Position numbers and translations under genes: made by a program
Notes under the pieces: model-generated
The model's database searches: none
Seen by the model: the letters and a program-made list of their open reading frames with translations, nothing else
What the model was told of the DNA's origin: nothing
From: a phage
Strand: one strand, 5' to 3'
DNA length: 50,768 nucleotides
Sequence record: NC_101820.1
Part shown: in pieces, positions 1 to 50,768 of the stretch
How positions within the stretch are numbered: the first letter of the stretch is position 1
How the letters are laid out: each line of letters opens with the position of its first letter

Positions 1-3
1 ACA

Positions 4-31
4 TTGACACGCACCAAATAGCTTTTATAAT
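4..31 (+). promoter_or_regulatory. sigma70-type consensus promoter (TTGACA, 16-nt spacer, TATAAT)
   Basis: TTGACA at 4-9 and TATAAT at 26-31, directly upstream of the first plus-strand gene. Confidence 0.6.
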
Positions 32-62
32 GCGCCAACAGTCAACAACTGGAGGAAAGGAA

Positions 63-527
63 ATGGAACAGAAGACCACTAAGGACTATTGCGATTGGCT
101 TCGCGAGCTTGGTCGCCGCCTGGCTAGTGGCGATATTGAAGAGTATAAAATGTCACTAATTGACCTGGCCGGAATGTTAAGCGGTGACGACTGCTACAAG
201 ATCACGCGCAGTTCATCCTACAGCCGGACCATTATCAACCGCGTTCCAGAAGTAAGGGCCGCAGGTCGGGTAAGCATCAAGGTAGAGGAAACGGAAGATG
301 ATAAATTTTACGTTTTCCGCATGGTCCGCGAATCGAAAAGGAAAATCATCACACCCGAAGAATTGCCAGCCATCAAGGCAAGGGCGATCAAAAAGTTTGC
401 CGATCGCATACTGGCAGCAATCCCGAATATCGTTGACCTGGAAGGGGATAAACTGGCTGGGGCTTGCGAGGGCGTAAGCCGCTACCAGGATATGATCCGC
501 GAAATCATCAAAGAGGAAGAGCAATGA
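63..527 (+). CDS. hypothetical early protein (154 aa), first gene after the consensus promoter
   Basis: ATG at 63 preceded by GGAGGAAAGG; in frame with track ORF 30..527; no recognisable domain. Confidence 0.6.
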   Translation: MEQKTTKDYCDWLRELGRRLASGDIEEYKMSLIDLAGMLSGDDCYKITRSSSYSRTIINRVPEVRAAGRVSIKVEETEDDKFYVFRMVRESKRKIITPEELPAIKARAIKKFADRILAAIPNIVDLEGDKLAGACEGVSRYQDMIREIIKEEEQ

Positions 528-796
528 AAAAGGCATTAATCAGCGTTCTGGCGGCAATGGCATTCCTGACCGGATGCAAAGAAGATGGCGCGCATGTTGG
601 CAATGTGCAGATGGCTAACCCTGGTGATGACTACAGCGTAAGGGAGCTATTCACCGCTGACGGTTGCACCGTTTACCGATTCTATGACGATCGCACTGTT
701 TACTTCACCAACTGCAAGGGCACTACTAGCTGGGAAGTGTCGAAAAGCAATGGCAAAAGCACGAAGACAGAACATATGACCGTCGAGACAAAATAG
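524..796 (+). CDS. small lipoprotein (signal peptide with lipobox LTGC)
   Basis: ATG overlaps the upstream stop (ATGA); N-terminus MKKALISVLAAMAFLTGC; in frame with track ORF 464..796. Confidence 0.6.
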   Translation: MKKALISVLAAMAFLTGCKEDGAHVGNVQMANPGDDYSVRELFTADGCTVYRFYDDRTVYFTNCKGTTSWEVSKSNGKSTKTEHMTVETK

Positions 797-836
797 CACT
801 TTTTGTTAAAACTCAAAAACGATAACCAGGCATAAT
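794..836 (+). promoter_or_regulatory. conserved 19-nt motif with -10-like CATAAT at offset +37
   Basis: TAGCACTTTTTGTTAAAAC starts with the TAG stop of the upstream gene; CATAAT at 831-836. Confidence 0.5.
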
Positions 837-839
837 ACA

Positions 840-1010
840 CACATAGACGGGCGGCAAGGATTGCTGCGGGAGAGGAGCGACGCAGGGGCTTGATCGAAGT
901 GTCAGGATTCCCAACCGTGAGGCCAGAACTATCACACTCGCCACCAGGCAGAACGCTAGATAGGTCACTGAACTGAGGCTACCGACGAAGTGAAGCCCGT
1001 CACCAAAGAT
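840..1010 (+). ncRNA. candidate structured GC-rich leader or small RNA
   Basis: About 170 nt of GC-rich sequence without a convincing ORF; terminal complementarity GACGGGC...GCCCGTC. Confidence 0.2.
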
Positions 1011-1038
1011 TAAACGGTTATTTATGTGAAAGGGGTTA

Positions 1039-1221
1039 ATGATGGATAAGATCATCAAAATGAGCGAAGTCAAGCCGGGAATGATGGTTAAGTTTGCTGG
1101 CAAATATCGCCTAGTGCTGGATAACTGCCGCAAAGAGAACATTCTTACAATTCGTGTAAATGGCAAGGCGCAGCTATTCGCCCCTAACGCAGATATTGAC
1201 GTTGAAGTTAGAATTAAGTAA
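1039..1221 (+). CDS. hypothetical small protein (60 aa)
   Basis: Track ORF; GGGG-rich RBS a few nt upstream of the ATG. Confidence 0.5.
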   Translation: MMDKIIKMSEVKPGMMVKFAGKYRLVLDNCRKENILTIRVNGKAQLFAPNADIDVEVRIK

Positions 1222-1236
1222 TTAGGAGAAATCACC

Positions 1237-2130
1237 ATGTTAAAACTTGCTGACATTAAATTCCCGATCACCTTCGAATCTCGCGGCATTGGTCATTACA
1301 TTTTTACCGATGAAAAAACATGCCATAAGGTTGATATGAATAGCGACAAACTAAGCCCATCAGACATGGAGATTGAACACTTCATTGATGCGCACAATAC
1401 GCAGTACAACGCACTTAAAGACTATGGCTATGCAATGCCAGGATATACCAGCTTCCACTACAAGCCATATAAAGGCCAGGTGTTGCCAGTGCGCTCACCG
1501 GAACGCGCAGAGATTCCGATGGTCGAGATGAAAACATGCGACTATAAAAAGCTGTGGTGCTTAAGTGTTGACAATATCAAGTATCCGATCACGTTCTACA
1601 CGGTTGGTAATTCAACGATTCGATTCACATCGCGCGACAATGGCGTTTATAGCGATGGTACGAAATCAGAGTTGAAAGTTGATTTCTTTGTCAACGGTCA
1701 CAATAGATACAATCCGCACAACGAAAAAGATAAAGTGTATTACGTGGAAGATATTACAAAACACTTATTTGGAGAAACTCCATTCGGCGGCGGTAAGACG
1801 TCAATTCAAAAAATCATTGGCGATGAGATCCACAAAGCGGCTGCCGAAATGAAAGCGCCTGGAGGCTGGCGTATTGACAAGAGCGCATTTGCAAATCAAG
1901 AAATCGTAACGCAGGGCGCAATTGAAGATATGCCAGTTGCAGCCACTCTAAAAGGAGTCCGGCTTGATGACGGCACCTGGTATGAAGTAACGGCTACACC
2001 AAAGACGATCGAGATTCATGATGACGTTGTTATCCTTCTGCTTCACTACGGCGGCTATAAAAACCGGACGATTGCAGGTGAGATCAGCATTAAGCGCGGA
2101 ACGATGGTTAAGTGGAAGGTGAAGATTTGA
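1237..2130 (+). CDS. hypothetical protein (297 aa) with an internal duplicated segment
   Basis: Track ORF with RBS AGGAG; IKFPITFESRG...YIFTDEK recurs as IKYPITFYTVG...IRFTSRD. Confidence 0.7.
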   Translation: MLKLADIKFPITFESRGIGHYIFTDEKTCHKVDMNSDKLSPSDMEIEHFIDAHNTQYNALKDYGYAMPGYTSFHYKPYKGQVLPVRSPERAEIPMVEMKTCDYKKLWCLSVDNIKYPITFYTVGNSTIRFTSRDNGVYSDGTKSELKVDFFVNGHNRYNPHNEKDKVYYVEDITKHLFGETPFGGGKTSIQKIIGDEIHKAAAEMKAPGGWRIDKSAFANQEIVTQGAIEDMPVAATLKGVRLDDGTWYEVTATPKTIEIHDDVVILLLHYGGYKNRTIAGEISIKRGTMVKWKVKI

Positions 2131-2206
2131 GTTTGCTCACTGCGGCGCACGTCGCCGCATGGATCGGATTGTTTTCCTACCTGTTTAGCTTTTATTGAGG
2201 TGAGAG

Positions 2207-2359
2207 ATGGCTACCTGGATTTTGCTGATTCTTATGATTGATGGCGGCGTTGACCATATCGAAATGAATAGCCAGCAATCTTGCATTGAGGCACGAGAGC
2301 AGATCAAGAACAACAACTGGTTTTATGTGTACACTCACACGCTATGTATTAAGAAATAG
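2207..2359 (+). CDS. small hydrophobic peptide (50 aa), paralog of 3648..3809
   Basis: ATG at 2207 after GAGGTGAGAG; MATWILLILMIDGG...; its TAG stop is the first triplet of the 19-nt motif. Confidence 0.4.
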   Translation: MATWILLILMIDGGVDHIEMNSQQSCIEAREQIKNNNWFYVYTHTLCIKK

Positions 2360-2398
2360 CACTTTTTGTTAAAACTCAAATGTGGGGCCAGGTATAAT
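2357..2398 (+). promoter_or_regulatory. conserved 19-nt motif with TATAAT inside a GGCC hairpin loop
   Basis: TAGCACTTTTTGTTAAAAC at 2357; GGCCaggTATAATGGCC with TATAAT at 2393-2398. Confidence 0.5.
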
Positions 2399-2428
2399 GG
2401 CCTCACTTTCAACGAAGGAGATAAAACG

Positions 2429-2650
2429 ATGTACATTAAAAAGAAGATGAAATGCGTTTCCGTTAACTATGCTTGCTCTGGCATGTTCAAGCCTGGCGAA
2501 ATCTATACGGCGCAAAAACTGAAAACATCAACCGGATCTTTTTACGTGAGCAATAGTAAGGGGCATCGCATGTTCCTGAACGGCGGCGAAGGCACTAAGG
2601 TTATGGCACACGCTATGGTAATGGCTGAATTTGAGGAAGTGAAACAATGA
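2429..2650 (+). CDS. small protein (73 aa), member of a four-copy family
   Basis: ATG at 2429 after AAGGAG; shares the KCV...FYLNGG-GT...AEFEEVK pattern with 2647..2892. Confidence 0.55.
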   Translation: MYIKKKMKCVSVNYACSGMFKPGEIYTAQKLKTSTGSFYVSNSKGHRMFLNGGEGTKVMAHAMVMAEFEEVKQ

Positions 2651-2892
2651 TCATTGAAAACAATTTTCTTTGCGTTAAGAGCAATAGACCATTCTTCACA
2701 CCTGGCAAGGTGTACCAGGGCAAGAAGGACACAAGAGATGGTCACTCTTATCATGTTCACTGCAACAACGGATACAAGTTTTACCTTAACGGCGAGAATG
2801 GAACTGAGATTGTTGCGTTTGAAAACGTAGTTGCAGAGTTCGAGCAGATTACAGACGCGGAATTTGAGGAAGTGAAAGATGAAAACAAATAA
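2647..2892 (+). CDS. small protein (81 aa), tandem paralog of 2429..2650
   Basis: ATGA overlap with upstream gene; LCVKSN...FYLNGENGT...AEFEQ...AEFEEVK. Confidence 0.6.
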   Translation: MIIENNFLCVKSNRPFFTPGKVYQGKKDTRDGHSYHVHCNNGYKFYLNGENGTEIVAFENVVAEFEQITDAEFEEVKDENK

Positions 2893-3100
2893 GCGCGTCA
2901 AGCACAGGTTTACTGATAACCACGGCGACGCGATTGATGTATACAAGTTTGGCGATCGAGTTTTTATTGATGGCACGTTTGAAGGTGGGCGTAGGCCGGA
3001 TTTTAGGTCGATACTTACCGTTGACCAAGTGCGCAAGCTGGCAGATAAGTTAAATGATCTGGCAGATGAAATAGAATACAAGCAAATCCATTTTAATTGA
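2879..3100 (+). CDS. hypothetical protein (73 aa)
   Basis: Track ORF overlapping the previous gene by 14 nt. Confidence 0.45.
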   Translation: MKTNKRVKHRFTDNHGDAIDVYKFGDRVFIDGTFEGGRRPDFRSILTVDQVRKLADKLNDLADEIEYKQIHFN

Positions 3101-3111
3101 TAGGTTTTATA

Positions 3112-3651
3112 ATGAAAAAATACACTTTCGAACTATGGGGCAAGAAGTACGAATTAATCACCAGCAAGCCGATTGTTATCGTTGACCTGGACGGCACACT
3201 ATCGGACGGATCGCATCGTTTGCATTTGCTGCCAACTGAAAACTTGCACCTTACGGAATCGTGGAGCGAATTTAACAGGGCCGCCGCCGGAGATTCACCG
3301 ATTAAAAGCACGATCGCGGTTATTAACGGTTTGTGGGTGTCGGGATTTGCCATCGTCATCTTGACCGGACGCAGCGACGAAGTGCGCTATGAAACATGCA
3401 AATGGTTGAATGAGAACGGCGTGAAGTTTGACGAAATCATCATGCGCCGCCAGGAGGACAACCGAAAGGATACGGTTATTAAAGAAGAAGCCTTGCGCGC
3501 TATTGGCCTGGACAATATTGTTTGCGCCTTTGACGATTCTCCGAACGTTGTTAAGCACTTCCGCAGCCTGGGAATCACAACCTATCAGGTCACGGAATAC
3601 GACAAGCCACACGCTCACATACAATCTCACGGCGTGGAGTGTTTAAAATGA
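3112..3651 (+). CDS. HAD-superfamily phosphatase (possible nucleotidase)
   Basis: Motifs IVIVDLDGTLSDG, ILTGR, a conserved Lys and FDDSPNVV match HAD motifs I-IV; start refined to ATG 3112. Confidence 0.7.
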   Translation: MKKYTFELWGKKYELITSKPIVIVDLDGTLSDGSHRLHLLPTENLHLTESWSEFNRAAAGDSPIKSTIAVINGLWVSGFAIVILTGRSDEVRYETCKWLNENGVKFDEIIMRRQEDNRKDTVIKEEALRAIGLDNIVCAFDDSPNVVKHFRSLGITTYQVTEYDKPHAHIQSHGVECLK

Positions 3652-3809
3652 CTTGGTTGCTTTTAATATTTGTCACAAGTTACAACTCCGCAGCTATTGA
3701 GTCGCAGGAGTTCCACGGCGAATCAAGATGCCAGGAAGCGCGAAAGCAAGTTGTTCTCCACATGTCAGATAGTGGGAAGGATGTAACAGCGTTATGCGTT
3801 CGTAAATAG
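3648..3809 (+). CDS. small hydrophobic peptide (53 aa), paralog of 2207..2359
   Basis: ATGA overlap with upstream stop; MTWLLLIFV...C.EAR.Q...LCVRK; stop is the TAG of the motif. Confidence 0.4.
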   Translation: MTWLLLIFVTSYNSAAIESQEFHGESRCQEARKQVVLHMSDSGKDVTALCVRK

Positions 3810-3850
3810 CACTTTTTGCAAAAAACAGATCATCGGGCTTGCTGTATAGT
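3807..3850 (+). promoter_or_regulatory. conserved motif variant with TATAGT in the loop of a GGGCTT/AAGCCC hairpin
   Basis: TAGCACTTTTTGCAAAAAAC at 3807; TATAGT at 3845-3850. Confidence 0.45.
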
Positions 3851-3881
3851 AAGCCCATCAACAACAAACGAGGATTAAATC

Positions 3882-4145
3882 ATGGCTAACAAGATCGAGT
3901 TTTTTAAAGCTGTAGACATTATCGACGGCGCGCCTAGCTTCTTTGCTATCCATTCTATTGACGGCAAGGATATTGGGTACAACGTTATCCGTCGAGATGG
4001 AATCTCAAAACTTAGCGAACTGGTAGGGCGTATTGTGTCAAACGGGAAATGCGCATGGCCCGATTCGCCACGAGAGCCACGCCGCCGCGACATGGTAGAG
4101 CCTGTTCTGCTTTACACTCTGGTAGTAGAGGGAGAAAATAAATGA
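3882..4145 (+). CDS. hypothetical protein (87 aa)
   Basis: Track ORF; leader ACAACAAACGAGGATTAAA is nearly identical to the leader of minus-strand gene 48863..49060. Confidence 0.55.
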   Translation: MANKIEFFKAVDIIDGAPSFFAIHSIDGKDIGYNVIRRDGISKLSELVGRIVSNGKCAWPDSPREPRRRDMVEPVLLYTLVVEGENK

Positions 4146-4327
4146 TTTTGTTACTTGCTTTTTTGGTTGTTTTTCTTTACATTTCAGGCTTATTCACGTT
4201 CCGCGCGTTTGTGAAATATTCTGGCGCGACAGACAAGGACGATAAAATCGTTCTCGCTTTCTGGTTTGTTTGGGTGTGGTTAGCAATTTACGAGATCATC
4301 AGAGACAAACAGAAATTTGAGTGGTGA
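4142..4327 (+). CDS. small membrane protein (61 aa, two hydrophobic segments)
   Basis: ATGA overlap with upstream gene; hydrophobic stretches LLLAFLVVFLYISGLF and IVLAFWFVWVWLAIY. Confidence 0.5.
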   Translation: MILLLAFLVVFLYISGLFTFRAFVKYSGATDKDDKIVLAFWFVWVWLAIYEIIRDKQKFEW

Positions 4328-4386
4328 TTCTTGCTATGGCGCATTCATGCAGTGCGCCATGTTGAGAAAACCTAAAGGGGGAGACG

Positions 4387-4536
4387 ATGCGTAACTTTGA
4401 AAAAATCATTACCAAAAAGAAGCGTCGCGGGTACGATGAGCATGTGGAGCTTGTGAAAAAGCAACGCAAGAAGCGCAACGAAGACAAGAAGCGCGGGAAA
4501 AAATTTAATGCGATTTTTCGCTATGGAGATCATTAA
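4387..4536 (+). CDS. small highly basic protein (49 aa)
   Basis: Not in track (<60 aa); ATG at 4387 after AAAGGGGGAG; MRNFEKIITKKKRRGY...; preceded by hairpin ATGGCGCA/TGCGCCAT at 4336-4360. Confidence 0.35.
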   Translation: MRNFEKIITKKKRRGYDEHVELVKKQRKKRNEDKKRGKKFNAIFRYGDH

Positions 4537-4538
4537 TC

Positions 4539-5129
4539 ATGAAACGAGACATTATCATCCTTAATGGGCCGCCAGGTTGCGGGAAGGACACTATTGCAGC
4601 TTACCTAACGGGCCATCGTTACCCAGCGGTTAAGGCGTCATTCAAACAGCCGATGTTCGATATTGCGTTTTCCATGCTTGGCCCGACTCGATATGATGAG
4701 TTTATTGACCTGTACAACGACCGTGAGCAAAAAGAAAAGCCTCAAGTTATCTTAGGCGGCAAGTCACCTCGACAATTCATGATCTGGATTAGCGAGGATG
4801 TAATGAAGCCAGTCTTTGGGGATCACTATTTCGGGCGTCGCATGGTTGAAGAGATTCACGAGATGTACCGAGATTTGGCGGTTGTGATCAGTGATGGAGG
4901 ATTCCCCGAAGAAGTCAAGCCGCTTGTTAAGGCAGGGCATGATGTGCATATTTGCCGATTGCATCGCGACGGCTTCACGTTTGCTGGCGATTCGAGAGAC
5001 TACATTGACCTGAGCGGTTATCACTATCGAATCCATCACTATGACTTCCACTTGCAGGACGGCAAGCCGGAACTGGCTGTAAACGAGATCGTCAATGCTG
5101 TCAAATGGAAGCACACAAAGATTAAATAG
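4539..5129 (+). CDS. P-loop kinase, dNMP-kinase-like
   Basis: Walker A GPPGCGKDT; overall pattern resembles phage deoxynucleoside monophosphate kinases (from memory, unverified). Confidence 0.6.
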   Translation: MKRDIIILNGPPGCGKDTIAAYLTGHRYPAVKASFKQPMFDIAFSMLGPTRYDEFIDLYNDREQKEKPQVILGGKSPRQFMIWISEDVMKPVFGDHYFGRRMVEEIHEMYRDLAVVISDGGFPEEVKPLVKAGHDVHICRLHRDGFTFAGDSRDYIDLSGYHYRIHHYDFHLQDGKPELAVNEIVNAVKWKHTKIK

Positions 5130-5169
5130 CACGAATTGCTAAACGCGGGGCGCAATGCCTCGCTATAAT
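5127..5169 (+). promoter_or_regulatory. motif variant (TAGCACGAATTGCTAAAC) with TATAAT at offset +37
   Basis: TAG stop of the kinase gene at 5127-5129; TATAAT at 5164-5169. Confidence 0.45.
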
Positions 5170-5199
5170 GCAAACACCAATCAACGAGAGGAAACAATC

Positions 5200-5601
5200 A
5201 TGGTGGAGTTAAACGACATTCGCGTTGGAACAAAATTTCGCGTAACCTGGGCAGATAAATATTGTGGCGTTAGCAAGGGCCAGGTTGTTGCGGTGGATAG
5301 TATTTATCGTGGTGTTAGTGGTGACTTTCGCCGTCCGCGCATCAATGATGGCTATATCATTACTCGCCGTATTGGCTTTGATAATTATTGCGTAGTGGCG
5401 ACTCAAGGAGTTTTGATTGAGCTTAAGAGAATCAGCGATCATCGCGGTCGTCATGTTAAGGCAATGAAAACACCATTTCAGCGAGCGAGATACGATGCGC
5501 GACGTATGCGCCGACTTGCGCGAAATGCGATCAAGTTCAAAAAGCCTGGCGATGATTTTTACGGCATGTATAAGGGGATTGCTCGCAATGCTGGGAAATA
5601 A
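5200..5601 (+). CDS. hypothetical protein (133 aa)
   Basis: Start refined to ATG 5200 (RBS GAGAGG) downstream of the promoter; in frame with track ORF 5155..5601. Confidence 0.55.
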   Translation: MVELNDIRVGTKFRVTWADKYCGVSKGQVVAVDSIYRGVSGDFRRPRINDGYIITRRIGFDNYCVVATQGVLIELKRISDHRGRHVKAMKTPFQRARYDARRMRRLARNAIKFKKPGDDFYGMYKGIARNAGK

Positions 5602-5700
5602 CAATAACGCAACGAATCCTAAGCCACCTTTTGATTTTCATTCCGCAATGATTGCGGTATTATCAATGCTACTTTTTCTTTATAGCATGAGGGCGCTACT

Positions 5701-5949
5701 ATGGTTTTTAACGCATTGAAACGACTGTTTAAGCCGGAATACCGGATCGTATTTTGCCGCGACTGTTCTACTTATCATGTGCAGAGACGCAGCTTAGGCG
5801 GCAATTGGCACTATGTTACAGATGACTTTTTCGGCATCATTGCCACTGAATTTAAGTGTTATAGCGATGCTTATATGTATGTCAAGAAGCGCCACCGCTT
5901 ACGCAAGTGTCGTTTTTCCGCACTGATTCACTTTAATGATTGTTACTGA
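5701..5949 (+). CDS. hypothetical Cys-rich protein (82 aa)
   Basis: Track ORF; CRDC and C...C pairs suggest a zinc ribbon. Confidence 0.45.
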   Translation: MVFNALKRLFKPEYRIVFCRDCSTYHVQRRSLGGNWHYVTDDFFGIIATEFKCYSDAYMYVKKRHRLRKCRFSALIHFNDCY

Positions 5950-5956
5950 GGTGAAA

Positions 5957-6139
5957 ATGAAAACTGGTGTTATTATTCTTTTTCTGATCCTTTTAGGCAG
6001 CCATTTAACCATTAACTATGAGGGCATTATGGCCTTTTGGGGCAACTTGATGATGTTTGCTGCTGGTTCAATTGCTGGCTACTCTGACGGGAAAAAGGAT
6101 GGTGTGCGCAAGATGCTGATGGGGCTTAAACAAAAATAA
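5957..6139 (+). CDS. small membrane protein (60 aa)
   Basis: ATG at 5957 after GAGGTG; hydrophobic N-terminus MKTGVIILFLILLG; in frame with track ORF 5936..6139. Confidence 0.45.
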   Translation: MKTGVIILFLILLGSHLTINYEGIMAFWGNLMMFAAGSIAGYSDGKKDGVRKMLMGLKQK

Positions 6140-6150
6140 GGAGATATGAA

Positions 6151-6441
6151 ATGGCAAACAAAACTTACCGCAAACTACTGGTTAACGCTTTTGAAAACAT
6201 CGCGCAGTGTAACAAGTGGAACGACTCTAAACACTCGCCAATCACAATGAAGCGCGCCGGATTCAAAAATGCTCGTTCATGGGCGCGAGCTTTCGCAGCT
6301 TGCTATATGCCGGATGGCGGACTAGGGGTGATGAACGATTTTTTGATCAACATGATAGAGGAAGCGGCGCGAGAGGATCGACCGCTGACACAGCGAGATT
6401 TTGACGGCTTCGCGCGCGATGAGCTTTACTATCTGAGTTAA
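6151..6441 (+). CDS. hypothetical protein (96 aa)
   Basis: Track ORF with RBS AAGGAG; its TAA stop sits directly before the TAG of the motif. Confidence 0.55.
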   Translation: MANKTYRKLLVNAFENIAQCNKWNDSKHSPITMKRAGFKNARSWARAFAACYMPDGGLGVMNDFLINMIEEAAREDRPLTQRDFDGFARDELYYLS

Positions 6442-6484
6442 TAGCACTTTTTGTTAAAACTTCCGCAAGGGCATTTGGTAAAGT
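6442..6484 (+). promoter_or_regulatory. conserved 19-nt motif followed by AAGGGCA/TGCCCTT hairpin
   Basis: TAGCACTTTTTGTTAAAAC at 6442; -10-like TAAAGT at 6479-6484 in the hairpin loop. Confidence 0.4.
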
Positions 6485-6516
6485 GCCCTTATTGAAGCGA
6501 AACAGAGGAAAGCGCA

Positions 6517-6729
6517 ATGAAAATCAAAATCACCAAAATCGACACTATCAACGGCGACGGATCAATCACTCTTGAGCAATGTGGCTTGGTTGTTGGTGAT
6601 GTGCTGGAAGTTGACGGACATTTCAGCGACGGATCTTATTGTGTTATTGCGCCGCGCAACAGCGAGTTTATCAAGGCTGGCGACAATATTAGTGTTAACC
6701 ATGACGAATGCGAGGTAGTAGAAGAGTGA
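6517..6729 (+). CDS. hypothetical acidic protein (70 aa)
   Basis: Track ORF with RBS AGAGGAAAG; rich in D/E. Confidence 0.5.
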   Translation: MKIKITKIDTINGDGSITLEQCGLVVGDVLEVDGHFSDGSYCVIAPRNSEFIKAGDNISVNHDECEVVEE

Positions 6730-6959
6730 TCACGATTAACCTTTCAGAGAAGCAAGCATATCAAGTGATGCGCTACATTTCTGGCTTTGGTATGGAAGGC
6801 GCTATGGGTGAAGTTGCGGATCAGATTTGCCGTCAACTTACACCAGCACCAACGCGAGCGGCAGAAACTGCCGCATGGCGCAACGAGGCTGGATACATCC
6901 AGAAAGCTATTGAAGACTGGAAGCGCATAAACGAGACTATGGAGGAATCAGGTTTATGA
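6726..6959 (+). CDS. hypothetical protein (about 77 aa)
   Basis: Track ORF 6708..6959; start uncertain, GTG at 6726 after GAGGTAG proposed. Confidence 0.4.
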   Translation: MITINLSEKQAYQVMRYISGFGMEGAMGEVADQICRQLTPAPTRAAETAAWRNEAGYIQKAIEDWKRINETMEESGL

Positions 6960-7270
6960 TTTATATTCACTACTACCAAATCGGAACTAACGAGAACAAG
7001 AAAGAGCATCGTTTCATCCATGATGATTTGGACAAGGCAAAGGCACAGCAACAGGTTTTAGGCGGTGTCATTCAGGCTTTTGAGCCTGTAGAAGATATTG
7101 AGTACCGCGAGCATTTAAAAGATGTTGTTATTGATGAGATCTCTTGCTTGATTGATGATATGACAAATCACGGCCCTGGTTCCCCGTGGGAAGATGCAGG
7201 ATCTGTAACGTGGGATAAGGCCAAAGTTAAGACGCTAAACAACTTTCGAGAGATTCTCGACGGTTTTTAA
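6956..7270 (+). CDS. hypothetical acidic protein (104 aa)
   Basis: Track ORF with ATGA overlap to the upstream gene. Confidence 0.55.
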   Translation: MIYIHYYQIGTNENKKEHRFIHDDLDKAKAQQQVLGGVIQAFEPVEDIEYREHLKDVVIDEISCLIDDMTNHGPGSPWEDAGSVTWDKAKVKTLNNFREILDGF

Positions 7271-7340
7271 TTAAAAACGCATAGCCGTTAGAGCGCCTAA
7301 ATCGCATTCTAACGAGCTATTTTTCTGGTAAGGTGATTTA

Positions 7341-7469
7341 ATGGATGAGTACAAACAACCCTCGCAATGGTGCAAAGAGAAGCAGGAGGAAGCACTTGAG
7401 CGCGGAGATGTAGAAGAAGCTATGAACTATTTCAAACTTGCGGAAGAATGGAAGGGGAGAGGATACTGA
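7341..7469 (+). CDS. small protein (42 aa)
   Basis: Not in track; ATG at 7341 after AAGGTG; stop overlaps the next start (TGATG). Confidence 0.3.
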   Translation: MDEYKQPSQWCKEKQEEALERGDVEEAMNYFKLAEEWKGRGY

Positions 7470-7699
7470 TGTTCGGCATGAACGAGGCGCAATTCAACGC
7501 AGCTAAACGCCAGGCTAAAAAGTGCGGCGAGGCAATGAAAGCGGATGTGGAAAAGCGCGGGAAGTATGTTGATGAAGTAATGAAGGGAATCATTGCAGAA
7601 CACTACCAGCCAATCGCGCCAATGTTGACGATCACTCAATTCATTTGGCTATGTGGTTACTTGCGCGGACGTTGGGGGAACGCTTTCGACAGGGAATGA
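7469..7699 (+). CDS. hypothetical protein (76 aa)
   Basis: ATG at 7469 after GGAAGGGGAGAGG; in frame with track ORF 7448..7699. Confidence 0.5.
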   Translation: MFGMNEAQFNAAKRQAKKCGEAMKADVEKRGKYVDEVMKGIIAEHYQPIAPMLTITQFIWLCGYLRGRWGNAFDRE

Positions 7700-7728
7700 T
7701 TGACAACTCTTTCCTGATTGGTTAGCAT
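7700..7728 (+). promoter_or_regulatory. sigma70-like promoter (TTGACA, 17-nt spacer, TAGCAT)
   Basis: TTGACA at 7700-7705 immediately after the upstream stop; TAGCAT at 7723-7728. Confidence 0.4.
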
Positions 7729-7788
7729 GGCGTCGTTTACATAAGAGCGGCTTTGTCCGAACGCGTGACGCGATAGTCACACAACAAC

Positions 7789-7847
7789 GGCGATATGCAG
7801 GAGGTTTTTGCAATGCAAAATAATCCGTAAGACGTATCGCCTTTTTT
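7789..7847 (+). terminator. attenuator-like terminator hairpin containing a mini-ORF
   Basis: GGCGATA...TATCGCC stem followed by TTTTTT; inside the hairpin GGAGG, then ATG CAA AAT AAT CCG TAA. Confidence 0.4.
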
Positions 7848-7861
7848 AATGGAGATCCAAA

Positions 7862-8095
7862 ATGATTAAATACAAATTAACCGTTTCTTTCCGTGATACC
7901 GTTATTCATCCTTTCTACAATAGCTTTGTTAACAGCTTTACAGTAGAAGCGACAAATGATCAGCTTGGCGGTGACGAAACTTGCATTTCTATCGGCAATG
8001 TTGCTTATCCGATTCACAACATTACCAGCATTAAGCGTGAGGTTGTCGCTGATGAATTACAAAGTGAAGATGACGATCCGGCGAATGGGGCGTAA
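7862..8095 (+). CDS. hypothetical protein (77 aa)
   Basis: Track ORF; RBS GGAG immediately after the terminator T-run. Confidence 0.5.
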   Translation: MIKYKLTVSFRDTVIHPFYNSFVNSFTVEATNDQLGGDETCISIGNVAYPIHNITSIKREVVADELQSEDDDPANGA

Positions 8096-8237
8096 CTGCC
8101 AATCATGCAAACAGGAATATGAATGCGTAGTTGATGCTCTTGATGAACTGGAAGCAGTAGCAAAAGCAAAAGAGCAATCGGGCGCTAATCCTGAAACACA
8201 TCAATTTTCAATTAATCTTGTGAGGGCTTTACAATGA
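8052..8237 (+). CDS. hypothetical Cys-containing small protein
   Basis: In frame with track ORF 7956..8237; start uncertain (ATG 8052, 8070 or 8085); CQSC...EC. Confidence 0.35.
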   Translation: MNYKVKMTIRRMGRNCQSCKQEYECVVDALDELEAVAKAKEQSGANPETHQFSINLVRALQ

Positions 8238-8458
8238 TCGCATTATCTTTCTGCATTGGTTTTATCATGGCTATCATTATCTTTTCCGTTGTCATGCGCT
8301 TTGCTTATAAGTTCGTGATTAATAAAGGTTGGTACGCTTCTGCCATCTGGAGCGAAAAACAAAAGAAATGGCTTGTACGTGGTCAATACCTGATGATCGG
8401 CAGCAAGATCCTAAATTCCATTCGAGCCAAAGATGGAAAAGTAAAATATACAGCTTAA
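8234..8458 (+). CDS. small membrane protein (74 aa)
   Basis: Track ORF with ATGA overlap; hydrophobic N-terminus IALSFCIGFIMAIIIFSVV. Confidence 0.5.
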   Translation: MIALSFCIGFIMAIIIFSVVMRFAYKFVINKGWYASAIWSEKQKKWLVRGQYLMIGSKILNSIRAKDGKVKYTA

Positions 8459-8464
8459 AAATTA

Positions 8465-8486
8465 CCCGCCGCACGGCGGGTTTTTT
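8465..8486 (+). terminator. intrinsic terminator
   Basis: CCCGCC gcac GGCGGG followed by TTTTTT. Confidence 0.7.
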
Positions 8487-8536
8487 ATTGCCCGTTGTTT
8501 GGTATAATCAGGCATCTAACCAAAGGAGGATTAACA

Positions 8537-9064
8537 ATGGCTAAAAACGTTGAGCCTGCTGTAAAGGCATTAAATTTCAAAGAGTTATATAATAAAACTT
8601 ATGGCGATATTGTCACGCTAAACAACCGCCACAAGTACACGCCGGAACAGGTTTTTGATATGGCGATCCGCTATTTCACTTGGGCAGAAGAGAATCACAT
8701 CCAGGCGGCTGAAACTGCTTCCTTTCAGGGTGACGTGTACGAGAGCAGAGTTTACAAGCCTCGCGTTTTCACGGTTAACGGATTCAGCTTGTATCTCGGC
8801 GTGACTGAGGCTGCCGTAAGCAAATGGCGTAAAGAGCCTGGATTCTGCGATGTGATGGAGTTTGTTGATAAAGTAATTTACGAGCAAAAATTCCAGCTTG
8901 CGGCAAATAACATGATTAATGCTGGATTTATCGGTAAAGAGATCGGCGTAGAGAAGCCAGCAACAGTGAGCGTTGAAGCTAGCGCGGCAGCTAATGCAAG
9001 CATTGACGCAGTAACTGCCGATGAGGTGAAAGAGGCTGTTATTGATATTCTGGAGCAACTTTAA
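8537..9064 (+). CDS. terminase small subunit
   Basis: ATG 8537 after AAAGGAGG; sits directly upstream of and overlapping (TAATG) the large terminase; size and position typical. Confidence 0.65.
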   Translation: MAKNVEPAVKALNFKELYNKTYGDIVTLNNRHKYTPEQVFDMAIRYFTWAEENHIQAAETASFQGDVYESRVYKPRVFTVNGFSLYLGVTEAAVSKWRKEPGFCDVMEFVDKVIYEQKFQLAANNMINAGFIGKEIGVEKPATVSVEASAAANASIDAVTADEVKEAVIDILEQL

Positions 9065-10632
9065 TGATCATATGGGAAGATTTGACGGCGGCGCAAAAGC
9101 GAGCCATTAAAGAAATCAGTGAGCATTCATTCGAAAAGATGATCAGAATCTGGTTTCAGTTATTGCAGGGGCAAAAATTCCAGAGCAACTGGCATTTTAG
9201 CTTATTGTGCAGTGAGGTAGAGAAGATCATCAATGGAGAGTCGCAGAATGTGATTTTCAACATTACGCCAGGTAGCGGTAAGACTGAGATTTTCTCGATC
9301 CACATGTCACCCTACGCGTCATTGAAAAGTCGGAAGGTGAGAAACCTTAACCTTTCGTTTAGTGATGGACTTGTCCAGCAAAACAGCAACAGGATAAAGG
9401 AGATTATCGGTTCTCCTGAGTGGCAAGAGCTATGGCCAGGAAAACTGGCAAAGGCGAGCGCAAAAGATCTCATAGTTACGGATGGCGGCAAGGTTAAATT
9501 GCAAGTTAACTCACGTTCTATTGGCGGACAGGTAACAGGTTTGCGTGGCGGCTATATGGACGATGGTTTTACTGGTATGCTGGTTCTGGACGATCCAGAC
9601 AAGCCGGATGATATGCTTTCTAAGGTCAAGCGTGAGGCGATCCACATGCGGTTAAAAAACACAGTGCGATCGCGTCGAATGAAAGACACTACGCCGATTG
9701 TTATGGTGCAACAGCGACTACACGTTAATGATTCCACCTGGTTCATGCTTAATGGCGGGATGGGCGGTATTGAGTTTAAAGTTGTGAGCATTCCTGCGCT
9801 GGTTACGAAAGAATACCGCGAAACGCTTCCTGATTGGTTGAAGCCTGAATTTGATCGTGATGTGTTGTCAAGTAAGCCAGTGATGATAGATGGCGTTGCT
9901 CATTATTCATTTTGGCCTGCGAAGGAAAGCGCGGAGGAATTGCTTGCATTGCGCAATGCAGATCCTTATACGTTCGCCAGTCAGTACCAACAGCAACCCA
10001 TCGCGCTTGGCGGCAACGTGTTTAAAACAGAGTGGTTCCAGTATTACGGCAGCGGCGAAAAATGCGCACTTCCTAAACCGGATCGCTTTGAATACACATT
10101 TATTACTGGTGATACCGCGCAGAAGGCCGGAGAGCTTAACGACTATTCAGTTTTTTGTTATTGGGGGATGTATAAGAATCGCGTTTACTTCATTGATGGC
10201 ATTCGCGGAAAGTGGGAAGCGCCGGATCTTGAATTAAATTTTATTGCCTTCGTTAATCAGTGCTGGAAGCGCAATAAGGAGTGTGGCAGCTTGCGACGTA
10301 TCCACATTGAGGATAAGGCCAGCGGCACGGGTTTGATTCAGGGGGCCAAAAAGAAGATCCCGATTGATATAAATCCCGTTCAGCGAAGCAATGACAAGGT
10401 AACGCGAGCAATGGACGCCGCGCCAGTAATGAGGGCCGGACGTGTGGCACTGCCAGAAAGTCATCCCATGTTACCTGAGATACTGGCAGAGGTTGCAGCG
10501 TTCACTTTTGACGATTCTCATCCCCATGATGATATTGTCGATAATATAGTTGATGCTGTTAACGTCGAAATGAACTTGGCTGATGATCCGGTAGCAAGGA
10601 TGAAAAAGCTGGCTGGTCTACGCAATAAATAG
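9064..10632 (+). CDS. terminase large subunit
   Basis: 522 aa; P-loop-like TPGSGKTE near N-terminus and acidic nuclease-like C-terminus (DDSHPHDDIVDNIVD); synteny with portal. Confidence 0.85.
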   Translation: MIIWEDLTAAQKRAIKEISEHSFEKMIRIWFQLLQGQKFQSNWHFSLLCSEVEKIINGESQNVIFNITPGSGKTEIFSIHMSPYASLKSRKVRNLNLSFSDGLVQQNSNRIKEIIGSPEWQELWPGKLAKASAKDLIVTDGGKVKLQVNSRSIGGQVTGLRGGYMDDGFTGMLVLDDPDKPDDMLSKVKREAIHMRLKNTVRSRRMKDTTPIVMVQQRLHVNDSTWFMLNGGMGGIEFKVVSIPALVTKEYRETLPDWLKPEFDRDVLSSKPVMIDGVAHYSFWPAKESAEELLALRNADPYTFASQYQQQPIALGGNVFKTEWFQYYGSGEKCALPKPDRFEYTFITGDTAQKAGELNDYSVFCYWGMYKNRVYFIDGIRGKWEAPDLELNFIAFVNQCWKRNKECGSLRRIHIEDKASGTGLIQGAKKKIPIDINPVQRSNDKVTRAMDAAPVMRAGRVALPESHPMLPEILAEVAAFTFDDSHPHDDIVDNIVDAVNVEMNLADDPVARMKKLAGLRNK

Positions 10633-10658
10633 CACTAATTGCTAAAAAGTTATATAAT
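10630..10658 (+). promoter_or_regulatory. motif variant (TAGCACTAATTGCTAAAAAG) at the terL stop, followed by TATAAT
   Basis: TAG of terL at 10630-10632; TATAAT at 10653-10658; spacing differs from the canonical copies. Confidence 0.3.
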
Positions 10659-10660
10659 CA

Positions 10661-10687
10661 AGGCTGGATTTTTCCAGCCTTTTTTAT
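10661..10687 (+). terminator. intrinsic terminator
   Basis: GGCTGGA ttttt CCAGCC followed by TTTTTT. Confidence 0.7.
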
Positions 10688-10702
10688 TATGGAGATTTGA
10701 CG

Positions 10703-11995
10703 ATGAGCGAAAAAACAAGGCTAGTTAAGGCCGATGGATACAACGAGATTTTCAAGGGTAGTAAGGGCAATGGGCGTGTAGAGTTGCCTTTCTTTATGCA
10801 GGGGTTCGAATACACCACGCACGCTGATTTTTACATTCGTGACGGCCTAGCAAAACGAATCATCGACGTTGTTCCAGAAGAAATGGTGACGCCTGGATTT
10901 AATATTGATGGCGTGGAAGATGAGGAAAGTTTTAGATCTTTGTGGGATGAGAAGCGACTAAACGATAAAATCATTGATGCGCTTTGCTGGTCGCGTCTTT
11001 TTGGTGGCGCTGCAATCGTGGCAATCGTCCAGGATGGCAGGTCGTTAAAGTCACCTGTAGCGCCTGGTGCAATCCTTGAAGATGTTCGCGTTTACGATCG
11101 CTTTCAGGTTAGGGTAGAAAAGCGCGAAACTAATCCACGCAAGGTAAGATATGGTGAGCCATTAATTTACACCATTTCACCTGGTGTCGACTTGCCAGAA
11201 TACCAGGTTCACTATTCGCGAGTCTGTATTATCGACGGTGAGCGGCTACCAAATCAGCGGCGTCAATCAAATGATGGGTGGGGTGAGTCGATCCTGAATA
11301 AGAGACTTGTTGAGGCTATTTGTGATTATAACTACTGCGAAAACTTAGCAACTCAATTGTTGCGACGTAAGCAACAGGCGGTATGGAAAGTTAAAGGTCT
11401 TGCTGATCTTTGTGATGATGATGATGGTGTTAGTGCCGCACGTTTGCGACTTGCTCAAGTTGATGATGAGGGTGGCGTAGGCCGTGCGATCGGCATTGAT
11501 GCGGAAGATGAGGAATATGATGTTTTAAATTCTGATATTTCTGCCGTCGATTCATTCCTGGAAAAGAAGATGGATCGCATTGTATCTCTTTCCGGCATCC
11601 ATGAAATCATCCTCAAAAACAAGAACGTTGGCGGTGTTAGCGCGAGCCAAAACACGGCGCTTGAAACCTTCTACAAGCTGATCGACCGAAAGCGAAAGGA
11701 AGAATACAAACCAATCCTTGAATTTCTGATCCCGTTCCTTATTCAAGAGGAAGAATGGAGCATTCAGTTTGCGCCGTTAAGCGTTCCAAGCGAAAAGGAC
11801 CAGGCCGAAATCTTGAACAAGAACATTGATTCTTTGAGTAAGGCTATTGACGGTCAATTCATGGATGCAGAAGAGGCGCGCGACACATTGCGAGCCATTG
11901 CGCCTAACGTTAAACTAAAAGACGGCAATGACATTAAATTACCTGAGCAAGACGTAGAGCCGGAGCCAGGAACAACAGAGGGTAGCAATCAATGA
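10703..11995 (+). CDS. portal protein
   Basis: About 430 aa between terminase and the Mu-F-like head morphogenesis gene; ATG 10703 after GGAG (track start 10697 is a TTG). Confidence 0.75.
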   Translation: MSEKTRLVKADGYNEIFKGSKGNGRVELPFFMQGFEYTTHADFYIRDGLAKRIIDVVPEEMVTPGFNIDGVEDEESFRSLWDEKRLNDKIIDALCWSRLFGGAAIVAIVQDGRSLKSPVAPGAILEDVRVYDRFQVRVEKRETNPRKVRYGEPLIYTISPGVDLPEYQVHYSRVCIIDGERLPNQRRQSNDGWGESILNKRLVEAICDYNYCENLATQLLRRKQQAVWKVKGLADLCDDDDGVSAARLRLAQVDDEGGVGRAIGIDAEDEEYDVLNSDISAVDSFLEKKMDRIVSLSGIHEIILKNKNVGGVSASQNTALETFYKLIDRKRKEEYKPILEFLIPFLIQEEEWSIQFAPLSVPSEKDQAEILNKNIDSLSKAIDGQFMDAEEARDTLRAIAPNVKLKDGNDIKLPEQDVEPEPGTTEGSNQ

Positions 11996-12747
11996 TAGTG
12001 AAAGGCGTCGTTAAACAATGGCGCTTTCCTGAAGCAAGCGAGCGGCAATTGCGCCGCTCAATTCAGGAGGCGATAAGGGATCTTGTTGTGCTGATGCGCA
12101 GCAAAACAAAGGAAATGAAATTTGACGCGGACACCGAAGAAATCAACGCCGCAGAGGATGAGATTAGTAGCTTCGCGTTAAAGCTAATAGCTGGCATCGC
12201 CGCATCACTTCCGGCTATCGGTCTTGCTGTTTATAAATTCAACGCGAAGCAATTTATTAACGTAGCCAAATCAACGGGAGGCAAGTCAAATTCAGCCGTT
12301 ATCATCCTTATGGCTATTGGGGCCAATGCGAATGAGAGTTGGTATAGGACGCTATACGGTCAATGGCATGACATGACGATCGCATCTCTTCAAAAGCTAT
12401 TTGGAAACATCGTGTCTGACTGGTCAACCAATATTAGATTGGCAAACTTTCGCGGAATGAGAGATAGCCAGGTTAATGAATTGGCTGGTAAGAGGTTCGC
12501 AGTGTATAGCTCTTGGGGTAAGACAAGGGCGGAAAACATCATAGGCGCTTGGAATAGTAGACTCATGCGCCAGCGTCTTTATGATTCAAAAGTAACTCAT
12601 TATTTTTGGCATGGTATGCTTGATGACAGAGAGCGATTGCAGCATGTACAATGGGAAGGTAAGCGCATTGCGCTAGATTCTGAACATGATTTTCCTGGTG
12701 AGCCTTTCGGTTGTCGTTGTTGGGCCATACCAGATTGGAACAGTTAA
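11992..12747 (+). CDS. head morphogenesis protein (Mu F / SPP1 gp7-like)
   Basis: C-terminal region with WHGMLDDRER...GCRCW resembles the Phage_Mu_F family; position after portal. Confidence 0.75.
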   Translation: MIVKGVVKQWRFPEASERQLRRSIQEAIRDLVVLMRSKTKEMKFDADTEEINAAEDEISSFALKLIAGIAASLPAIGLAVYKFNAKQFINVAKSTGGKSNSAVIILMAIGANANESWYRTLYGQWHDMTIASLQKLFGNIVSDWSTNIRLANFRGMRDSQVNELAGKRFAVYSSWGKTRAENIIGAWNSRLMRQRLYDSKVTHYFWHGMLDDRERLQHVQWEGKRIALDSEHDFPGEPFGCRCWAIPDWNS

Positions 12748-12757
12748 GAGGTATTAA

Positions 12758-13873
12758 ATGAAGGCAAAACAAAGATTTGATAGCGCCAAAGTAAAGGCGC
12801 ACTTTGATGATAACGGGTTTTTAGTTGATCGCCCTATCGTGGCGCGAATTGGTTTACAAGTCTATCAGACTCCTTTCGGTGAGCGCCGAGAATTTCGCCC
12901 TGCGTCAGAAGTATTCAAGGCCGACTCGCTCGCCACCTTTGCAGGGAAGCCGGTCACGGTTGGTCACGTCACGGTAACGCCAGAAAACGCCGAAAAGGTT
13001 GTAGTTGGTTCTTGTGCTGGCGCTGGTGTGCCGAACGGGATCGGCGTAGAGGTTCCGTTAAGCATTTACTCAAAACGAGCAATCGAAAGCGCAAAGAAGC
13101 GAGACACGGCGGAAATTTCAGTTGGTTATACATCGGTTGATATTGATAAACCAGGCTGGGGCAATAATAAAACTGGTGAGTACGTTTTTGATGAGGACGT
13201 TAGCGAAGACTGGAAACCTGATTCTCCTGATTGGGTTAAGTTTGATGCAATCCAGACTGAAATCAAGGTAAACCACATCGCGTTAGTTTTCCGAGGTCGA
13301 GCTGGCATTGCAAAATTAAACCTTGATAGCCAGCAAGATTTTCCGTATAGTGACGACGTTATTAACAACAAAGAGGATCAAATCATGACTGTAAAAATTA
13401 AACTGGATGGCGCTGTAGAGTTTGACGTGCCGAAAGCGGTTGCGGATCACATTGAATCACTGAAAGCTGATACCAAAGCGCAGAAAGAAAAGGCTGACAG
13501 CCTGGAAGCTGAGCGAGACGCACTGCAAACCAAAGTAGATGGCATTCAGGATCAGATTGATGCCGCAGTCAGGAAGGCCAAAGAAGATGCCGAGCAATAT
13601 GCTCAATTAGTGGCAGACGCTAAAGAGTTAGGCATCAAGTGCGACGGCCTGGATGCGAAAGCAATCAAGGTTGCATACATCAAGGAAGTTATGGGCAATG
13701 ACGTTTCTGATAAAACTGATGCCTATATCGAAACAGCTTTCGACATCGCCAAAAACTCTGATAAAATGGCGGCGCAGCGTAAGAGCATTAAAGGTGACTC
13801 TTTCGCGAATGAAAAGCAGGATGACGCAGGTTCTAAGCTGAATCCTAACGCTCGTTTTGAGAAACTGAAATAA
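12758..13873 (+). CDS. head scaffolding or prohead-core protein
   Basis: Globular N-terminal half and coiled-coil-rich, charged C-terminal half; located between head morphogenesis and capsid genes. Confidence 0.5.
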   Translation: MKAKQRFDSAKVKAHFDDNGFLVDRPIVARIGLQVYQTPFGERREFRPASEVFKADSLATFAGKPVTVGHVTVTPENAEKVVVGSCAGAGVPNGIGVEVPLSIYSKRAIESAKKRDTAEISVGYTSVDIDKPGWGNNKTGEYVFDEDVSEDWKPDSPDWVKFDAIQTEIKVNHIALVFRGRAGIAKLNLDSQQDFPYSDDVINNKEDQIMTVKIKLDGAVEFDVPKAVADHIESLKADTKAQKEKADSLEAERDALQTKVDGIQDQIDAAVRKAKEDAEQYAQLVADAKELGIKCDGLDAKAIKVAYIKEVMGNDVSDKTDAYIETAFDIAKNSDKMAAQRKSIKGDSFANEKQDDAGSKLNPNARFEKLK

Positions 13874-13885
13874 GGAGTAATTAAA

Positions 13886-14395
13886 ATGGCTAAAATTGGA
13901 GCAAGTTATTTTGACACTATGGCGCGTGCGCTTCCTGGTCAGGTATCCGATACTTCGGCATATAACATCGACGGCGCTTGTGTTCTTGACAAGAAAGACG
14001 GCATCCCAATCCTGGTTGGCGTGGCTGTTAAGCTAAAAGGCGTTGACTCAATGGGTAATAAGCTGATCGACGCTATTTCTGGTAGTAGTGATGTTCCTTA
14101 TGGCGTTGGCATCCGTTCGCACTTTCAAACTACGGCTGATAATGGACGAATGGTTTATGAGGCTGGCGGCGGAATCAACGTTATGACAGAGGGCCGCGTT
14201 TGGATGGTTGGCGATGATACCGACAAGAGCAAAAAACCATCGTGTCGTGAGCCTGTAAACATTGATGAAAACACTGGCAAGGTGAAAAGTGCTGGCACTA
14301 TCAATACCAACTGGATTTACACGGGAGATAAAACCACATTTGGAACTGGCGATGATGTGTTGACTTTGTTTGAAGTTCAGGTCTTCCCAAGCTAA
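13886..14395 (+). CDS. capsid-associated protein (decoration or cement candidate), paralog 1
   Basis: 169 aa; shares YNIDG, GRVW and W.YTGD motifs with 14446..15042; RBS AAGGAG. Confidence 0.5.
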   Translation: MAKIGASYFDTMARALPGQVSDTSAYNIDGACVLDKKDGIPILVGVAVKLKGVDSMGNKLIDAISGSSDVPYGVGIRSHFQTTADNGRMVYEAGGGINVMTEGRVWMVGDDTDKSKKPSCREPVNIDENTGKVKSAGTINTNWIYTGDKTTFGTGDDVLTLFEVQVFPS

Positions 14396-14401
14396 AATTA
14401 A

Positions 14402-14425
14402 GGCGCTCGCTTGAGCGCCTTTTTT
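14402..14425 (+). terminator. intrinsic terminator
   Basis: GGCGCTC gctt GAGCGCC followed by TTTTTT. Confidence 0.7.
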
Positions 14426-14445
14426 ATTATGTAAGGAGAAATGAA

Positions 14446-15042
14446 ATGGCTAAAGATTATTCATCTGTTATGGGTCTTTCTTGCCCTGGTTGTTTGGTTG
14501 ATTCTACTCGCTACAATATTGATGGAACTGGTGTTTGCGGATCTGAGTCGATCATTGCTGGCAAGGTTGTTTTCTTCAAAGAGAGAGTAGAAGGTTATAA
14601 CATATTTGTTGATCAAAAAGAGGATAATGCAGTAGTTGCTGGTATTGCGCTAAGGAGCAACATAACAACAACAGTTAACGAGGATGGCGGGTACTCTGAC
14701 TACAAAGAAGGTGATCCTATTAGCGTTGTAACTCGTGGTCGCGTGTGGGTGTTAACTGAAAGTATTGATGAAGCTCCTTCACACGGTGAAAAAGTATATG
14801 TTAATAACGATGGATTTGTTGGTAAGTCCGGCGACCAGGTTGTTGATGGGTGGATTTTTACAGGTGATTTTATGAAATTTGACAGTAGCATTAACATTGT
14901 AGGGATTCATATCAAACCTGTAATAGTACATGTTCAAAAGTTAACAGCGGCTATTATTGAAGATGTTGAAGGTAACAAGCCTGATGGAAACAGACCAAAC
15001 AATGAGCCTGTTAATCTCAAGGTTACTGTAGAGCCTGAATGA
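14446..15042 (+). CDS. capsid-associated protein, paralog 2
   Basis: 198 aa; paralogous to 13886..14395; followed by a start-less open frame. Confidence 0.5.
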   Translation: MAKDYSSVMGLSCPGCLVDSTRYNIDGTGVCGSESIIAGKVVFFKERVEGYNIFVDQKEDNAVVAGIALRSNITTTVNEDGGYSDYKEGDPISVVTRGRVWVLTESIDEAPSHGEKVYVNNDGFVGKSGDQVVDGWIFTGDFMKFDSSINIVGIHIKPVIVHVQKLTAAIIEDVEGNKPDGNRPNNEPVNLKVTVEPE

Positions 15043-15238
15043 ATATGCAACAGATAAAACTGGAACATGGGAGATTTCATTAGGAGGAGAATACGCATCA
15101 ATTTCGCCAAGTGGTGACACGGCGCAAGTAACGCCATCAAGCAATGGTGATGTATATGTAAACTGGGTGGCAAATGACGGATCTGGTGTATCTGACACAT
15201 TTATCATCAACTTTGTAGATCCAGAGCCTGGCCCTTAA
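15032..15238 (+). other. start-less open frame (about 68 codons) with Ig-like sequence character; candidate +1 frameshift extension
   Basis: Frame +1 relative to 14446..15042 is open from 15032 to TAA at 15236-15238 with no ATG, GTG or TTG near its 5' end; translation ...TGTWEISLGGEYASISPSGDTAQVTPSSNGDVYVNWVANDGSGVSDTFIINFVDPEPGP. Confidence 0.35.
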
Positions 15239-15256
15239 CATAAAAACATCTTGCAC

Positions 15257-15274
15257 GTTTAACAAAAAGTGCTA
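15257..15274 (-). promoter_or_regulatory. conserved motif, inverted, in the leader of the major capsid gene
   Basis: GTTTAACAAAAAGTGCTA on the plus strand about 45 nt upstream of the ATG; followed by hairpin GGCCGTT/AACGGCC. Confidence 0.4.
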
Positions 15275-15319
15275 TCATCTAGGCCGTTACATTTAACGGC
15301 CTTTTATGGAGGAAACAAA

Positions 15320-16288
15320 ATGGCTAAAAAATATGATGAACTAGATGCTACGATTGTAGCAAATCATTTACAGGTTCAGGGCGTTAAGGGTGATGCTTCT
15401 GATATGGGTATTTGGACCGCTCAAGAGCTACACAAGATCCGCTCAACGGCATACGAGAAAGAGTATCCGGCAGGTTCCGCACTTCGCGTATTCCCTGTAA
15501 CAAACGAGCTTTCTGATACTGATAAGACTTTTGAGTATCAGACTTTTGATAAGGTTGGCTACGCGAAAATTATCGCCGACTACACCGACGATCTGCCGAC
15601 CGTGGACGCGCTGATGACTTCTGAATTTGGCAAGGTGTTCCGCCTGGGTAACGCTTTTCTGATCTCCATTGATGAGATTAAAGCAGGTCAGCGAACTGGC
15701 AAGAGCCTGTCAACTCGCAAGGCTAACGCTGCGCAAAATGCGCATGATCAGTTGATTAACTTCCTGGTGTTCAAAGGTTCCAAGCCTCATAAGATCGTTT
15801 CCGTTTTCGATCACCCTAACCTTACGAAAATTGCTTCTAAAGGATGGATGAGCCAGGATGGAAACACCAAGTCCCCTGATGTGGCAAGCGATGAACTGGA
15901 GGCTGCAATCGAGACTATCGAGGAAGTAACAAAAGGTCAGCACCGCGCGACTAACATCCTGATCCCGCCGTCCATGCGTAAAGTCTTGACGGTTCGAATG
16001 GAAAATACCACTGAAAGTTATCTTGAATACTTCCAGAAGCAAAACGGCGGAATCACTATCGACTCTATCGCAGAGCTTGAGGATATTGACGGCAAAGGTA
16101 TGAAAGGTTGCTTGGTTTACGAAAAAGATCCAATGAACATGAGCATTGAGATTCCAGAAGCGTTTAACATGCTTCCGGCGCAGCCAAAAGACCTTCACTT
16201 CAAGGTTCCTTGCACTTCCAAGTGTACTGGCCTTACGATTTACCGTCCGTTTACGATGGTGCTTATTACTGACCTTGAAAAAGGCTGA
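15320..16288 (+). CDS. major capsid protein
   Basis: 322 aa; ATG 15320 after GGAGG; position between scaffold/decoration genes and head-tail joining genes. Confidence 0.65.
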   Translation: MAKKYDELDATIVANHLQVQGVKGDASDMGIWTAQELHKIRSTAYEKEYPAGSALRVFPVTNELSDTDKTFEYQTFDKVGYAKIIADYTDDLPTVDALMTSEFGKVFRLGNAFLISIDEIKAGQRTGKSLSTRKANAAQNAHDQLINFLVFKGSKPHKIVSVFDHPNLTKIASKGWMSQDGNTKSPDVASDELEAAIETIEEVTKGQHRATNILIPPSMRKVLTVRMENTTESYLEYFQKQNGGITIDSIAELEDIDGKGMKGCLVYEKDPMNMSIEIPEAFNMLPAQPKDLHFKVPCTSKCTGLTIYRPFTMVLITDLEKG

Positions 16289-16303
16289 GTAATTAGATAA
16301 CAT

Positions 16304-16331
16304 GGGGAGCCTTAATGGTTCCCCTTTTTTT
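16304..16331 (+). terminator. intrinsic terminator
   Basis: GGGGAGCC ttaat GGTTCCCC followed by TTTTTTT. Confidence 0.65.
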
Positions 16332-16349
16332 ATTTATGGAGCACACAAA

Positions 16350-16616
16350 ATGAGCAAAAATTTAAAACTTAAAGTAACTGGCGTTTGCATGATTGTCATG
16401 GACGGCAAGCGTTATCATCCTGGTGATGAGATTGAAATTGAATCTGATCGCATTAATGATTCCGCAATTGAATACCTGATCGCTCGCGGCGATATGGAAG
16501 TTAAAGACAATTCCGAAATTAACGAGCAAATCAAGGAGAAAGCGGAGAAGAAGCGCAAAAAAGATCCTACCGAGGGCAAGAGCCGAAAAGAGCTAGAGGA
16601 TGGCGGCGAATATTAA
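16350..16616 (+). CDS. hypothetical structural-module protein (88 aa)
   Basis: ATG 16350 after GGAG; charged K/E-rich C-terminus. Confidence 0.5.
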
Positions 16617-16662
16617 TAATTGGGGCGCTTATGCGCCCCTTGTCATATCTGGAGAAAACAAA

Positions 16663-17082
16663 ATGGTAGATGAATTTTACACAGACGCTGAAATCGTTCA
16701 GCAAATCGTAAAGTTGGCCCCACCAATGCAGCAGGTTGATCCCGATTTAATTGTGGCATGGATTGAGCTTGCTAAAGAATTTGTTTGCAAAAAACGGTTT
16801 AAAAACTCATACCCGAAAGCGGTTGCGCTTTACACTCTTCACCTTATGACCTTAGACGGGGCAATGAAACAGGAAGGTGAAAGCGTAGAAAGCTATTCCC
16901 GCCGCGTTGCATCGTTCACTCTGACTGGTGAGTTTAGTCAGACGTTTGATCGAATTTCTTCCGATACAAGCGGAAAGCAGATCCGACAAACGCCGTGGGG
17001 CAAAATGTACGAAGTGTTAAACCGTAAGCACGGTGGCGGCTTTGGACTTGTAACTGGATTGCGCCGGAGATGTTGCCGATGA
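16663..17082 (+). CDS. head-tail adaptor / connector-like protein
   Basis: 139 aa; ATG 16663 after GGAG; position after the capsid gene. Confidence 0.45.
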
Positions 17083-17453
17083 ATTACAATGAGATTGCAA
17101 GAATGGCTACTGCTGGGATTAACTTTTTCAGCGACGCTAACGGTATGTTTAAGTGCATCACGCAGCAGGGAGGGGTTGATATTATCGGCGGAGAGGAAGT
17201 TACCAAGCCTGAGATTTCAGTGATGATAAAGGGGCTTGTTAGATCTCCGAGGACTAGAGAGGTTGACGGTGAAACGATCCGAGTAACCGACAAGTTGGGG
17301 GTATTCACCAATGAAACTGAGATCAAAAATGGTTATCAGATTGAAATTGATGGCGATCGTTATGTTGTCGTTGAAGCAAGACCAGTCAGACAGACTAACA
17401 TCACGGCAGCTTATCGTCCGATATTAAGGAGGATTGCAGTGCATGGCGGATAA
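17079..17453 (+). CDS. head-tail joining protein (putative)
   Basis: 124 aa; overlaps neighbours by a few nt, typical of the connector gene cluster. Confidence 0.45.
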
Positions 17454-17886
17454 TTATAAGATCAGGGAATTTCACGGTGATATAAGCAGGTGGATTGATT
17501 CAGTAAGCAGCGGCCTTGTTGATTGCGTTGAAATGTTCGCGACAAACGTCCACGAGGATCTTGTAAAGCGTTCGCCAGTTGATACGGGCCGATATAAAGC
17601 TAACTGGCAGGTAACAGCAAACAAGCCGCCGCTATATGCTCTCAATCAATACGATCGCGATGGTAGTAAAACCATTGCAGAAGGCAAGCGAGCAATATAT
17701 GCAATCATGCGGGGCGGTGGAGCGGTGCGGTCAATCTATTTTTCAAACATGCTTATTTACGCCAATGCGCTTGAATACGGGCATTCAAAACAAGCGCCGT
17801 CCGGCGTGCTGGGAATCGTGGCGGTAAAGCTGCGATCCTATATGACTAAGGCAATAAAGGATTCGAGGGCAAAAAATGCACTATGA
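17443..17886 (+). CDS. tail completion protein (HK97 gp10-like)
   Basis: 147 aa; VDTGRYKANW pattern and position before the tail terminator and major tail genes. Confidence 0.5.
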   Translation: MADNYKIREFHGDISRWIDSVSSGLVDCVEMFATNVHEDLVKRSPVDTGRYKANWQVTANKPPLYALNQYDRDGSKTIAEGKRAIYAIMRGGGAVRSIYFSNMLIYANALEYGHSKQAPSGVLGIVAVKLRSYMTKAIKDSRAKNAL

Positions 17887-18277
17887 TTTAATGTTAGCGG
17901 CAAGAAAGGCGCTGGCGGCGGAATATGAATCACGATTCAAGATCGCCTATGAAAACGTTGATTTTGTTCCGCCTGGTGATGGTTCGATGTGGTTAAAATT
18001 TGACTACATGGAAGCCGACACAGATCGCATATCTCTTGATAGAAAATGCGTTTCTTATATCGGATTGGTTCAGGTTGGAATTGTTATGCCTCCTGGCGGC
18101 GGCACTGATAAAGCGCGTTTGCTGGCTAAAGAGATTGCGAGATTTTTCTATGATGGTAGAATGTTTGAAACTGGCTATATTAGCGATGGGGCAAATGTCC
18201 ACACATTACTAAAAAGTGAAACAGGTTGGTTCTTACCGATCCGTTTCAGTGTTAGGCTTGACACAAAGGAGGAATAA
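17876..18277 (+). CDS. tail terminator-like protein
   Basis: 133 aa immediately upstream of the major tail protein gene. Confidence 0.45.
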   Translation: MHYDLMLAARKALAAEYESRFKIAYENVDFVPPGDGSMWLKFDYMEADTDRISLDRKCVSYIGLVQVGIVMPPGGGTDKARLLAKEIARFFYDGRMFETGYISDGANVHTLLKSETGWFLPIRFSVRLDTKEE

Positions 18278-18279
18278 TC

Positions 18280-18942
18280 ATGCACTTGCCTAATGGTTCT
18301 CAAATTTTCATCGGCGTTGATATGGGTGAGCCAATTAGCGCTACTTGTATTTCAAACGATGAAGTTCCGGTTTTTACTGTTGGTGATTCACAGCAGATCA
18401 ATAAAGGTGCTTATGTTCTGATTGAAACGTCTTCCTGGGGTAAACTGGTTAGTCGTGTGTTGCGGGTAAAAGAAGTATCTGATAACGAAAGCGTAACTCT
18501 TGAAGGTGTAGACACAACCGATCGAAACGTATTTCCGGCTGGTTCTAATACAGCAACTTTCCGAGAGGTGAAATCTTGGGTAGAGGTTCCTTGCGTACAG
18601 GATCTTGCGCAGGACGGCGGCGAGCAACAGTATTACACTTATCAGTGTTTGGCTGATGACCAGGAGCAGCAGTTGCCGACCTACAAGAGCGCGGTTTCTC
18701 TTACCTACACTTTCGCTCATGAATATGATAACCCGATTTATCCGATCTTGCGCAAGGCTGAGGAATCCGGCGACGTAACCGCTTTGCGTATGTACGTGCC
18801 GAAAGCTAAAGAGATGCGTTGCTGGGCTGGCGTATTGTCTTTTAATGACATTCCGCAAACAACTATGAACGAAATGGAAACTGTTTCCCTTTCTGTATCT
18901 CTGAAAGGCCGATTCACGTTCTTACCTTCCGACGTTGAGTAA
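18280..18942 (+). CDS. major tail protein
   Basis: 220 aa; followed by a strong terminator and then the chaperone and tape measure genes. Confidence 0.7.
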   Translation: MHLPNGSQIFIGVDMGEPISATCISNDEVPVFTVGDSQQINKGAYVLIETSSWGKLVSRVLRVKEVSDNESVTLEGVDTTDRNVFPAGSNTATFREVKSWVEVPCVQDLAQDGGEQQYYTYQCLADDQEQQLPTYKSAVSLTYTFAHEYDNPIYPILRKAEESGDVTALRMYVPKAKEMRCWAGVLSFNDIPQTTMNEMETVSLSVSLKGRFTFLPSDVE

Positions 18943-18947
18943 AACAA

Positions 18948-18968
18948 GGGGCGTTGCGCCCCTTTTTT
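18948..18968 (+). terminator. intrinsic terminator
   Basis: GGGGCG ttg CGCCCC followed by TTTTTT. Confidence 0.7.
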
Positions 18969-19008
18969 CATTCCTGTAAAATCAATCTATCAAATAAATT
19001 AATTCCAC

Positions 19009-19026
19009 TTTTAACAAAAAGTGCTA
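19009..19026 (-). promoter_or_regulatory. conserved motif, inverted, abutting the RBS of the tail chaperone gene
   Basis: TTTTAACAAAAAGTGCTA immediately followed by TAAGGAG and the ATG at 19042. Confidence 0.4.
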
Positions 19027-19041
19027 TAAGGAGATCTTAAG

Positions 19042-19359
19042 ATGGCAAAGATGAAACTAACGTTAGGCCCACTGCCTGATTTTAAGCTGCCTGTTTCTTT
19101 CGTGCTTCCAAATGGTGATGAGCAAGTTATTGTTTTTACCGTGCGCCACAAGAAGGCAAGCGAAATTCACGAACGATACACGGCAGAAAAGCCGATGAGC
19201 GACGTAGAAATGATCACCTTCCTTGCTTCCGGTTGGGATCTGGAAGATGAATTTAACGAGGAAAACGTTGCTAAATTGCTGGATTATTACCCGTCTGCGT
19301 CATTATCGCTGACTGGTCATTATATGAAAGCACTTGCGGGGCAGCGGGTAAAAAACTAA
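19042..19359 (+). CDS. tail assembly chaperone (lambda G-like)
   Basis: 105 aa directly upstream of the tape measure gene; ends just after slippery A_AAA_AAC. Confidence 0.75.
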   Translation: MAKMKLTLGPLPDFKLPVSFVLPNGDEQVIVFTVRHKKASEIHERYTAEKPMSDVEMITFLASGWDLEDEFNEENVAKLLDYYPSASLSLTGHYMKALAGQRVKN

Positions 19360-19676
19360 AGCGGGCGGTTTACCTGTTTTACCTCAAGCCGCCAACTGAC
19401 GCACAATTAGAGGCCGTCGGCCTATCCCGTTCAGACTACGAAGGGGAGGAGCCGCCGGAGGTAATTTTTGATGAATCAATGTTTCAATCTTGGGATCTGT
19501 TTTGCGCTATGCAGACGCAATGGAGATCGACTAGCGGCAGTGTGTATGGGTTCGACTATAACGTTTTGCCTATGCTTTTTGACATTTACAAGATTGAGGA
19601 TCGGGAGATGGCGCTAAATGATTTGCGCATCATGGAACAAAAGGCGCTAGAAATGATTCATTCAAACAAAACATAA
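19042..19676 (+). CDS. tail assembly chaperone GT-like fusion via -1 programmed frameshift
   Basis: Heptamer A AAA AAC at 19350-19356; the -1 frame is open from inside G through the T segment to 19676. Confidence 0.6.
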
Positions 19677-19715
19677 GCGCCGCGAGGCGCTTTTTTAATA
19701 TCTGGAGGTTTTAAA

Positions 19716-22397
19716 ATGGCTGAAAAATACGCTGGCCTAACGCTAGGCGTTGACGTGTCGCAGGTCAACAATGCTGTTAAATCATTGCAGCAATTCAAGA
19801 AGGCAAACGACGACGCAAAAAAAAGCGTTAATGAATTTGTTGATTCTGAGGTTGTGGCCCGACAGCAAGCAAAACAGCTTGCCGAAGAACTGGCGCGCCA
19901 GAAAGCAGAATTTAAGAAAATCCAGGAGTCAATTGATCCCACTGCATCAAAGATGGATAAGCTGCGAAAGGCAGCGACACAGCTTGATGCGCTATGGAAA
20001 AAGGGCGTTGTTCCTGATCAGACTTTTTTTGAGCTTGGGGCAATTCTTGAGACGCAGCAAAACAAGCTGATCGCAACCAAAAAAGCGATGACAGAGGAAG
20101 GCCGCGCGGCGCTTGAGGAATCAAAGAACAAGGCGCGTGCAGCGGAAGAGGCTAAAAAATTCGTCCAGGCTTTGCGTGAGCAGGAAGAAGCAGCAGGAAA
20201 AAGCAAGTCTGAATTGCTGGAAATGAAAGCGGCACAGCTTGGAGTTAGCCAGGAGGCAGCACCTTACATCGCAAGGCTGAAAGAGCAGGAAAAGCAGATC
20301 CAGAAACTTGGGATTTCTACAGGCCAATACAAACAAGCAATGGCGCAATTGCCAATGCAGATCACAGACGTGGTGACTTCACTTGCTTCTGGTATGCCAG
20401 TTTGGTTGGTCGCAGTCCAGCAGGGTGGACAGATCAAGGATTCTTTTGGTGGTGCATCCAATGCTTTAAAAGCGTTGCTATCTTTCCTGAATCCGGTAAA
20501 CGTGGCGTTTGGCTTGCTTTCCGGCACGCTGGCAATTGCTGCATATAATGCCTACAAAGCACAGACAGAGCTTGAGGCAATTAAAAAAACCGTTCAGGAA
20601 ACAACTGGCTTGAGTGGTGAGTTTGCCGAAAAGATTGCTATAGGAATCCAGGAGCTTTCCGACAAGACAGGCGAAAGCGCCGAAGATCTGGCAAAGGCTT
20701 ACATAACAACGAAAGACGGCGCGAGCGAGGCGATTAAAAAACTGGTTGACGTTGGAATGACTTATGATGACGCAAAAAAGAAAGTCAACGAGTACAAGGG
20801 CGCGTCTAGCTTTGTCAGCTTGAATAACGAAATTGCAAACCACAAAAACAAAGTCCTTGAGTTGGGCGAGTCGTGGTATGAAGTTTTGAAAGCTAAGCGT
20901 GATTACGCTTCCCCGTCCGGCGGCCTGTTAGGTAAAGAGCTTGGCTATGTTAATCCTATGCTTAAGTTTGCACTTAACACTTATGAAGACATTGGAAAGG
21001 TCGTAAAAGATGCGAATAAGGACATGGCGGAACGAGCGGAGCGAATCGACAAAGAAAACCTGGCCTTAAACAGAGTGCGCGCAGCACAGGAGGCTTTAAA
21101 CAAAGCCATTGAGGATCAGAAAAATGTGGCGCGTTCGGCTGATGAAGAACTGAAAAAGCGCGCGGCTGAAAACGTGGAGTTTAGGCGCAAAGAGCTTGAG
21201 GAAATCAAGAAGCAGGAGCAGAAAAAGAAAGAGGCTAAAGGGGGAATAGTTCGCGGCCCTACTGAGCAGCTTGATAAAGAGTTGTACGTTTTAAAGGCGC
21301 AACTGGAAACTCTTAAAGAGCATCGCACTGTTAACGATGTTATTTCTCGCCAGCGTAAATCTTTATGGAGCATCGAAAAGCAGATCGAGATCCTGGAGAA
21401 TGCGCAGAGCAAGCGTAAATTGACCGGAGCGGAACAGGCGCTACTAAACGAGCAAAAGGCCGTTCTTGAAATGGCAAGACAAAAAGCTGAGCTAGGGGAT
21501 CAGATTGTTTTGCAGGAGCGCAAAAACAAGCTGGAGCAAGATAGTCTTAAGTTTATCCGTGAAACTGAGGCTGCTATTGATGCGATTGGCCTTAAGCAAC
21601 TTGGCTACACTGAAAAGAAGATCGAGCGTGAGCTAGAGTTACGCAAGCTGCGCACCGACTACGAGGCGCAAGGCGGAAGCGTTAGCGACGAAGTTTTTCA
21701 GCAAATGGAGACGAAACTTAAGCTGTATTACCAGGCACAAGACGAGGCGCAAGGCAACTGGTTAGCCGGAGCAAAGAACGCATGGGAGCTATTCGCGGAA
21801 GATGCAAACAATGCCTATGGCAATGTTCAGCAGATCGCAAGCGAGGCGTTAAACGGCCTTACAAACCAATTAGCGAATTTTATAGCTACTGGCAAGGCAA
21901 ACTTTAAAGACTTCTCGACGGCTATCATCAAAATGATTATTCAGATGATCACGAAAATGGTCGTCTTTAATGCGTTATCTGGCCTGATGGGTGGTCAAAC
22001 ATGGACGATGGGGAGCTTGCTTAAGAATATTGGCGGATTTGCTGGCGGTGGATACACTGGCGACGGCGGGAAGTATGAGCCAGCCGGAATTGTCCATAAA
22101 GGTGAATTTGTCATGACGAAGGAGGCGACGCAGCGTATTGGGGTAGGAAACTTGTACCGCATGATGCGAGGCTATGCTAACGGCGGCGTTGTTGGTAGTT
22201 CCGGCTATACTGGCGGTGGCGCTGTAACTGGTGGAGCACCTCAATTTAACATCGGCGGGATTGATGTTAGCATCACTAACGGAAACGATCCGAAGGGCAT
22301 CGAAACTGGTGTTAAGATGATCTTTACTGATATGATTAAACGTTCCTGTATGCAGGGCGGCGAGGTTTACGAATTTGTTATGAGCAAGCGAGGTTGA
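19716..22397 (+). CDS. tail tape measure protein
   Basis: 893 aa, highly alpha-helical K/E/A-rich sequence with glycine-rich C-terminal region; canonical position. Confidence 0.9.
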   Translation: MAEKYAGLTLGVDVSQVNNAVKSLQQFKKANDDAKKSVNEFVDSEVVARQQAKQLAEELARQKAEFKKIQESIDPTASKMDKLRKAATQLDALWKKGVVPDQTFFELGAILETQQNKLIATKKAMTEEGRAALEESKNKARAAEEAKKFVQALREQEEAAGKSKSELLEMKAAQLGVSQEAAPYIARLKEQEKQIQKLGISTGQYKQAMAQLPMQITDVVTSLASGMPVWLVAVQQGGQIKDSFGGASNALKALLSFLNPVNVAFGLLSGTLAIAAYNAYKAQTELEAIKKTVQETTGLSGEFAEKIAIGIQELSDKTGESAEDLAKAYITTKDGASEAIKKLVDVGMTYDDAKKKVNEYKGASSFVSLNNEIANHKNKVLELGESWYEVLKAKRDYASPSGGLLGKELGYVNPMLKFALNTYEDIGKVVKDANKDMAERAERIDKENLALNRVRAAQEALNKAIEDQKNVARSADEELKKRAAENVEFRRKELEEIKKQEQKKKEAKGGIVRGPTEQLDKELYVLKAQLETLKEHRTVNDVISRQRKSLWSIEKQIEILENAQSKRKLTGAEQALLNEQKAVLEMARQKAELGDQIVLQERKNKLEQDSLKFIRETEAAIDAIGLKQLGYTEKKIERELELRKLRTDYEAQGGSVSDEVFQQMETKLKLYYQAQDEAQGNWLAGAKNAWELFAEDANNAYGNVQQIASEALNGLTNQLANFIATGKANFKDFSTAIIKMIIQMITKMVVFNALSGLMGGQTWTMGSLLKNIGGFAGGGYTGDGGKYEPAGIVHKGEFVMTKEATQRIGVGNLYRMMRGYANGGVVGSSGYTGGGAVTGGAPQFNIGGIDVSITNGNDPKGIETGVKMIFTDMIKRSCMQGGEVYEFVMSKRG

Positions 22398-22750
22398 TAA
22401 TGAAGCTGGATCAGTTTAAGTGGTGTACGCAGGTTCAGAATGGTGGCGGGGCCATGACGTCATCGAATAACGATCGAGAGATTGCATTCGGTAACGGATA
22501 CACACAGGTAGCATCTGGAGGTTTTAACACAATCCGGCGAGAGTTCAGCATTGTTTACGCTGGGCTTGATTACAGAGATGTTGTCAAGTTCCTGAATGAG
22601 CACAGGCTAAAACCTTTCTTGTGGATCATGCCAGATGGAAGCCCTGGATTGTTTAGGGTGAAAAGCGGTAGCGTCGGCCTTACTCCATTGTCGCCAACCG
22701 TTCAGGAAGTAAAAGCCACTTTTACGGAACAATTTACATCAATGCAGTAA
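22394..22750 (+). CDS. minor tail protein (lambda M-like)
   Basis: 118 aa directly after the tape measure gene, overlapping its stop. Confidence 0.7.
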   Translation: MIMKLDQFKWCTQVQNGGGAMTSSNNDREIAFGNGYTQVASGGFNTIRREFSIVYAGLDYRDVVKFLNEHRLKPFLWIMPDGSPGLFRVKSGSVGLTPLSPTVQEVKATFTEQFTSMQ

Positions 22751-22754
22751 TTTA

Positions 22755-22779
22755 AAGCCGCCTTTGTGCGGCTTTTTTC
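22755..22779 (+). terminator. intrinsic terminator
   Basis: AAGCCGC ctttgt GCGGCTT followed by TTTTT. Confidence 0.65.
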
Positions 22780-22812
22780 TTGATGTTACAATGAGCAAAA
22801 AGGAGGTAGAAA

Positions 22813-23574
22813 ATGGCTAATAAAGAATCAGGTAGAGTTGAATTTGAGAACTGCCTACAAAGTTTGTACCCAGGCGAAATTATAACGCTTGTAGAGATTG
22901 ACGGGACGAAGTTCGGAGCAAATATTTACCGATTTCACAATGAGAACATCTCTTATACTGCCGAAGAATTAATGCAAGCGCAGCAAACCGGAATATTGCC
23001 GCCGAAAGATATTATTTTTCAGGGTGAGGTTTACGGAGCGCGGCCTTTCGGTGTGAGCGGTATTAACTTCACAAGTAACGGCAGGGCAGATAAGCCTCAG
23101 CTTATAGTGTCAAACCTTGACAGCAGGGTGAGCGCCATGATCAGAAATTACAATGGCATGATGCAAGCAAAGGTGACTTTCTGGATAACGGCAAAGGAAT
23201 TTATCGGAGAAGGCGGAGCAATCAAAGATGGCGCTTACAGAAAATTGGTTTATTACATTGAGCGCCCAAGCCAGTACAATAGAGAGATAGCGAAATTTGA
23301 TCTAACATCGCCTTACGATATGGATGGACTGATGATCCCGCCGCGCATCACTCAAAGCGTTTGCTATTGGGCGCAAAGGGGATGGTACAGGAGCGGAAAG
23401 GGTTGCTCTTATAACGGATCGGCAATGTTCGATAAAGACAATAAGCCAGTAACAGATCCATCACAAGACTATTGCGCCGGAACTGTAACGGCTTGCAAAT
23501 TGAGATTCGGTCAGCAAAACGAGTTGGATTTCGGCGGTTGCGCGGTGGCGTCACTGCTACGGAGGAATCAATAA
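22813..23574 (+). CDS. minor tail protein (lambda L-like)
   Basis: 253 aa with a C-terminal four-Cys cluster as in lambda gpL. Confidence 0.8.
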   Translation: MANKESGRVEFENCLQSLYPGEIITLVEIDGTKFGANIYRFHNENISYTAEELMQAQQTGILPPKDIIFQGEVYGARPFGVSGINFTSNGRADKPQLIVSNLDSRVSAMIRNYNGMMQAKVTFWITAKEFIGEGGAIKDGAYRKLVYYIERPSQYNREIAKFDLTSPYDMDGLMIPPRITQSVCYWAQRGWYRSGKGCSYNGSAMFDKDNKPVTDPSQDYCAGTVTACKLRFGQQNELDFGGCAVASLLRRNQ

Positions 23575-24305
23575 TGATTAGTGCAAAAATTAAACTTGAA
23601 ATAATGCAGCACGTTAAAGAGGAATACCCTAAAGAGGCTTGCGGCGTCATAACTCAAAAGTCACGGGTACAGAAATATCACCGCATAACCAACGTGCATG
23701 ACGATCCAGAAAATCACTTTGAAATGGACGCCGTAGAATACGCTGAATCGCTCGACAAAGGCGAATTAATCGCGGTGGTGCATTCCCATTGCGGTGATGG
23801 TGCTAGTACGATACCGAGCGCGCACGACTCATGTATGTGCGATGAAATGGGTGTGTCGTGGATTATAGTTTCATGGCCCGAAGGTGATATGAGAATTGTC
23901 GAGCCGCAGGAGAGGCCGCTTATCGGTCGCCCGTGGTCGCTGGGGTCGTTCGATTGCTGGGGTCTTATCATGGCATGGCATAAACAGCACGGAGTAGTAT
24001 TGAATGACTTCCGAAAGCCTTACGAGTGGTGGAAGTCAGAATATGGTGAAAATCTTTACCAGGATAATTATTTGAAAGAGGGATTTGTTGAAACTAACGA
24101 GCCTCCAAAACCTGGTGATATGGTGATTATGCAACTATCATCACCAGTCTGGAATCATGCGGGAATTTATTTGGGTAACAACCAGCTATTACATCATGCG
24201 TTTGGAAAGCTATCTCGCATCGACTTGTATTCTGGATGGTATCAGGAGCACACTGTAAAAATTTGCCGACATAAGGATCTGAAATATGACATTGAAAGTA
24301 ATTAA
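23574..24305 (+). CDS. tail assembly protein (lambda K-like; JAB/MPN plus NlpC/P60 domains)
   Basis: HSHCGDG...S..HD (JAMM-like motif) and a downstream Cys/His peptidase-like region; start refined to ATG 23574 (TAATG overlap). Confidence 0.85.
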   Translation: MISAKIKLEIMQHVKEEYPKEACGVITQKSRVQKYHRITNVHDDPENHFEMDAVEYAESLDKGELIAVVHSHCGDGASTIPSAHDSCMCDEMGVSWIIVSWPEGDMRIVEPQERPLIGRPWSLGSFDCWGLIMAWHKQHGVVLNDFRKPYEWWKSEYGENLYQDNYLKEGFVETNEPPKPGDMVIMQLSSPVWNHAGIYLGNNQLLHHAFGKLSRIDLYSGWYQEHTVKICRHKDLKYDIESN

Positions 24306-24882
24306 GCTATCTGGTTCACTGGGGCGTAGATTTGGCGTCTTTCACAAAATGGCGGTTGACTCATACCCCGAAGCAATACGTGCGTTATCTTCCCAGGTTG
24401 AAGGGTTCAAAGACTACATGCAAAGCGAAGTAGGATCGCGCATGAAGTACGCTGTATTCGTTGATGGAAAAAACGTTGGTCAGCATGATGAAAAATCATG
24501 GAAGTGCGCGCGAGAGGTTCGAATAGTTCCTGTTCCAACTGGTTCTAAGTCCGGCGGCCTGTTCAATGTTGTTTTTGGTGCTGTAATTATGGCTACTGCG
24601 TTCATTACTGGCGGTGCAAGCCTGGCGGCTATGGGCGCTTTTGCATCTTCCGCATTTATGATGGGTGGTGCTATCGCGCTTGGCGGTGTCATGCAAATGA
24701 TCTCGCCGCAGCAGGGCGGAATGAAACTGCAAAGCCAATCAGCAGAAAATAAGCCTTCTTACGCTTTCGGCGGCGCAGTAAATACCACGGCGGCAGGTTA
24801 TCCGGTTCCTTTGCCATATGGATATAGGACAGTAGGCGGCGCGATCTGGTCGGCTGGCAGCTACGCAGAGGACAAAGCATAA
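24286..24882 (+). CDS. tail assembly protein (lambda I-like)
   Basis: 198 aa with Gly/Ala-rich hydrophobic C-terminal half; position between K and J. Confidence 0.75.
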   Translation: MTLKVIKLSGSLGRRFGVFHKMAVDSYPEAIRALSSQVEGFKDYMQSEVGSRMKYAVFVDGKNVGQHDEKSWKCAREVRIVPVPTGSKSGGLFNVVFGAVIMATAFITGGASLAAMGAFASSAFMMGGAIALGGVMQMISPQQGGMKLQSQSAENKPSYAFGGAVNTTAAGYPVPLPYGYRTVGGAIWSAGSYAEDKA

Positions 24883-24883
24883 A

Positions 24884-24926
24884 TAGCACAATATGTTAAA
24901 GCGAAAACGGATTTTCGCTTTACAAT
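24884..24926 (+). promoter_or_regulatory. motif variant (TAGCACAATATGTTAAAGC) with hairpin and TACAAT at offset +37
   Basis: Hairpin AAGCGAAAA/TTTTCGCTT; TACAAT at 24921-24926. Confidence 0.35.
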
Positions 24927-24943
24927 TAATTAAGGATGTGATC

Positions 24944-25060
24944 ATGTGGCGTGATATTTTTTATTATAATGACGGTAAGTTATTTTGGGCTGTAGACGTA
25001 GGAAGAAGGATAAAGAAAGGAAGTGAGGCAGGAAGCGGCAGAAAAGATGATAGAGATTGA
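24944..25060 (+). pseudogene. remnant of an HNH (HNH_3-type) homing endonuclease N-terminus
   Basis: 38-codon ORF MWRDIFYYNDGKLFWAVDVGRRIKKGSEAGS... matches the N-terminal pattern of phage HNH endonucleases (from memory); no catalytic region follows. Confidence 0.35.
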
Positions 25061-25102
25061 AGTTTTAAACAAATTCCACATAAACCACGGAAAGTAGATT
25101 TA

Positions 25103-25125
25103 ACCAGCATTGCGCTGGTTTTTTT
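25103..25125 (+). terminator. intrinsic terminator
   Basis: CCAGC attgc GCTGG followed by TTTTTTT. Confidence 0.6.
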
Positions 25126-25174
25126 GTGCATTTATAATGTGCAAACCAAGAAACAGCACAAAAGGTTAAAAGTC

Positions 25175-28100
25175 ATGGCTAAATATATGATAAGCGGCAG
25201 TAAGGGCGGAAGCAAAAAGCCATACGTGCCAAAAGAGATGGAAGATAACCTGATCTCGATAAACAAGATTAAAGTTTTGCTGGCTGTATCTGATGGCGAG
25301 TGCGATCCAGATTTCACGTTGCGCGATCTTTATCTTGATGATGTTCCGGTTATTGCCAGCGATGGCACTGTTAACTACGAGGGAGTTACGGCTGAATATA
25401 GACCAGGCACACAGACGCAAGATTACATCCAGGGGTTTACTGACACATCAAGCGAGGTGACAGTTTCGCGAGACATTACAACAGACAATCCCTATATTAT
25501 CTCTGTGACAAACAAAAATCTTTCTGCAATAAGAATCAAGATTCTGATGCCAGTTGGCATAAAACAGGAGGATAACGGCGATCTTGTTGGCGTAAGGGTT
25601 GAGTATGCCGTAGATATGGCTATTGATGGCGGTTCTTATAGCGAGGTTATGAGAGATGTAATTGACGGCAAGACAAGATCAGGATACGACCGCAGCAGAA
25701 GGATTGATCTTCCTAAGTTTGATGAGCGCGTTTTAATCCGAGTAAAGCGACTGACTCCAGACAGCACATCTTCAAAGGTGACTGATAAAATCAAGCTGCA
25801 AAGTTACGCTGAGGTTGTTGATGCAAAATTCCGTTATCCTCTGACTGGCCTTGTATTCGTAGAATTTGACAGCGAATTGTTTCCTACGCAAATCCCTAAC
25901 ATTTCTATAAAAAAGAAATGGAAGATTATTAATGTGCCAAGCAACTATGATCCAATATCAAGAGAATATCACGGGTCATGGGATGGGACTTTTAAAAAAG
26001 CGTGGTCAAATAATCCGGCTTGGGTTCTTTATGATCTGGTGACAAATCAGCGTTACGGACTTGATCAGCGAGAGTTAGGAATACAGATCGACAAGTGGAG
26101 CTTATACGAGGCGGGCGTTTACTGTGATCAGAAAGTTCCAGACGGCAAGGGTGGTACAGAGCCTCGCTACCTATGCGATGTGGTGATTCAGAATCAAGTT
26201 GAGGCTTATCAGCTAATCCGTGACATTTGCTCAATCTTTCGCGGAATGAGTTTTTGGAATGGTGAGAGCTTATCAATCGTGATTGATAAGCCGCGCGATC
26301 CATCATACGTGTTTACTAATGAAAACGTCATCAACGGTGATTTTCAGTACATAAACGCAAGCGAAAAAAGCATGTACACGCAGTGTAACGTGACGTTTGA
26401 CGACGAACAAAACATGTATCAGCAGGACGTAGAGGGGGTTTTTGATACTGAGGCTGCATTACGATTTGGATACAATCCAACAAGCATTACAGCGATCGGT
26501 TGTACACGCAGGAGCGAAGCGAATCGTCGCGGTCGGTGGGTTTTGAAAACAAACCTTAGAAGCACTACTGTAAACTTTGCTACCGGACTAGAGGGGATGA
26601 TTCCATCAATAGGTGATGTGATTGCTATCGCTGATAATTTTCAGAGCAGCAACCTAACGTTAAACCTATCGGGCCGAGTGATGGAAGTTTCAGGATTGCA
26701 GGTTTTCGTTCCGTTTAAGGTTGATGCTCGCCCTGGTGATTTTATTATCATCAACAAGCCGGACGGCAAGCCAGTTAAGCGCACGATCTCAAAGGTTAGC
26801 GCAGACGGAAAAACCATTGAGTTAAATATTGGATTTGGTTTTGATGTTAAGCCTGATACTGTTTTTGCGATTGACCGTACTGATCTTGCGTTGCAGCAAT
26901 ACGTTGTGACAACCATCAGCAAGGGTGATGACGAAAACGAGTTTACCTATTCAATCACGGCTGTAGAGTACGATCCGAACAAATACGACGAGATTGATTA
27001 TGGAGTAAACATTGATGACAGACCGACTTCAATTGTTCAGCCTGACGTGATGGCAGCGCCTGAGAACGTTAAGATCTCATCTTATTCTCGCGTCGTGCAG
27101 GGTGTTAGCGTTGAGACTATGGTTGTTTCATGGGATAAGGTTCCTTACGCATCGCTTTATGAAATGCAGTGGCGAAAAGGTGATGGTAACTGGCTGAATA
27201 CGCCGCAGACCGCTAACAAAGAGATAGAGGTAGAAGGGATTTACTCTGGCAACTACCAAGTAAGGGTGAGATCCGTTTCTGCAAGCGGTAACGCTTCCCC
27301 GTGGTCAAAGATTGCAACCGCCACTCTGACAGGTAAAGTTGGCGAGCCAGGAGCGCCGATTAATCTTACGGCTTCTGATAATGAAGTTTTTGGCATTCGT
27401 GTCAAATGGGGTATGCCGGAAGGATCAGGCGATACGGCTTACATTGAGCTTCACCAATCGCCAGACGGAACGGTTGAAAACTCAAGTCTGCTTACGCTGA
27501 TTCCATATCCTCAATATGAGTATTGGCATAGCACGTTACCAGCGGGGCAAGTTGTATGGTATAGAATCCGCAGCGTTGACAGAATAGGCAACGTTTCCAG
27601 TTGGACTGACTTTGTTCGCGGTATGGCGTCAGATGATGTTGAATCTGTTTTGGGCGACATTCTGGACAAGATTTTTGATACAGAAGCTGGTCAAGAAATC
27701 AAAGAGAACGCCATAGACAGCGCCAATAAAATCAAAGACCAGGCACAATCAATCATACAGAACGCGTTGGCAAATGATGCAGATGTGAAGTGGACGCGAG
27801 TGCAAAACGGAAAGCGCAAGGCTGAATATGGTCATGCTCTTGAGCTTATCGCCAATGAAACAGAAGCGCGCGTAACTCAAATCGAAGAGTTAAGGGCATC
27901 AATTGATGGCGAGATAACATCAAGCATCAAGACAGTGCAGGAGGCAATTGCCACTGAATCAGAGACGCGAGCGACTCAAATTCAGCAGCTTGATTCTAAA
28001 TTCACAAAAGAAATCGACGGCGTGCGCAAGGATACTTCTGCAAGCATTAGCGATGTAAGGCAGACAATCACTAACGAGTCAGAAGCGCGCGCTCAGGCCG

Positions 28101-28753
28101 TTCAGCAGCTTGACGCTAAGTTCACGAAAGAGATAAACGACCTTGACGGAGTTATCAAAACAGAAGTCGAGGCTAACATCTCAGAAGTGAAACAGGCGAT
28201 CGCCAATGAGACAGAGGCAAGGGTTCAGGCTGACCAGGCATTAACAGCACGATTTGGCGACGTTGAATCTGCATTGGTTGAAAAGTTGGATTCTTGGGCG
28301 AGCGTTGATTCAGTTGGCGCTAAATACGCTATGAAACTTGGCCTTACTTACAAAGGCCAGCAATACAGCGCAGGAATGGTGATGCAGCTTTCGCAGGGTT
28401 CATCCGGCCTTATCTCGCAAATTTTGTTTGATGCTAACAGGTTCGCCATTATGACTAGCTCTACTGGAGGGACTTTTACTTTGCCTTTCGTGGTTGAGAA
28501 TAATCAGGTTTTCATTAATAGTCTTTTGGTGAAGAACGGTTCAATCACTAATGCGATGATTGGTAATGTGATTCAGTCAAACAACTTTGTTCAAAACCAG
28601 CAAGGATGGAGGCTTGATAAAAACGGAATCTTTGAGAATTACGGATCAACGCCAGGAGAAGGAGCTACTAAATTCACCAATGAGGGATTGAAGGTAAAAG
28701 ATGCAAACGGAGTATTGAGGGTTGAAGTCGGAAGGATTACCGGAAGCTGGTAA
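25175..28753 (+). CDS. central tail fibre / host specificity protein (lambda J-like)
   Basis: 1192 aa; N-terminus MAKYMISGSKGGSKKPYVPKEMEDNL resembles lambda J; C-terminal ETEAR/QQLD heptad-like repeats; start refined to ATG 25175. Confidence 0.9.
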   Translation: MAKYMISGSKGGSKKPYVPKEMEDNLISINKIKVLLAVSDGECDPDFTLRDLYLDDVPVIASDGTVNYEGVTAEYRPGTQTQDYIQGFTDTSSEVTVSRDITTDNPYIISVTNKNLSAIRIKILMPVGIKQEDNGDLVGVRVEYAVDMAIDGGSYSEVMRDVIDGKTRSGYDRSRRIDLPKFDERVLIRVKRLTPDSTSSKVTDKIKLQSYAEVVDAKFRYPLTGLVFVEFDSELFPTQIPNISIKKKWKIINVPSNYDPISREYHGSWDGTFKKAWSNNPAWVLYDLVTNQRYGLDQRELGIQIDKWSLYEAGVYCDQKVPDGKGGTEPRYLCDVVIQNQVEAYQLIRDICSIFRGMSFWNGESLSIVIDKPRDPSYVFTNENVINGDFQYINASEKSMYTQCNVTFDDEQNMYQQDVEGVFDTEAALRFGYNPTSITAIGCTRRSEANRRGRWVLKTNLRSTTVNFATGLEGMIPSIGDVIAIADNFQSSNLTLNLSGRVMEVSGLQVFVPFKVDARPGDFIIINKPDGKPVKRTISKVSADGKTIELNIGFGFDVKPDTVFAIDRTDLALQQYVVTTISKGDDENEFTYSITAVEYDPNKYDEIDYGVNIDDRPTSIVQPDVMAAPENVKISSYSRVVQGVSVETMVVSWDKVPYASLYEMQWRKGDGNWLNTPQTANKEIEVEGIYSGNYQVRVRSVSASGNASPWSKIATATLTGKVGEPGAPINLTASDNEVFGIRVKWGMPEGSGDTAYIELHQSPDGTVENSSLLTLIPYPQYEYWHSTLPAGQVVWYRIRSVDRIGNVSSWTDFVRGMASDDVESVLGDILDKIFDTEAGQEIKENAIDSANKIKDQAQSIIQNALANDADVKWTRVQNGKRKAEYGHALELIANETEARVTQIEELRASIDGEITSSIKTVQEAIATESETRATQIQQLDSKFTKEIDGVRKDTSASISDVRQTITNESEARAQAVQQLDAKFTKEINDLDGVIKTEVEANISEVKQAIANETEARVQADQALTARFGDVESALVEKLDSWASVDSVGAKYAMKLGLTYKGQQYSAGMVMQLSQGSSGLISQILFDANRFAIMTSSTGGTFTLPFVVENNQVFINSLLVKNGSITNAMIGNVIQSNNFVQNQQGWRLDKNGIFENYGSTPGEGATKFTNEGLKVKDANGVLRVEVGRITGSW

Positions 28754-28780
28754 AAAAGGGGGCATAGCCCCCTTTAATTT
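28752..28780. terminator. bidirectional terminator between convergent genes
   Basis: AAAAAA GGGGGC ata GCCCCC TTTAATTTT. Confidence 0.6.
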
Positions 28781-29394
28781 TAATCATAGTGTGATGCATT
28801 TATAACCAAAACAGATGAAGCGGTGTAAATACCAACAGGTCCAGGAGTTTGTGCAACCTGCCTAGAAAAAGAGTAGATCCCGTTACCATACGCGGCAGCT
28901 TGAGACTCAAAAATCATGAATCCACCTAAAGCCGGATTAGGAACAGAGTTTAATGCTGTCAGTGATGGCATTATGGCGCAAGGATAGCCCATGTTAACAT
29001 CAAATGCGATCCCGCTTACGCCTACTTGCTTTGCATCTAGCGGCCTCATTTTTCCATGATAAACCATTTCACCATGAGCATTATAAAACGCTATGCCGTG
29101 ACTACCTGGGGGAGTCACCATATTACTAAAAGCATAAACAATAACCTCACCCTGATTATCAGATCTATCAAGTCTTATTGCGTGCCTTCCACCATTGTTA
29201 AATTGCGTGAATGATATGTATGATTTAGCGGTCAATCTAACAAAGAAAAAACATACCCTATCAACAGGAATTGACGAAGTAAAAACGGTTCCGGTATTAG
29301 CAGATATTACGGCCCGATCAATTAGATTAACTGGAGTGAAATCTGGACTTAACCATAACGATCCGTCTGATTTTTTTATACTCATCCCGTACAT
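28780..29394 (-). CDS. hypothetical protein (204 aa), tail-fibre-region gene
   Basis: Track ORF 28780..29406; start refined to ATG 29394 after GGGGGTG. Confidence 0.5.
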   Translation of the reverse strand: MYGMSIKKSDGSLWLSPDFTPVNLIDRAVISANTGTVFTSSIPVDRVCFFFVRLTAKSYISFTQFNNGGRHAIRLDRSDNQGEVIVYAFSNMVTPPGSHGIAFYNAHGEMVYHGKMRPLDAKQVGVSGIAFDVNMGYPCAIMPSLTALNSVPNPALGGFMIFESQAAAYGNGIYSFSRQVAQTPGPVGIYTASSVLVINASHYD

Positions 29395-29396
29395 TA

Positions 29397-29675
29397 TCAC
29401 CCCCAAAAAGTATATATATATCTTGAATCAGATCCAGAAAGCCCACTCCATGTAACGGTGTCGCCACTTACCCCTAAGTTTGGTGCGCCAGGGTCGCCAC
29501 CACGCCAGGAATTCATGCCAACATATATTGCTTTCAATGATTTACCTGGCGGCCTGTTTTGGTAAGTCTTGCTACCTGATGGCTGAGTGAATTTATCAAG
29601 GAAGAAAACAGGCGTTAAAAGTCCTGTAACTTCCCTTCCTCGATCGTCATATATTGCATAACCATATTGCGCCAT
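29397..29675 (-). CDS. hypothetical protein (92 aa)
   Basis: Track ORF in operon with the lipoprotein gene. Confidence 0.5.
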   Translation of the reverse strand: MAQYGYAIYDDRGREVTGLLTPVFFLDKFTQPSGSKTYQNRPPGKSLKAIYVGMNSWRGGDPGAPNLGVSGDTVTWSGLSGSDSRYIYTFWG

Positions 29676-29950
29676 TAATTACACCTCAAATCAATAAATT
29701 TACTTTCATTTTGCCAACGGTTGATAAATTTAACTTCTTTATTGTCAACGCTCAACCTGTATTGCTTTTGGCTGAATCTGTTTTCGCGGACTGCATTAAT
29801 TTTGACTTCATGGAATCCGTTAACAGGGAATGTTTTAACGTTAAATTTTGCCGTGCAATCGATCTCCTTGAAGTTGCCAGTAGGCGACGCTGCGCATCCT
29901 GTCAGAGCGGCTACAGTGGCGATAACTGCGATTAACTTTTTCATCTTCAA
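29675..29950 (-). CDS. lipoprotein (candidate Cor/Llp-like superinfection-exclusion protein)
   Basis: MKMKKLIAVIATVAALTGC signal peptide with lipobox; RBS AAGGAG; placed next to tail fibre genes. Confidence 0.55.
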   Translation of the reverse strand: MKMKKLIAVIATVAALTGCAASPTGNFKEIDCTAKFNVKTFPVNGFHEVKINAVRENRFSQKQYRLSVDNKEVKFINRWQNESKFIDLRCN

Positions 29951-29998
29951 TACTCCTTAGTTGTTGTTGGATGCAACTATACACGATCTTGGGCATCG

Positions 29999-30017
29999 CG
30001 TTTAGCAAAAAGTGCTA
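29999..30017 (-). promoter_or_regulatory. conserved motif variant with TATAGT in a GATGC/GCATC hairpin loop, driving the lipoprotein operon
   Basis: Minus strand reads TAGCACTTTTTGCTAAAC ... TATAGT ... RBS ... ATG at 29950. Confidence 0.45.
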
Positions 30018-30019
30018 TT

Positions 30020-30390
30020 TGTTATTTTTTGTTTTCCGGTGTTATCGAATTTAAGACGGCGTAAATTTAGCGCAAAATTTAGACAACATAAGATCAATAA
30101 ACAATCAATAAAATAGATATATACATATAAAATCAATAGTTTATTTATTTATGTATGTATATTTGTTTTTTCTTGTTATCTGCGTTTCTTGTGGTTTTGG
30201 TTGTTTGTGGTGATTTTTCTTTCTGAGTATCTGTATGTGCCATCATTCATGTGTATGTATATAATCCGGCGTATCTGAGAGAACAGGGGAACAAGAAAAA
30301 TAACACATATTAATCATTAACTTATGAGTCAAATCTGTTTTCTTGCCATCTGAGAACGTTTAGAAAACAGAAAAAACAAAACAGCTATTG
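30020..30390. repeat. AT-rich intergenic region with short direct repeats (candidate origin or regulatory region)
   Basis: Repeats of ATCAATA/CAATCA/TAATCA, TGTATGTATAT (x2), ATCTGAGA(G)AAC (x2) and GT-rich runs. Confidence 0.4.
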
Positions 30391-30391
30391 A

Positions 30392-30420
30392 CTAAATCAA
30401 CCAAATGGCTACAATGCACG
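30392..30420 (+). promoter_or_regulatory. sigma70-like promoter (TTGACT, 16-nt spacer, TACAAT)
   Basis: Located about 30 nt upstream of the exonuclease gene. Confidence 0.5.
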
Positions 30421-30445
30421 CATAAAGCAACAAGGAGCATTAAAG

Positions 30446-31501
30446 ATGAGTGATTTTAAAGCCTACACTAGCGAAGAAATGAGCAACGAGCTTTATCATG
30501 ATCCTAACGCGTGGACGGCTGAATATGTCAGCGGTTCCAGCCTGGCGGAGATTTACAGCACTTGCCCGGCGTACTGGAAGTACAAGCCGCGCCAGGAAAC
30601 TAAAGCACTTGTTTTCGGTACGCAGTCGCATACCAACTTTGAAAGCAAGGAGCTATTCGAAAAAACATATCGCCGCGCACCGTCGCAGGATGATTTTAAA
30701 GATCTGATCACTAGTCAAACGGCGTTAGCATCAAAGCTGAAATCTTTTGGCCTGAAAGGTACAACGGGTAAACAATACCCTGAATTACTGGAAATGCTGT
30801 ACAAGTGCGGCGAGGATCTCAATGTGTGGTGGCTTATCGAAATGATGGCAGAATGCCAGGCCGCAGCGGACGGAGTGCAGTTAATAGACGCTAAAGATTA
30901 TGATGCCTGTGTAGCGATGCGGCGCGTACTTGAGGCCATACCGGAGCATAACGCTTGCATGAACAGCCCAACCGCGCAGCGTGAAATGTCAATATTTGGG
31001 ATCATCAACGGCGTAAAAGTAAAAGTGCGTCTTGATCACGTTGACGTAAACAAGGATGTAAAGGCAACAATCATTAACGGTTACGACGAAAAAGGCAGGC
31101 CGATTTATGAAGAAGTCACCTATCCAGAAGCGGTGATTATCACTGACTACAAAACAACGGTTAGCGCAAATCCGGTTGACTTCCAGCGCCTGGCTTACAA
31201 TCACGGCTATTATCTTAAAATGGCTTTGCAACATGACTTATTCAAAAAGGCGTATCCAGACGAGGAAAGGCCAGTAATTGTAAGATTGCTTGCGCAGGAG
31301 AAGAAAGAGCCTTACTTGCCGCTTGCTTTCCGCATGAATATTGAGCAATTGAAGATCGGGCGCATCCAGTACATGAGCGTGATCAACAAGTTCAACGTTT
31401 GCCAGCAGTTAGACGAATGGCCTTCGTATGCAAACGGGCAACCGGAAATTGATCTTGATACTCCTGATTGGGTTCGTGCTCAATTCAGGCATTATCTTTG
31501 A
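30446..31501 (+). CDS. PD-(D/E)XK recombination exonuclease (RecB/Cas4-like nuclease domain)
   Basis: 351 aa; D...VIITDYKTT motif characteristic of PD-(D/E)XK nucleases; adjacent to Erf-like gene. Confidence 0.7.
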   Translation: MSDFKAYTSEEMSNELYHDPNAWTAEYVSGSSLAEIYSTCPAYWKYKPRQETKALVFGTQSHTNFESKELFEKTYRRAPSQDDFKDLITSQTALASKLKSFGLKGTTGKQYPELLEMLYKCGEDLNVWWLIEMMAECQAAADGVQLIDAKDYDACVAMRRVLEAIPEHNACMNSPTAQREMSIFGIINGVKVKVRLDHVDVNKDVKATIINGYDEKGRPIYEEVTYPEAVIITDYKTTVSANPVDFQRLAYNHGYYLKMALQHDLFKKAYPDEERPVIVRLLAQEKKEPYLPLAFRMNIEQLKIGRIQYMSVINKFNVCQQLDEWPSYANGQPEIDLDTPDWVRAQFRHYL

Positions 31502-31576
31502 TAAACTAAACAAATAGCTAAACTTTTATAATGGTTGGTGATATAATTCGCCAACCAGATAACGGGAGAATGAGAA

Positions 31577-31834
31577 ATGACAGACAAAGACAATGCCACA
31601 TTATTGCATTTAGAACGATTCATTGATCGAGTAACCATTGCAATGAAAGAATTTATTAAGCCGATGAACATTAAAGAGTCGGAAGAAATGAAGACTTACA
31701 TCAAGGACGTGGTTGCATCCATTGACAACGTTATCCTTGTTGCAACGATGAGCAAGGGAAACAAAGAGCGCGAGAGGTTGGTTGCTGAATCAACAGAAGA
31801 ATTTATTAAAATGCTTGAAAGCGAGAAGGAATAA
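31577..31834 (+). CDS. hypothetical protein (85 aa)
   Basis: Track ORF between exonuclease and Erf-like genes. Confidence 0.5.
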   Translation: MTDKDNATLLHLERFIDRVTIAMKEFIKPMNIKESEEMKTYIKDVVASIDNVILVATMSKGNKERERLVAESTEEFIKMLESEKE

Positions 31835-32491
<657 letters not shown>

Positions 32492-32496
32492 TAAAC

Positions 32497-32516
32497 GGGG
32501 CGCTTGCGCCCCTTTT
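32497..32516 (+). terminator. terminator or attenuator hairpin
   Basis: GGGGCGC tt GCGCCCC followed by TTTTG. Confidence 0.55.
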
Positions 32517-32534
32517 GTCATAGGAGAAAACAAA

Positions 32535-32987
32535 ATGCACGTTATTACAGGTGAGATTCGAAAAGAGCCAAAAGTAAAGCAAATGCCTAACGGCAGCACG
32601 CTATATGTTATTGAGCTTTCCGAGCGATACAAAGACCGAGAAGGAAATTGGCAGTATACAAACTATGTGTTTTTCTTTAACGCGAAAACAGACGGCCTGA
32701 ATGGTTGGTATGCCGAGGCGTTCCAGGTAGGAAAGGTTGTTTCTGTTTCCTGCGATACCTTGCGAGTTGAAACGCGAGAATACAACGGAAAGATTTACAG
32801 CACCGTGCAGCCTGGCGGATTTGCAAACTTGCTATTTAGCCAGAGAGGTGAAAGCCAGCAACAATATCAGCAGCGAACGCAAGGAGGCTGGGGGCAACCA
32901 CAACAGCAACAGAAACAAAATACTCAACAGCAGCCGCAGCAAAGCAATCAGCCTCCGATTGACTTTGACGACGATATACCATTCTGA
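32535..32987 (+). CDS. ssb: single-stranded DNA-binding protein
   Basis: 150 aa with Q/G/P-rich linker and C-terminal acidic tail DFDDDIPF as in E. coli SSB; start refined to ATG 32535. Confidence 0.85.
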   Translation: MHVITGEIRKEPKVKQMPNGSTLYVIELSERYKDREGNWQYTNYVFFFNAKTDGLNGWYAEAFQVGKVVSVSCDTLRVETREYNGKIYSTVQPGGFANLLFSQRGESQQQYQQRTQGGWGQPQQQQKQNTQQQPQQSNQPPIDFDDDIPF

Positions 32988-32989
32988 TA

Positions 32990-33021
32990 ACAAAAAGCCC
33001 CGCATATGCGGGGCATTTTTT
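32990..33021. terminator. bidirectional terminator
   Basis: Perfect palindrome GCCCCGCATATGCGGGGC flanked by A-run and T-run, between convergent genes. Confidence 0.7.
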
Positions 33022-33699
33022 AGTCTAACGTGGTTGGTTTGTTTACCAGTGCCGCTACAACCGCTTTTAGCTCGTCAATTTCTTTTCTCATCTCATCGTT
33101 TTCCGCTTTCAGTTTCTTAACGTGGTGAATCAGTGGAACAGTGAGGCGGTCATACATAACGCCTTCCGCTACCATGCCATTACTTGAAGCAATGGCAGGA
33201 TCTTCTCCTTCTTGCAGCGGTCGCCAGTGAACGTACTCCGGCGCAATTTCTCCAACCTCTTCCGCGATTAGCCCGTACCATCCCCAATCTTTACGGTCGC
33301 TTTCACAAGTTGACCGATACACACAGGACGCATTTCAAGCATCAGATCCGCATATTCATCAATAACCGATTCTACGCTGCGCTTATAACGAGAAGAGGAA
33401 GTGGAGCGTAAAACTTGCGACACTCCAGCATTTGGATCAAGCCATAAGTTTGCTGATTGAGCGGTTGTGTTAAGATTAAATAAATAAAATGCATCGTTAC
33501 CAGTTAGTGGGTAAAAACTCCCACTATACCTTCCGCTACCCAACTCGGATGATAGATCAGTTTGTTTTAGATACAGCTTCAACTTATTGTCAACATCAGT
33601 AGTTGATGCTTTTCCTGCAACATCCTGTTTTAGTGTCGAAACATCACTTTTCAGCTTCGTTATATCACCAGGAATATTAGTAACTGTAGCCATTTTCAT
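33020..33699 (-). CDS. tail-fibre-like protein with C-terminal S74-type intramolecular chaperone domain, interrupted by a frameshift
   Basis: Track ORFs 33268..33699 and 33020..33322 overlap in different frames; the chaperone-like sequence continues across the shift at the TGTGTGT run (about 33319-33326). Confidence 0.5.
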
Positions 33700-33705
33700 A
33701 ACTCC

Positions 33706-33984
33706 TTAAGCCCATTCTCTAATCGGCTGATCCAACTCAACAACATAATCATTAAAAATTACGGAATCAAACTTATTATCAATGATTCGAACATTGACAA
33801 AATAACCGTCGTTCTTTTGTGCAATCTCATCGCCATCGTCAGATCGTGCAACTACTGTGTAAGTAGTACCGATTACATCGAGCAGGATTGCATTCTGAAT
33901 ATTTTCGTTTTCTTTCCATTCGATTTTTTCAATAAAGGCGGAAAACTCCGCCTTGTCTACAAATTTCAGTGTTAAATCACGCAT
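33706..33984 (-). CDS. hypothetical protein (92 aa)
   Basis: Start refined to ATG 33984 (TAATG overlap with the tail fibre stop); in frame with track ORF 33706..34029. Confidence 0.5.
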   Translation of the reverse strand: MRDLTLKFVDKAEFSAFIEKIEWKENENIQNAILLDVIGTTYTVVARSDDGDEIAQKNDGYFVNVRIIDNKFDSVIFNDYVVELDQPIREWA

Positions 33985-35978
33985 TATACAATTTCCCCCA
34001 TTTGGTGATCTGTTAGTGTCTTGTGCCATATGCGGAAGTTTCTTAAGTGTCCGAAAAAGTGACGAGCACCATCAGATCCTGCGCCACCGAATCTTATTAT
34101 CTTACTGGTTGTTGGCTTAAAACCATGCTTAACCTCTGCTTTGTTCCCTTTTACGGAATTTGAAAAGATATACGCATAACTCCCGTCGTATACTCCGCCA
34201 ACTGTTATTGCTCCCTGAGCAGAATCATAATTATTCTTTATTTCAGTGGAAATGTATACGGTTGGTGACTCGCCATATCTAGCAATATTCCAGTATGTTG
34301 AATGTTTATCGCTTCTTATTGAGCATACCATTGACTCGCCAACATCAGGCGCACCAATATCCCATATCCTCGGCGCTGAATTTGGTAAGGTAGTCCATGT
34401 TTTATTTACCTCAAGCAAAAAACTAAGCGGGTGAGATATTAAATTATTAAATGACACGACATTAACTAAGTCACTAACCCTTGTCGCAGGAGTTCCCTCT
34501 GTGACGATAAATGACGACGAGCACGCACCACCTTCCACTTGAGGTGTTGAGATGTATATGTAATCATTAACTTCTGTGCTTCCTCCTTTTCGCGGGGCAT
34601 ATTGCACCATTGCACCAATCATGCTTTCCTGTTCTAATGCTGTGATCGTAGCCTCAAAAAATATCCATTTGCTTGACTCATCCATTACCGCTCTTGCTGT
34701 TATCCTGTTTGCAGCGCCGCCGGTTTTTTCTATTGACAAATCCTCAAGACCGAGATAAGCACCACCTAGAAAGGTATATTCGCTATCATTATAACTTCCA
34801 AATCCAAGTCTGCATCTTATGTTTCCTTCACCACCCTTGACTCTGCATGAGATTGTTACTCTTTTTTCTTCACCAGTAACATCAAAACCCTTATTACCAG
34901 ATACTGTAACTATGTTAATAGCCGATGTTTGCCCTACCATTTCTGGATTTAATGTAAACTTGCCAAATGAAAAACCGAAATCATCAACTCCTGATTGGCT
35001 TAACACCATGTTTGATGACTTGTTCCATTTTGAAGGATTGGTACTATTTATGAGAAGGTTTGTTCTCTGCCCCTCAATTAGCAAGCCTTCACGTTCAAAA
35101 CGCGGTTCGTCAAAGTCAGCATCAGTAAGAAATCCCGACTTATTAATGTATGTCGCCTTTGATGCTCGCTTAAAATTTACAACTTTATCTGACGGCATAT
35201 TGATCACATCATCACCAACTTTTATCTTTTTATACCCAGGCGCAAAACCAGTTATCATATCAAGTGAATCATTAAACGGTATCCACACGTCCGGCAACGG
35301 TTGCAATAAATCTTTGTAAGGTTCTGCGGCCTGCTTTGCGTATTCCTCCGCTTGATCTCGCGCACTTTCAGCTCCTGCCTTTGCAGTGTTCGCAGCGTCA
35401 CGCGCGGATTCAGCGCCAGACTTTGCTGTTTCAGCTCCAGTCTTTGCAGTGTTTGCAGCGTCGCGCGCGGATTCAGCGGCAGCCTTTGCAGTATCAGCAC
35501 CTTTCTTGCTATTCGCTGCATTTGTTGCGCTTGTCTTCGCGTTATTCTCGCTGGTTTTAGCTGCCTGCTGGCTTGCTGATGCTGCATCAGCATTTGTCTT
35601 TACGTCTTCCTGGATCTTCTGTAGCTTATCCCAATCAAAATCCTTGATGATCTCAATAAATCCAGCAAACTCCGATTCCTTCCCCTGGTAATAACGCAGC
35701 GTTTCCGCTACGTCTTGCGCAAGACCGTCAACCGTTAACGAGTCATGAAGCAAGATCAGGTAATTTGTCTTCTGTACTACCGCGCCGCCAGTAGTAATTG
35801 CGCGAATGCTTGTATCGCTAATCACTTCCGTAATCACAGCAGCTTGCAAAGGTTGAGAAAGAAAGAAAATAGTTGCACCTGGGCGAATCAAGGTTAATTG
35901 CTCACGCCATTTTGTACCGTAACCAGTTACATAACCTTGCGCGTCCATAGACGCTTGGCCTTGTCTGTAAATCGCCAT
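33984..35978 (-). CDS. side tail fibre protein
   Basis: About 665 aa; A/K/T/S-rich repeats (AKTSATNAANSKKGADTAKAAAESARDAANTAK...) and a C-terminal globular domain; start refined to ATG 35978 after AGGAGG. Confidence 0.75.
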   Translation of the reverse strand: MAIYRQGQASMDAQGYVTGYGTKWREQLTLIRPGATIFFLSQPLQAAVITEVISDTSIRAITTGGAVVQKTNYLILLHDSLTVDGLAQDVAETLRYYQGKESEFAGFIEIIKDFDWDKLQKIQEDVKTNADAASASQQAAKTSENNAKTSATNAANSKKGADTAKAAAESARDAANTAKTGAETAKSGAESARDAANTAKAGAESARDQAEEYAKQAAEPYKDLLQPLPDVWIPFNDSLDMITGFAPGYKKIKVGDDVINMPSDKVVNFKRASKATYINKSGFLTDADFDEPRFEREGLLIEGQRTNLLINSTNPSKWNKSSNMVLSQSGVDDFGFSFGKFTLNPEMVGQTSAINIVTVSGNKGFDVTGEEKRVTISCRVKGGEGNIRCRLGFGSYNDSEYTFLGGAYLGLEDLSIEKTGGAANRITARAVMDESSKWIFFEATITALEQESMIGAMVQYAPRKGGSTEVNDYIYISTPQVEGGACSSSFIVTEGTPATRVSDLVNVVSFNNLISHPLSFLLEVNKTWTTLPNSAPRIWDIGAPDVGESMVCSIRSDKHSTYWNIARYGESPTVYISTEIKNNYDSAQGAITVGGVYDGSYAYIFSNSVKGNKAEVKHGFKPTTSKIIRFGGAGSDGARHFFGHLRNFRIWHKTLTDHQMGEIV

Positions 35979-35996
35979 TTGTAAAATCCTCCTAAA

Positions 35997-36015
35997 TAGC
36001 ACTTTTTGCCAATGA
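35997..36015 (+). promoter_or_regulatory. conserved motif, inverted relative to the tail fibre gene and abutting its RBS
   Basis: Plus-strand TAGCACTTTTTGCCAATGA; on the minus strand it reads ...CAAAAAGTGCTATTTAGGAGG...ATG. Confidence 0.4.
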
Positions 36016-36043
36016 CAATTCAGATAATAGCATTTTTAAATGC

Positions 36044-36068
36044 AAAAAAAAACCCCGCATAAGCGGGG
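36044..36068 (-). terminator. intrinsic terminator for the primase transcript
   Basis: Minus strand CCCCGC ttat GCGGGG followed by TTTTTTTTT. Confidence 0.7.
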
Positions 36069-36084
36069 CAATACTAGCGGAGTT

Positions 36085-37014
36085 TTATAGCAGTGATTCA
36101 GGCTTGTAGATTTTTCTTTCTACGCCATGTTTAAAATTATCGTTAACAGGCATCATTATGTCAAGCCCTCTTTCCTCTGCCGCGATTATCACATCACGAT
36201 AATCTTTCCGGCAGACTACGCGCATTCTTCTTTCTCCTTTATATCTATGCGCAACCATTTCAAGATTTGAAGGAGTAAAACAGGCCCACACCTCTTGACC
36301 AGTTGATAAATGAACATGCTGAGAATCAACCCAATCAAGGCACAAATAGATCGTCTTATCTGTACTACCTGTTTTAACAACAGATCCGCGCGTGTAGTCG
36401 CGAGCTAAAAACCAATCCTTTCCATCCTCATCAATGAAAAGCACGTTACACATTTCATCATCCAGCCCGTCATCATGCACCAGGTGACAAGGTAGCGCGT
36501 GAATGTATCGACCATCCTTGACGCCGCAATCATAATGACAATCTTCCGGCGGATATATCCCCTCATAAACGCTTAAAGGTGTGCGATCGAATTTTAATGT
36601 TTTTGCCATCACTTTTTCGCAACATTCATGACTTGCCTGTTTCCCGAACGAGTAACCAGAAGAACGCGAAGCGCGTTTGTTTGCTCTGATCCTGTAATCT
36701 TGCGGCACTTTTCCGAGGAAGCGGCCCAAAATGTTGATGGCCTCGCTGTAAGGTTCGCCAGTTAATTTCATTAACCAACCGATCCCCGTGTCGTTGCCGC
36801 ACACGTTGCAGATCGCGCCGCCGTCGCCCTCTTCATTTAGCTTATCAGTCCATCTAAAACGATCCTTACCGCCGCAGTGTGGGCAAGGTTGATGCTTTTT
36901 GTTGAAAACATCGCTATGCAGCCCGCAAATGCTTTGTAGTGCTTCACGCCATAACCCCTTCATATATGGCAAAACATCTTCTTTCTGATAGGTCATAAAG
37001 TTTTCAGTATTCAT
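36085..37014 (-). CDS. DNA primase with N-terminal zinc ribbon
   Basis: CPHCGGKDRFRW...CNVCG resembles the primase zinc-binding ribbon; start refined to ATG 37014. Confidence 0.7.
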   Translation of the reverse strand: MNTENFMTYQKEDVLPYMKGLWREALQSICGLHSDVFNKKHQPCPHCGGKDRFRWTDKLNEEGDGGAICNVCGNDTGIGWLMKLTGEPYSEAINILGRFLGKVPQDYRIRANKRASRSSGYSFGKQASHECCEKVMAKTLKFDRTPLSVYEGIYPPEDCHYDCGVKDGRYIHALPCHLVHDDGLDDEMCNVLFIDEDGKDWFLARDYTRGSVVKTGSTDKTIYLCLDWVDSQHVHLSTGQEVWACFTPSNLEMVAHRYKGERRMRVVCRKDYRDVIIAAEERGLDIMMPVNDNFKHGVERKIYKPESLL

Positions 37015-37069
37015 GGCAAACCTCAATAAAAAAGCCCAGCAAATATTATCATTTCGCTGGGCCTTATCA

Positions 37070-37546
37070 TTAGCTATTCGTGCTGTTATCACCTTTGTAG
37101 AATCTTCCGCCTGGTTCGTAGTCTGAATTTTTGACTACGCGCAACATTTCGTATTTGTCGCAACGGGTAGTAAGAGGCTTGCCGTTAGAATCAAACCGCA
37201 GATCTGGACGACAAAACGAGGCGCGGTATCCTTTGCATCCATTATATTTGTAGTCGTTATGCACCTTTTGTGCTCCAGCGGCTGAAATCATACCACGCTT
37301 TCGCCATTGGTTAACGACTTGCTGAGATACGCGCAGACGTCGAGCCATAGCAGGAACACCGCCGTAATACTCGATCAGAATGTCAAGGCGAGATTTCAGG
37401 CTTGCTTTTACCTCATCTCGCAGGATAAGAAATCCGGTTCGGTGTTTTCGTGGTTTTTTGTCTTTACCTCGTCGCGTTCCGTTGTTACCGTTAATAGTGC
37501 GCTTGTCGATCTCACCCGTAGATACTGCAATTCGTGCATCTTTCAT
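37070..37546 (-). CDS. HTH DNA-binding protein (Cro/CI-like regulator candidate)
   Basis: GGVPAMARRLRVSQQVVNQWRKRGMIS helix-turn-helix-like segment; divergent from the helicase gene. Confidence 0.55.
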   Translation of the reverse strand: MKDARIAVSTGEIDKRTINGNNGTRRGKDKKPRKHRTGFLILRDEVKASLKSRLDILIEYYGGVPAMARRLRVSQQVVNQWRKRGMISAAGAQKVHNDYKYNGCKGYRASFCRPDLRFDSNGKPLTTRCDKYEMLRVVKNSDYEPGGRFYKGDNSTNS

Positions 37547-37557
37547 CTAGTCACCTC

Positions 37558-37576
37558 ATAGCATTTTTTGTTAAAA
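37558..37576 (+). promoter_or_regulatory. conserved motif (TAGCATTTTTTGTTAAAAC) upstream of the helicase gene
   Basis: Followed by TATTAT/TATACT at offset about +38 to +48. Confidence 0.45.
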
Positions 37577-37633
37577 CAGTTTATTGTAATGAGTCTATTA
37601 TATACTCCAAATGGCATTTTTTAAAGGTTTAAG

Positions 37634-39631
37634 ATGATTCCAAATATCGAAAAACAAATATCAGCATTAGGCGAGGCAGTAATAAAAAGCATCCAAGAGC
37701 GATTCACGGTTGGCAATATAGTGCCTTATCCTTATCAGTGCGTTGCGTATGCAGAGATCGCAAAGCGCATGAAAAACTATGAGCATCCTTTCTTTGTTAA
37801 GGCTTCTGTATCGGCTGGCAAAACATTGATGTTTGCGATGGTTGCGGCGCAATGCCGCAAAATGGGATTGAAAATGATGGTCCTTGCTCGCCAGGCTGAA
37901 ATTGTTGATCAGGATTCGGAAGAGATCAGCAATCTTGGCGTGCCAAACTCAATCTATTGCGCCGGACTGAAAACAAAAAGCGCATACTTTCCGATCGTAG
38001 TCGGTTCTGAGGGCACTGTAGTAAACGGATTGTTTAAGTCGTTAGGTGATTATGTTCCGCACGTTATCGGTATTGATGAATGTCACCAGGTGGATTGGGA
38101 GGATCTCGCGGACGCGATAGAAAATAATGAATCTTACCAGCAGATGACCACTAAGAAGGATTTGCCTGTACTGATTGGAGAAGAACAGCAATTTGATTCC
38201 AATGGCGATCCAATGTTCGGAACAGGGCGCACACAGTACACCGTAATAATCATGGAAATGATGCGTAGGTGTCGCGAGGCATACGGGCACGAATTGCGAA
38301 TATTCGGCATGACTGGATCTGAGTTTCGCGGCGTGGTTCCAATACTGGTTGAAGATAAGAACAAAAAGGGATTCTGGCGTGAGCAGGTGACTAACATAGA
38401 CACAAACTACTTAATCAAATTCGGTTCGGTAGTGCCAACAAACTTCGGCGACGTAGGCGACCTGGGTTATGACCTTTCAGAGTTCGAAGCCAGTAGCGAG
38501 GATGGCGTTTCAGACTTTGACGCTAAAACATTGCGCAAGATGGAAGAAAAGATCCATCAAGACGCAACAATGACACAGAAAATCATGGCTAAAGTCCATG
38601 AGATATGCAAAGACAGGAACGGAGTTTTAGTTACATGCGCAGGGGAAAGGCACTGCAAGGAGGCCGCCTCCGCACTGCCGCCAGGCGTTGAATACAGGAT
38701 CATAACTGGCAAGACTGGAGATAATCAGCGTAAAGAGTGGCTGAGGGAGGCATACGAGGGAAAAGTAAAATACATCTTCCAGGTACAGGCGCTTACCACT
38801 GGCGTTAACGTTCCGTTTTGGGATACTTCTGTAATACTGAGAAAGATAGGATCTCTAACATTGCTTATCCAGCTTTTGGGGCGCGGCATGCGACTGCTTA
38901 AGCAATGGCACATTGAGCAGGGATTCAAGAAAAAAGATCATCTTGTATTGGATTTTGCAGGTACTATGGATGAGTTAGGTGATTTGTATTTCGATCCAAT
39001 CCTTGAGCAAGCGCAATTCCAAAAGAGATTTACAAACGGGAAAGAGCCTAAGACTTGTCCGATATGTGGAACGCTAAACAGCTTTTACGCTCGCCGATGT
39101 ATGCACGTAGACGATAACGGGAAGCGATGTGAGCATTTTTGGACTTACAGAATTTGCGAGGACCAGGTAGATCAGAGAACGAAAAAGATAATCAAGCGCG
39201 GTTGCGGAACAAAAAACGACGTAGTGGCGAGAGTATGCCGTTGTTGCGATATTTCTCTTGTCGATCCTAACGAGAAGTTAAGCGGTAAGCACTACACCAA
39301 AAACGATTGGTGCAACGTTAAATCTTTCCTCGTTGATATGACGAAAAACCAGAAAGGAATTATTTTTTGCTATGAGCTTGAGGCCAACGGCGACACGTTC
39401 AAGGCATACGAAAGATTTTTCCCTGAGTCAGAAAGCAACATTTGCCGGACGATATGGAGAAAAATAGCATTGCAGCACATACCGGATCGCAAGATTGCTG
39501 GTATGGTGGCGAGCTATAGAAATGCTCGTAAAATAATGTCATACGCTCATCACATCATGCCGCCTGTACGCGTAACGCATCGCAAAAACGGCAAAGGTGA
39601 GGATAACATTGCAAAACGGGAGTTTGTTTAA
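37634..39631 (+). CDS. SF2 DNA helicase (DEAD/DEAH-like) with C-terminal Cys-rich region
   Basis: 665 aa; ASVSAGKT (Walker A-like), GIDECHQVD (DExH box) and C-terminal CPICG...C..C cluster. Confidence 0.8.
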   Translation: MIPNIEKQISALGEAVIKSIQERFTVGNIVPYPYQCVAYAEIAKRMKNYEHPFFVKASVSAGKTLMFAMVAAQCRKMGLKMMVLARQAEIVDQDSEEISNLGVPNSIYCAGLKTKSAYFPIVVGSEGTVVNGLFKSLGDYVPHVIGIDECHQVDWEDLADAIENNESYQQMTTKKDLPVLIGEEQQFDSNGDPMFGTGRTQYTVIIMEMMRRCREAYGHELRIFGMTGSEFRGVVPILVEDKNKKGFWREQVTNIDTNYLIKFGSVVPTNFGDVGDLGYDLSEFEASSEDGVSDFDAKTLRKMEEKIHQDATMTQKIMAKVHEICKDRNGVLVTCAGERHCKEAASALPPGVEYRIITGKTGDNQRKEWLREAYEGKVKYIFQVQALTTGVNVPFWDTSVILRKIGSLTLLIQLLGRGMRLLKQWHIEQGFKKKDHLVLDFAGTMDELGDLYFDPILEQAQFQKRFTNGKEPKTCPICGTLNSFYARRCMHVDDNGKRCEHFWTYRICEDQVDQRTKKIIKRGCGTKNDVVARVCRCCDISLVDPNEKLSGKHYTKNDWCNVKSFLVDMTKNQKGIIFCYELEANGDTFKAYERFFPESESNICRTIWRKIALQHIPDRKIAGMVASYRNARKIMSYAHHIMPPVRVTHRKNGKGEDNIAKREFV

Positions 39632-40050
39632 TGGCTATAACTGATAAAGGAGATTATCTTGAGTTTTACGAAAGAGATCCAACCGACACGAGAAAGGAAG
39701 TTAATCACCAGATAGATAGCTTTCAGTGGTTGACTTATGCTCATCCTTATTTGCTAGCGTGGCATACGGTAAACGAGAATGAGAAGTCGAAAGTAACGGC
39801 GATGATTGATCAGCAGTCCGGCTTGGTTAAGGGGGTAAGCGATTTCATCATCCTGATTGGTTCAAACGGAAAATACCCCTTTGCAGCGATTGAGATCAAA
39901 CGAGTTAATAAATCAGGCAAGGGGAAAGCATCACCAGTCAGCGATGAACAAAAGTCTTTTTTGCGTCGCGTTCGCAGCTTAGGAGGATTCGCTGCGGTCG
40001 CCTACGGATTTAATCAGTTTAAGTTAGCTATTGAATACATGCTTAAATAG
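39631..40050 (+). CDS. VRR-NUC domain nuclease
   Basis: 139 aa; D...AIEIKR pattern characteristic of VRR-NUC; ATGGC overlap with the helicase stop. Confidence 0.65.
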   Translation: MAITDKGDYLEFYERDPTDTRKEVNHQIDSFQWLTYAHPYLLAWHTVNENEKSKVTAMIDQQSGLVKGVSDFIILIGSNGKYPFAAIEIKRVNKSGKGKASPVSDEQKSFLRRVRSLGGFAAVAYGFNQFKLAIEYMLK

Positions 40051-40090
40051 CACTTTTTGTTAAAACTGGCGCGATGGATTGCGCCATAAT
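40048..40090 (+). promoter_or_regulatory. conserved 19-nt motif with GGCGC/GCGCC hairpin and CATAAT at offset +37
   Basis: TAG stop of the VRR-NUC gene is the first triplet; CATAAT at 40085-40090. Confidence 0.5.
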
Positions 40091-40130
40091 TCAATAACAC
40101 GAGATGGCTTTTAATAGCGGAGAAATGAAA

Positions 40131-40856
40131 ATGGCTAAAGATATTTTAGATAAAGACACACATGACGCATTCGTTAGCTTTGAGCAGTTGGAGAGAGAAA
40201 CGTTTATAGGAAATGCTCTTGCAACTGGAGGCCATTACCAGGCAGTAAAGCCAAATCAATATTATAAGGTAAGCGGCAACCGATACGCTGGAAGCACTAC
40301 GCCGGACGTTGTGCGCGATATGTGGAGCACGCCTCAAGAGATCGTGGAGTGGATGGAATCAGAATTTGGTGAATACGATCTCGACGCGGCAGCAAGCCAG
40401 GAAAACGCAGTTTGCGAGAAGTTCTACAGCAAGGAAACAAATTGCTTAAAGCGTTGGTGGGGTAGCAACAAGCACGTATGGCTTAACCCGCCGTACAGCA
40501 ACCCAACTCCATTTATCAAGAAAGCAATTGAGCAAATGGAGCACAACAACCAAATTGATGTTTTGTTGCCATCCGACAACTCTACAGCATGGTTTTATGA
40601 GGCGCAGAAAAACGCGGCTGAAATCATCTGGATTACTGGCGAGGTTTACGAAGAGGGGGGAGTGGAATATTCCCGCACCGGAAGAATCGCCTTTGTGTCT
40701 GGATTGACTGGCGAGCCTGTACAGGGCAACAATAAGGGGAGCGTGATTTTTGTCATGCGTAAACTTAAAGAAGGCGAAGAGCAGAAAACGCGATACGTTA
40801 AGATCAGCGATATTTGCCCTTCTGTAACCGAACGCCGCGCGCGCAAACGGAGCTAA
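40131..40856 (+). CDS. DNA N6-adenine methyltransferase (Dam-like)
   Basis: NPPY motif (WLNPPYSN); about 240 aa; start uncertain among ATGs 40104-40131. Confidence 0.75.
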   Translation: MAKDILDKDTHDAFVSFEQLERETFIGNALATGGHYQAVKPNQYYKVSGNRYAGSTTPDVVRDMWSTPQEIVEWMESEFGEYDLDAAASQENAVCEKFYSKETNCLKRWWGSNKHVWLNPPYSNPTPFIKKAIEQMEHNNQIDVLLPSDNSTAWFYEAQKNAAEIIWITGEVYEEGGVEYSRTGRIAFVSGLTGEPVQGNNKGSVIFVMRKLKEGEEQKTRYVKISDICPSVTERRARKRS

Positions 40857-40860
40857 CACG

Positions 40861-41118
40861 ATGAAAAAAGAGAGAAGCGTTTATTTAAATGAAACTGGCG
40901 AGTGGTTGTTATTTCGCGCTATGGTGTGCGATGCACTTGATAAAAACCCTAACGTGAAAAAGATGATTGATTGCGATCCGTGGGAATTTTCAAGCGCATT
41001 AGATATGAGCTTTGAGGATACAAGAAAACTACCTCTTGAAAAATGGCACGAACAAATAAGAAATGACATGCAAGAGTTTGTCGATTCGTGGAATTTTCAG
41101 AACGGAATGATCCACTAA
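40861..41118 (+). CDS. hypothetical protein (85 aa)
   Basis: Track ORF; its TAA stop precedes the TAG of the next motif copy. Confidence 0.5.
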   Translation: MKKERSVYLNETGEWLLFRAMVCDALDKNPNVKKMIDCDPWEFSSALDMSFEDTRKLPLEKWHEQIRNDMQEFVDSWNFQNGMIH

Positions 41119-41161
41119 TAGCACTTTTTGTTAAAACGCCCGGCATTTTGTCGGGCATAAT
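41119..41161 (+). promoter_or_regulatory. conserved 19-nt motif with GCCCG/CGGGC hairpin and CATAAT at offset +37
   Basis: TAGCACTTTTTGTTAAAAC at 41119; CATAAT at 41156-41161. Confidence 0.5.
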
Positions 41162-41193
41162 TATTTCAACGAAACAAACATGAGGAAATGAAA

Positions 41194-41373
41194 ATGGTAG
41201 TATACAGCAAGAAAGCATTTGACCAGGCGCAACAAACAGCACGCGATGCGGTAAAAGGTGGAACGAAAAACAATATGCAGCTTGATTGGGGCGCTGCAAT
41301 GATTCTACTTCGCGTTGCATATGGTCACTACCCATTAGAATTTGCGGAGGCATATTATAAGCATGAAGGTTGA
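41194..41373 (+). CDS. hypothetical small protein (59 aa)
   Basis: ATG 41194 after GAGGAAATG; in frame with track ORF 41188..41373. Confidence 0.45.
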   Translation: MVVYSKKAFDQAQQTARDAVKGGTKNNMQLDWGAAMILLRVAYGHYPLEFAEAYYKHEG

Positions 41374-41605
41374 ACAAGGTAGAGAGGCGGTATGGAATCA
41401 CGCTAAAGAATGCGGAATAGCCGACGATATAAAGAAGATCGCGCAATACTTTGATATTGCAGATGTGAGCATAATTAGCGGTGATAAGATGACTTTCCTC
41501 AAGGAAAGGCCGCGAAAAATGGTAAGAGTTCCAGCAGTTCCAACAAAAATTGATTTCAAAGAGGCAATGGCTAAAATCCGAGAGCCTCGCAAATATTATA
41601 AATGA
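41363..41605 (+). CDS. hypothetical protein (80 aa)
   Basis: ATG 41363; in frame with track ORF 41342..41605. Confidence 0.45.
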   Translation: MKVEQGREAVWNHAKECGIADDIKKIAQYFDIADVSIISGDKMTFLKERPRKMVRVPAVPTKIDFKEAMAKIREPRKYYK

Positions 41606-41699
41606 GGATAGTTATCATGTGGCGCTTGTTTGTTCTACCGTTACCCGTTATCATCGCTGTTACAGTTATGTACCATATAGTGATGAGATAGGTGGCAGA

Positions 41700-42815
41700 A
41701 TGAAAAATGTAAAAATTACAGATGAGCAATTCAAGATCGAACGGGCGGCGGGTAAGACATATAAACAGATCGCTCAAGAGTACGGAATGAATGTGAGAAG
41801 CGTCGAGCGTCGCGCGGCGCGACTTGCAAAGCAAGGCCAGGTATCCACAATTGGAGCGCCTGGTTTTGGCGTTCATGGTGAGTCAGTAATGACTGACAAA
41901 GAAGGCAACATAATCCTAAAGTGGACTAAAACCAGCAAGGATAAAGAGCAATTAGAAGCATTAATGCGCGCAGCAATGGAGGCATTTAGCGAGGAAGTGC
42001 CGCGATTAGATCCGGTTCCATTACAGGAGCGCGACTATAACGAAACGCTTTCCTTGTATCCGATCTTTGACATGCACTTAGGCGCTATGGCCCATAAGCA
42101 CGAATGCGGCGAAAATTGGGATACCGCCACGGCAGAGCGCGTTATGAATAACTTTATCGACTATGCTTTAATGTGCGCACCGGATAGCGAAAAGGCTGTC
42201 ATCCTGATTGGTGGCGATATGCTGCATAGCGACGGCCTGGAGGCGGTTACACCTGCAAGCGGTCACGTACTGGATCAAGATAGTCGATATGCAAAATTGG
42301 TTTACGTTGCCATCCGTGCAATGCGACGCGCAATCAATAAAATGTTGTTAAAGCATAAACATGTTGAAGTCCAGATCGTAGAGGGCAATCATGACCAATC
42401 AGGAATGATTTGGCTACGCGCAGCAATGGCGGCAGCATATGAAAACGAGCCGCGCGTTTACGTTGATGTTTCCCCTCGCGTTGTGCACCACACGCAATAC
42501 GGAAAAACTTTCCTTGCGTACCATCACGGGCACACAGTGCGAAAGCCTGAAACGTTGCTAATGATGTGCGCGTCCGATTGGCGGGAGGACTTCGGAAACT
42601 CAAAAACGATGTATGCGCACGTAGGGCATTGGCATCACCAGACCGTAACGGAAACGTCGCTTGGCATCGTGGAAGTACATAGCACCCTGGCGGCAAAAGA
42701 CGCATACGCAGCGCGCGGTGGCTGGCGATCTCGACGCCGCGCGGCGGTTATCATTTACGACAAAGAGCATGGAGAGGTTGGGCGATTTGTTCACTATCCA
42801 GAAATGATGAATTGA
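41700..42815 (+). CDS. metallophosphoesterase (calcineurin-like) with N-terminal HTH-like segment
   Basis: GGDMLHSD, EGNHDQ, HHGH and GHWHH motifs; N-terminal YKQIAQEYGMNVRSVERRAARL; start refined to ATG 41700. Confidence 0.6.
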   Translation: MKNVKITDEQFKIERAAGKTYKQIAQEYGMNVRSVERRAARLAKQGQVSTIGAPGFGVHGESVMTDKEGNIILKWTKTSKDKEQLEALMRAAMEAFSEEVPRLDPVPLQERDYNETLSLYPIFDMHLGAMAHKHECGENWDTATAERVMNNFIDYALMCAPDSEKAVILIGGDMLHSDGLEAVTPASGHVLDQDSRYAKLVYVAIRAMRRAINKMLLKHKHVEVQIVEGNHDQSGMIWLRAAMAAAYENEPRVYVDVSPRVVHHTQYGKTFLAYHHGHTVRKPETLLMMCASDWREDFGNSKTMYAHVGHWHHQTVTETSLGIVEVHSTLAAKDAYAARGGWRSRRRAAVIIYDKEHGEVGRFVHYPEMMN

Positions 42816-42861
42816 TGAATTTTTATTTAAATCAATGACAAATTAAATCAAAAACTTGCAA

Positions 42862-42890
42862 GGGGGCGGCGTTTGTCGCCTCTTTTTTTT
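42862..42890 (+). terminator. intrinsic terminator
   Basis: GC-rich imperfect hairpin (GGCGGCG...GTCGCC) followed by nine T. Confidence 0.55.
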
Positions 42891-42925
42891 TGTTTAATTT
42901 TTTTACCATGTACGTTTATCATAAG

Positions 42926-42939
42926 GTCAATATATTGAC
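42926..42939. promoter_or_regulatory. perfect 14-bp palindrome GTCAATATATTGAC upstream of the lysis cassette (candidate operator)
   Basis: Perfect inverted repeat about 25 nt upstream of the holin start. Confidence 0.4.
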
Positions 42940-42962
42940 TTTAATTAATATGGAGAATAAAA

Positions 42963-43178
42963 ATGAAAGATTTTATTAACGCAGCTACCGCTGGATCTGG
43001 CGGTTCATCTATCGCAAGCGCCGCTACAGGGCAGTTAACCATTGCTATTGCCAGCTTTGTTTTAATGGCTGCATTCGGTGCATGGGGCGCTTACCTTCGC
43101 TGGCGTGATAGTAAAAAATTCCACGAGGCGATCGAAAAAGGTGATATTCAAAAAGCTATTGAAATCAGGGGCAAGTAA
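42963..43178 (+). CDS. holin (pinholin-like, class II)
   Basis: 71 aa with hydrophobic segments and charged C-terminus; immediately upstream of a SAR endolysin. Confidence 0.7.
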
Positions 43179-43669
43179 TGAGCATAAAGAACAGGGTAGC
43201 GGCGGCGGCCTTTGGCGTTGCGGTTGCCTTGACTTCTCCACTTCTTGAAGAGATCGAAGGGGTAAGATACAAGCCATACAAAGATATTGCTGGAGTATGG
43301 ACGGTTTGCGCAGGAATCACCGGACCAGATGTTATCCTGGGGAAAACGTACACTAAAAAAGAGTGTGATGCTTTGTTGGCTAAGCATATCCAGGTTGCTA
43401 AAAAGGAAGTTGACAGGCAAGTTAAGGTTGATATTCCTGATAGTATGCGTGCAGCAATGTACTCATTCACTTACAATGCAGGTGTGGGAGCTTTCAGAAA
43501 TTCAACAATGCTGAAACTCATCAACCAGGGGAAATTAAACGAGGCTTGCGATCAGCTTTATCGTTGGACTTATTACCATAACCCAAAAACAGGAAAGCGC
43601 GAGAAGTCTAAAGGCTTACTTAACAGGCGCAAGGTCGAATACAAATATTGCACAATGGATCTGAAATGA
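43178..43669 (+). CDS. SAR endolysin (lysozyme, T4/P21-like fold)
   Basis: N-terminal signal-anchor-release segment [16 protein letters not shown] followed by E-x8-D-x5-T catalytic pattern ([16 protein letters not shown]). Confidence 0.85.
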
Positions 43670-44061
43670 TGAAGAAATTTTTAATCGCACCAATCGCAAT
43701 GGCGGTGATCTTGTCTGGATGTTCAAGCGTTACGCCACTGACAGGATTAATCGGCAGTAAGCCGGAAATCACAGCGCAGGCTGGCGCGGAGAACGTGAAG
43801 CAGACAGTTGGCATTACAGCAAGGCAGGACGCCAGCACAAAACAGGAAACCACAATAAAGGAATCTGCGGTTGACAAGGTGGACACGTCCAGCAAGAAGG
43901 ATTTCACAACATCAACTATTCAGGCCAATACCATCAAGGCAGACAAAATTCAGGTCGTGCAGGGTAATAACGGCAGATGGTACGATCCGGTAATCATATG
44001 CGTGGTTGTGTTAATTGTGCTGATTTGTCTTTACTGGAGAGAAAAGAAAAAGGAGGCTTAA
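43666..44061 (+). CDS. unimolecular spanin (T1 gp11-like)
   Basis: Lipoprotein signal [19 protein letters not shown] plus C-terminal transmembrane helix [16 protein letters not shown] in one polypeptide. Confidence 0.75.
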
Positions 44062-44078
44062 TGCCTCCTTTATTTTTA
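44045..44078. terminator. bidirectional terminator
   Basis: AGGAGGC ttaat GCCTCCT flanked by A-rich and T-rich runs, between convergent genes. Confidence 0.65.
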
Positions 44079-44300
44079 TGCGTCGGGCCACATATGAGTT
44101 TCGTTTGTTGGCTTGTTCGATTCGTCGTACTGCCTTACTTCAATGCTGCAAGTGTCGCCGTACATTTCTGCAATCTTGCGCTCATTTTCAACCGCCGATT
44201 GCTCACTCCAGCCTGAATCCTTATCGTAAACTGTCGGGATTTCAGAAGAAGATCCATTTGCATGATTGTATACGCGAACTACTAAAAACTTGCTGGACAT
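44076..44300 (-). CDS. hypothetical protein (74 aa)
   Basis: Start refined to ATG 44300 after AAAAAAGGAAAAATT; in frame with track ORF 44076..44351. Confidence 0.5.
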   Translation of the reverse strand: MSSKFLVVRVYNHANGSSSEIPTVYDKDSGWSEQSAVENERKIAEMYGDTCSIEVRQYDESNKPTNETHMWPDA

Positions 44301-44361
44301 AATTTTTCCTTTTTTGTTGGTTCGTTTCGATGAAACAAATATACCCGACACAAGGTCGGGA

Positions 44362-44380
44362 GTTTTAACAAAAAATGCTA
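44362..44380 (-). promoter_or_regulatory. conserved motif with CCCGAC/GTCGGG hairpin and TATATT at offset +37
   Basis: Minus strand TAGCATTTTTTGTTAAAAC; leader contains CATCGAAACGAACC. Confidence 0.5.
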
Positions 44381-44498
44381 TTCCATACGCTTTACTGTAA
44401 CCAATAACACACCATCATCATTGCATAAAACGTGTTCAGTGGTGCTAAAAGCTCGCATATCTGAATAAAGTAGCGTAAGTAAAGCATGAATAAAATCA

Positions 44499-44894
44499 TC
44501 ATGTGATATTGAATTTACGGCGCAGTGCTTCAAGATCTTGTCTATTAGCTTTTGCCTGGAACAATTCATCATCGCCCATCTCCCCTATTCTAGCCATATC
44601 CCTGATCCAGTCGTTGCGCATACCATCCAGGCTATAAAATTCGAATCCGAAAGGCCGCTTTGACGATCCTTTGGACCAGTATTTACCGCATACCCCATCT
44701 ATATAGCCAGCCGTCATCATTCTTGCGCAAAATTCCTTAGATGCAAGGCTGGCTAACATTCGCGGAGTAAGTCCGGCGGCCCGTGCGAGCCGCTCACATT
44801 CTCTATGCTGATAGATAAATTTGGCTATGTGCTGCCTGTTAAACCAGTCGTATGACTCACACCATTTATACAGATCAAGCAAAAACATAATCAT
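44499..44894 (-). CDS. hypothetical protein (131 aa)
   Basis: Track ORF; ATGA overlap with the upstream ATPase gene. Confidence 0.55.
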   Translation of the reverse strand: MIMFLLDLYKWCESYDWFNRQHIAKFIYQHRECERLARAAGLTPRMLASLASKEFCARMMTAGYIDGVCGKYWSKGSSKRPFGFEFYSLDGMRNDWIRDMARIGEMGDDELFQAKANRQDLEALRRKFNIT

Positions 44895-46471
44895 CCCAGC
44901 AGTATTGGATTGACAAAAATAACACCATTAATCACACAAACATAATTTCTTTCTTCCAGCATTGGCAGTAAGTGCCCTTCTATCCTTTTCATTACGCCAG
45001 CCTGACCAACGAAAGGTTTTACCTTTCTCGCTGATTCGTACAGGGCGCGGATATTCAGAATCCCTTTATTAGCCTTGCCGTGCCTCGTGATCAATTCAAT
45101 CAATTTACCCATTTCAGCATCATCACCAGCATAACCAGAAGCATTGGCGGCGCTAATGTATGTTTTGCTCAATTCCTGAAACATGATCAACGCCTCTTGC
45201 ATTGTTTCCACGTCGATCTCTTTCGACTTCTGCGGGTATCCGGCAGGATTAAACCAGTTACGGATAACATGCAGGACGGAAGCAAGCCTGATCACCTGTT
45301 TATCCATTTTACCCAGCGCACCGCGTAACATTGTATGAGAATACTTTCCTCCGTCTGCAAGATGCGGTTCCATATCCTGGCGAGCAATGTTGAGCACTCG
45401 CATAGCTGAACGGCTTATTTTCAGCGATATATTTGATTCGCTCATGATGTTATGCACCAATTGATAATATTGGGCTTTCAATTCAGAATCCACCGCCTCA
45501 TAGGTAGAATCACCATTTTCATCAATGAATGAGCGACGGCCTAAGAATGATTCCTCGCGGACCAACAAAAAACGCTCACTAACACCGATGCCTCGCGATC
45601 CAGCGTCCATGATTCCGCTTATCGTTTCATCCTGGGCTATAACGCTCATACATCCAAGCGCGCGAAAACTCATATTATTGTCAGCATTAGCACGGGCAAT
45701 TGATACGTGACCATTATCCCACGCCTTAAGCACTAACTCACTGTTAGTCTTCCTTTCGCTATTTGCATAGGTCAAGCCTAACAGACTGTTAATACTTGTT
45801 GCTTCATCAGATATTACGGCAAAGTTACCTTGCTTGTTGTTGATTTTCGCCAAGCCTTCTGGAGTTGTATCTGAAACAGGAAAAGTTATATCACACATTT
45901 TTTCCAGCTTTTCCTCCAGATCCTCTTTTTCCTGGTATAGAGATTCCATATCAGCGCCGGATCTTTCGCTTTTCATCTCCTTTGCAAGACCTGCCAGCTT
46001 TGCCTGTATTTTCTTTCTTTCCTTGCGGCGTTGCTCGTTGATCTTCTCAACTTCCGCAATCATCGGAGCAATAGCCATGCTGTTGATCGCAGATTTACCA
46101 GTTGACGGCGGCTGGCTTGTAACGACGTAAAGCGCAGTCGGCTGATCGGTTCCGTGATAGTCAACCGTAAAGCGTCCAAGCATAGCGGCAGAAATGCAGC
46201 CGATAAAGTGCATATAAGCCGATGATTCAGGGAATTGAACGGATCGCGCAATGCTGCGTGATAACTTGCCGACAACATCAATATCATTACCAAGAGAAAT
46301 AACGGGGTAGCGATCGTGACCGCTATTCACATCCTTTACGTCGCCCCAAAAGCTGGACGACTGGCGATAGCCGTTAGCCTGAATTGATACGCGAACTGGC
46401 GAAAGGTTCTGGCTTTCAGCCAGAGCGATTATTTGTTGTGGAGTTAATTTGTTCGTTTCTAATGAAAACAT
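44891..46471 (-). CDS. P-loop NTPase of unknown role (DUF3987-like, tentative)
   Basis: 526 aa; Walker A SQPPSTGKSA and Walker B-like FAVISDEATS; family assignment is from memory and unverified. Confidence 0.6.
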   Translation of the reverse strand: MFSLETNKLTPQQIIALAESQNLSPVRVSIQANGYRQSSSFWGDVKDVNSGHDRYPVISLGNDIDVVGKLSRSIARSVQFPESSAYMHFIGCISAAMLGRFTVDYHGTDQPTALYVVTSQPPSTGKSAINSMAIAPMIAEVEKINEQRRKERKKIQAKLAGLAKEMKSERSGADMESLYQEKEDLEEKLEKMCDITFPVSDTTPEGLAKINNKQGNFAVISDEATSINSLLGLTYANSERKTNSELVLKAWDNGHVSIARANADNNMSFRALGCMSVIAQDETISGIMDAGSRGIGVSERFLLVREESFLGRRSFIDENGDSTYEAVDSELKAQYYQLVHNIMSESNISLKISRSAMRVLNIARQDMEPHLADGGKYSHTMLRGALGKMDKQVIRLASVLHVIRNWFNPAGYPQKSKEIDVETMQEALIMFQELSKTYISAANASGYAGDDAEMGKLIELITRHGKANKGILNIRALYESARKVKPFVGQAGVMKRIEGHLLPMLEERNYVCVINGVIFVNPILLG

Positions 46472-46522
46472 TCGTTAGCTTCTCCTTTGTGGGCCGTAAA
46501 TTTTAACGGCCCAATACTACCC

Positions 46523-46541
46523 CGTTTTGTCAAAAAGTGCT
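46523..46541 (-). promoter_or_regulatory. conserved motif variant with TAAAAT in a GGGCCG/CGGCCC hairpin loop
   Basis: Minus strand TAGCACTTTTTGACAAAAC then hairpin then RBS AAAGGAG and ATG 46471. Confidence 0.5.
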
Positions 46542-46761
46542 ATTTGATCCGCTCTATTGCAACCAGAAGTCGATCAGGCTGGCGGTCGCTGTAGCATTCT
46601 CCTGTAATCCCATCCTTAAACGTAAAGTAAAGCGCCTTATGATATGAAAAACCAATCAGCCAACCTACCGCCGTTTTTTTGATTGGCCTGACTATATCGC
46701 CAGGCTTGAAAGTCTTTGTGGCAGAATGCGTTACTTTGTAACGGTTCTCACTGTTTATCAC
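46540..46761 (-). CDS. hypothetical protein (73 aa)
   Basis: Track ORF (GTG start as listed); my manual reading of this region differs from the track by one base near 46560. Confidence 0.4.
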   Translation of the reverse strand: MINSENRYKVTHSATKTFKPGDIVRPIKKTAVGWLIGFSYHKALYFTFKDGITGECYSDRQPDRLLVAIERIK

Positions 46762-47144
46762 AGATATTTGCCCTCAAACAGATAACATCCGCCAGCAGAG
46801 AATCCGACCTCTTCACGGTACAGGTTCCAGCGGTCGCCGCACTCATCAAAAACATAACCCGCAACGCTTCCAAGCGGTCGCCCTTTCTCGATCTGGTATC
46901 GCTTGCCCTGCTTAAAGTGCTTTTTGCACGGCATGTTATGATCTACAAACGTGCAAAGAACGGTTTTTGTGTTAATGACGCGGTAATCATCTCGGTTTGC
47001 TGGAAGCCAACGGCTACCCTTAACAAGCGTCTTAACCTGGAACTCTTCCAACTCGATCACATCATTACTTCCTGCAATCTTCTGATAAACCGTTTTAAAA
47101 CGGCCTTTCATCAATACGTTGGTTTCATTACAGATAACATTCAT
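46758..47144 (-). CDS. hypothetical protein (128 aa)
   Basis: Track ORF; ATG 47144 preceded by AAAGGAG. Confidence 0.55.
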   Translation of the reverse strand: MNVICNETNVLMKGRFKTVYQKIAGSNDVIELEEFQVKTLVKGSRWLPANRDDYRVINTKTVLCTFVDHNMPCKKHFKQGKRYQIEKGRPLGSVAGYVFDECGDRWNLYREEVGFSAGGCYLFEGKYL

Positions 47145-47197
47145 GATTAGATCTCCTTTGTTTGTTCGATGTGATTATGCCAGGTTTTTACACCTGG

Positions 47198-47216
47198 CTT
47201 TTAACAAAAAGTGCTA
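47198..47216 (-). promoter_or_regulatory. conserved 19-nt motif with GCCAGGTG/CACCTGGC hairpin and CATAAT at offset +37
   Basis: Minus strand TAGCACTTTTTGTTAAAAG then hairpin then CATAAT, CACATCGAAC, RBS and ATG 47144. Confidence 0.5.
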
Positions 47217-47930
47217 TTTTGAGTTTGACTCAAATACGGCGCGAGCAAAGCCGCGCGGAGTGAGGGAGCGGATCATCTTTGTGCGCGATGACTTGCCGCC
47301 AGTTTTGGCCCAGCCTGGATTATCTTTGTCTTCCTCTTTCGGCAGGATTAAAGCGCGTGGAGGAATAACAAAGCCATTGCCAGTCCAGAGGCACGTTTTC
47401 TTAAAGTAGCGATCCCGCGCCGGAATAATATCAGGGAAGTCGGGATGTTTATCATCTTCCGGCAGATAGCCAGCGTAATCGCACGGATGGAACGTATAAT
47501 CAGGTTTTCGCCATAACGTTGACAACTTGCCAACCGGATTTTCGATCATGTAAGGAACACCGAAATAATCAGCTATATCATCCGCGATTCTGCAAGTGTC
47601 GGCGGCCTCATCCTGGAACGATGGATTCTCAAGGCGTTTTTTGGCCCAATGGCGAGATCCGCTATTTGCAAGGTCGGTGCAAGGAGGGAACGCCATAATA
47701 AAATCAGGATTGCCCCACTCATTATTGATTGCCTTAACATAAAAAGCATCATCAATCCAGACGTTAACGTATTCGATATTCTCATGCTGTATGCGCACTG
47801 ACTGGTAATCACCGTGATCGCCGCCGTCAGCATTAAAGCAAATGCACTTATAGCCATTATCAGCCCAATCTTTAACGGCTTTACCAGATCCATCAAATAG
47901 GGAGAATATTAAACCTTTATACATCGTCAT
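47214..47930 (-). CDS. C5-cytosine methyltransferase-like protein
   Basis: Motif I-like IFSLFDGSG, motif IV-like FPPCTDLANSG (catalytic Cys) and motif VI-like MIENPVG; start refined to ATG 47930. Confidence 0.55.
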   Translation of the reverse strand: MTMYKGLIFSLFDGSGKAVKDWADNGYKCICFNADGGDHGDYQSVRIQHENIEYVNVWIDDAFYVKAINNEWGNPDFIMAFPPCTDLANSGSRHWAKKRLENPSFQDEAADTCRIADDIADYFGVPYMIENPVGKLSTLWRKPDYTFHPCDYAGYLPEDDKHPDFPDIIPARDRYFKKTCLWTGNGFVIPPRALILPKEEDKDNPGWAKTGGKSSRTKMIRSLTPRGFARAVFESNSK

Positions 47931-47934
47931 TACC

Positions 47935-48159
47935 TCAAAACGGAAAACAGCGCGGACAACCAGGATCGAAATCGCATCCACAATCATTAACAATCATAGT
48001 TGGATCTGCAAATATTGCGCTTGATTCAAGATCCATATCCATATCACCTAAAGCCTCATCAAGACTCTTAATTTTATATGCCACTTCAAGCGCCGCCTCT
48101 TTATTTAGTCCGGCATCTTCTGCCATTTGAAGGCGCTCAAAAAATCCGTCTTGACTCAT
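47935..48159 (-). CDS. hypothetical protein with C-terminal Cys cluster (74 aa)
   Basis: Track ORF; C-terminus CGCDFDPGCPRCFPF. Confidence 0.5.
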   Translation of the reverse strand: MSQDGFFERLQMAEDAGLNKEAALEVAYKIKSLDEALGDMDMDLESSAIFADPTMIVNDCGCDFDPGCPRCFPF

Positions 48160-48272
48160 CGCATAATCCCCTTAATAACAGCCAAGATAATAGCCAGGCC
48201 AGCAGCAGTAACCAAAAAGCCAACCGCGCCAATAATCGAATAAAAAAAGAAATCAATAGCCTTATCTATCAT
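48156..48272 (-). CDS. small hydrophobic peptide (38 aa)
   Basis: Not in track; ATG 48272 after GAGGTGG and a hairpin; MIDKAIDFFFYSIIGAVGFLVTAAGLAIILAVIKGIMR; stop overlaps the next start. Confidence 0.35.
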   Translation of the reverse strand: MIDKAIDFFFYSIIGAVGFLVTAAGLAIILAVIKGIMR

Positions 48273-48314
48273 TTTCCACCTCATTTAAAAGGCGGCAAAA
48301 CGCCGCCATATTAA

Positions 48315-48542
48315 TTAAAGAGCACGCCAACTTTGAATATAGAAAGCGTTTTCTTCCAGTAATTCTTTTAACTGATCTTTATTGTATTTGCGCACCTTAC
48401 CGCCTGGATGGATACCAATAAGATATCCGCCTTTGCCCTCGGTGATAGTGATTTGGCTAATTCCGCAAGACTTATCAAGTTTTACAGCCACGCGGTGATG
48501 AGCGTCAATAGTTGCCATAATGTTTAAAACTTTTGCTTTCAT
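48315..48542 (-). CDS. hypothetical protein (75 aa)
   Basis: Track ORF. Confidence 0.5.
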   Translation of the reverse strand: MKAKVLNIMATIDAHHRVAVKLDKSCGISQITITEGKGGYLIGIHPGGKVRKYNKDQLKELLEENAFYIQSWRAL

Positions 48543-48650
48543 TTAAATATCCTCAATTGAAATATGAATGGCGTCGTGCTCTTTTTCCGTCGCCGCCGTA
48601 ATGGTCATTTGCAGCCGATACCATCAAGGCATTTTTGAAAATAAATAGCC

Positions 48651-48863
48651 TCATTTCTTATTTTTCATCTTAAATTTATGGCCTGGAACACCAGCACCAA
48701 TATAGCCATCGTTGTATTCCATTAAATAAAGGTGAAGGCCATTATCTGAAATTACATGAGGATCTTCTTTGAGATTTCCCATTAGTGGATATTCTTTTTC
48801 GCGCGTAAATCTCCAAGTTGAGTTATAAGTTTCTACGCATTTAAGTTTTAATTGCTTTGCCAT
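48651..48863 (-). CDS. small protein (70 aa), member of the four-copy family
   Basis: LKCVETYNS...DNGLHLYLMEYNDG resembles 2429..2650 and 2647..2892. Confidence 0.5.
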   Translation of the reverse strand: MAKQLKLKCVETYNSTWRFTREKEYPLMGNLKEDPHVISDNGLHLYLMEYNDGYIGAGVPGHKFKMKNKK

Positions 48864-49060
48864 TAGATGATCTCCATGTATGTTTCAAAGCCATTTAACT
48901 TGAACAGGCCGTTTTCACATTTGCGAACGTTCCAAGTTAGCCCTGAGTGGTACGCCTCCATATCATCAAGGTCAATGGTGATTTCAGCACCTTTCTTAAA
49001 CAAACATTTTTCGTGAGACTTGTCGCGCTTAACAACTTTAACATCAACCTGATTTTCCAT
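48863..49060 (-). CDS. small protein (65 aa), member of the four-copy family
   Basis: KCLFKKG...GLFKLNGFET pattern; leader ACAACAAACGAGGATTTAAAG nearly identical to that of plus-strand gene 3882. Confidence 0.5.
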   Translation of the reverse strand: MENQVDVKVVKRDKSHEKCLFKKGAEITIDLDDMEAYHSGLTWNVRKCENGLFKLNGFETYMEII

Positions 49061-49114
49061 CTTTAAATCCTCGTTTGTTGTCGATGCGCTTACTATACCA
49101 ATCAGCAGCGCATC

Positions 49115-49134
49115 GTTTTTAACAAAAAGTGCTA
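49115..49134 (-). promoter_or_regulatory. conserved 19-nt motif with 8-bp hairpin GATGCGCT/AGCGCATC enclosing TATAGT
   Basis: Minus strand TAAATAGCACTTTTTGTTAAAAAC; TATAGT at offset +37 in the hairpin loop. Confidence 0.5.
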
Positions 49135-49135
49135 T

Positions 49136-49399
49136 TTAGTCCAGGAATTCGATTTCACGCTCTCCAGTTAACGGATTCACAAGCCAGAATCCGAGCGGTT
49201 CGCCGTGAACACCGCCATAGAATCCAAGAGCCGTCAGATCTTCACCTTTAACGAATACCAGGTTTCCGCTACGGCTTACGTGAGACACGTTAACGATAAC
49301 CGGAAATGTGCGATCCTTAAATGCAGGCCGCAGGGCGTAACATCCGTTATTGAGCAAACGTGCTTTGCGCTTAACTGGAATAGGTGCATTAATTTTCAT
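49136..49399 (-). CDS. hypothetical protein (87 aa)
   Basis: Track ORF; its TAA stop lies within the TAAATAG of the motif. Confidence 0.55.
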   Translation of the reverse strand: MKINAPIPVKRKARLLNNGCYALRPAFKDRTFPVIVNVSHVSRSGNLVFVKGEDLTALGFYGGVHGEPLGFWLVNPLTGEREIEFLD

Positions 49400-49411
49400 G
49401 GTTATTACTCC

Positions 49412-49624
49412 TTATCGTAAAGATTTAAAGACGTATAGTTTATTGCGGTAACTATATATCCGCATTGTTATTTCTCGCAGCGCAATATATTCCTTCCTGT
49501 TTTCCGGCATCCTGGCGAGCAATAACAGACAGTATTTATAAGCGCGGTCAAGATTCCTTTCCGTGCCCCTGCAATATCCCTTATTGCGCCTGGAGCGGTA
49601 CAGCCATAACAATTTCTTGAACAT
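49412..49624 (-). CDS. small basic protein (70 aa)
   Basis: ATG 49624 after GGGAGGA; in frame with track ORF 49412..49810; R/K-rich. Confidence 0.45.
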   Translation of the reverse strand: MFKKLLWLYRSRRNKGYCRGTERNLDRAYKYCLLLLARMPENRKEYIALREITMRIYSYRNKLYVFKSLR

Positions 49625-49625
49625 T

Positions 49626-49835
49626 TCAGATCCTCCCATACAGATCGCAAACTTCGTTGATAAAACAGCGTTGAGACTCTTTATCCTGCTTCTCAAAAAT
49701 TGCGCGGCATTCAAACTTAAGATTATGCACGATGACAACAACCATATTTTCAGGTGCTGACGGGTGACGCGCTGACGCGTCGCAGATTGAAACATCCATA
49801 CCCATCTCATGTGCTTTCTTGATCACATCCAACAT
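49626..49835 (-). CDS. hypothetical protein (69 aa)
   Basis: ATG 49835 after CAGGAG; in frame with track ORF 49626..49859. Confidence 0.45.
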   Translation of the reverse strand: MLDVIKKAHEMGMDVSICDASARHPSAPENMVVVIVHNLKFECRAIFEKQDKESQRCFINEVCDLYGRI

Positions 49836-50089
49836 TTTTTCTTCTCCTGCAATAAGCAAACATCATTGATAAAATCAGCACGGCCCTTAATGTTGCTGAT
49901 GTGGAACGTCTTTTCAGCGTACAGGCCATCACCTTCAATCACGATCATTACGCGAGTCGGTTTATTCACGGGCGCACACGAAAAGAGTGGTCGCGCCGGA
50001 AGAAATTTAGTGGTCACATCCAGGTTAGCCCTGGCGGCCCTGCAAAACGCCTCCGCCAGATCCAAATCATTTTCGGTAATCACCGCCAT
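49823..50089 (-). CDS. hypothetical protein (88 aa)
   Basis: Track ORF; ATGA overlap with the upstream gene. Confidence 0.5.
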   Translation of the reverse strand: MAVITENDLDLAEAFCRAARANLDVTTKFLPARPLFSCAPVNKPTRVMIVIEGDGLYAEKTFHISNIKGRADFINDVCLLQEKKKCWM

Positions 50090-50361
50090 TACTTCTTGAT
50101 CTCCTTACTGATAAATTTCAGCACCTGGCGCAAGAAAACTTCGTTGTTGATAGTCGCTGGCAATTCTTCTTTCACTTCTTGCGGCAGATAGATATTGCAG
50201 TGCCAGGTCAAGCAATCGTAGTTAATGCGATAAGAGCAAAGCCACTCGCAATCGTTATCTGCTTCCCATATGCAGAGTTGCAGAACATCGCCAAAATCTT
50301 CAACAGTCAGATCCAGACCGTGACGCTTAGCGAAATTGAAAGTGGTTTTGCTGATGTTCAT
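50089..50361 (-). CDS. hypothetical protein (90 aa), first gene of the leftward arm
   Basis: Track ORF; RBS CAGGAG; leader contains CATCGAAACGAACC. Confidence 0.55.
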   Translation of the reverse strand: MNISKTTFNFAKRHGLDLTVEDFGDVLQLCIWEADNDCEWLCSYRINYDCLTWHCNIYLPQEVKEELPATINNEVFLRQVLKFISKEIKK

Positions 50362-50418
50362 TTACTATCTCCTGAGCGGTTCGTTTCGATGTGTGTAATG
50401 TACCCGATCAGGCGGCCT

Positions 50419-50439
50419 GATTTTTAACAAAAAGTGTTA
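50419..50439 (-). promoter_or_regulatory. conserved motif variant (TAACACTTTTTGTTAAAAATC) with hairpin and TACATT
   Basis: Minus strand motif then TCAGG/CCTGA hairpin then TACATT, CATCGAAACGAACC, RBS and ATG 50361. Confidence 0.45.
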
Positions 50440-50471
50440 TTTGACGGTTAGCACCAGGATTGTGATCGAAA

Positions 50472-50559
50472 TAATCAAAAGTAATCATTCGTAATCAAAT
50501 CGCGTCAAAATGATGATTGCCTTTGCAAATTTGATGAGAAAAGCAATCACGTTTAATCA
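50472..50559. repeat. iteron-like array of TAATCA hexamers
   Basis: TAATCA at 50472, 50482 and 50492 (exact 10-bp phasing), CAATCA at 50544 and TAATCA at 50554, plus an inverted near-copy at about 50514. Confidence 0.5.
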
Positions 50560-50768
50560 TTGGTTGCAGGGGAGATAGTGAAACCTTCCCCTCTTGCCTC
50601 ACTTTTCCGCCTGGCTGTCAGTGGTTGTTGTCTTTTGTTCACCCCTGTTACCGATTTCAGGCGGCGTGTTTCCGCGCGGTTTTCCGGTGTAGCGAAAACG
50701 AAAAAAACAAAAAAATCCCTCTATAATACATTGAAAATAAAGATTATTTATTTATATATATCTATAAC

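What the first reader, a model, noticed from the sequence alone, without database searches (positions are those of the whole stretch)
524..29950. Two secreted lipoproteins as candidate superinfection-exclusion factors
524..796 (early arm) and 29675..29950 (first gene of the operon next to the tail fibre genes) both have a signal peptide ending in lipobox LTGC. T1/phi80-type phages are known to use small lipoproteins (Cor, Llp) to block their own outer-membrane receptor. The second gene is in the classical position; the first would be an additional early-expressed one.
Basis: partly seen in the sequence, partly recalled or inferred. Interest (0 to 1): 0.45.

Follow-up and report, generated by a model that had tools for sequence, protein, structure and literature searches.

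The report
One receptor-blocking lipoprotein, one unknown lipoprotein
This T1-like coliphage encodes two genuine small lipoproteins: the one beside the tail-tip genes is most likely the expected "block my own receptor" protein (probably for BtuB, not FhuA), while the early one belongs to an uncharacterised family and shows no link to the phage's receptor.

Summary
Both ORFs carry a lipoprotein signal peptide ending in LTGC. Only three such ORFs occur in six frames, against 0.18 in shuffles; the third is the u-spanin.

The window is a Warwickvirus (Drexlerviridae), 99.9% identical to phage tonn over the stretch compared.

ORF2's true start is the ATG at 29944, giving 89 aa. It is the first gene of a tight three-gene minus-strand operon convergent with gpJ. 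This cassette replaces the T1-type Cor/ST32/ST31 cassette at the same site. It occurs in the BtuB-dependent phages Bas04 (98-99% identity) and Bas06, and in FhuA-independent JLBYU phages. FhuA-dependent relatives carry T1-type Cor instead.

ORF2 shares the Cor/Llp cysteine framework, but mature-domain similarity is weak. It fails the curated Cor model (19.2 vs 31 bits). The best reading is a Cor/Llp-like blocker of BtuB. This kind is already anticipated in the literature and is untested experimentally.

ORF1 is a DUF4884 lipoprotein, the second gene behind a 12/12 sigma-70 promoter. Its alleles do not follow receptor type: BtuB and FhuA phages share 98%-identical alleles. Blocking of the phage's own receptor is therefore not supported, and its function remains unknown.

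The parts
4..31 (+). Sigma-70 consensus promoter (TTGACA, 16-nt spacer, TATAAT) driving the DUF7174-ORF1 operon
   Evidence: 12 of 12 matches in the scan. It lies at the edge of the roughly 700-bp intergenic region seen in phage tonn. Function as an immediate-early promoter is inferred.
63..527 (+). DUF7174 gene, 154 aa, first gene of the early operon. Its stop overlaps the ORF1 start (ATGA).
   Evidence: Pfam PF23796 E=5.6e-51 and phrog_4841. The start at 63 follows the tonn annotation and has a GGAGG ribosome-binding site.
524..796 (+). ORF1: 90-aa lipoprotein of family DUF4884 (lipobox LTGC, Cys18; internal Cys48 and Cys64)
   Evidence: PF16225, 32.5 bits against a gathering cut-off of 30; phrog_6360; conserved core LFTxDGCTVYRFYD...YFTNCKG.
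25175..28753 (+). gpJ-like central tail fibre / tail tip protein
   Evidence: It is 72% identical to T1 gp33 over the first 900 aa. The start coordinate follows the tonn annotation.
28755..28775 (.). GC-rich palindromic hairpin between the convergent stops of gpJ and the 204-aa gene; likely a shared terminator
   Evidence: The scan called it a terminator-like site on the + strand only; use as a shared or bidirectional terminator is inferred from its palindromic stem and its position between two convergent stops.
28780..29394 (-). 204-aa protein with no signal peptide; third gene of the cassette and candidate receptor-binding protein or adaptor
   Evidence: phrog_425 E=1e-49. 98% identical to Bas04 and 64% to Bas06, both BtuB phages. 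26% identity (E=1e-7) to the ST31-like protein of the FhuA phage PeterMerian. The RBP role is taken from PMC8594841 and bioRxiv 10.64898/2026.04.02.716166.
29397..29675 (-). 92-aa protein with no signal peptide; second gene of the cassette. Its ATG overlaps the ORF2 stop by 1 nt.
   Evidence: phrog_557 E=4e-20. 99% identical to Bas04 and 70% to Bas06; no tblastn hit in the FhuA-type phages. Sequence.
29675..29944 (-). ORF2: 89-aa lipoprotein (lipobox LTGC, Cys17; Cys30 and Cys88). Cor/Llp-like candidate blocker of BtuB and first gene of the cassette.
29976..30019 (-). Promoter-like element (AATAGCACTTTTTGCTAAA, imperfect hairpin, TATAGT) 57 nt upstream of the ORF2 ATG
   Evidence: One of 19 copies of this element in the window, against 0.06 expected. 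The same element precedes the FhuA-type cor gene of JakobBernoulli.

Best explanation
The finding covers two unrelated genes.

(1) ORF2 (29675..29944, minus strand) is the receptor-blocking ('lytic conversion' or superinfection-exclusion) lipoprotein of this phage's host-recognition cassette. It is exported, lipidated at Cys17 and sorted to the inner leaflet of the outer membrane. Its roughly 70-residue beta domain is closed by a Cys30-Cys88 disulfide joining its two ends, as in T5 Llp and T1 Cor. By analogy with the solved FhuA-Llp complex, it would bind the periplasmic face or plug of the phage's own TonB-dependent receptor and lock the receptor in a state the tail tip cannot use. Here that receptor is most likely BtuB, not FhuA. 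The effect would be to prevent superinfection and to stop progeny being lost on cell debris. ORF2 is co-transcribed and translationally coupled with the two tail-tip accessory/RBP genes (92 aa and 204 aa). The whole three-gene cassette moves horizontally as a unit.

(2) ORF1 (524..796, plus strand) is a real immediate-early outer-membrane lipoprotein of family DUF4884. It is not matched to the phage's terminal receptor. The most likely reading, at low confidence, is that it acts on a conserved envelope component as a receptor-independent host-takeover or exclusion function.

Shown here: lipoprotein signals, gene order, co-variation with receptor type, cysteine framework and predicted fold class. 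Inferred: the disulfide, binding to BtuB, the allosteric mechanism, expression timing, and any function of ORF1.
For: Identity of the phage: 99.9% identity to Warwickvirus tonn over window 28500-30500.

ORF2 position: T1 has J(+), ST32(+), ST31(+), cor(-), exoVIII(+). The window has J(+), 204 aa(-), 92 aa(-), lipoprotein(-), exoVIII(+).

Co-variation with receptor type:
- The three window proteins are 98-99% identical in Bas04 FritzSarasin and 56-70% identical in Bas06 KarlJaspers. Both phages were experimentally assigned to BtuB (PMC8594841 S5 Table).
- FhuA phages Bas05, Bas07 and T1 carry T1-type Cor/ST32/ST31 at the same site.
- JLBYU01, 07 and 19 carry the window-type lipoprotein at 94% identity or more; for JLBYU01 and JLBYU19 the whole 2-kb locus is at least 99.6% identical. 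They are reported as not FhuA-dependent. JLBYU41, which carries FhuA-type Cor, is FhuA-dependent (PMC10373560).

Remote homology between the cassette types: 204-aa protein vs PeterMerian ST31-like, 26% identity, E=1e-7; T1 Cor vs the Bas06 lipoprotein, 35% over 68 of 75 aa, E=5e-5.

Similarity of ORF2 to Cor/Llp:
- Cysteine framework: 25 family members keep the lipobox Cys, a Cys in an E-[VI]-D-C-x-[AG]-x-[YF] motif and a penultimate C-terminal Cys. T1 Cor has ERTCTAIY...HDCSI. T5 Llp has a Cys11-Cys58 disulfide 'constraining the termini', shared with Cor (PMC9586334).
- The top PDB sequence hit of the family profile is Llp 8a60_B (E=0.005).
- hhalign against the Cor family gives 97.9% probability at full length. 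With mature domains only it gives P=0.008, aligned end to end with both Cys paired.
- BFVD matches include phage lipoproteins (E=1e-5) and the 'receptor-blocking protein' of Yersinia phage phiR2-01 (E=0.03).

Linkage to J in other lineages: the same three-gene cassette is present in Dhillonvirus PTXU06, and the lipoprotein lies directly after J in Providencia phage PSTCR4.

Literature: the J-downstream locus encodes RBPs plus cognate exclusion proteins (PMC8594841). [quoted passage not shown]

ORF1:
- DUF4884 hit above the Pfam cut-off.
- 12/12 sigma-70 promoter and ATGA coupling with the upstream gene.
- Family alleles are 98% identical between Bas04 (BtuB) and Bas05 (FhuA), and 98% between Bas06 (BtuB) and Bas07 (FhuA). 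The window and Bas04 share a 99%-identical ORF2 but only a 46%-identical ORF1.
- The window-type ORF1 allele (97.8%) occurs in SLUR29 and vB_Eco-B1.2, which carry FhuA-type Cor.
- ORF1 has no match in T1.
Against: No experiment exists on this protein or on any BtuB-type Drexlerviridae lipoprotein.

Sequence membership of Cor is not met. The mature domain gives no PHROG Cor hit. NCBIfam Cor scores 19.2 bits against a cut-off of 31. Mature-only hhalign probability is 4.9%.

The BtuB assignment rests on two BASEL phages with measured receptors plus FhuA-independence of the JLBYU phages. The receptor of this particular phage is not known.

Co-transcription with virion genes implies the same timing as the RBPs, unlike T5 llp, which is early (Decker et al. 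1994, cited). The 'exclusion of superinfection early in infection' part may therefore not apply.

In Privateervirus phages, family members lie among metabolic and early genes rather than near tail genes.

For ORF1, independence from receptor type argues against blocking of the phage's own receptor but gives no positive evidence for any function. Its AF2 model is poor (pLDDT 61).
Confidence: 0.62

Rival explanations
1. One reading: both lipoproteins block the phage's own outer-membrane receptor, ORF1 early and ORF2 from the classical cor position.
For: Both are outer-membrane-type lipoproteins. ORF1 lies behind a consensus early promoter. T5 llp is an early gene (Decker et al. 1994, cited).
Against: ORF1-family alleles are 98% identical between BtuB and FhuA phages. 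The window-type allele also occurs with FhuA-type Cor. ORF1 lacks the termini-joining Cys framework: its Cys pair is internal, at Cys48/Cys64. Mature-domain hhalign against Cor and against ORF2 gives nothing (P=0.13 and 0.39). The family occurs in phages of distant hosts, outside tail regions in the two contexts examined.
Confidence: 0.06
2. ORF2 is a plain Cor orthologue that blocks FhuA, as in T1 and phi80.
For: The best PHROG and NCBIfam hits are Cor. One GenBank record (phage Kalemo) labels the 97%-identical protein 'Cor superinfection exclusion protein'. The position and strand are the same as in T1.
Against: ORF2 is only 25-27% identical to FhuA-type Cor proteins, which are 55-89% identical to each other. 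Phages with this cassette use BtuB or are FhuA-independent. The score is below the curated Cor cut-off, and the PHROG hit is carried by the signal peptide.
Confidence: 0.05
3. ORF1 is a receptor-independent exclusion or envelope-takeover factor. It would be an immediate-early periplasm-facing lipoprotein acting on a conserved envelope component (for example a TonB/Tol-linked or outer-membrane biogenesis component), and so affect many phages or colicins rather than one receptor.
For: It has immediate-early placement. Its core motif is highly conserved across phages of Escherichia, Serratia, Pantoea, Pseudomonas and Xanthomonas. It occurs in early or accessory regions of a phage contig of more than 120 kb and of a 71-kb phage carrying queuosine-biosynthesis genes. 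It is independent of receptor type.
Against: There is no positive functional evidence. No hit was found to any annotated exclusion family in PHROGs, NCBIfam or PADLOC. Two divergent alleles (46% identity) coexist in one genus, so the target need not be invariant. T1 lacks the gene.
Confidence: 0.3
4. One of the two lipoproteins is a lysis protein (o-spanin or u-spanin).
For: Weak PHROG hits of ORF2 to Rz-like spanins (E about 0.08).
Against: Those hits cover only the signal peptide (residues 3-25). A complete holin / SAR-endolysin / u-spanin cassette lies at 42963..44061, and its u-spanin has its own lipobox and a C-terminal transmembrane segment. Neither ORF1 nor ORF2 has a transmembrane segment or an overlapping i-spanin partner.
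Confidence: 0.02

Closest known systems
Cor, the phage exclusion lipoprotein of T1, phi80, N15 and HK022 (NCBIfam NF047972, PHROG 1119)
   Same: ORF2 is a small outer-membrane lipoprotein with the same genomic slot and strand relative to gpJ and exoVIII. It has the same three-cysteine framework (lipid Cys, Cys in ExxC[TV][AG]x[YF], C-terminal Cys). It is accompanied by two proteins of the same PHROG families as T1 ST32 and ST31.
   Different: Identity is only 25-27%. ORF2 is 14 residues longer and scores below the curated cut-off, and mature-domain similarity is marginal. The two partner genes are inverted and co-transcribed with the lipoprotein instead of with J. The cassette is associated with BtuB rather than FhuA. 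ORF1 shares nothing with Cor beyond a signal peptide.
Llp, the lytic conversion lipoprotein of phage T5 (PDB 8A60 chain B), and the non-homologous BtuB-blocking Llp of BF23-type T5-like phages
   Different: There is no significant full-length sequence or Foldseek similarity. T5 llp is transcribed early and divergently from pb5, whereas ORF2 is in one operon with the RBP candidates. The match to the phiR2-01 'receptor-blocking protein' is weak (E=0.03, TM 0.43).
Superinfection-exclusion accessory protein of phage Rtp in the LptD-type RBP cassette
   Same: It occupies the same locus downstream of gpJ in Drexlerviridae. It is an accessory protein encoded beside the RBP and binds the periplasmic face of the receptor (reported in bioRxiv 10.64898/2026.04.02.716166).
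   Different: The receptor is different and is not TonB-dependent. No sequence comparison was made here.
Pfam DUF4884 (PF16225), for ORF1
   Same: ORF1 scores 32.5 bits against a gathering cut-off of 30. 21 of the 23 homologues found carry the same precomputed domain.
   Different: The family has no known function. The only two papers in the library that mention it give none.

Membership tests
Cor (NF047972 / PHROG 1119) | Score at or above the curated family cut-off | tested here: not met
   ORF2 scores 19.2 bits against a cut-off of 31; T1 Cor scores 55.8; ORF1 has no hit. The PHROG 1119 hit of ORF2 (E=9e-8) is lost when the signal peptide is removed.
Cor (NF047972 / PHROG 1119) | Lipoprotein signal peptide with lipobox | tested here: met
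   Both ORFs. The lipobox Cys is invariant among the aligned full-length homologues.
Cor (NF047972 / PHROG 1119) | Mature domain homologous to Cor | tested here: inconclusive
   ORF2 family vs Cor family: 97.9% probability at full length, but mature-only P=0.008 with probability 4.9%, aligned end to end with both Cys paired. T1 Cor vs the Bas06 homologue: 35% over 68 of 75 aa, E=5e-5. ORF1 vs Cor: nothing (P=0.13 over 5 columns).
Cor / Llp class | Conserved Cys pair placed to join the N- and C-terminal ends of the mature domain (the disulfide itself is inferred) | tested here: met
   ORF2: Cys30 and Cys88 of 89, invariant in 25 sequences. T1 Cor: Cys25 and Cys73 of 75. Llp: Cys11-Cys58 (PMC9586334). 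Not met for ORF1, whose pair is internal (Cys48/Cys64). Disulfide formation itself was not tested.
Cor / Llp class | Encoded beside the receptor-recognition genes and co-varying with receptor specificity | tested here: met
   ORF2: together with receptor data. Not met for ORF1.
Cor / Llp class | Expression blocks adsorption through the cognate receptor (FhuA for Cor and Llp) | not testable with these tools
   This needs plating and adsorption assays. Comparative data point to BtuB rather than FhuA for ORF2.
T5 Llp fold (PDB 8A60_B) | Specific structural similarity of the mature domain | tested here: inconclusive
DUF4884 (PF16225) | Score at or above the Pfam gathering cut-off | tested here: met
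   ORF1 scores 32.5 bits against 30. The mature domain alone still hits phrog_6360 (E=1.5e-4).
Spanins (o-spanin / u-spanin) | Location in the lysis cassette, with a C-terminal transmembrane segment (u-spanin) or an embedded/overlapping i-spanin partner (o-spanin) | tested here: not met
   Neither ORF has these features. The phage has its own u-spanin at 43669..44061, next to the holin and SAR endolysin.

The most novel reading that the evidence does not exclude
ORF1 represents a widespread, uncharacterised class of immediate-early phage lipoproteins (DUF4884). On this reading it acts on a conserved envelope component rather than on the phage's own receptor, as a receptor-independent exclusion or envelope-takeover function shared by unrelated phages of Escherichia, Serratia, Pantoea, Pseudomonas and Xanthomonas. 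It may be built from a single beta-propeller-blade-like unit that oligomerises.
Probability: 0.2. Interest if true: 0.55.

Novelty: new member of a known kind. Interest (0 to 1): 0.25.

Why it matters
If ORF2 blocks BtuB, it would be the first defined BtuB-blocking lipoprotein in Drexlerviridae. It would show that the Cor/Llp 'jam the TonB-dependent transporter from the periplasm' strategy has diversified along with the exchangeable receptor cassette. That is useful for predicting cross-exclusion in phage cocktails, and as a small genetic tool to switch off BtuB.

The practical gain here is mostly a correction. The likely target is BtuB rather than FhuA. Database labels of 'Cor' for this protein rest on the signal peptide. 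The second lipoprotein should not be annotated as an exclusion factor.

The idea itself is already present in the literature (PMC8594841, PMC9586334, PMC13164509), so the surprise value is low.

Tried and rejected
1. The PHROG 'Cor' hit was not accepted as proof of homology. Re-scanning the mature domain alone gave no Cor hit.

2. The full-length hhalign result (97.9%) was judged inflated by the signal peptide. The mature-only run gave P=0.008, with ORF1 as a negative control.

3. phmmer of ORF2 against PDB sequences returned only chance hits.

5. The ORF1 structure prediction was too poor (pLDDT 61, pTM 0.36) to justify a fold search, so none was run.

6. PADLOC returned no hit for any of the five proteins tested.

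7. NCBIfam hits for ORF1 covered only the signal peptide.

8. The spanin idea was rejected because the phage has its own complete lysis cassette.

9. The context of the ORF2 homologue in Proteus phage 3H10_20 is not near tail genes, so it was uninformative for function.

10. The C-terminal 150 aa of gpJ did not discriminate receptor type: 90% identity to a FhuA phage and 91% to a BtuB phage.

11. A literature search for DUF4884 found no functional data.

Full report
What the window is. The stretch 28500-30500 is 99.9% identical to Escherichia phage tonn (Drexlerviridae, Tempevirinae, Warwickvirus). It is at least 99% identical in 29 phage records, including JK16, swan01 and SECphi27. The gene order matches T1-like phages: structural genes ending in a gpJ-like tail tip protein, then a small variable locus, then exonuclease VIII, Erf and SSB.

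Check of the observation. ORF1 (524..796, +) reads MKKALISVLAAMAFLTGC... and ORF2 (minus strand, ending at 29675) reads MKKLIAVIATVAALTGC.... Both have a basic n-region, an uncharged hydrophobic core and an L-T-G-C lipobox. I scanned every possible start codon in all six frames with a strict lipoprotein-signal rule. The scan returned three ORFs: these two and the u-spanin of the lysis cassette. Forty shuffled genomes gave a mean of 0.18 and never more than one. The lipobox cysteine is invariant among the aligned full-length homologues, down to about 40% identity for ORF1 and 24% for ORF2. One coordinate needs correcting. The TTG at 29950 lies inside the spacer between an AAGGAG ribosome-binding site and the ATG at 29944. 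All homologues and the annotations of tonn and Bas04 start at that ATG. ORF2 is therefore 29675..29944, 89 aa. Neither protein has Asp at +2, so by the Lol sorting rule (established knowledge) both should end up in the inner leaflet of the outer membrane.

ORF2 and its cassette. On the minus strand, ORF2 is followed by a 92-aa gene whose ATG overlaps the ORF2 stop by one base. A 204-aa gene starts two bases after the 92-aa stop. The operon ends at a GC-rich palindromic hairpin that also follows the gpJ stop. The 92-aa and 204-aa proteins have no signal peptide. They fall in phrog_557 (E=4e-20) and phrog_425 (E=1e-49), the same PHROG labels that T1 gp32 and gp31 carry. In T1 those two genes follow J on the plus strand and cor lies alone on the minus strand. 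In the window the pair is inverted and fused into one operon behind the lipoprotein. A 2026 paper calls the T1 arrangement the 'extended cor cassette' and links it to FhuA (PMC13164509). The BASEL papers and a 2026 preprint describe this locus as encoding the receptor-binding proteins together with cognate exclusion proteins, with alleles that match the receptor (PMC8594841; 10.64898/2026.04.02.716166).

Which receptor. I fetched T1 and four BASEL Tempevirinae phages with measured receptors and compared them locally.
- The window's three proteins are 98-99% identical in Bas04 FritzSarasin and 56-70% identical in Bas06 KarlJaspers. Both are BtuB phages (S5 Table).
- Bas05 PeterMerian is in the same genus as the window and its J protein is 98% identical over the first 900 aa. 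Bas07 JakobBernoulli and T1 were also compared. All three use FhuA, and all three carry T1-type Cor/ST32/ST31 at the same site.
- The J-locus lipoproteins fall into two clean groups. Within groups identity is 55-99%; between groups it is 25-36%.
- JLBYU01, 07 and 19 carry the window-type lipoprotein at 94% identity or more, and for JLBYU01 and JLBYU19 the whole 2-kb locus is at least 99.6% identical. They were reported as not FhuA-dependent. JLBYU41 carries FhuA-type Cor and is FhuA-dependent (PMC10373560).
- The same three-gene cassette, in the same order, is present in Dhillonvirus PTXU06. A family member lies directly after gpJ in Providencia phage PSTCR4.
The cassette therefore travels as a unit, and in every case with data it goes with BtuB or with FhuA-independence. 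The receptor of this exact phage has not been measured, so BtuB is an inference.

Is ORF2 a Cor? By curated sequence rules it is not. The PHROG 1119 'Cor' hit (E=9e-8) vanishes when only the mature 72 residues are scanned. The NCBIfam Cor model gives 19.2 bits against a cut-off of 31, while T1 Cor gives 55.8. Direct BLASTP against T1 Cor aligns only the signal peptide and a few residues beyond it.

There are nevertheless consistent signs of remote relationship:
- A profile of 25 family members, gathered by an exhaustive HMM search, aligns with a profile of 20 Cor proteins at 97.9% probability.
- After removing the signal peptides the alignment still runs end to end with both cysteines paired, but only at P=0.008.
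- The same test with ORF1 as a control gives nothing.
- T1 Cor aligns to the Bas06 homologue over 68 of 75 residues (35% identity, E=5e-5).
- The 204-aa protein aligns to the ST31-like protein of PeterMerian (26% identity, E=1e-7).
- The family keeps three invariant cysteines: the lipid-modified Cys, a Cys 8-13 residues later in an E-[VI]-D-C-x-[AG]-x-[YF] motif, and a penultimate Cys. T1 Cor has ERTCTAIY...HDCSI.
- T5 Llp has a Cys11-Cys58 disulfide 'constraining the termini' that it shares with Cor (PMC9586334).
- Llp is the best hit of the ORF2 family profile in the whole PDB sequence set (E=0.005).

Mechanism proposed for ORF2. I take the FhuA-Llp structure as the model (PMC9586334). There Llp binds the periplasmic face of FhuA, holds the plug in a non-native state and folds two extracellular loops over the phage binding site. 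The authors argue that the same trick should work on other TonB-dependent transporters. BF23 shows that BtuB is blocked by a non-homologous Llp in T5-like phages (PMC10644984). I therefore propose that ORF2 binds the periplasmic side of BtuB.

One difference from T5 and T1 is worth noting. In the window the lipoprotein is co-transcribed and translationally coupled with the tail-tip genes. Its timing should therefore follow theirs, which fits protection of progeny from debris better than very early exclusion. The operon is preceded by a promoter-like element that occurs 19 times in the genome. That element also precedes the FhuA-type cor gene of JakobBernoulli. Its timing class is unknown.

ORF1. 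It is the second gene of an operon that starts with a DUF7174 gene (63..527). The ORF1 ATG overlaps the DUF7174 stop (ATGA). The operon lies behind a perfect TTGACA-16-TATAAT promoter at 4-31, next to the long intergenic region seen in tonn. 'Early' is therefore a fair inference.

ORF1 belongs to Pfam DUF4884 (32.5 bits, cut-off 30) and phrog_6360, both of unknown function. The core LFTxDGCTVYRFYDxxxxYFTNCKG, with an internal Cys pair, is strongly conserved. Homologues occur in 118 phage records, including Serratia, Pantoea, Pseudomonas and Xanthomonas phages. They also occur in the early or accessory regions of a phage contig of more than 120 kb and of a 71-kb phage carrying queuosine-biosynthesis genes.

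The decisive test is co-variation with the receptor:
- The ORF1-family proteins of Bas04 (BtuB) and Bas05 (FhuA) are 98% identical, as are those of Bas06 (BtuB) and Bas07 (FhuA).
- The window and Bas04 have 99%-identical ORF2 proteins but only 46%-identical ORF1 proteins.
- The window-type ORF1 allele (97.8%) is present in SLUR29 and vB_Eco-B1.2, which carry FhuA-type Cor.
- T1 has no ORF1 homologue.
ORF1 shows no similarity to Cor, Llp or ORF2 beyond the signal peptide and matches no PADLOC model. A protein that must fit the phage's own receptor would be expected to change with that receptor. What ORF1 does is unknown. My low-confidence guess is a receptor-independent action on a conserved envelope component. 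Its AlphaFold2 model is too poor to use (pLDDT 61).

Comparison with the known, and novelty. ORF2 works most like Cor and Llp and sits where cor sits. It fails the curated Cor test, and I file it as a divergent, BtuB-associated member of the Cor/Llp class rather than as Cor. The existence of such proteins at this locus has been stated or implied in the literature:
- Maffei et al. 2021 describe cognate exclusion proteins at this locus.
- van den Berg et al. [quoted passage not shown]
- The KanT1 paper notes a Cor-like protein in a BtuB-using Tempevirinae phage.
None of them has tested it. This is therefore a new member of a known kind, of modest interest. The ORF1 half of the finding is a real gene, but the proposed function is not supported.

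Noticed in passing
window, 19 sites: 792, 2355, 3805, 5125, 6440, 10628, 24882, 35995, 37557, 40046, 41117 (+); 15276, 19028, 30019, 44382, 46544, 47218, 49136, 50441 (-): A conserved 19-nt element, AATAGCACTTTTTGYTAAA, occurs 19 times against 0.06 expected. At most sites it is followed by a short hairpin, a TATAAT-like hexamer about 19-21 nt downstream, and a ribosome-binding site plus ATG. Four sites (15276, 19028, 35995, 37557) show no nearby start. Exact copies also occur in T1 and in all Tempevirinae genomes fetched. It looks like a family-wide promoter class whose upstream element lies too far from the -10 to be an ordinary -35. Its timing class and any factor that reads it are unknown.
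   Followed up: partly
window 4-31: A perfect 12/12 sigma-70 consensus promoter (TTGACA, 16-nt spacer, TATAAT) lies at the start of the DUF7174-ORF1 operon. It borders the roughly 700-bp gene-free region seen in phage tonn.
   Followed up: partly
window 28780-29675 (-): The KanT1 paper (PMC13164509) reports that the BtuB-using Tempevirinae phage lacks the 'outer membrane protein' of the cor cassette. Here the 92-aa gene hits phrog_557 at E=4e-20. The BtuB-type cassette therefore has all three genes, but inverted and fused into one operon behind the lipoprotein.
   Followed up: yes
window 527/524 junction, compared with L003 43263-43266: A mosaic breakpoint lies exactly between the DUF7174 gene and ORF1. 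Bas04 is 99.4% identical to the window in DUF7174 but only 46% identical in the ORF1 homologue. ORF1 is therefore an exchangeable module with at least two allele types within Warwickvirus.
   Followed up: partly
window 640-760 (ORF1 residues 40-78): The DUF4884 core weakly resembles a single blade of PQQ-type or designed beta-propellers. The 'Cake' proteins (6tji and related entries) match at about 5.7 bits per blade, which is significant only when summed over the repeats. The Pfam Lipoprotein_15 repeat also matches at E=0.013. This hints that ORF1 may be a single-blade unit that oligomerises.
   Followed up: no
window 42963-44061 (+): The lysis cassette comprises a holin (71 aa), a SAR-type endolysin (163 aa) and a u-spanin (130 aa) with lipobox LSGC and a C-terminal transmembrane segment. 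The u-spanin is the third and only other lipoprotein in the genome.
   Followed up: yes
L007 (Proteus phage 3H10_20) 5028-5276: A distant member of the ORF2 family (30% identity) sits among tRNA, NAD-salvage and RNA-ligase genes of a 90-kb Grimontviridae phage, far from tail genes. Not every member of this lipoprotein family is linked to a receptor-recognition locus.
   Followed up: partly

What the first reader, a model, noticed from the sequence alone, without database searches (positions are those of the whole stretch)
63..527. First gene behind the only perfect consensus promoter: candidate early anti-restriction or host-takeover protein
The single TTGACA/TATAAT promoter match in the window (4-31) drives an uncharacterised 154-aa protein with no recognisable domain. 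In many phages the first injected and first transcribed gene counters host defences. This is a positional inference only.
Basis: inference. Interest (0 to 1): 0.4.

Follow-up and report, generated by a model that had tools for sequence, protein, structure and literature searches.

The report
Early T1-like phage gene, function unknown
This is a real, strongly promoted early gene of a T1-like E. coli phage; it belongs to a catalogued but uncharacterised family (DUF7174), is swapped between near-identical phages like a cassette, and shows no sign of being a classical anti-restriction protein.

The parts
4..31 (+). Sigma-70 consensus promoter: -35 TTGACA (4-9), 16-nt spacer, -10 TATAAT (26-31). 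The predicted transcription start is near 38, giving a ~24-nt leader.
   Evidence: Only 12/12 match in the window; 0.03 expected by chance. Conserved at about -59 to -65 from the start codon across divergent alleles.
51..56 (+). Shine-Dalgarno sequence GGAGGA, 6-7 nt before the ATG
   Evidence: Read directly from the sequence.
63..527 (+). CDS of 154 aa, Pfam DUF7174 / PHROG 4841. Orthologue of SECphi27 gp26 and TLS gp01, and probably of T1 ST77.
   Evidence: AF2 model pLDDT 82.
1..512 (.). Exchangeable allele cassette (promoter plus nearly the whole gene). In relatives it also includes ~200-290 bp upstream that this window lacks.
   Evidence: Against AV105 and Bas05, identity is 96%/90% up to window 50766, undetectable across 1-512, and 98%/90% again from 513. 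JK16 matches only from 513. Just 44 records carry this cassette, against 265 that share the surrounding 3 kb.
524..796 (+). Downstream gene overlapping by ATGA: a 90-aa lipoprotein (signal peptide with LTGC lipobox, DUF4884). It is accessory, not a conserved partner.
   Evidence: Nearly identical in AV105 (1 aa difference) but replaced by unrelated proteins in TLS, T1, KLB26, aaroes and K50.
793..836 (+). Next promoter-like unit: DR module ATAGCAC-N3-TTGTTA-22 nt-CATAAT
50397..50440 (-). DR module heading the divergent leftward operon, whose first gene is 50089-50361 on the - strand
50467..50560 (.). Cluster of AATCA/TGATT repeats, three of them phased at 10 bp; probable pac region
   Evidence: The T1 and TLS records, whose position 1 was set at the mapped pac end, both start inside the equivalent repeat cluster (PMC11447400).
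50691..50767 (.). Conserved AT-rich non-coding element that forms the left boundary of the allele cassette
   Evidence: Identity 100% in swan01 and 95% in Phunderstruck over the full element; 93% in AV105 and 87% in Salmonella F115 over a ~45-nt core; ~89-90% over two shorter segments in Klebsiella K50.

Best explanation
Window 63-527 encodes a DUF7174 protein. It is the pac-proximal first gene of the rightward early operon of a T1-like (Drexlerviridae, Warwickvirus) E. coli phage. Host sigma-70 RNA polymerase probably transcribes it at high level soon after DNA entry, from a promoter that selection keeps at or near consensus. The protein has no enzymatic signature. It is predicted as a two-domain binder: an alpha/beta N-terminal domain, weakly winged-helix-like, whose most conserved feature is a helix carrying Tyr53, Arg55 and Arg60, followed by a C-terminal helical hairpin. 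I think it most likely acts by stoichiometric binding to a host macromolecule in a host-takeover or counter-defence role. The signature for this is wholesale allele replacement between otherwise near-identical phages. It is not a DNA-mimic anti-restriction protein. Shown: the promoter, family membership, synteny, distribution, the cassette boundaries and the charge. Inferred: early timing, the binder mechanism and a host target.
For: The promoter is unique in the window and conserved across alleles; a 59%-identical allele has an independent 12/12 promoter with a different spacer (L014). The gene is the first or second gene after the divergent intergenic region in E. coli, Klebsiella, Salmonella and Cronobacter relatives and in all nine IMG/VR contigs found. 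Allele cassettes with sharp boundaries at window 50766 and 513 sit in genomes with 90-98% identical flanks, and only 44 of 265 related records share this allele. The family is restricted to T1-like virulent phages: 65 clusters at 50% identity among 1.84 billion representatives, nearly all ~150-190 aa, and none in plasmids or in 185,579 species genomes. The same operon in relatives carries annotated counter-defence functions (TLS stp and pnkP). The near-invariant residues are L13, G23, Y53, R55, R60, G68 and P121. The model is confident, with pLDDT 82.
Against: No experiment or homology links the family to any host target or defence system. It never appears in the SECphi27 escape and trigger studies I searched. 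Retention at one fixed position across a whole phage family is unusual for anti-defence genes, which tend to be sporadic. The weak fold resemblance to winged-helix DNA-binding proteins fits a phage-directed regulator equally well. Detectable homologues occur in only about a third of the 875 records with a related portal, although divergence beyond BLAST range probably explains part of that.
Confidence: 0.4

Rival explanations
1. It is a phage-directed DNA-binding regulator: a winged-helix protein that shuts off its own early promoter and/or switches on the DR-type promoter modules that head most other transcription units.
Confidence: 0.2
2. It is a classical anti-restriction protein, the first reader's leading idea, acting like T7 Ocr or ArdA on type I-III restriction enzymes.
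For: There is a positional analogy with T7 gene 0.3: first gene behind strong host promoters near a genome end. Bas04, one of only two RM-resistant BASEL Drexlerviridae, carries this allele.
Against: The charge is balanced and the pI is 5.75. There is no similarity to Ocr, ArdA or any other family. Most Drexlerviridae are very RM-sensitive (PMC8594841; Bas09 in PMC13250531). Bas05 is also resistant but carries an allele only 30% identical. Bas04 and Bas05 also have very few or no type I/II sites, which explains part of their resistance.
Confidence: 0.07
3. It has a cis-proximal DNA function at the genome end: an accessory factor for pac recognition or packaging initiation, end protection, or replication initiation.
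For: The gene sits ~300-500 bp from the TGATT/AATCA repeat cluster where the T1 and TLS genomes begin, and next to a conserved AT-rich element. There are weak fold hits to the iteron-binding initiators RepE and RctB.
Against: The repeat cluster and the AT-rich element are 93-100% conserved between phages whose DUF7174 alleles are only 30% identical, which does not suit a specific protein-site pair. Packaging proteins are normally late, not driven by the strongest early promoter.
Confidence: 0.1

Closest known systems
SECphi27 gp26 (YP_009965907.1), TLS gp01, T1 ST77 and other DUF7174 / PHROG 4841 members
   Same: Same family, same position and same type of promoter. The SECphi27 cassette is 98.8% identical in DNA, and tuinn and tunus are 100% identical over window 1-512.
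   Different: None has been characterised. T1 ST77 is only a sub-threshold match (21 bits against a cut-off of 27) with a 37-aa N-terminal extension.
T7 gp0.3 (Ocr)
   Same: A small protein encoded by the first gene behind strong host-type promoters near a genome end.
   Different: Ocr is a highly acidic DNA mimic at the end of the T7 genome that enters first. This protein has balanced charge and no sequence or fold similarity. It sits at the first-packaged end of a headful genome whose entry polarity is unknown, and its carriers are mostly restriction-sensitive.
Winged-helix DNA-binding proteins (CtsR, RepE, PurR N-domain, PadR/MarR types)
   Same: The predicted helix-strand-helices-beta-hairpin order, and a conserved Arg/Tyr helix just before the hairpin.
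Mosaic allele cassettes, such as lambdoid immunity regions and T4-type modules bounded by promoter stem-loops (named from my own knowledge, not tested)
   Same: Divergent alleles at a fixed locus with sharp boundaries in conserved flanking sequence.
   Different: No cognate operators were found. Here the boundaries are an AT-rich element and the last 15 nt of the gene.

Membership tests
Pfam DUF7174 (PF23796) | Whole-protein HMM score above the curated gathering threshold, with full-length coverage | tested here: met
   173.1 bits against a cut-off of 27, E=4.3e-51, residues 4-153 on profile 2-153 of 153. All 54 diverse relatives also match at E<=0.1.
Ocr/ArdA-type DNA-mimic anti-restriction proteins | Strong net negative charge that imitates the DNA backbone | tested here: not met
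   29 acidic against 28 basic residues, pI 5.75; family members range from pI 5.1 to 8.5.
Ocr/ArdA-type DNA-mimic anti-restriction proteins | Sequence or structural similarity to Ocr, ArdA or another known anti-restriction family | tested here: not met
Ocr/ArdA-type DNA-mimic anti-restriction proteins | Carriers escape restriction in vivo | tested here: inconclusive
   Literature only. Most Drexlerviridae are very RM-sensitive, and resistant Bas04 and Bas05 carry alleles only 30% identical. No mutant data exist.
Winged-helix (wHTH) DNA-binding regulators | Canonical a1-b1-a2-a3-b2-b3 topology with a significant structural match | tested here: inconclusive
Winged-helix (wHTH) DNA-binding regulators | A cognate repeated DNA site near the regulated promoter | tested here: not met
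   No inverted repeat of >=8 nt lies around the promoter in most of the allele classes (TLS and T1 have one each upstream of or near theirs). The nearby AATCA repeats correspond to the pac region instead.
Known anti-defence families (Acr and others) | HMM match above threshold | tested here: not met
   The only hit is sub-threshold, AcrF2 in T1 ST77 (17.6 bits against 27; 1 of 54 members). PADLOC holds defence models, not anti-defence models, and gave nothing.
Phage early genes transcribed by unmodified host RNA polymerase | A conserved sigma-70 promoter directly upstream | tested here: met
   Promoters are 12/12 or 11/12 with a perfect TTGACA in most allele classes, and TTGACG-15-GATAAT in TLS. 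The actual timing of transcription cannot be tested with these tools.

The most novel reading that the evidence does not exclude
DUF7174 may be the immediate-early factor that lets host RNA polymerase use the DR modules of T1-like phages (ATAGCAC-N3-TTGNTA, about 22 nt often forming a hairpin, then a TATAAT-like -10). That would make it a MotA-like early-to-middle transcription switch for Drexlerviridae, and it might also repress its own promoter through the AAATAGC half-site in the spacer. The evidence does not exclude this, because it is the only gene at the switch region with a canonical promoter and it has a weakly winged-helix-like domain. The evidence disfavours it, because T1 keeps identical DR modules alongside a highly divergent protein.
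Probability: 0.08. Interest if true: 0.65.

Novelty: already known. Interest (0 to 1): 0.3.

Why it matters
T1-like phages are among the most commonly isolated coliphages and are standard test phages for defence systems (SECphi27, BASEL Bas01-13), yet their early programme is essentially unmapped. The BASEL authors could not explain why sensitivity to host immunity varies so much within the family. A conserved, very strongly promoted, fast-swapping first early gene is a reasonable candidate for that unexplained variation. The experiment is easy, because SECphi27 and Bas04 carry this exact allele and SECphi27 has already been engineered. As it stands, though, this is a catalogued hypothetical protein with a positional argument, not a discovery.

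Full report
WHAT THE WINDOW IS. The 50,768-bp window is a genome-sized sequence of a T1-like siphophage of E. coli (Drexlerviridae, Tempevirinae, Warwickvirus). Its first 3 kb are 97-98% identical to swan01, Phunderstruck and tuinn, among others, and 265 phage records share this region. In those records the same DNA lies at very different coordinates and on either strand. The window's start is therefore a record convention and not a biological landmark.

CHECKING THE OBSERVATION. TTGACA (4-9), a 16-nt spacer and TATAAT (26-31) are present. They are followed by GGAGGA (51-56), an ATG at 63 and a stop at 525-527. This is the only 12/12 promoter match in the window on either strand. Dinucleotide-preserving shuffles give 0.03 per window. 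The overall number of weaker promoter-like matches is no higher than chance (31 found against 32.9 expected in the first 20 kb), so only this site stands out.

Conservation shows the promoter is functional. A perfect TTGACA preceded by an A-tract, with an 11-12/12 overall match, lies about 59-65 nt upstream of the start codon in alleles that are only 30-59% identical in protein and have unrelated spacer sequences. These are AV105, KLB26 and IMG/VR loci L014 and L017-L021. TLS has TTGACG-15-GATAAT, and T1 and aaroes keep the perfect -35 with a weaker -10. In the K50-type phages the promoter sits in front of one extra upstream gene.

Two statements in the finding do not hold. The protein has a recognisable family: Pfam DUF7174, 173 bits against a cut-off of 27, full length, and PHROG 4841, although both are of unknown function. 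The "first gene" status comes from where the record was cut. The window's two ends join into one divergent intergenic region (50362-50768 plus 1-62). An alignment shows the window begins 3 nt upstream of the -35 and lacks ~200 bp that swan01, Phunderstruck, SECphi27 and AV105 have between a conserved AT-rich element and the promoter (469 nt against ~690 nt). I cannot tell whether this is a true deletion or an assembly truncation.

GENOMIC SETTING. The gene heads the rightward operon: small accessory genes, a polynucleotide kinase/phosphatase, a dNMP kinase, then terminase from about 8.5 kb. A leftward operon diverges from the same intergenic region. In every relative examined, and in all nine IMG/VR contigs found, the DUF7174 gene is the first or second gene after that region. 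The relatives are from E. coli, Klebsiella, Salmonella and Cronobacter.

The T1 reference record opens with its 2.8-kb terminal repeat, and the TLS record opens at the restriction-mapped pac end (PMC11447400). Both begin inside a cluster of TGATT/AATCA repeats. The window has the equivalent cluster at 50467-50560, with three repeats phased at 10 bp. It does not follow that the gene is injected first. From established knowledge of SPP1, P22 and lambda, the last-packaged end exits first, so the pac end would enter last, apart from the copy in the terminal redundancy. Entry polarity has not been determined for T1-like phages, and this step is inference.

CONTRAST WITH THE REST OF THE GENOME. The TLS paper described a 21-nt intergenic repeat of unknown role. 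The window has 18 copies of ATAGCACNNNTTGNTAAAA (<=2 mismatches; 0.16 expected), in most clear cases co-directional with and upstream of the downstream gene. They are part of a fixed layout. In 16 of 18 copies a TATAAT-like hexamer (>=4/6) follows 19-24 nt after TTGNTA, against 4.4 expected at random positions; 13 of those match at >=5/6, and 13 are at exactly 22 nt. Six contain a stable GC hairpin in that spacer, against 0.4 expected. T1 has 24 matches at <=3 mismatches. The leftward operon starts with such a module (50397-50440, - strand), and so does the unit after the lipoprotein gene (793-836). No relative has a rightward DR module in front of DUF7174. The gene is therefore the exception: it is the one unit at the switch region built for unmodified host polymerase.

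THE PROTEIN. The family is small and confined. There are 14 clusters at 90% identity and 65 clusters at 50% identity among 1.84 billion representatives, nearly all ~150-190 aa (a few short fragments and one 1,662-aa repeat protein aside). tblastn finds it in 232 phage records with the window's allele, plus 59 with the T1 type, out of 875 records with a related portal. There are no hits in plasmids or in one genome from each of 185,579 species. T1 ST77 is a sub-threshold but collinear and syntenic match.

AlphaFold gives a confident model (pLDDT 82, pTM 0.53). It has an N-terminal alpha/beta domain (H6-22, E27-31, four short helices, hairpin E68-76/E81-89) and two long C-terminal helices. Across 54 diverse members the near-invariant residues are L13, G23, Y53, R55, R60, G68 and P121. 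The motif S-Y-x-R-x-I-x-x-R-V-P-E-V just before the hairpin survives in alleles only 30% identical.

THE NEW CLUE: ALLELE CASSETTES. Against AV105, which is in the same genus, DNA identity is 96% up to window 50766. It is undetectable across 1-512, which is the promoter plus the gene, and 98% again from 513. The encoded proteins are 30% identical. BASEL phage Bas05 shows the same boundaries, and JK16 matches only from 513. Only 44 records carry this cassette, including SECphi27 and Bas04. The left joint is a ~77-bp AT-rich element conserved even in Klebsiella and Salmonella relatives. The right joint is the last 15 nt of the gene. Replacement of a whole gene and its promoter at a fixed locus between near-identical genomes is what one expects of genes involved in host-virus or virus-virus conflict. 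It is harder to reconcile with a factor that reads a DNA motif identical across the family.

TESTING ANTI-RESTRICTION. The DNA-mimic mechanism is excluded by the charge and by the lack of any similarity to Ocr, ArdA or other families. [quoted passage not shown] Bas09 is highly sensitive to type II and III systems (PMC13250531). Bas04 has the window's allele and Bas05 the allele only 30% identical, and both have few or no type I/II sites. Presence of the family clearly does not confer restriction resistance. Allele-specific effects remain untested. The SECphi27 studies I searched identify other proteins as defence triggers (Gp57, Gp77 and a 128-aa protein) and never mention gp26.

VERDICT. The feature is real and well defined, and its context is now clear. 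It is a conserved, consensus-promoted, pac-proximal early gene of an uncharacterised phage-only family that is exchanged as a cassette. My best-supported explanation (0.4) is a non-enzymatic early binder of a host target in a takeover or counter-defence role. The rivals are a phage-directed regulator (0.2), a pac, end or replication function (0.1) and classical anti-restriction (0.07). The remaining probability is unassigned. The family and identical sequences are already catalogued, so novelty is low and function remains open. Interest is 0.3.

Noticed in passing
window, 18 sites, e.g. 793-836 (+), 2356-2398 (+), 41118-41162 (+), 47199-47155 (-), 50440-50397 (-): Phage-specific promoter-like modules: ATAGCAC-N3-TTGNTA, then about 22 nt, often a GC hairpin, then a TATAAT-like hexamer, RBS and gene. 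There are 18 copies against 0.16 expected, and T1 has them too. The 22-nt spacing is too long for ordinary -35/-10 use. The TLS paper reported only the 21-nt repeat and left its role open.
   Followed up: partly
window 50467-50560: A cluster of AATCA/TGATT repeats, three phased at 10 bp. It corresponds to where the T1 and TLS genome records begin, at the mapped pac end, so it is the probable packaging initiation region.
   Followed up: partly
window 50691-50767: An AT-rich non-coding element (ctataatacattgaaaataaagattatttatttatatatatctataa) conserved at 87-100% in E. coli relatives and, over parts of its length, in Klebsiella and Salmonella relatives. It forms the left joint of the DUF7174 allele cassette. 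Its role is unknown.
   Followed up: partly
junction of window 50768 and 1: About 200 bp present in swan01, Phunderstruck, SECphi27 and AV105 between the AT-rich element and the promoter is absent here. The record starts 3 nt before the -35. This is either a real deletion or an assembly truncation.
   Followed up: partly
window 524-796 (+): A 90-aa lipoprotein (MKKALISVLAAMAFLTGC lipobox, DUF4884), translationally coupled to the DUF7174 gene. It is present in only some relatives. It may be an early superinfection-exclusion type function, distinct from the Cor locus.
   Followed up: partly
window 818-2353: A two-gene module (60 aa and 297 aa, PHROGs 8121 and 7116) that is absent from AV105 and is bounded exactly by DR modules at 793 and 2356. 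This suggests DR modules act as recombination joints for module exchange, as I recall for T4 promoter stem-loops.
   Followed up: partly
window 837-1038: An unusually long (~200 nt) untranslated stretch between the DR module's -10 and the next start codon; other modules have about 35 nt. There is no Rfam match and no significant fold (z +1.2).
   Followed up: yes
window 16-22: AAATAGC, the 5' half of the DR motif, lies in the spacer of the consensus promoter. It is also in the AV105/Bas05 allele but not in KLB26, TLS, aaroes or T1. It could be shared ancestry or a regulatory half-site.
   Followed up: no
window 3097-3651 (+) and TLS locus L002 1865-1945: The same early operon encodes a polynucleotide kinase/phosphatase. 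In TLS it also encodes an annotated Stp-like peptide (activator of host PrrC), so tRNA-repair counter-defence functions sit a few genes downstream.
   Followed up: no
window 46758-47144 (-): A 128-aa ORF behind a DR module. A 128-aa SECphi27 protein of unknown function was reported as the sensitivity determinant for Mokosh type I. I did not check whether this is its homologue.
   Followed up: no

What the first reader, a model, noticed from the sequence alone, without database searches (positions are those of the whole stretch)
840..1010. GC-rich structured leader or small RNA downstream of the first motif promoter
Between the -10 at 831-836 and the gene at 1039 lies about 170 nt of sequence that is noticeably more GC-rich than its surroundings. 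It has no plausible ORF, and its ends are complementary (GACGGGC at about 846, GCCCGTC at about 997), with several internal stem candidates. It could be a riboregulator, a protein-binding RNA or an RNA-based anti-defence element.
Basis: seen in the sequence. Interest (0 to 1): 0.4.

Follow-up and report, generated by a model that had tools for sequence, protein, structure and literature searches.

The report
New structured leader RNA in coliphages
The GC-rich stretch is a real, about 156-nucleotide folded RNA at the very start of an early phage message; unrelated virulent phages of enteric bacteria share it in front of unrelated genes, it matches no catalogued RNA family, and its job is still unknown.

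Summary
Window 846-1001 (+) is GC-rich, non-coding and closed by GACGGGC/GCCCGTC. Folding energy of the single sequence gives no support (z = +0.58), but comparison does.

The same roughly 156-nt element occurs once each in 171 GenBank phage records: all sampled Dhillonvirus, some Warwickvirus, Sortsnevirus, Changchunvirus PHB17, KA2-1 and BUCT618. It is absent from 5,426 complete E. coli genomes and from the plasmid collection.

Across 36 distinct sequences, six helices (P1-P6) are 92% paired, against 28-43% for slid controls. 23 of 33 pairs change on both sides. About 70 junction and loop positions are invariant.

There is no Rfam 15, tRNA or tmRNA match, and I found no paper describing it.

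The element always starts a few nucleotides after a sigma-70 -10 box and ends 26-47 nt before a start codon. The first gene downstream belongs to at least 12 unrelated families.

In a 98%-identical sister phage (tuinn), the core plus the 60-aa gene is missing as one 360-bp block, and a plain 5' hairpin remains.

Best reading (about 0.45): a portable, gene-independent cis-acting 5' leader domain for early accessory cassettes. Rivals are an orphan riboswitch, a processed trans-acting decoy RNA, a put-like antiterminator and a ribozyme. The function is inferred, not shown.

The parts
796..836 (+). Promoter: repeated motif GCACTTTTTGTTAAAACTCAAA (796-817) plus the -10 box CATAAT (831-836). The inferred transcription start is about 842-845.
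   Evidence: The motif occurs 3 times in the window against 0 expected. A -10-like box lies 7-10 nt before P1 in every clade, although the promoters themselves are otherwise unrelated. The transcription start is inferred, not mapped.
846..1001 (+). The whole structured RNA domain (P1 through P1'), a single copy in this genome.
   Evidence: The covariance model R1 hits window 840-1005 at 144.7 bits, E 2.6e-37, and gives no other hit in the window.
846..852 (+). P1 5' strand (GACGGGC). It pairs with 995-1001.
   Evidence: All 5 modelled pairs change on both sides. Examples are GACGG/CCGTC, GGGCG/CGCCC, GTCGAC/GTCGAC and AGGCAG/CTGCCT.
853..865 (+). P2 hairpin (GGCAA-GGA-TTGCT). The GGA in the loop (858-860) is invariant.
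   Evidence: The stem varies as GCAA/TTGC, GCA/TGC, AGCTATA/TATAGCT and TGC/GCA, while the loop keeps (A)GGA(Y). The P1/P2 boundary can slide by 2 nt.
866..884 (+). J2/3, a purine-rich invariant strand (GGAGAGGRGYRACGCW). Positions 874-878 (GGAGC) are the 5' strand of candidate helix P7.
   Evidence: Invariant columns are listed. For P7, 5 pairs are 100% paired in 36 sequences, with one covarying pair (A-U in 18, G-C in 18). This is a single clade split, so P7 is tentative.
885..912 (+). P3 hairpin: outer GGGG/TCCC with an AT bulge (907-908), inner CTTGAT/GTCAGG, loop CGAAGT (895-900).
   Evidence: 95.6% paired. Compensatory variants are CTTGTT/AACAGG, TTTGAT/GTCAGA and CCGGAT/GTCTGG. An invariant G.U at the outer stem marks the + strand as the folded one.
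913..923 (+). J3/4, with the invariant AACCGTGA followed by a variable palindromic stretch (GGCC here).
   Evidence: Invariant in all 37 sequences.
924..971 (+). The P4-P5-P6 arm. P4 is 924-926 with 969-971. P5 is 929-933 with 959-963. The invariant internal loop is ACACTC (934-939) and AGAACGCTA (950-958). P6 is 940-942 with 947-949, with loop ACCA.
   Evidence: P4 is 99% paired (3 of 3 pairs covary), P5 is 97% (5 of 6) and P6 is 100% (3 of 3). P5 has 11 fully complementary variants, including A-U/U-A/C-G swaps within Dhillonvirus alone. The window's own MFE fold contains P1, P3, P4, P5 and P6.
972..994 (+). J4/1, with the invariant AGGCYACCGACGARG (976-990). Positions 978-980 and 982-983 are the 3' strand of candidate P7.
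995..1001 (+). P1 3' strand (GCCCGTC).
1002..1038 (+). Unstructured A/C-rich linker (ACCAAAGATTAAAC...) and a Shine-Dalgarno-like AGGGG (1031-1035).
   Evidence: A similar ACC-W3-TTAAAC/AACC linker followed by GGAG is seen in all clades. It is also present in relatives that have only the plain hairpin.
1039..1221 (+). Cargo gene: a 60-aa protein of unknown function (phrog_8121). It is gained or lost together with the RNA core.
   Evidence: Window 860-1219 is one discrete block missing from phage tuinn, which is 98% identical elsewhere.

Best explanation
What is shown: a roughly 156-nt RNA domain folds as P1-P2-(P7)-P3-P4/P5/P6 around junctions of invariant nucleotides. It is encoded on the + strand immediately after a sigma-70-type promoter.

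What is inferred: the domain is the extreme 5' end of an early mRNA and acts in cis as a portable, gene-independent leader module for short early accessory-gene cassettes.

Proposed mechanism (inferred):
- P1 begins 0-4 nt after the transcription start, so the 5'-triphosphate end is buried in a helix. This is the known way a 5'-terminal stem-loop shields E. coli mRNAs from RppH and from 5'-end-dependent RNase E attack.
- The invariant junction core docks a conserved host component (ribosome or S1, RNase E, CsrA-type protein or RNA polymerase) or a small ligand. This sets the lifetime and/or translation of whatever cistron follows the A/C-rich linker and Shine-Dalgarno sequence.
- The partner would be host-encoded. 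That would explain why unrelated phages that share enterobacterial hosts keep the same about 70 nucleotides.
For: 1. The structure is real. In 36 distinct sequences, 92% of cells are paired against 28-43% with slid partners. 23 of 33 pairs change on both sides, the covariation score is 0.44 against 0.02-0.07, and 0 of 500 shuffles reach it. The hand-derived helix table agrees. P3 and P6 sit between invariant anchors without gaps, so their covariation does not depend on the alignment.
2. The folded strand is the + strand. Invariant G.U pairs would be C.A mismatches on the other strand.
3. The position is fixed. A -10 box lies 7-10 nt before P1 in every clade, although the promoters are otherwise unrelated.
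4. A start codon follows 26-47 nt after P1. No terminator-like site lies between the element and the gene.
5. The first downstream genes fall into at least 12 unrelated families, all of unknown function. Four BUCT618-like contigs carry four different first genes behind the same element.
6. In this species the core and the 60-aa gene are present or absent as one 360-bp block. This is the comparison of the window with tuinn, 98% identical over 48.7 kb.
7. Element-less relatives keep the same promoter, a plain GGGCG-loop-CGCCC 5' hairpin and the same A/C-rich linker plus GGAG. The core therefore looks like an elaboration of a 5'-terminal hairpin leader.
8. The transcription units are short cassettes bounded by terminators.
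9. The element is phage-only: 171 phage records, no match in any of 5,426 complete E. coli genomes, and no match in the plasmid collection (72,556 records).
Against: - No transcript data were available. The transcription start, the 3' end and the stability of the RNA are all inferred.
- A plain hairpin evidently suffices as a leader in sister phages. End protection therefore does not explain why a 140-nt core with about 70 invariant positions is maintained. That part of the mechanism is a placeholder for an unknown partner.
- I saw no conserved alternative pairing between the element and the Shine-Dalgarno region; this was an inspection of the sequences by eye, not a systematic test.
- Phage genomes are compact, so a gene start close behind the element is expected whatever the element does.
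- Folding energy of the single sequence is unremarkable.
- The covariation was counted on an alignment fitted to the model, which leans towards the structure.
- The sample has only about 8 clades, so many 'events' are shared by descent.
Confidence: 0.45

Rival explanations
1. Processed, trans-acting non-coding RNA. The domain would be cut from the 5' end of the mRNA (for example by RNase E in the A/U-rich linker) and would accumulate. It would then act as a decoy or sponge for a host protein (CsrA, Hfq, an RNase) or for an RNA-sensing or RNA-cleaving defence system. On this reading the RNA itself is the accessory, counter-defence function.
For: The RNA is the constant part of the cassette and the protein cargo is interchangeable. 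It is driven by strong early promoters. It is dispensable and polymorphic within a species, like anti-defence genes. It occurs only in virulent phages. The P2 loop is an invariant (A)GGA(Y) on a variable stem, which by my recollection of the CsrA/RsmE literature is the classic binding shape for those proteins. Two more GGA motifs lie nearby.
Against: None of about 14 contexts has its own terminator or any other 3'-end signal after the element. The linker and Shine-Dalgarno architecture is the same as in plain-hairpin leaders. There are no repeats of the ToxI or Racr kind. GGA motifs do not explain the invariant P5/P6 internal loop or J4/1.
Confidence: 0.2
2. Orphan riboswitch or aptamer. The junction core would bind a small molecule (a host-state metabolite or a nucleotide second messenger). 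It would tune expression of the early cassette through translation, Rho or RNase E rather than through an intrinsic terminator.
For: The anatomy is what riboswitch aptamers look like. Covarying stems surround highly conserved junctions and internal loops, the peripheral P6 loop is variable, and the element lies in a 5' UTR directly upstream of a Shine-Dalgarno sequence. Two mutually exclusive pairings exist for GGGG(885-888): the P3 outer stem, or pairing with the CC of J4/1. These could in principle be switch states.
Against: The downstream genes share no function or family, whereas riboswitch regulons are normally coherent. No terminator and no conserved Shine-Dalgarno-sequestering helix was found. 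There is no match to any Rfam riboswitch even at E <= 10. The alternative pairing involves only invariant bases, so it cannot be tested.
Confidence: 0.15
3. A processive antitermination RNA acting in cis on RNA polymerase, like HK022 put. It would let transcripts from this promoter read through downstream terminators.
For: It is promoter-proximal, gene-independent and phage-borne, and these phages rely on host RNA polymerase. Conservation would be explained by a conserved host target. In Dhillonvirus a strong terminator follows the first gene. The next genes on the same strand start right after it, with no predicted promoter for about 2 kb.
Against: In BUCT618-like and L029-like phages the cassette ends at a strong terminator that is followed at once by a new promoter, so read-through is not needed. 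The window has no terminator-like site in its first 6 kb. The element is dispensable in this species. By my recollection, put is two stem-loops of about 70 nt; I did not compare the sequences. Here there are six to seven helices in 156 nt.
Confidence: 0.08
4. A self-cleaving or otherwise catalytic RNA (a new ribozyme class) that remodels the 5' end of the early mRNA.
For: It has a large invariant core with covarying stems, and small ribozymes are often found in phage genomes (my recollection of the literature).
Against: There is no match to any ribozyme family in Rfam. No conserved candidate cleavage site could be identified, and nothing in the context calls for cleavage.
Confidence: 0.04
5. 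No RNA function. On this reading the segment is a conserved 'linker' kept by recombination between mosaic phage modules, a DNA-level site, or a small ORF.
For: It lies exactly at mosaic boundaries, with different genes downstream. Some GenBank records annotate hypothetical proteins over it, and in PHB17 a methyltransferase CDS runs into it.
Against: Compensatory double changes in six helices, together with strand-specific G.U pairs, cannot be produced by a DNA-level constraint or by recombination hitch-hiking. Indels of 1-2 nt rule out a conserved reading frame. The PHB17 CDS has no Pfam domain at all.
Confidence: 0.03

Closest known systems
HK022 putL/putR (polymerase-utilisation RNAs; processive antitermination)
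   Same: Both are phage-encoded, lie just downstream of early sigma-70 promoters, act whatever gene follows, and would have a host machine as presumed partner. Dhillonvirus has a terminator after the first gene.
   Different: By my recollection, put is two stem-loops of about 70 nt found in temperate lambdoid phages. This element is a 156-nt multi-junction fold in virulent phages. Several cassettes end at terminators followed by new promoters, and the element is dispensable within a species. No sequence comparison with put was run.
5'-terminal stabiliser stem-loops of E. coli and phage mRNAs (ompA-type leaders; established knowledge)
   Same: P1 starts within a few nucleotides of the inferred transcription start, followed by an unstructured linker and a Shine-Dalgarno sequence. 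Sister phages carry just such a plain hairpin at the same place.
   Different: A stabiliser needs only a hairpin. Here 140 nt with about 70 invariant positions are inserted in the hairpin, and that is not explained by end protection.
Riboswitch aptamers and orphan riboswitch candidates
   Same: The element has covarying helices around invariant junctions, a length of about 150 nt, and a 5'-UTR location.
   Different: There is no expression platform, no coherent regulon and no Rfam match. No ligand is known.
CsrA/RsmE-binding RNAs (CsrB/CsrC sponges; the flhDC 5' leader that CsrA protects from RNase E)
   Same: An invariant (A)GGA(Y) is presented in the loop of a short variable hairpin (P2) at the extreme 5' end, with further GGA motifs 12 and about 50 nt downstream.
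   Different: Only 2-3 GGA sites are present. Most of the conserved core (J3/4, the P5/P6 internal loop, J4/1) has no GGA. Binding was not tested.
Large phage-associated structured RNAs of unknown function (ROOL, GOLLD)
   Same: These are also phage-borne, complex-folded orphan RNAs found by comparative analysis. They are reported to form homo-oligomers (abstract of PMC12286853, listed). Here short palindromes (GGCC, TACGTA, TATATA) occupy one junction position.
   Different: Those RNAs are much larger and are free-standing genes. This element is a 156-nt mRNA leader. Oligomerisation here is pure speculation.

Membership tests
Any Rfam 15 family (4,227 covariance models) | A match to the family model at the gathering score, or at least a suggestive sub-threshold hit | tested here: not met
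   There were no matches at gathering score for the whole window. There were none at E <= 10 for 700-1300. Nothing fell on the element at E <= 10 in five other clades.
tRNA / tmRNA / tRNA-like | A cloverleaf or tRNA-like domain recognisable by ARAGORN, and a conserved NCCA after the acceptor stem | tested here: not met
   ARAGORN finds no genes in the window. ACCA follows P1 here, but other clades have ACCT, CAAC, TAAA or ACAA.
HK022 put-type antiterminator RNA | Lies downstream of an early promoter and upstream of terminators that must be read through | tested here: inconclusive
   The promoter-proximal position is met in all clades. A terminator without a following promoter is seen in Dhillonvirus. 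Elsewhere terminators are followed by new promoters, and the window has none in 1-6000.
HK022 put-type antiterminator RNA | Two-stem-loop architecture of about 70 nt (from memory) | tested here: not met
   The element has six to seven helices in 156 nt. No sequence comparison with put was run.
Riboswitch | A conserved aptamer: covarying stems with conserved junctions | tested here: met
Riboswitch | An expression platform: a terminator/antiterminator pair or a helix that sequesters the Shine-Dalgarno sequence | tested here: not met
   No terminator-like site lies between the element and the gene in any clade. By eye, I saw no conserved pairing with the Shine-Dalgarno region in the sequences.
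Riboswitch | Functionally coherent downstream genes | tested here: not met
   The first genes fall into at least 12 unrelated families, all of unknown function.
Riboswitch | Specific ligand binding | not testable with these tools
   This needs in-line probing, ITC or a similar assay.
5'-terminal stabiliser hairpin | A stem beginning no more than about 4 nt from the 5' end of the transcript | tested here: inconclusive
   P1 starts 7-10 nt after the -10 box in all clades, which implies 0-4 unpaired 5' nucleotides. The transcription start is not mapped.
CsrA-binding RNA | GGA in hairpin loops, with at least two sites 10-63 nt apart (from memory) | tested here: inconclusive
   The P2 loop GGA is invariant on a covarying stem. 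The GGA of GGAGAGG lies about 12 nt downstream. The third GGA (CAGGAT) is lost in L054 and altered in L031. Binding was not tested.
Repeat-array RNA antagonists (ToxI-type antitoxin, CRISPR-repeat mimics) | Tandem repeats | tested here: not met
   No tandem repeats were found in 600-1400.
Retron ncRNA | Terminal inverted repeat plus an adjacent reverse transcriptase gene | tested here: not met
   A terminal helix is present. The flanking genes are small unknowns with no Pfam domain: the downstream 60-aa gene has no Pfam hit, and the ORFs of the region are all small.

The most novel reading that the evidence does not exclude
The core may be a natural aptamer carried by virulent phages. It would be either a riboswitch that reads a host-state or immune-signalling nucleotide and switches on whatever counter-defence cargo sits behind it, or an abundant early RNA 'sponge' for such a molecule or for a host defence or RNA-binding protein. 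Either way, it would be a new class of RNA-based phage control or counter-defence module, in phages that grow on E. coli K-12 and are therefore easy to test.
Probability: 0.12. Interest if true: 0.9.

Novelty: new variant of a known kind. Interest (0 to 1): 0.62.

Why it matters
Complex-folded RNAs with many invariant junction nucleotides usually do something specific: they bind a ligand, a protein or a cellular machine. This one is uncatalogued, yet it sits in about 170 sequenced virulent coliphages, including members of widely used collections that grow on E. coli K-12. It heads hypervariable early cassettes of unknown function, the kind of place where host-takeover and counter-defence genes are found.

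Nature also supplies a ready control. Phage tuinn is 98% identical to this window but carries a plain hairpin instead of the element. The function can therefore be tested directly with reporters, half-life measurements, pull-downs and defence-system panels.

If the element is only an expression booster, it is a compact, portable leader of practical use. If it is an aptamer or a decoy, it is a new kind of phage RNA tool.

Tried and rejected
- Single-sequence folding gave no signal on either strand (z = +0.58 and +0.29).
- Rfam, at gathering score and at the permissive threshold, gave nothing. ARAGORN also gave nothing.
- RNAalifold on MAFFT alignments mis-registered the variable stems and proposed a long-range helix made only of invariant bases. 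I kept this as an untestable alternative. I replaced it with a hand-derived model plus a covariance-model alignment.
- The genome-contig scan gave only chance hits in high-GC bacteria plus one mis-binned phage contig. The metagenome scan added a few variants but no new clade.
- One IMG/VR scan was wasted on a wrong gap length. The corrected scan and another with looser anchors found no new clades.
- An all-against-all column scan for extra covarying pairs mostly returned artefacts of the clade split. Only the P7 candidate was kept.
- I considered a k-turn or tandem-GA reading of GGCC..GA/GA..GGCT in type I sequences. I dropped it because type II sequences lack it.
- A T-loop reading of the P3 loop does not fit.
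- A Dhillonvirus-specific pairing between GTTAAG and the linker CTTAAC is not conserved elsewhere.
- I looked for a phage-encoded partner protein. The downstream proteins are unrelated, and the comparison with tuinn shows no co-lost gene other than the 60-aa cargo.
- The 60-aa protein has no Pfam, NCBIfam or PDB relative.
- Literature searches by taxon, by topic and by the invariant strings found nothing on this element. One large catalogue of candidate phage RNAs (PMC10690425) could not be checked, because its supplements are not held.

Full report
**What the window is.** The 50.8-kb window is essentially a whole genome of a T1-like virulent coliphage. It is 99% identical to Escherichia phage vB_EcoS_swan01 (Drexlerviridae, Tempevirinae, Warwickvirus). 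The finding lies in the rightward block of small early genes that precedes the terminase genes; gene order in the sister phage tuinn shows this.

**Check of the observation.** Every sequence statement is correct.
- CATAAT lies at 831-836, GACGGGC at 846-852 and GCCCGTC at 995-1001. ATG lies at 1039 and 1042.
- GC content is 0.56-0.61 inside, against 0.39-0.46 in the flanks.
- The only internal ORF is a 28-aa TTG ORF.
- Taken alone, the sequence folds no better than shuffled versions (z = +0.58; minus strand z = +0.29).
- It matches nothing in Rfam 15, at gathering score or at E <= 10, and it is not a tRNA or tmRNA.

On that basis alone it could have been dismissed.

**Relatives.** A sensitive BLAST changed the picture.
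- A roughly 150-nt core is shared with phages that otherwise have no nucleotide similarity to this one. These are Dhillonvirus (HK578, WFI and about 130 other records), Sortsnevirus (sortkaff, IME279, Lumpael), Klebsiella phage KA2-1, BUCT618 and Changchunvirus PHB17.
- The core alone matches 171 GenBank phage records. It matches none of 5,426 complete E. coli genomes and no plasmid record.
- Pattern scans of IMG/VR and of metagenomes added further variants, including a new clade (L054). The scan of species-representative genomes gave only chance hits plus one mis-binned phage contig.
- In total there are 37 distinct sequences in about 8 clades.
- Looser anchor patterns found no more distant members. 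The family looks confined to virulent siphophages of Enterobacteriaceae, or else more distant members have diverged at the anchors I used.

**Structure.** Alignment shows blocks of invariant sequence separated by stems that differ yet stay complementary.
- The invariant blocks are GGAGAGGRGYRACGCWGGGG, CAGGATTCCYAACCGTGA, CACT, AGAACGC and AGGCYACCGACGARG.
- I derived the helices by hand and seeded a covariance model with 12 collinear sequences. I then let the model align all 37.
- On 36 distinct rows, 92% of cells form standard pairs, against 28-43% when partners are slid by 1-3 columns. 23 of 33 pairs show changes on both sides. The covariation score is 0.44 against 0.02-0.07, and 0 of 500 shuffles reach it.
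- In window coordinates:

| Helix | Coordinates | Note |
|---|---|---|
| P1 | 846-852 / 995-1001 | terminal helix |
| P2 | 853-857 / 861-865 | invariant GGA loop |
| P3 | 885-894 / 901-912 | AT bulge; loop CGAAGT |
| P4 | 924-926 / 969-971 | |
| P5 | 929-933 / 959-963 | |
| P6 | 940-942 / 947-949 | |

- An invariant internal loop (ACACTC / AGAACGCTA) lies between P5 and P6.
- P5 has 11 fully complementary versions. Within Dhillonvirus alone one P5 pair switches A-U, U-A and C-G.
- P3 and P6 lie between invariant anchors without gaps, so their covariation does not depend on the fitted alignment.
- Invariant G.U pairs show that the + strand is the folded one.
- The window's own minimum-energy fold contains P1, P3, P4, P5 and P6.
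- A further long-range helix, P7 (874-878 with 978-980 and 982-983), is 100% paired, with one A-U/G-C covariation. That covariation rests on a single clade split, so P7 is tentative.
- RNAalifold proposed a competing pairing of GGGG(885-888) with J4/1. It involves only invariant bases and cannot be tested.

**Context.**
- In every clade a sigma-70-type -10 box lies 7-10 nt before P1, although the promoters are otherwise unrelated. The element should therefore be the very 5' end of the transcript.
- It is followed by an A/C-rich linker, a Shine-Dalgarno sequence and a start codon 26-47 nt later. A terminator never follows it directly.
- The first downstream genes fall into at least 12 families unrelated by BLASTP. 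None has a known function. Four BUCT618-like contigs have four different first genes behind the same element.
- The units are short cassettes. In BUCT618-like phages the layout is terminator, promoter, element, three small genes, terminator, next promoter. L029-like phages have a similar layout.
- In Dhillonvirus a strong terminator follows the first gene, an acidic, lysine-rich protein. The next genes follow without a predicted promoter.
- Each source searched has exactly one copy.

**A natural deletion control.**
- Phage tuinn belongs to the same species and is 98% identical over 48.7 kb. It lacks window 860-1219, that is the RNA core plus the 60-aa gene, as one block.
- tuinn and SECphi27 keep the same promoter, a plain 5' hairpin (GGGCG-loop-CGCCC) and an A/C-rich linker with GGAG.
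- The element is therefore dispensable. It travels with its cargo gene and looks like an elaboration inserted into a generic 5'-terminal hairpin leader. No other gene is obviously lost with it.

**Interpretation.**
- Shown: this is a conserved, selected, + strand RNA structure of a family not present in Rfam 15. I did not find it in the searchable literature.
- Inferred: it works in cis as a gene-independent leader module. P1 buries the 5' end, and the invariant core engages a conserved host partner or ligand to set the stability or translation of the cassette mRNA (confidence about 0.45).
- The weak point is that a plain hairpin already serves sister phages, so the real role of the core is unknown.
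- Rivals:
  - A processed trans-acting decoy or sponge RNA (0.2). The P2 loop is a textbook CsrA-type GGA hairpin, but there is no 3'-end signal.
  - An orphan riboswitch (0.15). The anatomy is aptamer-like, but there is no expression platform and no coherent regulon.
  - A put-like antiterminator (0.08). This fits Dhillonvirus but not the terminator-bounded cassettes, nor the dispensability.
  - A ribozyme (0.04).
  - No RNA function (0.03). The covariation contradicts this.

**Novelty and interest.** This is a new RNA family of a familiar general kind, a structured 5' leader, with an architecture unlike its closest functional analogues. It would interest RNA and phage specialists because it is complex, widespread in laboratory-tractable coliphages and heads hypervariable early cassettes. 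It also comes with a natural isogenic control. What limits the score is the unknown function and the modest phylogenetic depth of the family.

Noticed in passing
window 4-31: A perfect consensus sigma-70 promoter (TTGACA, 16 nt, TATAAT; 12 of 12) at the very start of the window. It presumably heads the rightward early operon.
   Followed up: no
window 796-817, 2359-2380, 19003-19024 (-): The 22-nt motif GCACTTTTTGTTAAAACTCAAA upstream of -10 boxes occurs three times, against 0 expected. Only the first copy carries the structured RNA. The third copy, on the minus strand, is followed by a GGGGCG-CAA-CGCCCC hairpin.
   Followed up: partly
L120 1240-1290 (SECphi27); L121 1240-1290 (tuinn); L007 570-596: Many Drexlerviridae have a plain GGGCGG-loop-CCGCCC hairpin followed by AC(A/T)AAACC and GGAG at the 5' end of early leaders. 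This looks like the 'empty' form of the element's P1.
   Followed up: partly
window 1-6000: There are no intrinsic-terminator-like sites at all in the first 6 kb, where shuffles give 6.0 +/- 2.6.
   Followed up: no
window 1598-1613: Inside the next gene (297 aa), ACACGGTTGGTAATTC is complementary to the invariant GGATTCCCAACCGTGA at 13 of 16 positions, 9 of them contiguous. Two such 3-mismatch matches occur in the window, against 0.31 expected. tuinn has this gene without the element, so it is probably chance.
   Followed up: partly
L007 843-1601 (PHB17): The CDS annotated as 'DNA methyltransferase' runs through the promoter and about 90 nt into the RNA element, and it has no Pfam domain. The annotation is doubtful. 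Several other records annotate hypothetical proteins over the element.
   Followed up: partly
L006 1665-2183 and homologues (Dhillonvirus): The first gene after the element in Dhillonvirus encodes a 143-181-aa protein. It has AKKAPAKGKAKK-type repeats alternating with long D/E runs (phrog_3127, unknown function) and is followed by a strong terminator. It may be a DNA mimic or nucleoid-binding early protein.
   Followed up: no
window 921-924; equivalent position in other clades: The variable stretch after AACCGTGA is a short palindrome in every type (GGCC, TACGTA or TATATA). This could allow RNA-RNA dimerisation or be coincidence.
   Followed up: no
L076 (QFQS01000013.1): A 42.8-kb contig binned as a Cereibacter sphaeroides MAG carries a Sortsnevirus-type copy of the element. 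It is almost certainly a mis-binned enterobacterial phage contig.
   Followed up: no
window 3640-3802, 14871-15235, 21543-22065, 24884-25102, 34065-34477: These are the other blocks present in the window but not matched in the first 50 kb of phage tuinn. They are further accessory indels between two genomes that are 98% identical.
   Followed up: no

What the first reader, a model, noticed from the sequence alone, without database searches (positions are those of the whole stretch)
24944..25080. Decayed HNH homing endonuclease remnant between tail genes I and J
A 38-codon ORF (MWRDIFYYNDGKLFWAVDVGRRIKKGSEAGSGRKDDRD) matches the N-terminal signature of phage HNH_3-type endonucleases (Y.DG.L.W...GRR.K.G.EAGS) and then stops. 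The next frame carries a possible further fragment (...KMIEIEVLNKFHINHGK), and no catalytic HNH motif follows. It sits in a short intergenic island with its own motif copy and terminator, consistent with a mobile endonuclease gene that inserted and later eroded.
Basis: partly seen in the sequence, partly recalled or inferred. Interest (0 to 1): 0.45.

Follow-up and report, generated by a model that had tools for sequence, protein, structure and literature searches.

The report
Dead homing endonuclease gene between tail genes
The short ORF between tail genes I and J is what is left of a selfish HNH homing-endonuclease gene after one 323-base deletion removed its catalytic core. It is an ordinary pseudogene that public records label only "hypothetical protein".

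Summary
The window is a Warwickvirus (T1-like, Drexlerviridae) coliphage close to phage tonn. Eight related phages and one metagenome contig carry an intact 158-aa HNH_3 endonuclease gene in the same I-J gap (Pfam HNH_3 E=1e-15; best fold match I-HmuI). About 43 other phage records have an empty site.

The window and tonn carry that gene minus one 323-bp internal deletion. Its junction is a 3-nt GCG microhomology inside an 8/9 direct repeat, CAGGA[A/T]GCG. The deletion removes codons 32-139, which hold the whole HNH domain and most of the AP2-like DNA-binding domain, and it shifts the frame. This produces the 38-codon ORF (24944-25060). The true C-terminus (residues 139-158) is left in the next frame, ending at 25097.

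Only one private substitution has accumulated, so this was a single recent event rather than slow erosion. The terminator at 25102-25120 belongs to the resident I-J site, not to the island. Intact island copies are 6-10 times less diverse than their flanks, which fits recent horizontal spread. A second, independent null allele (E64*) exists in metagenomes. Low interest: this is a textbook degeneration stage of a homing element.

The parts
24286..24882 (+). Tail assembly gene I (198 aa), left neighbour. Its last codons carry two synonymous variants linked to the endonuclease gene (24870 G, 24873 C; empty-site phages have A and T).
   Evidence: ORF list. Annotation of tonn and relatives, Pfam Lambda_tail_I. 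Fixed differences between 9 endonuclease-bearing and 7 empty-site genomes.
24883..25101 (+). Remnant of the homing-endonuclease island: 219 bp here and 542 bp when intact. It replaces the 6-7 nt AAAAA(A)T found in empty-site phages.
   Evidence: Three-state alignment and junction listing for 16 genomes.
24885..24900 (+). Copy 1 of the motif AGCACAANANGTTAAA, at the left end of the island. It resembles the leader of gene J.
   Evidence: Two matches in the window against 0.04 expected. Repeat D2, 85% over 20 nt, in the intact island.
24898..24921 (+). Hairpin AAAGCGAAAA-CGGA-UUUUCGCUUU upstream of the endonuclease start. It belongs to the island and its function is unknown.
   Evidence: RNA fold. 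The whole-segment z-score is only -1.45.
24932..24938 (+). Shine-Dalgarno region, AAGGATG here. Seven of nine intact copies read AAGGAGG. The T at 24937 is shared with the intact copy of mar001J1, so it is not decay specific to this allele.
24944..25036 (+). Codons 1-31 of the endonuclease, identical in protein to the intact allele. This is the N-terminal beta-strand region.
   Evidence: tblastn E=1e-16, alignments, structure model.
25029..25037 (+). Deletion junction. CAGGAAGCG is the fused product of the repeats CAGGAAGCG and CAGGATGCG, which lie 323 bp apart in the intact gene. The crossover falls within GCG (25035-25037).
   Evidence: Fixed-offset comparison with 8 intact copies.
25038..25060 (+). 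Out-of-frame tail (GRKDDRD) and TGA stop of the 38-codon ORF.
25035..25097 (+). Original codons 139-158 plus the TAG stop, stranded in the next frame. They carry the one private substitution (25048 G>T, R143M in the old frame).
   Evidence: tblastn E=2.5e-8. All 8 intact copies have G at 25048.
25102..25127 (+). Resident I-J intrinsic terminator (stem-loop 25102-25120 plus a T-run). This is the variant linked to the endonuclease gene: AACCAGC-ATTGC-GCTGGTT, against ACCCGC-CTTGC-GCGGGT at empty sites, with a compensatory C>A / G>T pair.
   Evidence: Terminator scan, folds, 16-genome comparison.
25155..25170 (+). Copy 2 of the motif AGCACAANANGTTAAA, in the leader and ribosome-binding region of gene J. 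It is present in all phages, whether the site is empty or filled.
25175..28753 (+). Tail tip gene J (1192 aa), right neighbour.
   Evidence: ORF list and annotation of tonn.

Best explanation
Positions 24883-25101 are the disabled remnant of a free-standing HNH homing-endonuclease gene. When intact it encodes 158 aa: an N-terminal beta region, an HNH_3 catalytic domain and an AP2-like C-terminal DNA-binding domain. It occupies the gap between tail genes I and J in a minority of Warwickvirus phages.

In the lineage shared by this phage and phage tonn, one 323-bp deletion occurred between two imperfect 9-nt direct repeats. It removed codons 32-139 and shifted the frame. That left a 38-codon ORF (31 genuine residues plus 7 out-of-frame) and a stranded 20-codon C-terminal piece. 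All catalytic residues and most of the DNA-binding domain are physically gone, so the locus cannot make an active nuclease. This much is shown.

The rest is inferred.
- The intact gene spreads by cutting the empty I-stop/terminator site of co-infecting relatives and being copied in during repair.
- The deletion arose by slipped or misaligned pairing, or by single-strand annealing.
- The remnant still has both junctions and the flanking variants of filled sites, so it is probably as resistant to that nuclease as an intact allele. It represents the degeneration stage of the homing cycle.
For: - Identity of the phage. The region is 99.9% identical to tonn, where the ORF is annotated tonn_69 'hypothetical protein'.
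- Three states of the site. JLBYU10, JLBYU01, atuna, brachmannus, Phunderstruck, mar001J1, orkinos and Kalemo have 323 extra bases and an annotated HNH endonuclease here. So does metagenome contig SKED01002492. The empty junction is contiguous at 95% identity or more in 43 phage records.
- Nature of the intact protein. Pfam HNH_3 E=1e-15 over residues 51-95. PHROG 99 E=4e-49. The AlphaFold model (pLDDT 83.5) best matches the HNH homing endonuclease I-HmuI, 1u3e, E=1.8e-4. Some homologues carry AP2 plus HNH_3.
- The lesion. A single gap of 323 columns. The left side matches the intact gene through 25037 and the right side from 25035. The only private substitution is at 25048.
- Direction of change. 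Full-length homologues at 30-47% identity exist in many other phages, so the short form is the derived one.
- Mobility. Intact islands have 5/543 segregating sites, against 112/2097 and 190/2098 in the flanks. Differences fixed between filled and empty sites are confined to 24870, 24873, the boundary base 24884 and the terminator stem.
- Not an artefact. The deletion occurs in two distinct genomes. The window and tonn differ by a 71-76% identical block and by another endonuclease gene, but share a near-identical 8.2-kb block around the remnant.
- Independent second null allele. E64* (GAA>TAA) in three metagenome assemblies.
Against: - No endonuclease activity, cleavage site or homing has been measured for this gene family in T1-like phages. 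Mobility rests on distribution and diversity patterns only.
- The low diversity of the island could partly reflect purifying selection rather than recent spread.
- The ORF keeps a start codon and a partial Shine-Dalgarno sequence, so a 38-aa peptide may still be made. A residual role for it cannot be excluded from sequence.
- With only two near-identical carriers, selection on the remnant cannot be assessed.
Confidence: 0.93

Rival explanations
1. The remnant is kept because it is useful as a 'disarmed but immune' allele. It preserves the disrupted target site, so the phage resists cutting by intact copies in co-infecting relatives without paying for a nuclease. This extends the best explanation rather than excluding it.
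For: Both junctions, the two synonymous variants at the end of gene I and the variant terminator stem are identical to those of intact-gene phages. The allele is present in two genomes that are otherwise mosaic.
Against: An intact allele is equally protected, and so would be any neutral remnant. The two carriers share a near-identical 8.2-kb block (4 mismatches), so persistence may be simply recent. The cleavage site is unknown.
Confidence: 0.3
2. The 38-codon ORF is a genuine small gene with its own function, for example a peptide that binds the target DNA or the intact nuclease and blocks homing.
For: It has an ATG start with a partial Shine-Dalgarno sequence and is called as a CDS in tonn. 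It keeps the conserved N-terminal motif of the family, which in the model forms beta strands.
Against: The exact product is on record only in tonn. All other relatives have either the 158-aa gene or no gene. Seven of its 38 residues are frameshift by-product. The N-terminal sheet of the model is cut after its first two strands.
Confidence: 0.03
3. The deletion is a sequencing or assembly artefact and the phage really carries the intact gene.
For: Short-read assemblies can collapse repeats, and the deletion lies in the best self-matching register of the island.
Against: The repeats are only 9-10 nt long, far too short to collapse an assembly. The same junction occurs in two different genomes, the tonn record and this window, which differ elsewhere by mosaic blocks.
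Confidence: 0.01
4. The short form is ancestral and the 158-aa gene arose from it by insertion.
For: None beyond the formal symmetry of an indel.
Against: The 'inserted' 323 bp would have to supply exactly the HNH_3 domain in frame. The full-length architecture is shared with homologues at 30-47% identity in many unrelated phages.
Confidence: 0.01

Closest known systems
Free-standing phage HNH homing endonucleases of the HNH_3 (PF13392) / PHROG 99 type, often with an AP2-like C-terminal domain. Characterised examples, cited from my own knowledge, are T4 MobE and the T5 F-Tfl enzymes.
   Same: The intact allele has the HNH_3 domain and a full-length PHROG 99 match. It sits between essential genes with its own ribosome-binding site. 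It is sporadically present among near-identical genomes, and flanking polymorphisms are confined to the junctions.
   Different: The copy in this window has lost the catalytic domain and is not a functional member. No enzyme of this particular Warwickvirus allele has been characterised. Its closest relatives outside the genus are below 50% identical.
I-HmuI (PDB 1U3E), the intron-encoded HNH nicking homing endonuclease of Bacillus phage SPO1
   Same: It is the best structural match of the modelled intact protein (Foldseek E=1.8e-4, probability 1.0, 24% identity). The order of parts is the same: an N-terminal beta DNA-binding region, the HNH motif, then a C-terminal DNA-binding module.
   Different: I-HmuI is intron-encoded and ends in a helix-turn-helix. 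This gene is free-standing and ends in an AP2-like sheet plus helix. No sequence-level match to any PDB chain was found.
Degenerate homing endonuclease genes in the 'homing cycle' of invasion, fixation, degeneration and loss (Goddard and Burt 1999, yeast omega; cited from my own knowledge)
   Same: Intact, disabled and empty alleles of one site coexist in a population of close relatives. There are two independent null lesions: the 323-bp deletion and E64*.
   Different: The setting is a virulent siphovirus tail-gene cluster, and the time scale looks very short (one private substitution). Precise loss regenerating an empty site has not been shown, so the empty sites may simply be ancestral.

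Membership tests
HNH_3 / PHROG 99 phage HNH homing endonuclease (functional member) | HNH beta-beta-alpha-metal catalytic motif (D72-H73 ... N85 ... N94/N97 in this family) | tested here: not met
   In the intact allele the motif lies at residues 51-95 (Pfam E=1e-15; invariant columns). The window lacks codons 32-139 entirely, and Pfam finds no domain in its fragments.
HNH_3 / PHROG 99 phage HNH homing endonuclease (functional member) | Conserved N-terminal region (Y..GKLFW ... GSEAG) | tested here: met
   The 38-aa ORF hits PHROG 99 at E=6.7e-5 and retains Y8, L13, W15, G26, A29 and G30.
HNH_3 / PHROG 99 phage HNH homing endonuclease (functional member) | C-terminal sequence-specific DNA-binding domain (AP2-like) | tested here: not met
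   Only the last 20 codons remain, and they are out of frame. In the intact protein the domain is modelled as three strands plus a helix. Homologues carry PF00847. Pfam AP2 was not detected in this allele, and the fold hits to AP2 domains are weak.
Homing endonuclease gene as a mobile element (the locus, intact allele) | Presence/absence polymorphism at one precise site among otherwise collinear close relatives | tested here: met
   Eight phages plus one metagenome contig are intact, two genomes carry the deletion, and 43 records have a contiguous empty junction.
Homing endonuclease gene as a mobile element (the locus, intact allele) | The element is much less diverged than its flanks, and its associated variants are limited to the junctions | tested here: met
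   Segregating sites are 0.9% in the island against 5.3% and 9.1% in the flanks. Fixed differences occur only at 24870, 24873, 24884 and the terminator stem.
Homing endonuclease gene as a mobile element (the locus, intact allele) | Demonstrated site-specific cleavage of the empty allele and super-Mendelian inheritance | not testable with these tools
   This needs enzyme assays and mixed-infection crosses. No paper on this gene was found.
Pseudogene / degenerate homing endonuclease gene | An intact orthologue at the same locus in relatives, plus a disabling lesion here | tested here: met
   The flanking island DNA matches the intact copies except at 24937, 25048 and the junction base 25034, and carries a 323-bp frameshifting deletion (323 = 3 x 107 + 2).
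Pseudogene / degenerate homing endonuclease gene | Relaxed constraint, meaning accumulating further lesions | tested here: inconclusive
   There is only one private substitution (25048), and the two carriers are identical across the island. That is too recent and too few copies to measure.

The most novel reading that the evidence does not exclude
The deletion allele is not mere debris but a selected 'disarmed yet immune' state. It might also make a 38-aa N-terminal peptide that interferes with the intact nuclease of co-infecting relatives, that is, an anti-homing factor derived from the homing gene itself.
Probability: 0.05. Interest if true: 0.45.

Novelty: new member of a known kind. Interest (0 to 1): 0.15.

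Why it matters
The main value is for annotation. The ORF annotated tonn_69 'hypothetical protein' in tonn, and its copy here, should be labelled a truncated HNH homing-endonuclease pseudogene.

The locus is also a tidy natural series for anyone who wants to test homing, target-site immunity and co-conversion in T1-like coliphages with isolates that already exist. The series comprises the empty site, the intact gene, a deletion null and a nonsense null, all within one genus.

It does not change what is understood about homing endonucleases.

Tried and rejected
- Pfam on the three short translations gave nothing useful. The retained N-terminus lies outside PF13392, and PHROGs was the library that recognised it.
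- A nine-sequence MAFFT alignment misplaced the deletion and produced spurious 'variable' columns. I replaced it with a fixed-offset comparison.
- Exact scans of IMG/VR for the deletion junction and for the intact left junction found nothing. The single metagenome scan found one intact copy.
- A sequence search of the PDB found no relative. A fold search was needed.
- Rfam found only a sub-threshold chance hit on the terminator. The sigma-70 promoter scan found none in 24200-25400.
- I first assumed the window was tonn itself. Whole-genome comparison showed it is a distinct mosaic relative.
- Accession MN850582 (phage ityhuna) is not in the phage collection, so the suspected identity is unconfirmed. 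It rests on the same length of 50,768 bp and a GC content of 44.7%.
- I considered the weakened Shine-Dalgarno sequence (24937 T) as a sign of decay and rejected it, because the intact mar001J1 copy has the same base.
- I considered a deletion between the perfect 10-nt repeats TCGCTTTACA, which have the same 323-nt spacing. I rejected it because the sequence between the left repeat and 25037 is retained.

Full report
**What is there.** The next frame holds a short piece ending in TAG at 25095-25097. An intrinsic terminator follows at 25102-25120 with its T-run.

**Which phage this is.** The region is 99.9% identical to Escherichia phage tonn (Drexlerviridae, Tempevirinae, Warwickvirus). In tonn the ORF is annotated tonn_69 'hypothetical protein'.

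The window is not tonn itself:
- Window 17879-50767 matches tonn at 99.1%.
- Window 13439-17887 is only 71-76% identical.
- tonn carries an extra endonuclease gene that the window lacks.

The window's length (50,768 bp) and GC content (44.66%) equal those listed for phage ityhuna (MN850582) in PMC7552041. That record is not in the searchable collection, so this identity is only an inference.

**Three states of the same site.**
- *Intact gene.* Eight related phages (JLBYU10, JLBYU01, atuna, brachmannus, Phunderstruck, mar001J1, orkinos, Kalemo) and one metagenome contig have 323 more bases here and a 158-aa ORF, several annotated as HNH endonuclease.
- *Empty site.* Here the stop of gene I is followed after 6-7 nt by the terminator. 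This junction is contiguous at 95% identity or more in 43 phage records.
- *Deleted form.* It occurs only in tonn and in this window. The exact 38-aa product is on record nowhere else.

**What the intact gene is.**
- Pfam HNH_3 scores E=1e-15 over residues 51-95.
- PHROG 99 'HNH endonuclease' scores E=4e-49 over the full length.
- Full-length homologues at 30-47% identity occur in many other phages, at other genomic positions. Some of them also carry a Pfam AP2 domain.
- An AlphaFold model (mean pLDDT 83.5) shows an N-terminal beta region, the HNH strands and helix, and a C-terminal three-stranded sheet plus helix.
- Its best solved-structure match is the HNH homing endonuclease I-HmuI (1u3e, E=1.8e-4, probability 1.0). 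AP2 domains appear among the weak hits.

**The lesion.** Aligning the window with an intact and an empty allele shows one gap of 323 columns and nothing else. A fixed-offset comparison with all eight intact copies gives these details:
- The left side matches through 25037 and the right side from 25035.
- The crossover therefore lies in a GCG trinucleotide.
- That trinucleotide sits inside the imperfect direct repeat CAGGAAGCG / CAGGATGCG.

Because 323 = 3 x 107 + 2, the frame shifts. Codons 1-31 are followed by GRKDDRD and a stop, and original codons 139-158 are stranded in the next frame. The deletion removes V32 to D138/A139. That span includes every invariant catalytic-region residue (D72, H73, N85, N94, N97) and most of the C-terminal domain.

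tblastn of the intact protein against the window recovers exactly these two pieces (E=1e-16 and 2.5e-8) and no paralogue.

Only one substitution is private to the deletion allele (25048 G>T). The weaker Shine-Dalgarno base at 24937 is shared with the intact mar001J1 copy. So the gene was knocked out by a single, evidently recent event, not by gradual erosion.

The deletion register is also the best self-matching register of the intact island:
- It ranks 1 of 450 shifts.
- It is the only shift with an exact run of 9 nt or more (TCGCTTTACA, 114 nt upstream of the junction).

This fits misaligned pairing, but much of the score comes from the junction repeat itself, so I treat it as suggestive only.

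**Evidence that the island is mobile.** Among the nine intact copies the island has 5 segregating sites in 543 bp. The left flank has 112 in 2097 and the right flank 190 in 2098.

The flanks of filled and empty phages are intermixed in similarity. Differences fixed between the nine filled (or remnant) genomes and seven empty ones are confined to three places:
- two synonymous positions at the end of gene I (24870, 24873);
- the boundary base 24884;
- the terminator stem, where a C>A change is matched by a compensatory G>T.

That is the expected picture for a homing element that recently entered diverged backgrounds and carried a few donor bases with it. It also places the likely recognition site at the I-stop/terminator junction. 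Actual cleavage and homing are inferred, not shown.

**Persistence and parallel decay.** The window and tonn differ at only four positions between 22140 and 30376 (24771, 26352, 27027, 28555), against roughly 3% divergence just upstream. The deletion therefore sits on a shared block of about 8.2 kb inside two otherwise mosaic genomes. This indicates one event, and not an assembly artefact.

A second, independent null allele exists. A GAA>TAA nonsense change at codon 64 splits the gene into 63-aa and 90-aa ORFs in three metagenome assemblies.

- The terminator belongs to the resident site, not to the island.
- The 'motif copy' (AGCACAANANGTTAAA at 24885 and 25155 only, against 0.04 expected) is real. 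The island's left end resembles the J leader, but what that means is unknown.
- No known RNA family or promoter was detected in the gap.

**Verdict.** The locus is a recently disabled free-standing HNH homing-endonuclease gene, a standard degeneration stage of a selfish element. It is probably still protected from the intact enzyme because its junctions are unchanged (inference). It is ordinary biology. Its main value is an annotation correction and a convenient natural allele series for homing experiments. No paper addressing this gene was found.

Noticed in passing
window 17876-17890 (junction of ORFs 17434-17886 and 17876-18277): This is the empty site of a second free-standing endonuclease of the same family. 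tonn carries tonn_78 (169 aa) exactly here, bounded by a repeated CACTATGA. Window/tonn identity drops from 99.1% on the right of the site to 71-76% on the left, so a mosaic boundary coincides with a homing-endonuclease site.
   Followed up: partly
window 13439-17887: This block of head and neck genes is only 71-76% identical to tonn, although the rest of the genome is about 99% identical. Other Warwickvirus phages (KMB46, JLBYU01, tunzivis) match the first half of the window better than tonn does.
   Followed up: no
L024 2297-2773; L025 1097-1573; L026 968-1444: Metagenome contigs carry the same I-J endonuclease gene, disabled independently by a nonsense mutation (codon 64, GAA>TAA). It is called as separate 63-aa and 90-aa ORFs.
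   Followed up: yes
window 25102-25120 compared with L013 2103-2120: The I-J terminator differs between filled and empty sites by a compensatory pair in the stem (C>A with G>T), plus a loop change and a flank change. Both versions fold: -9.8 and -12.7 kcal/mol.
   Followed up: partly
L011 2130-2139 and 2453-2462 (intact island): A perfect 10-nt repeat, TCGCTTTACA, lies at the same 323-nt spacing as the deletion repeats. Shift 323 is the top self-similarity register of the island.
   Followed up: partly
window 24885-24900 and 25155-25170: The 16-nt motif AGCACAANANGTTAAA occurs only twice in the window: at the island's left edge and in the J leader. Its meaning is unknown.
   Followed up: partly
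L012 1501-2224 (phage vB_EcoS_XY3): Gene I is annotated as two overlapping CDS, with about 127 extra bases relative to other empty-site phages. This could be a duplication or an assembly problem.
   Followed up: no
whole window: The window's length (50,768 bp) and GC content (44.66%) equal those listed for phage ityhuna (MN850582) in PMC7552041. That record is absent from the searchable phage collection.
   Followed up: partly

What the first reader, a model, noticed from the sequence alone, without database searches (positions are those of the whole stretch)
33020..33699. Tail fibre intramolecular chaperone (S74-like) domain split by a frameshift at a TG repeat
The minus-strand ORF 33268..33699 ends with ...SSRYKRSVESVIDEYADLMLEMRPV, which resembles the start of the self-cleaving chaperone domain of phage fibres and endosialidases. 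The overlapping ORF 33020..33322, in another frame and lacking an ATG, continues the same pattern (...DRKDWGWYGLIAEEVGEIAPEYVHW...GVMYDRLTVPLIHHVKKLKAENDEMRKEIDELK). The break lies at the dinucleotide run TGTGTGT (plus strand about 33319-33326), where removing one TG would restore a single frame. This is either a slipped-strand (phase-variable) site, a recent inactivating mutation, a sequencing or assembly error, or a site of programmed frameshifting.
Basis: partly seen in the sequence, partly recalled or inferred. Interest (0 to 1): 0.6.

Follow-up and report, generated by a model that had tools for sequence, protein, structure and literature searches.

The report
Broken small tail-fibre gene in T1-like phage
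A small tail-fibre gene of this T1-like coliphage is cut in two by the loss of one base in an invariant tryptophan codon, which is ordinary gene inactivation, except that the same gene is independently broken in about 40% of sequenced relatives.

Summary
Minus-strand ORFs 33268..33699 and 33020..33322 are two halves of one gene. Its intact form is 224 aa in the 99%-identical Escherichia phage tonn (Warwickvirus, Drexlerviridae). That protein has a short N-terminal coiled coil, a small fibre tip and a C-terminal Peptidase_S74 self-cleaving chaperone domain.

The break is not TG-repeat slippage. The window lacks one G of the TGG codon for Trp125 (relatives read CCTGTGTGGTAT or CCTGTTTGGTAT), and the TG run is partly a by-product of that loss. 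Deleting a TG would restore the frame but remove a Trp that is invariant in 32 homologues. There is no slippery heptamer, and relatives are in one frame, so programmed frameshifting and phase variation are not supported.

The most likely reading is a recent inactivating mutation. A consensus error cannot be excluded without reads.

Beyond the finding, 13 of 34 public Warwickvirus genomes carry other lesions in this same gene, at 10 distinct sites and from at least 12 independent events. These include nonsense substitutions. The three-times-longer lateral tail fibre gene next door is never broken. Intact alleles evolve under purifying selection (dN/dS about 0.2). This resembles the lambda PaPa stf frameshift, but recurs across many isolates.

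The parts
33020..33693 (-). Whole disrupted gene. It is the orthologue of tonn_60 (224 aa when repaired): coiled coil, small fibre tip and S74 intramolecular chaperone. The stop codon TAA is at 33022..33020.
   Evidence: One substitution plus the 1-nt gap separate it from tonn across the gene. The conserved start ATGGCTACAG is shared by all relatives.
33268..33693 (-). Upstream reading frame (141 aa from the conserved ATG, 143 aa from the ATG at 33699). It covers residues 1-124 of the true protein plus 17 out-of-frame residues and a stop.
33020..33319 (-). Downstream segment in the -1 frame, encoding residues 126-224 (most of the chaperone domain and its C-terminal helix). No Shine-Dalgarno-like sequence is seen before the GTG at 33322.
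33320..33321 (-). Remnant (TG) of the Trp125 codon TGG. One G is missing here, corresponding to one C of CC on the plus strand. This is the frameshift point.
   Evidence: Alignments to tonn, KMB46, tinuso, JK16 and JLBYU01; BLAST gap at window position 33321; Trp invariant in 32 homologues.
33319..33325 (-). It is partly created by the deletion: relatives read TGTGTGG or TGTTTGG.
33382..33405 (-). STSSSRYK motif (residues 97-104). This is the conserved start of the chaperone domain and the presumed autocleavage site.
   Evidence: T, S, Y and K are invariant or nearly so in 32 homologues. The Pfam S74 match starts at residue 99 in MATV numbering. Cleavage itself is inferred, not shown.
33559..33672 (-). 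N-terminal coiled-coil stalk (about residues 8-45). Relatives carry one extra 21-aa or 7-aa repeat here.
   Evidence: Helices in the model, weak sub-threshold Pfam leucine-zipper and coiled-coil hits in the N-terminal stalk, repeat-number differences.
32992..33014 (-). GC-rich hairpin (GCCCCGCATATGCGGGGC) plus a T run, directly after the stop. It looks like a terminator shared with the convergent ssDNA-binding protein gene.
   Evidence: Read from the sequence; conserved in relatives. No terminator scan was run.
33706..33984 (-). Context: 92-aa protein of unknown function (phrog_1361) between the lateral tail fibre gene and the broken gene. It is intact.
33984..35978 (-). Context: lateral tail fibre gene (664 aa) with a weak, sub-threshold Pfam Laminin_G_3 (concanavalin-like) match at its C-terminus. 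It is intact here and in all Warwickvirus records examined.

Best explanation
One gene, encoding a small trimeric fibre component, has been inactivated by loss of a single G in the codon for Trp125. The protein consists of an N-terminal coiled coil, a tip of about 50 residues and a C-terminal S74-type intramolecular chaperone that would normally fold the trimer and then cut itself off.

Translation from the ATG at 33693 now leaves the frame after Val124 and stops 17 codons later. The product keeps the stalk and tip but only about 25 of the roughly 125 chaperone residues. By inference it cannot fold or assemble, and the virion lacks this component. The main lateral tail fibre gene stays intact.

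The gene is dispensable for plaque formation on the isolation host. Its loss is one case of a recurrent pattern of independent knock-outs of this gene among sequenced Warwickvirus isolates. This is comparable to the stf frameshift of laboratory lambda.

Shown: the deletion, the domain identity, the pattern in relatives, and purifying selection on intact alleles. Inferred: loss of function of the truncated product, the fibre role, and why loss is tolerated or favoured.
For: - **Deletion:** it is a single base missing relative to tonn, which is 99.1% identical genome-wide, and relative to all other relatives.
- **Trp125:** invariant in 32 homologues.
- **Domain identity:** supported by Pfam, by the conserved motifs, and by the fold. 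The chaperone part of the AF2 model has block-mean pLDDT 82-96 over about residues 131-240. The best PDB matches are the MyRF ICA domain 7dc3 (E=1e-4), followed much more weakly by the phage intramolecular chaperones 3gud and 3gw6 (E about 0.2 and above, TM 0.2-0.5).
- **Fibre role:** the protein matches the C-terminal ends of 1000-1385-aa tail-fibre PHROGs. In a related uncultivated genome, the same locus encodes one 1195-aa lateral tail fibre whose last ~200 aa are 67% identical to this protein.
- **Other indels against tonn:** this is the only ORF-breaking indel in about 45 kb aligned. The other four unpaired indels are in intergenic homopolymers.
- **Lesions in relatives:** 13 of 34 public genomes carry 10 different lesions in this gene. 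Five genomes carry nonsense substitutions, at four distinct sites. Shared lesions sit on different haplotypes.
- **Control gene:** the 2-kb lateral tail fibre gene is unbroken in all records. Fisher P=6e-5. The probability that all 10 lesions fall in the small gene by length share is 1e-6.
- **Purifying selection:** intact alleles have median dN/dS of 0.21.
- **Precedent for non-essential side fibres:** PMC8594841, PMC12617516.
Against: - No reads are available, so a consensus error at this one base cannot be excluded.
- The exact truncated protein and the exact DNA string were not found in other public assemblies, so this allele is seen only once.
- Loss of function of the truncated product is inferred, not tested.
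- Two of the relatives' lesions (JLBYU01, SECphi27) remove only the C-terminal helix and might be leaky.
- Lesions also occur in phages isolated on wild E. coli hosts (AV105, EC195, KMB46). A simple adaptation to O-antigen-less K-12 therefore does not explain everything.
Confidence: 0.7

Rival explanations
1. Sequencing or assembly error: the phage really has TGG and an intact 224-aa gene, and one base was dropped in the consensus.
For: It is a single-base difference from a 99%-identical relative. This allele was not found anywhere else.
Against: The site is a GG dinucleotide, not a long homopolymer. The rest of the genome shows no other ORF-breaking indel against tonn, and the remaining indels sit in intergenic runs, as expected for real, selection-filtered differences. 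The same gene is demonstrably broken in many independent records, including by nonsense substitutions that indel-type errors cannot produce.
Confidence: 0.2
2. Phase-variable (contingency) site: slipped-strand mispairing at the TG run or a nearby repeat switches the fibre gene on and off in the phage population.
For: A preprint reports abundant hypermutable simple repeats in phages and the highest density in Warwickvirus (PMC12633550). Three relatives carry +C in a C5 run of this same gene.
Against: (TG)3T is very short and is not present in relatives, which read TGTGTGG or TGTTTGG. No relative varies in length at this site. Loss of a TG unit would delete invariant Trp125. True reversion needs a +G insertion. 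Most lesions in relatives are not at repeats, and five genomes carry nonsense substitutions.
Confidence: 0.04
3. Programmed -1 ribosomal frameshift joins the two frames to make the full protein.
For: The downstream frame is -1 relative to the upstream one, and the two frames overlap by 67 nt.
Against: There is no X_XXY_YYZ heptamer anywhere in the gene. All 17 intact relatives encode the protein in one frame, and the two-frame layout is unique to this window at this position. The shift point destroys an invariant codon.
Confidence: 0.02
4. Two independent, separately expressed proteins: a short fibre and a free-standing chaperone acting in trans.
For: One BASEL record annotates the intact homologue as 'putative lateral tail fiber chaperone'. 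Some records annotate two CDSs.
Against: The split falls inside the S74 domain, not between domains. No Shine-Dalgarno-like sequence precedes the GTG at 33322. Split points differ from genome to genome, and intact alleles are under purifying selection as one ORF.
Confidence: 0.02

Closest known systems
Lambda PaPa stf frameshift (Hendrix & Duda 1992, as summarised in PMC12617516)
   Same: A single frameshift mutation (a one-base deletion, from my own recollection of Hendrix & Duda 1992; the paper read here says only 'frameshift') splits an accessory side-fibre gene of a siphophage into two ORFs. The phage still plates normally because the central fibre and receptor-binding protein carry out the essential step. 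The lesion is carried in the reference genome of a laboratory stock.
   Different: In lambda the main side-fibre gene itself is hit, and it is one historical event. Here the main lateral tail fibre gene is always intact. A small downstream gene bearing a chaperone domain is hit instead, repeatedly and independently, in many isolates.
C-terminal intramolecular chaperone domains (Peptidase_S74): endosialidase K1F and GA-1 neck appendage (PDB 3gw6, 3gud), T5 L-shaped tail fibre pb1 (Garcia-Doval 2015, cited in PMC11990801)
   Same: The conserved S-x-R-Y-K start motif, the GLIAEEV core and the long C-terminal helix are present, and the domain sits at the C-terminus of a fibre. The Pfam match and the fold match agree.
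   Different: The mature part is only about 100 residues (coiled coil plus a small tip), against hundreds to more than a thousand in the known cases. Autocleavage and trimer formation were not tested here.
Drexlerviridae and Dhillonvirus fibres with an N-terminal coiled coil, T5-like tip and IMC (JakobBernoulli Gp36, RuthEpting Gp29; PMC11990801)
   Same: Same domain order in the same phage family and the same locus. That paper also notes one phage (AidaStucki) with a truncated IMC.
   Different: Homology to those particular proteins was not tested here. The window's protein is much shorter and sits downstream of a separate 664-aa lateral tail fibre and a 92-aa protein.
Phage contingency loci (preprint PMC12633550)
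   Same: Frameshifts that switch phage genes off. Warwickvirus is reported there as rich in simple repeats. A C5 run in this gene is hit in three relatives.
   Different: The window's site is not a repeat of 6 or more bases, is not conserved as a repeat, and shows no length variation among relatives.

Membership tests
Peptidase_S74 / intramolecular chaperone (IMC) domain | Match to Pfam PF13884 at or above the gathering score | tested here: met
   The repaired window protein scores 21.8 bits against a cutoff of 22, just below, over model positions 1-57 of 58. The 98%-identical P0001 scores 22.5 bits. 30 of 32 homologues hit, best E=8e-9.
Peptidase_S74 / intramolecular chaperone (IMC) domain | Conserved Ser...R-x-K start motif (cleavage site) and conserved core | tested here: met
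   STSS-RYK, RPVWYRS, D..DW and YGLIAEEV are invariant or nearly invariant in 32 homologues.
Peptidase_S74 / intramolecular chaperone (IMC) domain | Fold like solved IMC/ICA domains | tested here: met
   The AF2 model has block-mean pLDDT 82-96 over about residues 131-240. Foldseek against PDB gives the MyRF ICA domain 7dc3 (E=1e-4, prob 1.0). The phage chaperones 3gud and 3gw6 follow much more weakly, with E about 0.2 and above. PDB sequence searches gave nothing significant.
Peptidase_S74 / intramolecular chaperone (IMC) domain | Located at the C-terminus of a trimeric fibre or spike | tested here: met
   The domain is C-terminal. The homologous region ends a 1195-aa lateral tail fibre in L027 and aligns to the C-terminal ends of long tail-fibre PHROGs. 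The trimeric state was not tested.
Peptidase_S74 / intramolecular chaperone (IMC) domain | Autoproteolytic release after trimer folding | not testable with these tools
   Needs protein expression and mass spectrometry or SDS-PAGE.
Programmed -1 ribosomal frameshift | Slippery heptamer X_XXY_YYZ in the overlap of the two frames | tested here: not met
   None anywhere in the gene; the overlap is 67 nt.
Programmed -1 ribosomal frameshift | Two-frame arrangement conserved in relatives | tested here: not met
   17 relatives encode a single ORF, and no other genome is split at this position.
Contingency locus / phase-variable simple repeat | A repeat tract conserved among relatives that varies in unit number | tested here: not met
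   Relatives read TGTGTGG or TGTTTGG, and none varies in length at this site.
Contingency locus / phase-variable simple repeat | Gain or loss of a repeat unit gives a functional ON form | tested here: not met
   Loss of a TG restores the frame but removes invariant Trp125. Function of such a form was not tested.
Laboratory or isolation-associated loss of an accessory side fibre (lambda stf type) | Small lesion breaking an accessory fibre gene while the essential receptor-binding apparatus is intact | tested here: met
   There is a single-base deletion. No other ORF-breaking indel is seen against tonn, and the lateral tail fibre gene is intact.
Laboratory or isolation-associated loss of an accessory side fibre (lambda stf type) | The lesion arose or was selected during isolation or passage, and the gene is dispensable on the host used | not testable with these tools
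   Only indirect support. Each broken allele has one lesion on an otherwise conserved background. Intact alleles are under purifying selection. The two close uncultivated copies are intact.

The most novel reading that the evidence does not exclude
Loss of this small chaperone-bearing fibre gene is not neutral decay. It is positively selected whenever Warwickvirus phages are enriched and plaque-purified.

The grounds are at least 12 independent knock-outs in about 40% of isolates, the identical TAC>TAA nonsense arising twice on different haplotypes, +C at the same C5 run at least twice, and zero hits in the three-times-larger neighbouring fibre gene.

Possible reasons are that the fibre slows spread in plaques by sticking to cells or debris, or that its product (for example the released chaperone fragment) is sensed by a host defence system and escape mutants lose it.
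Probability: 0.3. Interest if true: 0.6.

Novelty: new member of a known kind. Interest (0 to 1): 0.4.

Why it matters
Taken alone, the finding is a pseudogene call. The two ORFs should be annotated as one disrupted tail-fibre gene, not as two proteins and not as a frameshifting or phase-variation site.

The wider pattern matters for anyone using these phages. Roughly four in ten deposited Warwickvirus genomes, and presumably the stocks behind them, lack a conserved fibre component that wild phages maintain under purifying selection. Host-range, adsorption and therapy-related data from such isolates may therefore not reflect the natural virion.

The pattern also gives a ready-made set of natural knock-outs and intact near-isogenic relatives (for example this phage against tonn). 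These could be used to find out what short fibres made of a coiled coil, a tip and an IMC do. Homologous ~230-aa proteins are also common in E. coli genome assemblies: two clusters hold about 2,900 and 650 member sequences. They are presumably prophage-borne.

Tried and rejected
- **Exact-sequence look-up of the 143-aa truncated product in public assemblies:** nothing on record.
- **Exact 33-nt string across the lesion in IMG/VR:** no match. I could not show this allele in a second sample.
- **PDB sequence searches with the protein and with a 32-sequence profile:** only insignificant hits. The fold search was needed instead.
- **IMG/VR and metagenome scans for uncultivated copies:** only four usable loci. 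This is too few to compare lesion frequency in nature with that in isolates.
- **TG-repeat slippage, programmed -1 frameshifting and two-separate-genes readings:** rejected for the reasons given under the rival explanations.
- **A pure K-12 (no O-antigen) adaptation story:** weakened, because broken alleles also occur in phages isolated on ECOR, ESBL and clinical hosts (PMC9583813 abstract).
- **The J Virol 2023 paper on Warwickvirus FhuA phages:** no mention of lateral fibres, chaperones or frameshifts.
- **AF2 monomer model:** it gave no usable structure for the N-terminal stalk and tip (pLDDT below 50), so the tip fold is unknown.

Full report
**What the window is.** The region is 99.8% identical to Escherichia phage tonn. 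The whole window aligns to tonn at about 99% over roughly 45 kb. Tonn belongs to Drexlerviridae, Tempevirinae, Warwickvirus, and is a T1-like siphophage. The finding lies at the end of the lateral tail fibre locus. On the minus strand this locus reads: lateral tail fibre gene (33984..35978, 664 aa), a 92-aa gene (33706..33984), the gene in question, and then a hairpin shared with the convergent ssDNA-binding protein gene.

**Checking the observation.** Both ORFs exist as described. In tonn the same DNA is one 675-nt CDS, tonn_60, encoding 224 aa. Alignments show that the window lacks exactly one base. Tonn and KMB46 read CCT GTG TGG TAT CGG (P V W Y R). Tinuso, JK16 and JLBYU01 read CCT GTT TGG TAT. 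The window reads CCTGTGTGTATCGG. The missing base is a G of the Trp125 codon, leaving TG at 33321..33320.

The TGTGTGT run (33325..33319) is therefore partly a product of the deletion and not an ancestral repeat. Removing a TG would restore the frame arithmetically, but it would delete Trp125, which is invariant in an alignment of 32 homologues down to 31% identity. The conserved start codon is the ATG at 33693. The ATG at 33699 is AGG in most relatives.

**Domain identity.**
- Neither half hits Peptidase_S74 alone. The repaired protein does: E=2.3e-4, 21.8 bits against a cutoff of 22, model positions 1-57 of 58, spanning the break.
- The 98%-identical intact homologue P0001 scores 22.5 bits, and 30 of 32 homologues hit the family.
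- The hallmark motifs (STSS-RYK, RPVWYRS, YGLIAEEV) are conserved.
- An AlphaFold2 model of P0001 is confident for the chaperone part (block-mean pLDDT 82-96 over about residues 131-240) and poor for the N-terminal 126 residues.
- Foldseek against the PDB returns the MyRF ICA domain (7dc3, E=1e-4). The phage intramolecular chaperones 3gud and 3gw6 follow much more weakly, with E about 0.2 and above. PDB sequence searches were uninformative.

**What the protein is.**
- It matches the C-terminal ends of 1000-1385-aa tail-fibre PHROG families.
- In an uncultivated Warwickvirus-like genome (L027) with the same flanking genes, the locus encodes a single 1195-aa lateral tail fibre. That fibre has the same N-terminal anchor as the window's fibre, and its last ~200 aa are 67% identical to this protein.
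- Standalone homologues of about 230 aa are common in E. coli genome assemblies, presumably in prophages. Two clusters have about 2,900 and 650 members.
- The BASEL papers describe Drexlerviridae fibres with an N-terminal coiled coil, a T5-like tip and a C-terminal IMC. They argue that lateral fibres of this family probably bind O-antigen glycans without being essential (PMC11990801, PMC8594841).

I therefore read the protein as a short trimeric fibre component (coiled-coil stalk, small tip, self-cleaving chaperone) that works with or beside the lateral tail fibre. That role is inferred, not shown.

**Mechanism of the break.**
- *Programmed -1 frameshifting:* the downstream frame is -1 and the frames overlap by 67 nt. 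However, the gene has no X_XXY_YYZ heptamer, and 17 relatives encode one frame. This reading is not supported.
- *Phase variation at the TG run:* the run is absent from relatives, and no length variation occurs there. This reading is not supported.
- *Sequencing error:* this cannot be excluded without reads. Against it, the other four unpaired indels against tonn all lie in intergenic homopolymers, and this is the only ORF-breaking one in about 45 kb. That is the pattern of real, selection-filtered differences. The site is also only a GG dinucleotide.

**The unexpected part.** I inspected the gene in 29 public Warwickvirus genomes at sequence or annotation level. tblastn coverage and annotation for the remaining five (EC125, ExeQuayColi, MartyMcPhage, JLBYU38, WaterSpirit) bring the total to 34. 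Seventeen of the inspected genomes are intact, at 224, 231 or 245 aa. The length differences come from a 21-aa or 7-aa coiled-coil repeat.

Thirteen genomes are broken, by ten different lesions at ten different places:

| Genome(s) | Lesion |
|---|---|
| KMB46 | Out-of-frame repeat rearrangement (50-nt duplication relative to tonn) |
| brachmannus | Loss of an A in an A4 run |
| JLBYU19, orkinos, AV105 | +C in a C5 run |
| JLBYU10 | +CC |
| Phunderstruck | GGA>TGA |
| tuinn | GAG>TAG |
| EC195, EC125, JLBYU07 | TAC>TAA |
| JLBYU01 | GAA>TAA |
| SECphi27 | Loss of an A near the 3' end |

The shared lesions sit on clearly different local haplotypes, so there were at least 12 independent events. 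Nonsense substitutions cannot be indel-type sequencing errors.

By contrast, the adjacent 2-kb lateral tail fibre gene is a single full-length tblastn match in every Warwickvirus record. Fisher's test for 13/34 against 0/34 gives P=6e-5. The chance that all 10 lesions fall in the small gene by length share is 1e-6.

Intact alleles show purifying selection, with median pairwise dN/dS of 0.21 overall and 0.13 in the chaperone part. Each broken allele carries one lesion on an otherwise conserved background. The two close uncultivated copies found are intact. The gene is thus maintained in nature but lost again and again in cultured isolates, or in very recent lineages.

By my own rough estimate, neutral drift during a few rounds of plaque purification is far too slow to break a 0.7-kb gene in 40% of isolates. 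Selection for loss, or pre-existing polymorphism, is needed. The data here cannot distinguish between these two.

**Comparison with known cases.** The closest precedent is laboratory lambda (PaPa), in which a frameshift in stf abolishes the side fibres without affecting plating (PMC12617516). T5 lateral fibres are likewise dispensable on rough K-12 (same paper; PMC8594841). The differences here are that the main fibre gene is spared, that the target is a small chaperone-bearing gene, and that the loss recurs across many isolates, including some obtained on wild hosts. A recent preprint on phage contingency loci reports the highest simple-repeat density in Warwickvirus (PMC12633550). This may explain the C5-run hits in relatives, but not the window's lesion.

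**Verdict.** The S74 assignment is confirmed. The proposed TG-repeat mechanism is not. The feature is most likely a recent inactivating single-base deletion (about 0.7), less likely a consensus error (about 0.2). On its own it is ordinary. The recurrent, gene-specific inactivation across the genus is a modestly interesting observation, and I found no mention of it in the papers I read.

Noticed in passing
window 33020..33693 and loci L002-L024 (alignment): The same small fibre gene is independently broken in 13 of 34 public Warwickvirus genomes, by 10 different lesions. The neighbouring 2-kb lateral tail fibre gene is never broken.
   Followed up: yes
L013 (EC195) and L014 (JLBYU07); L008/L010 (JLBYU19, orkinos) and L009 (AV105): Identical lesions recur on different local haplotypes: TAC>TAA at the same Tyr codon, and +C at the same C5 run. 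This means either parallel mutation or very short gene-conversion tracts.
   Followed up: partly
L003, L012, L013, L014, L016: All nonsense lesions seen in this gene are G:C>T:A transversions (GAA>TAA, GAG>TAG, GGA>TGA, and TAC>TAA twice). None is a C>T or G>A transition at a Gln or Trp codon. Numbers are small and this is unexplained.
   Followed up: no
window about 33559..33672; L002, L003, L021, L022, L019: The N-terminal coiled coil varies by whole repeats among relatives. There is one 63-nt (21-aa) unit in the window and tonn, two in tunus, XY3 and SLUR29, and an extra 7 aa in the PeterMerian group. KMB46 has an out-of-frame 50-nt duplication of the same unit.
   Followed up: partly
L027 91..3678 (IMGVR_UViG_3300045988_025133): In an uncultivated relative the whole locus is one 1195-aa lateral tail fibre ending in the same tip and chaperone module. 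The window's three-gene layout therefore looks like the result of a cassette exchange that left the tip and chaperone as a separate small gene.
   Followed up: partly
window 33984..35978: The lateral tail fibre protein is only 58-75% identical among most Warwickvirus genomes that share a 91-100% identical small fibre gene. Its C-terminal ~470 aa are shared with T5-like phages, JenP1 and lambdoid phage 21. It has a weak, sub-threshold Laminin_G_3 hit at the C-terminus and an Ala/Lys-rich internal repeat annotated in tonn.
   Followed up: no
window 30377, 42891, 42898, 48275: Homopolymer length differences against tonn (A6/A7, T9/T8, T7/T6, T4/T3), all in intergenic regions.
   Followed up: partly
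window 15236..17887: This stretch is only about 77% identical to tonn, against 99% elsewhere. It corresponds to tonn 46919..49577, which covers head and connector genes including the major capsid protein. It looks like a mosaic replacement.
   Followed up: no
window 33693..33699: An extra in-frame ATG two codons upstream of the conserved start exists only in the tonn-like group and is AGG in most relatives. ORF callers may therefore pick a start two codons too early.
   Followed up: yes
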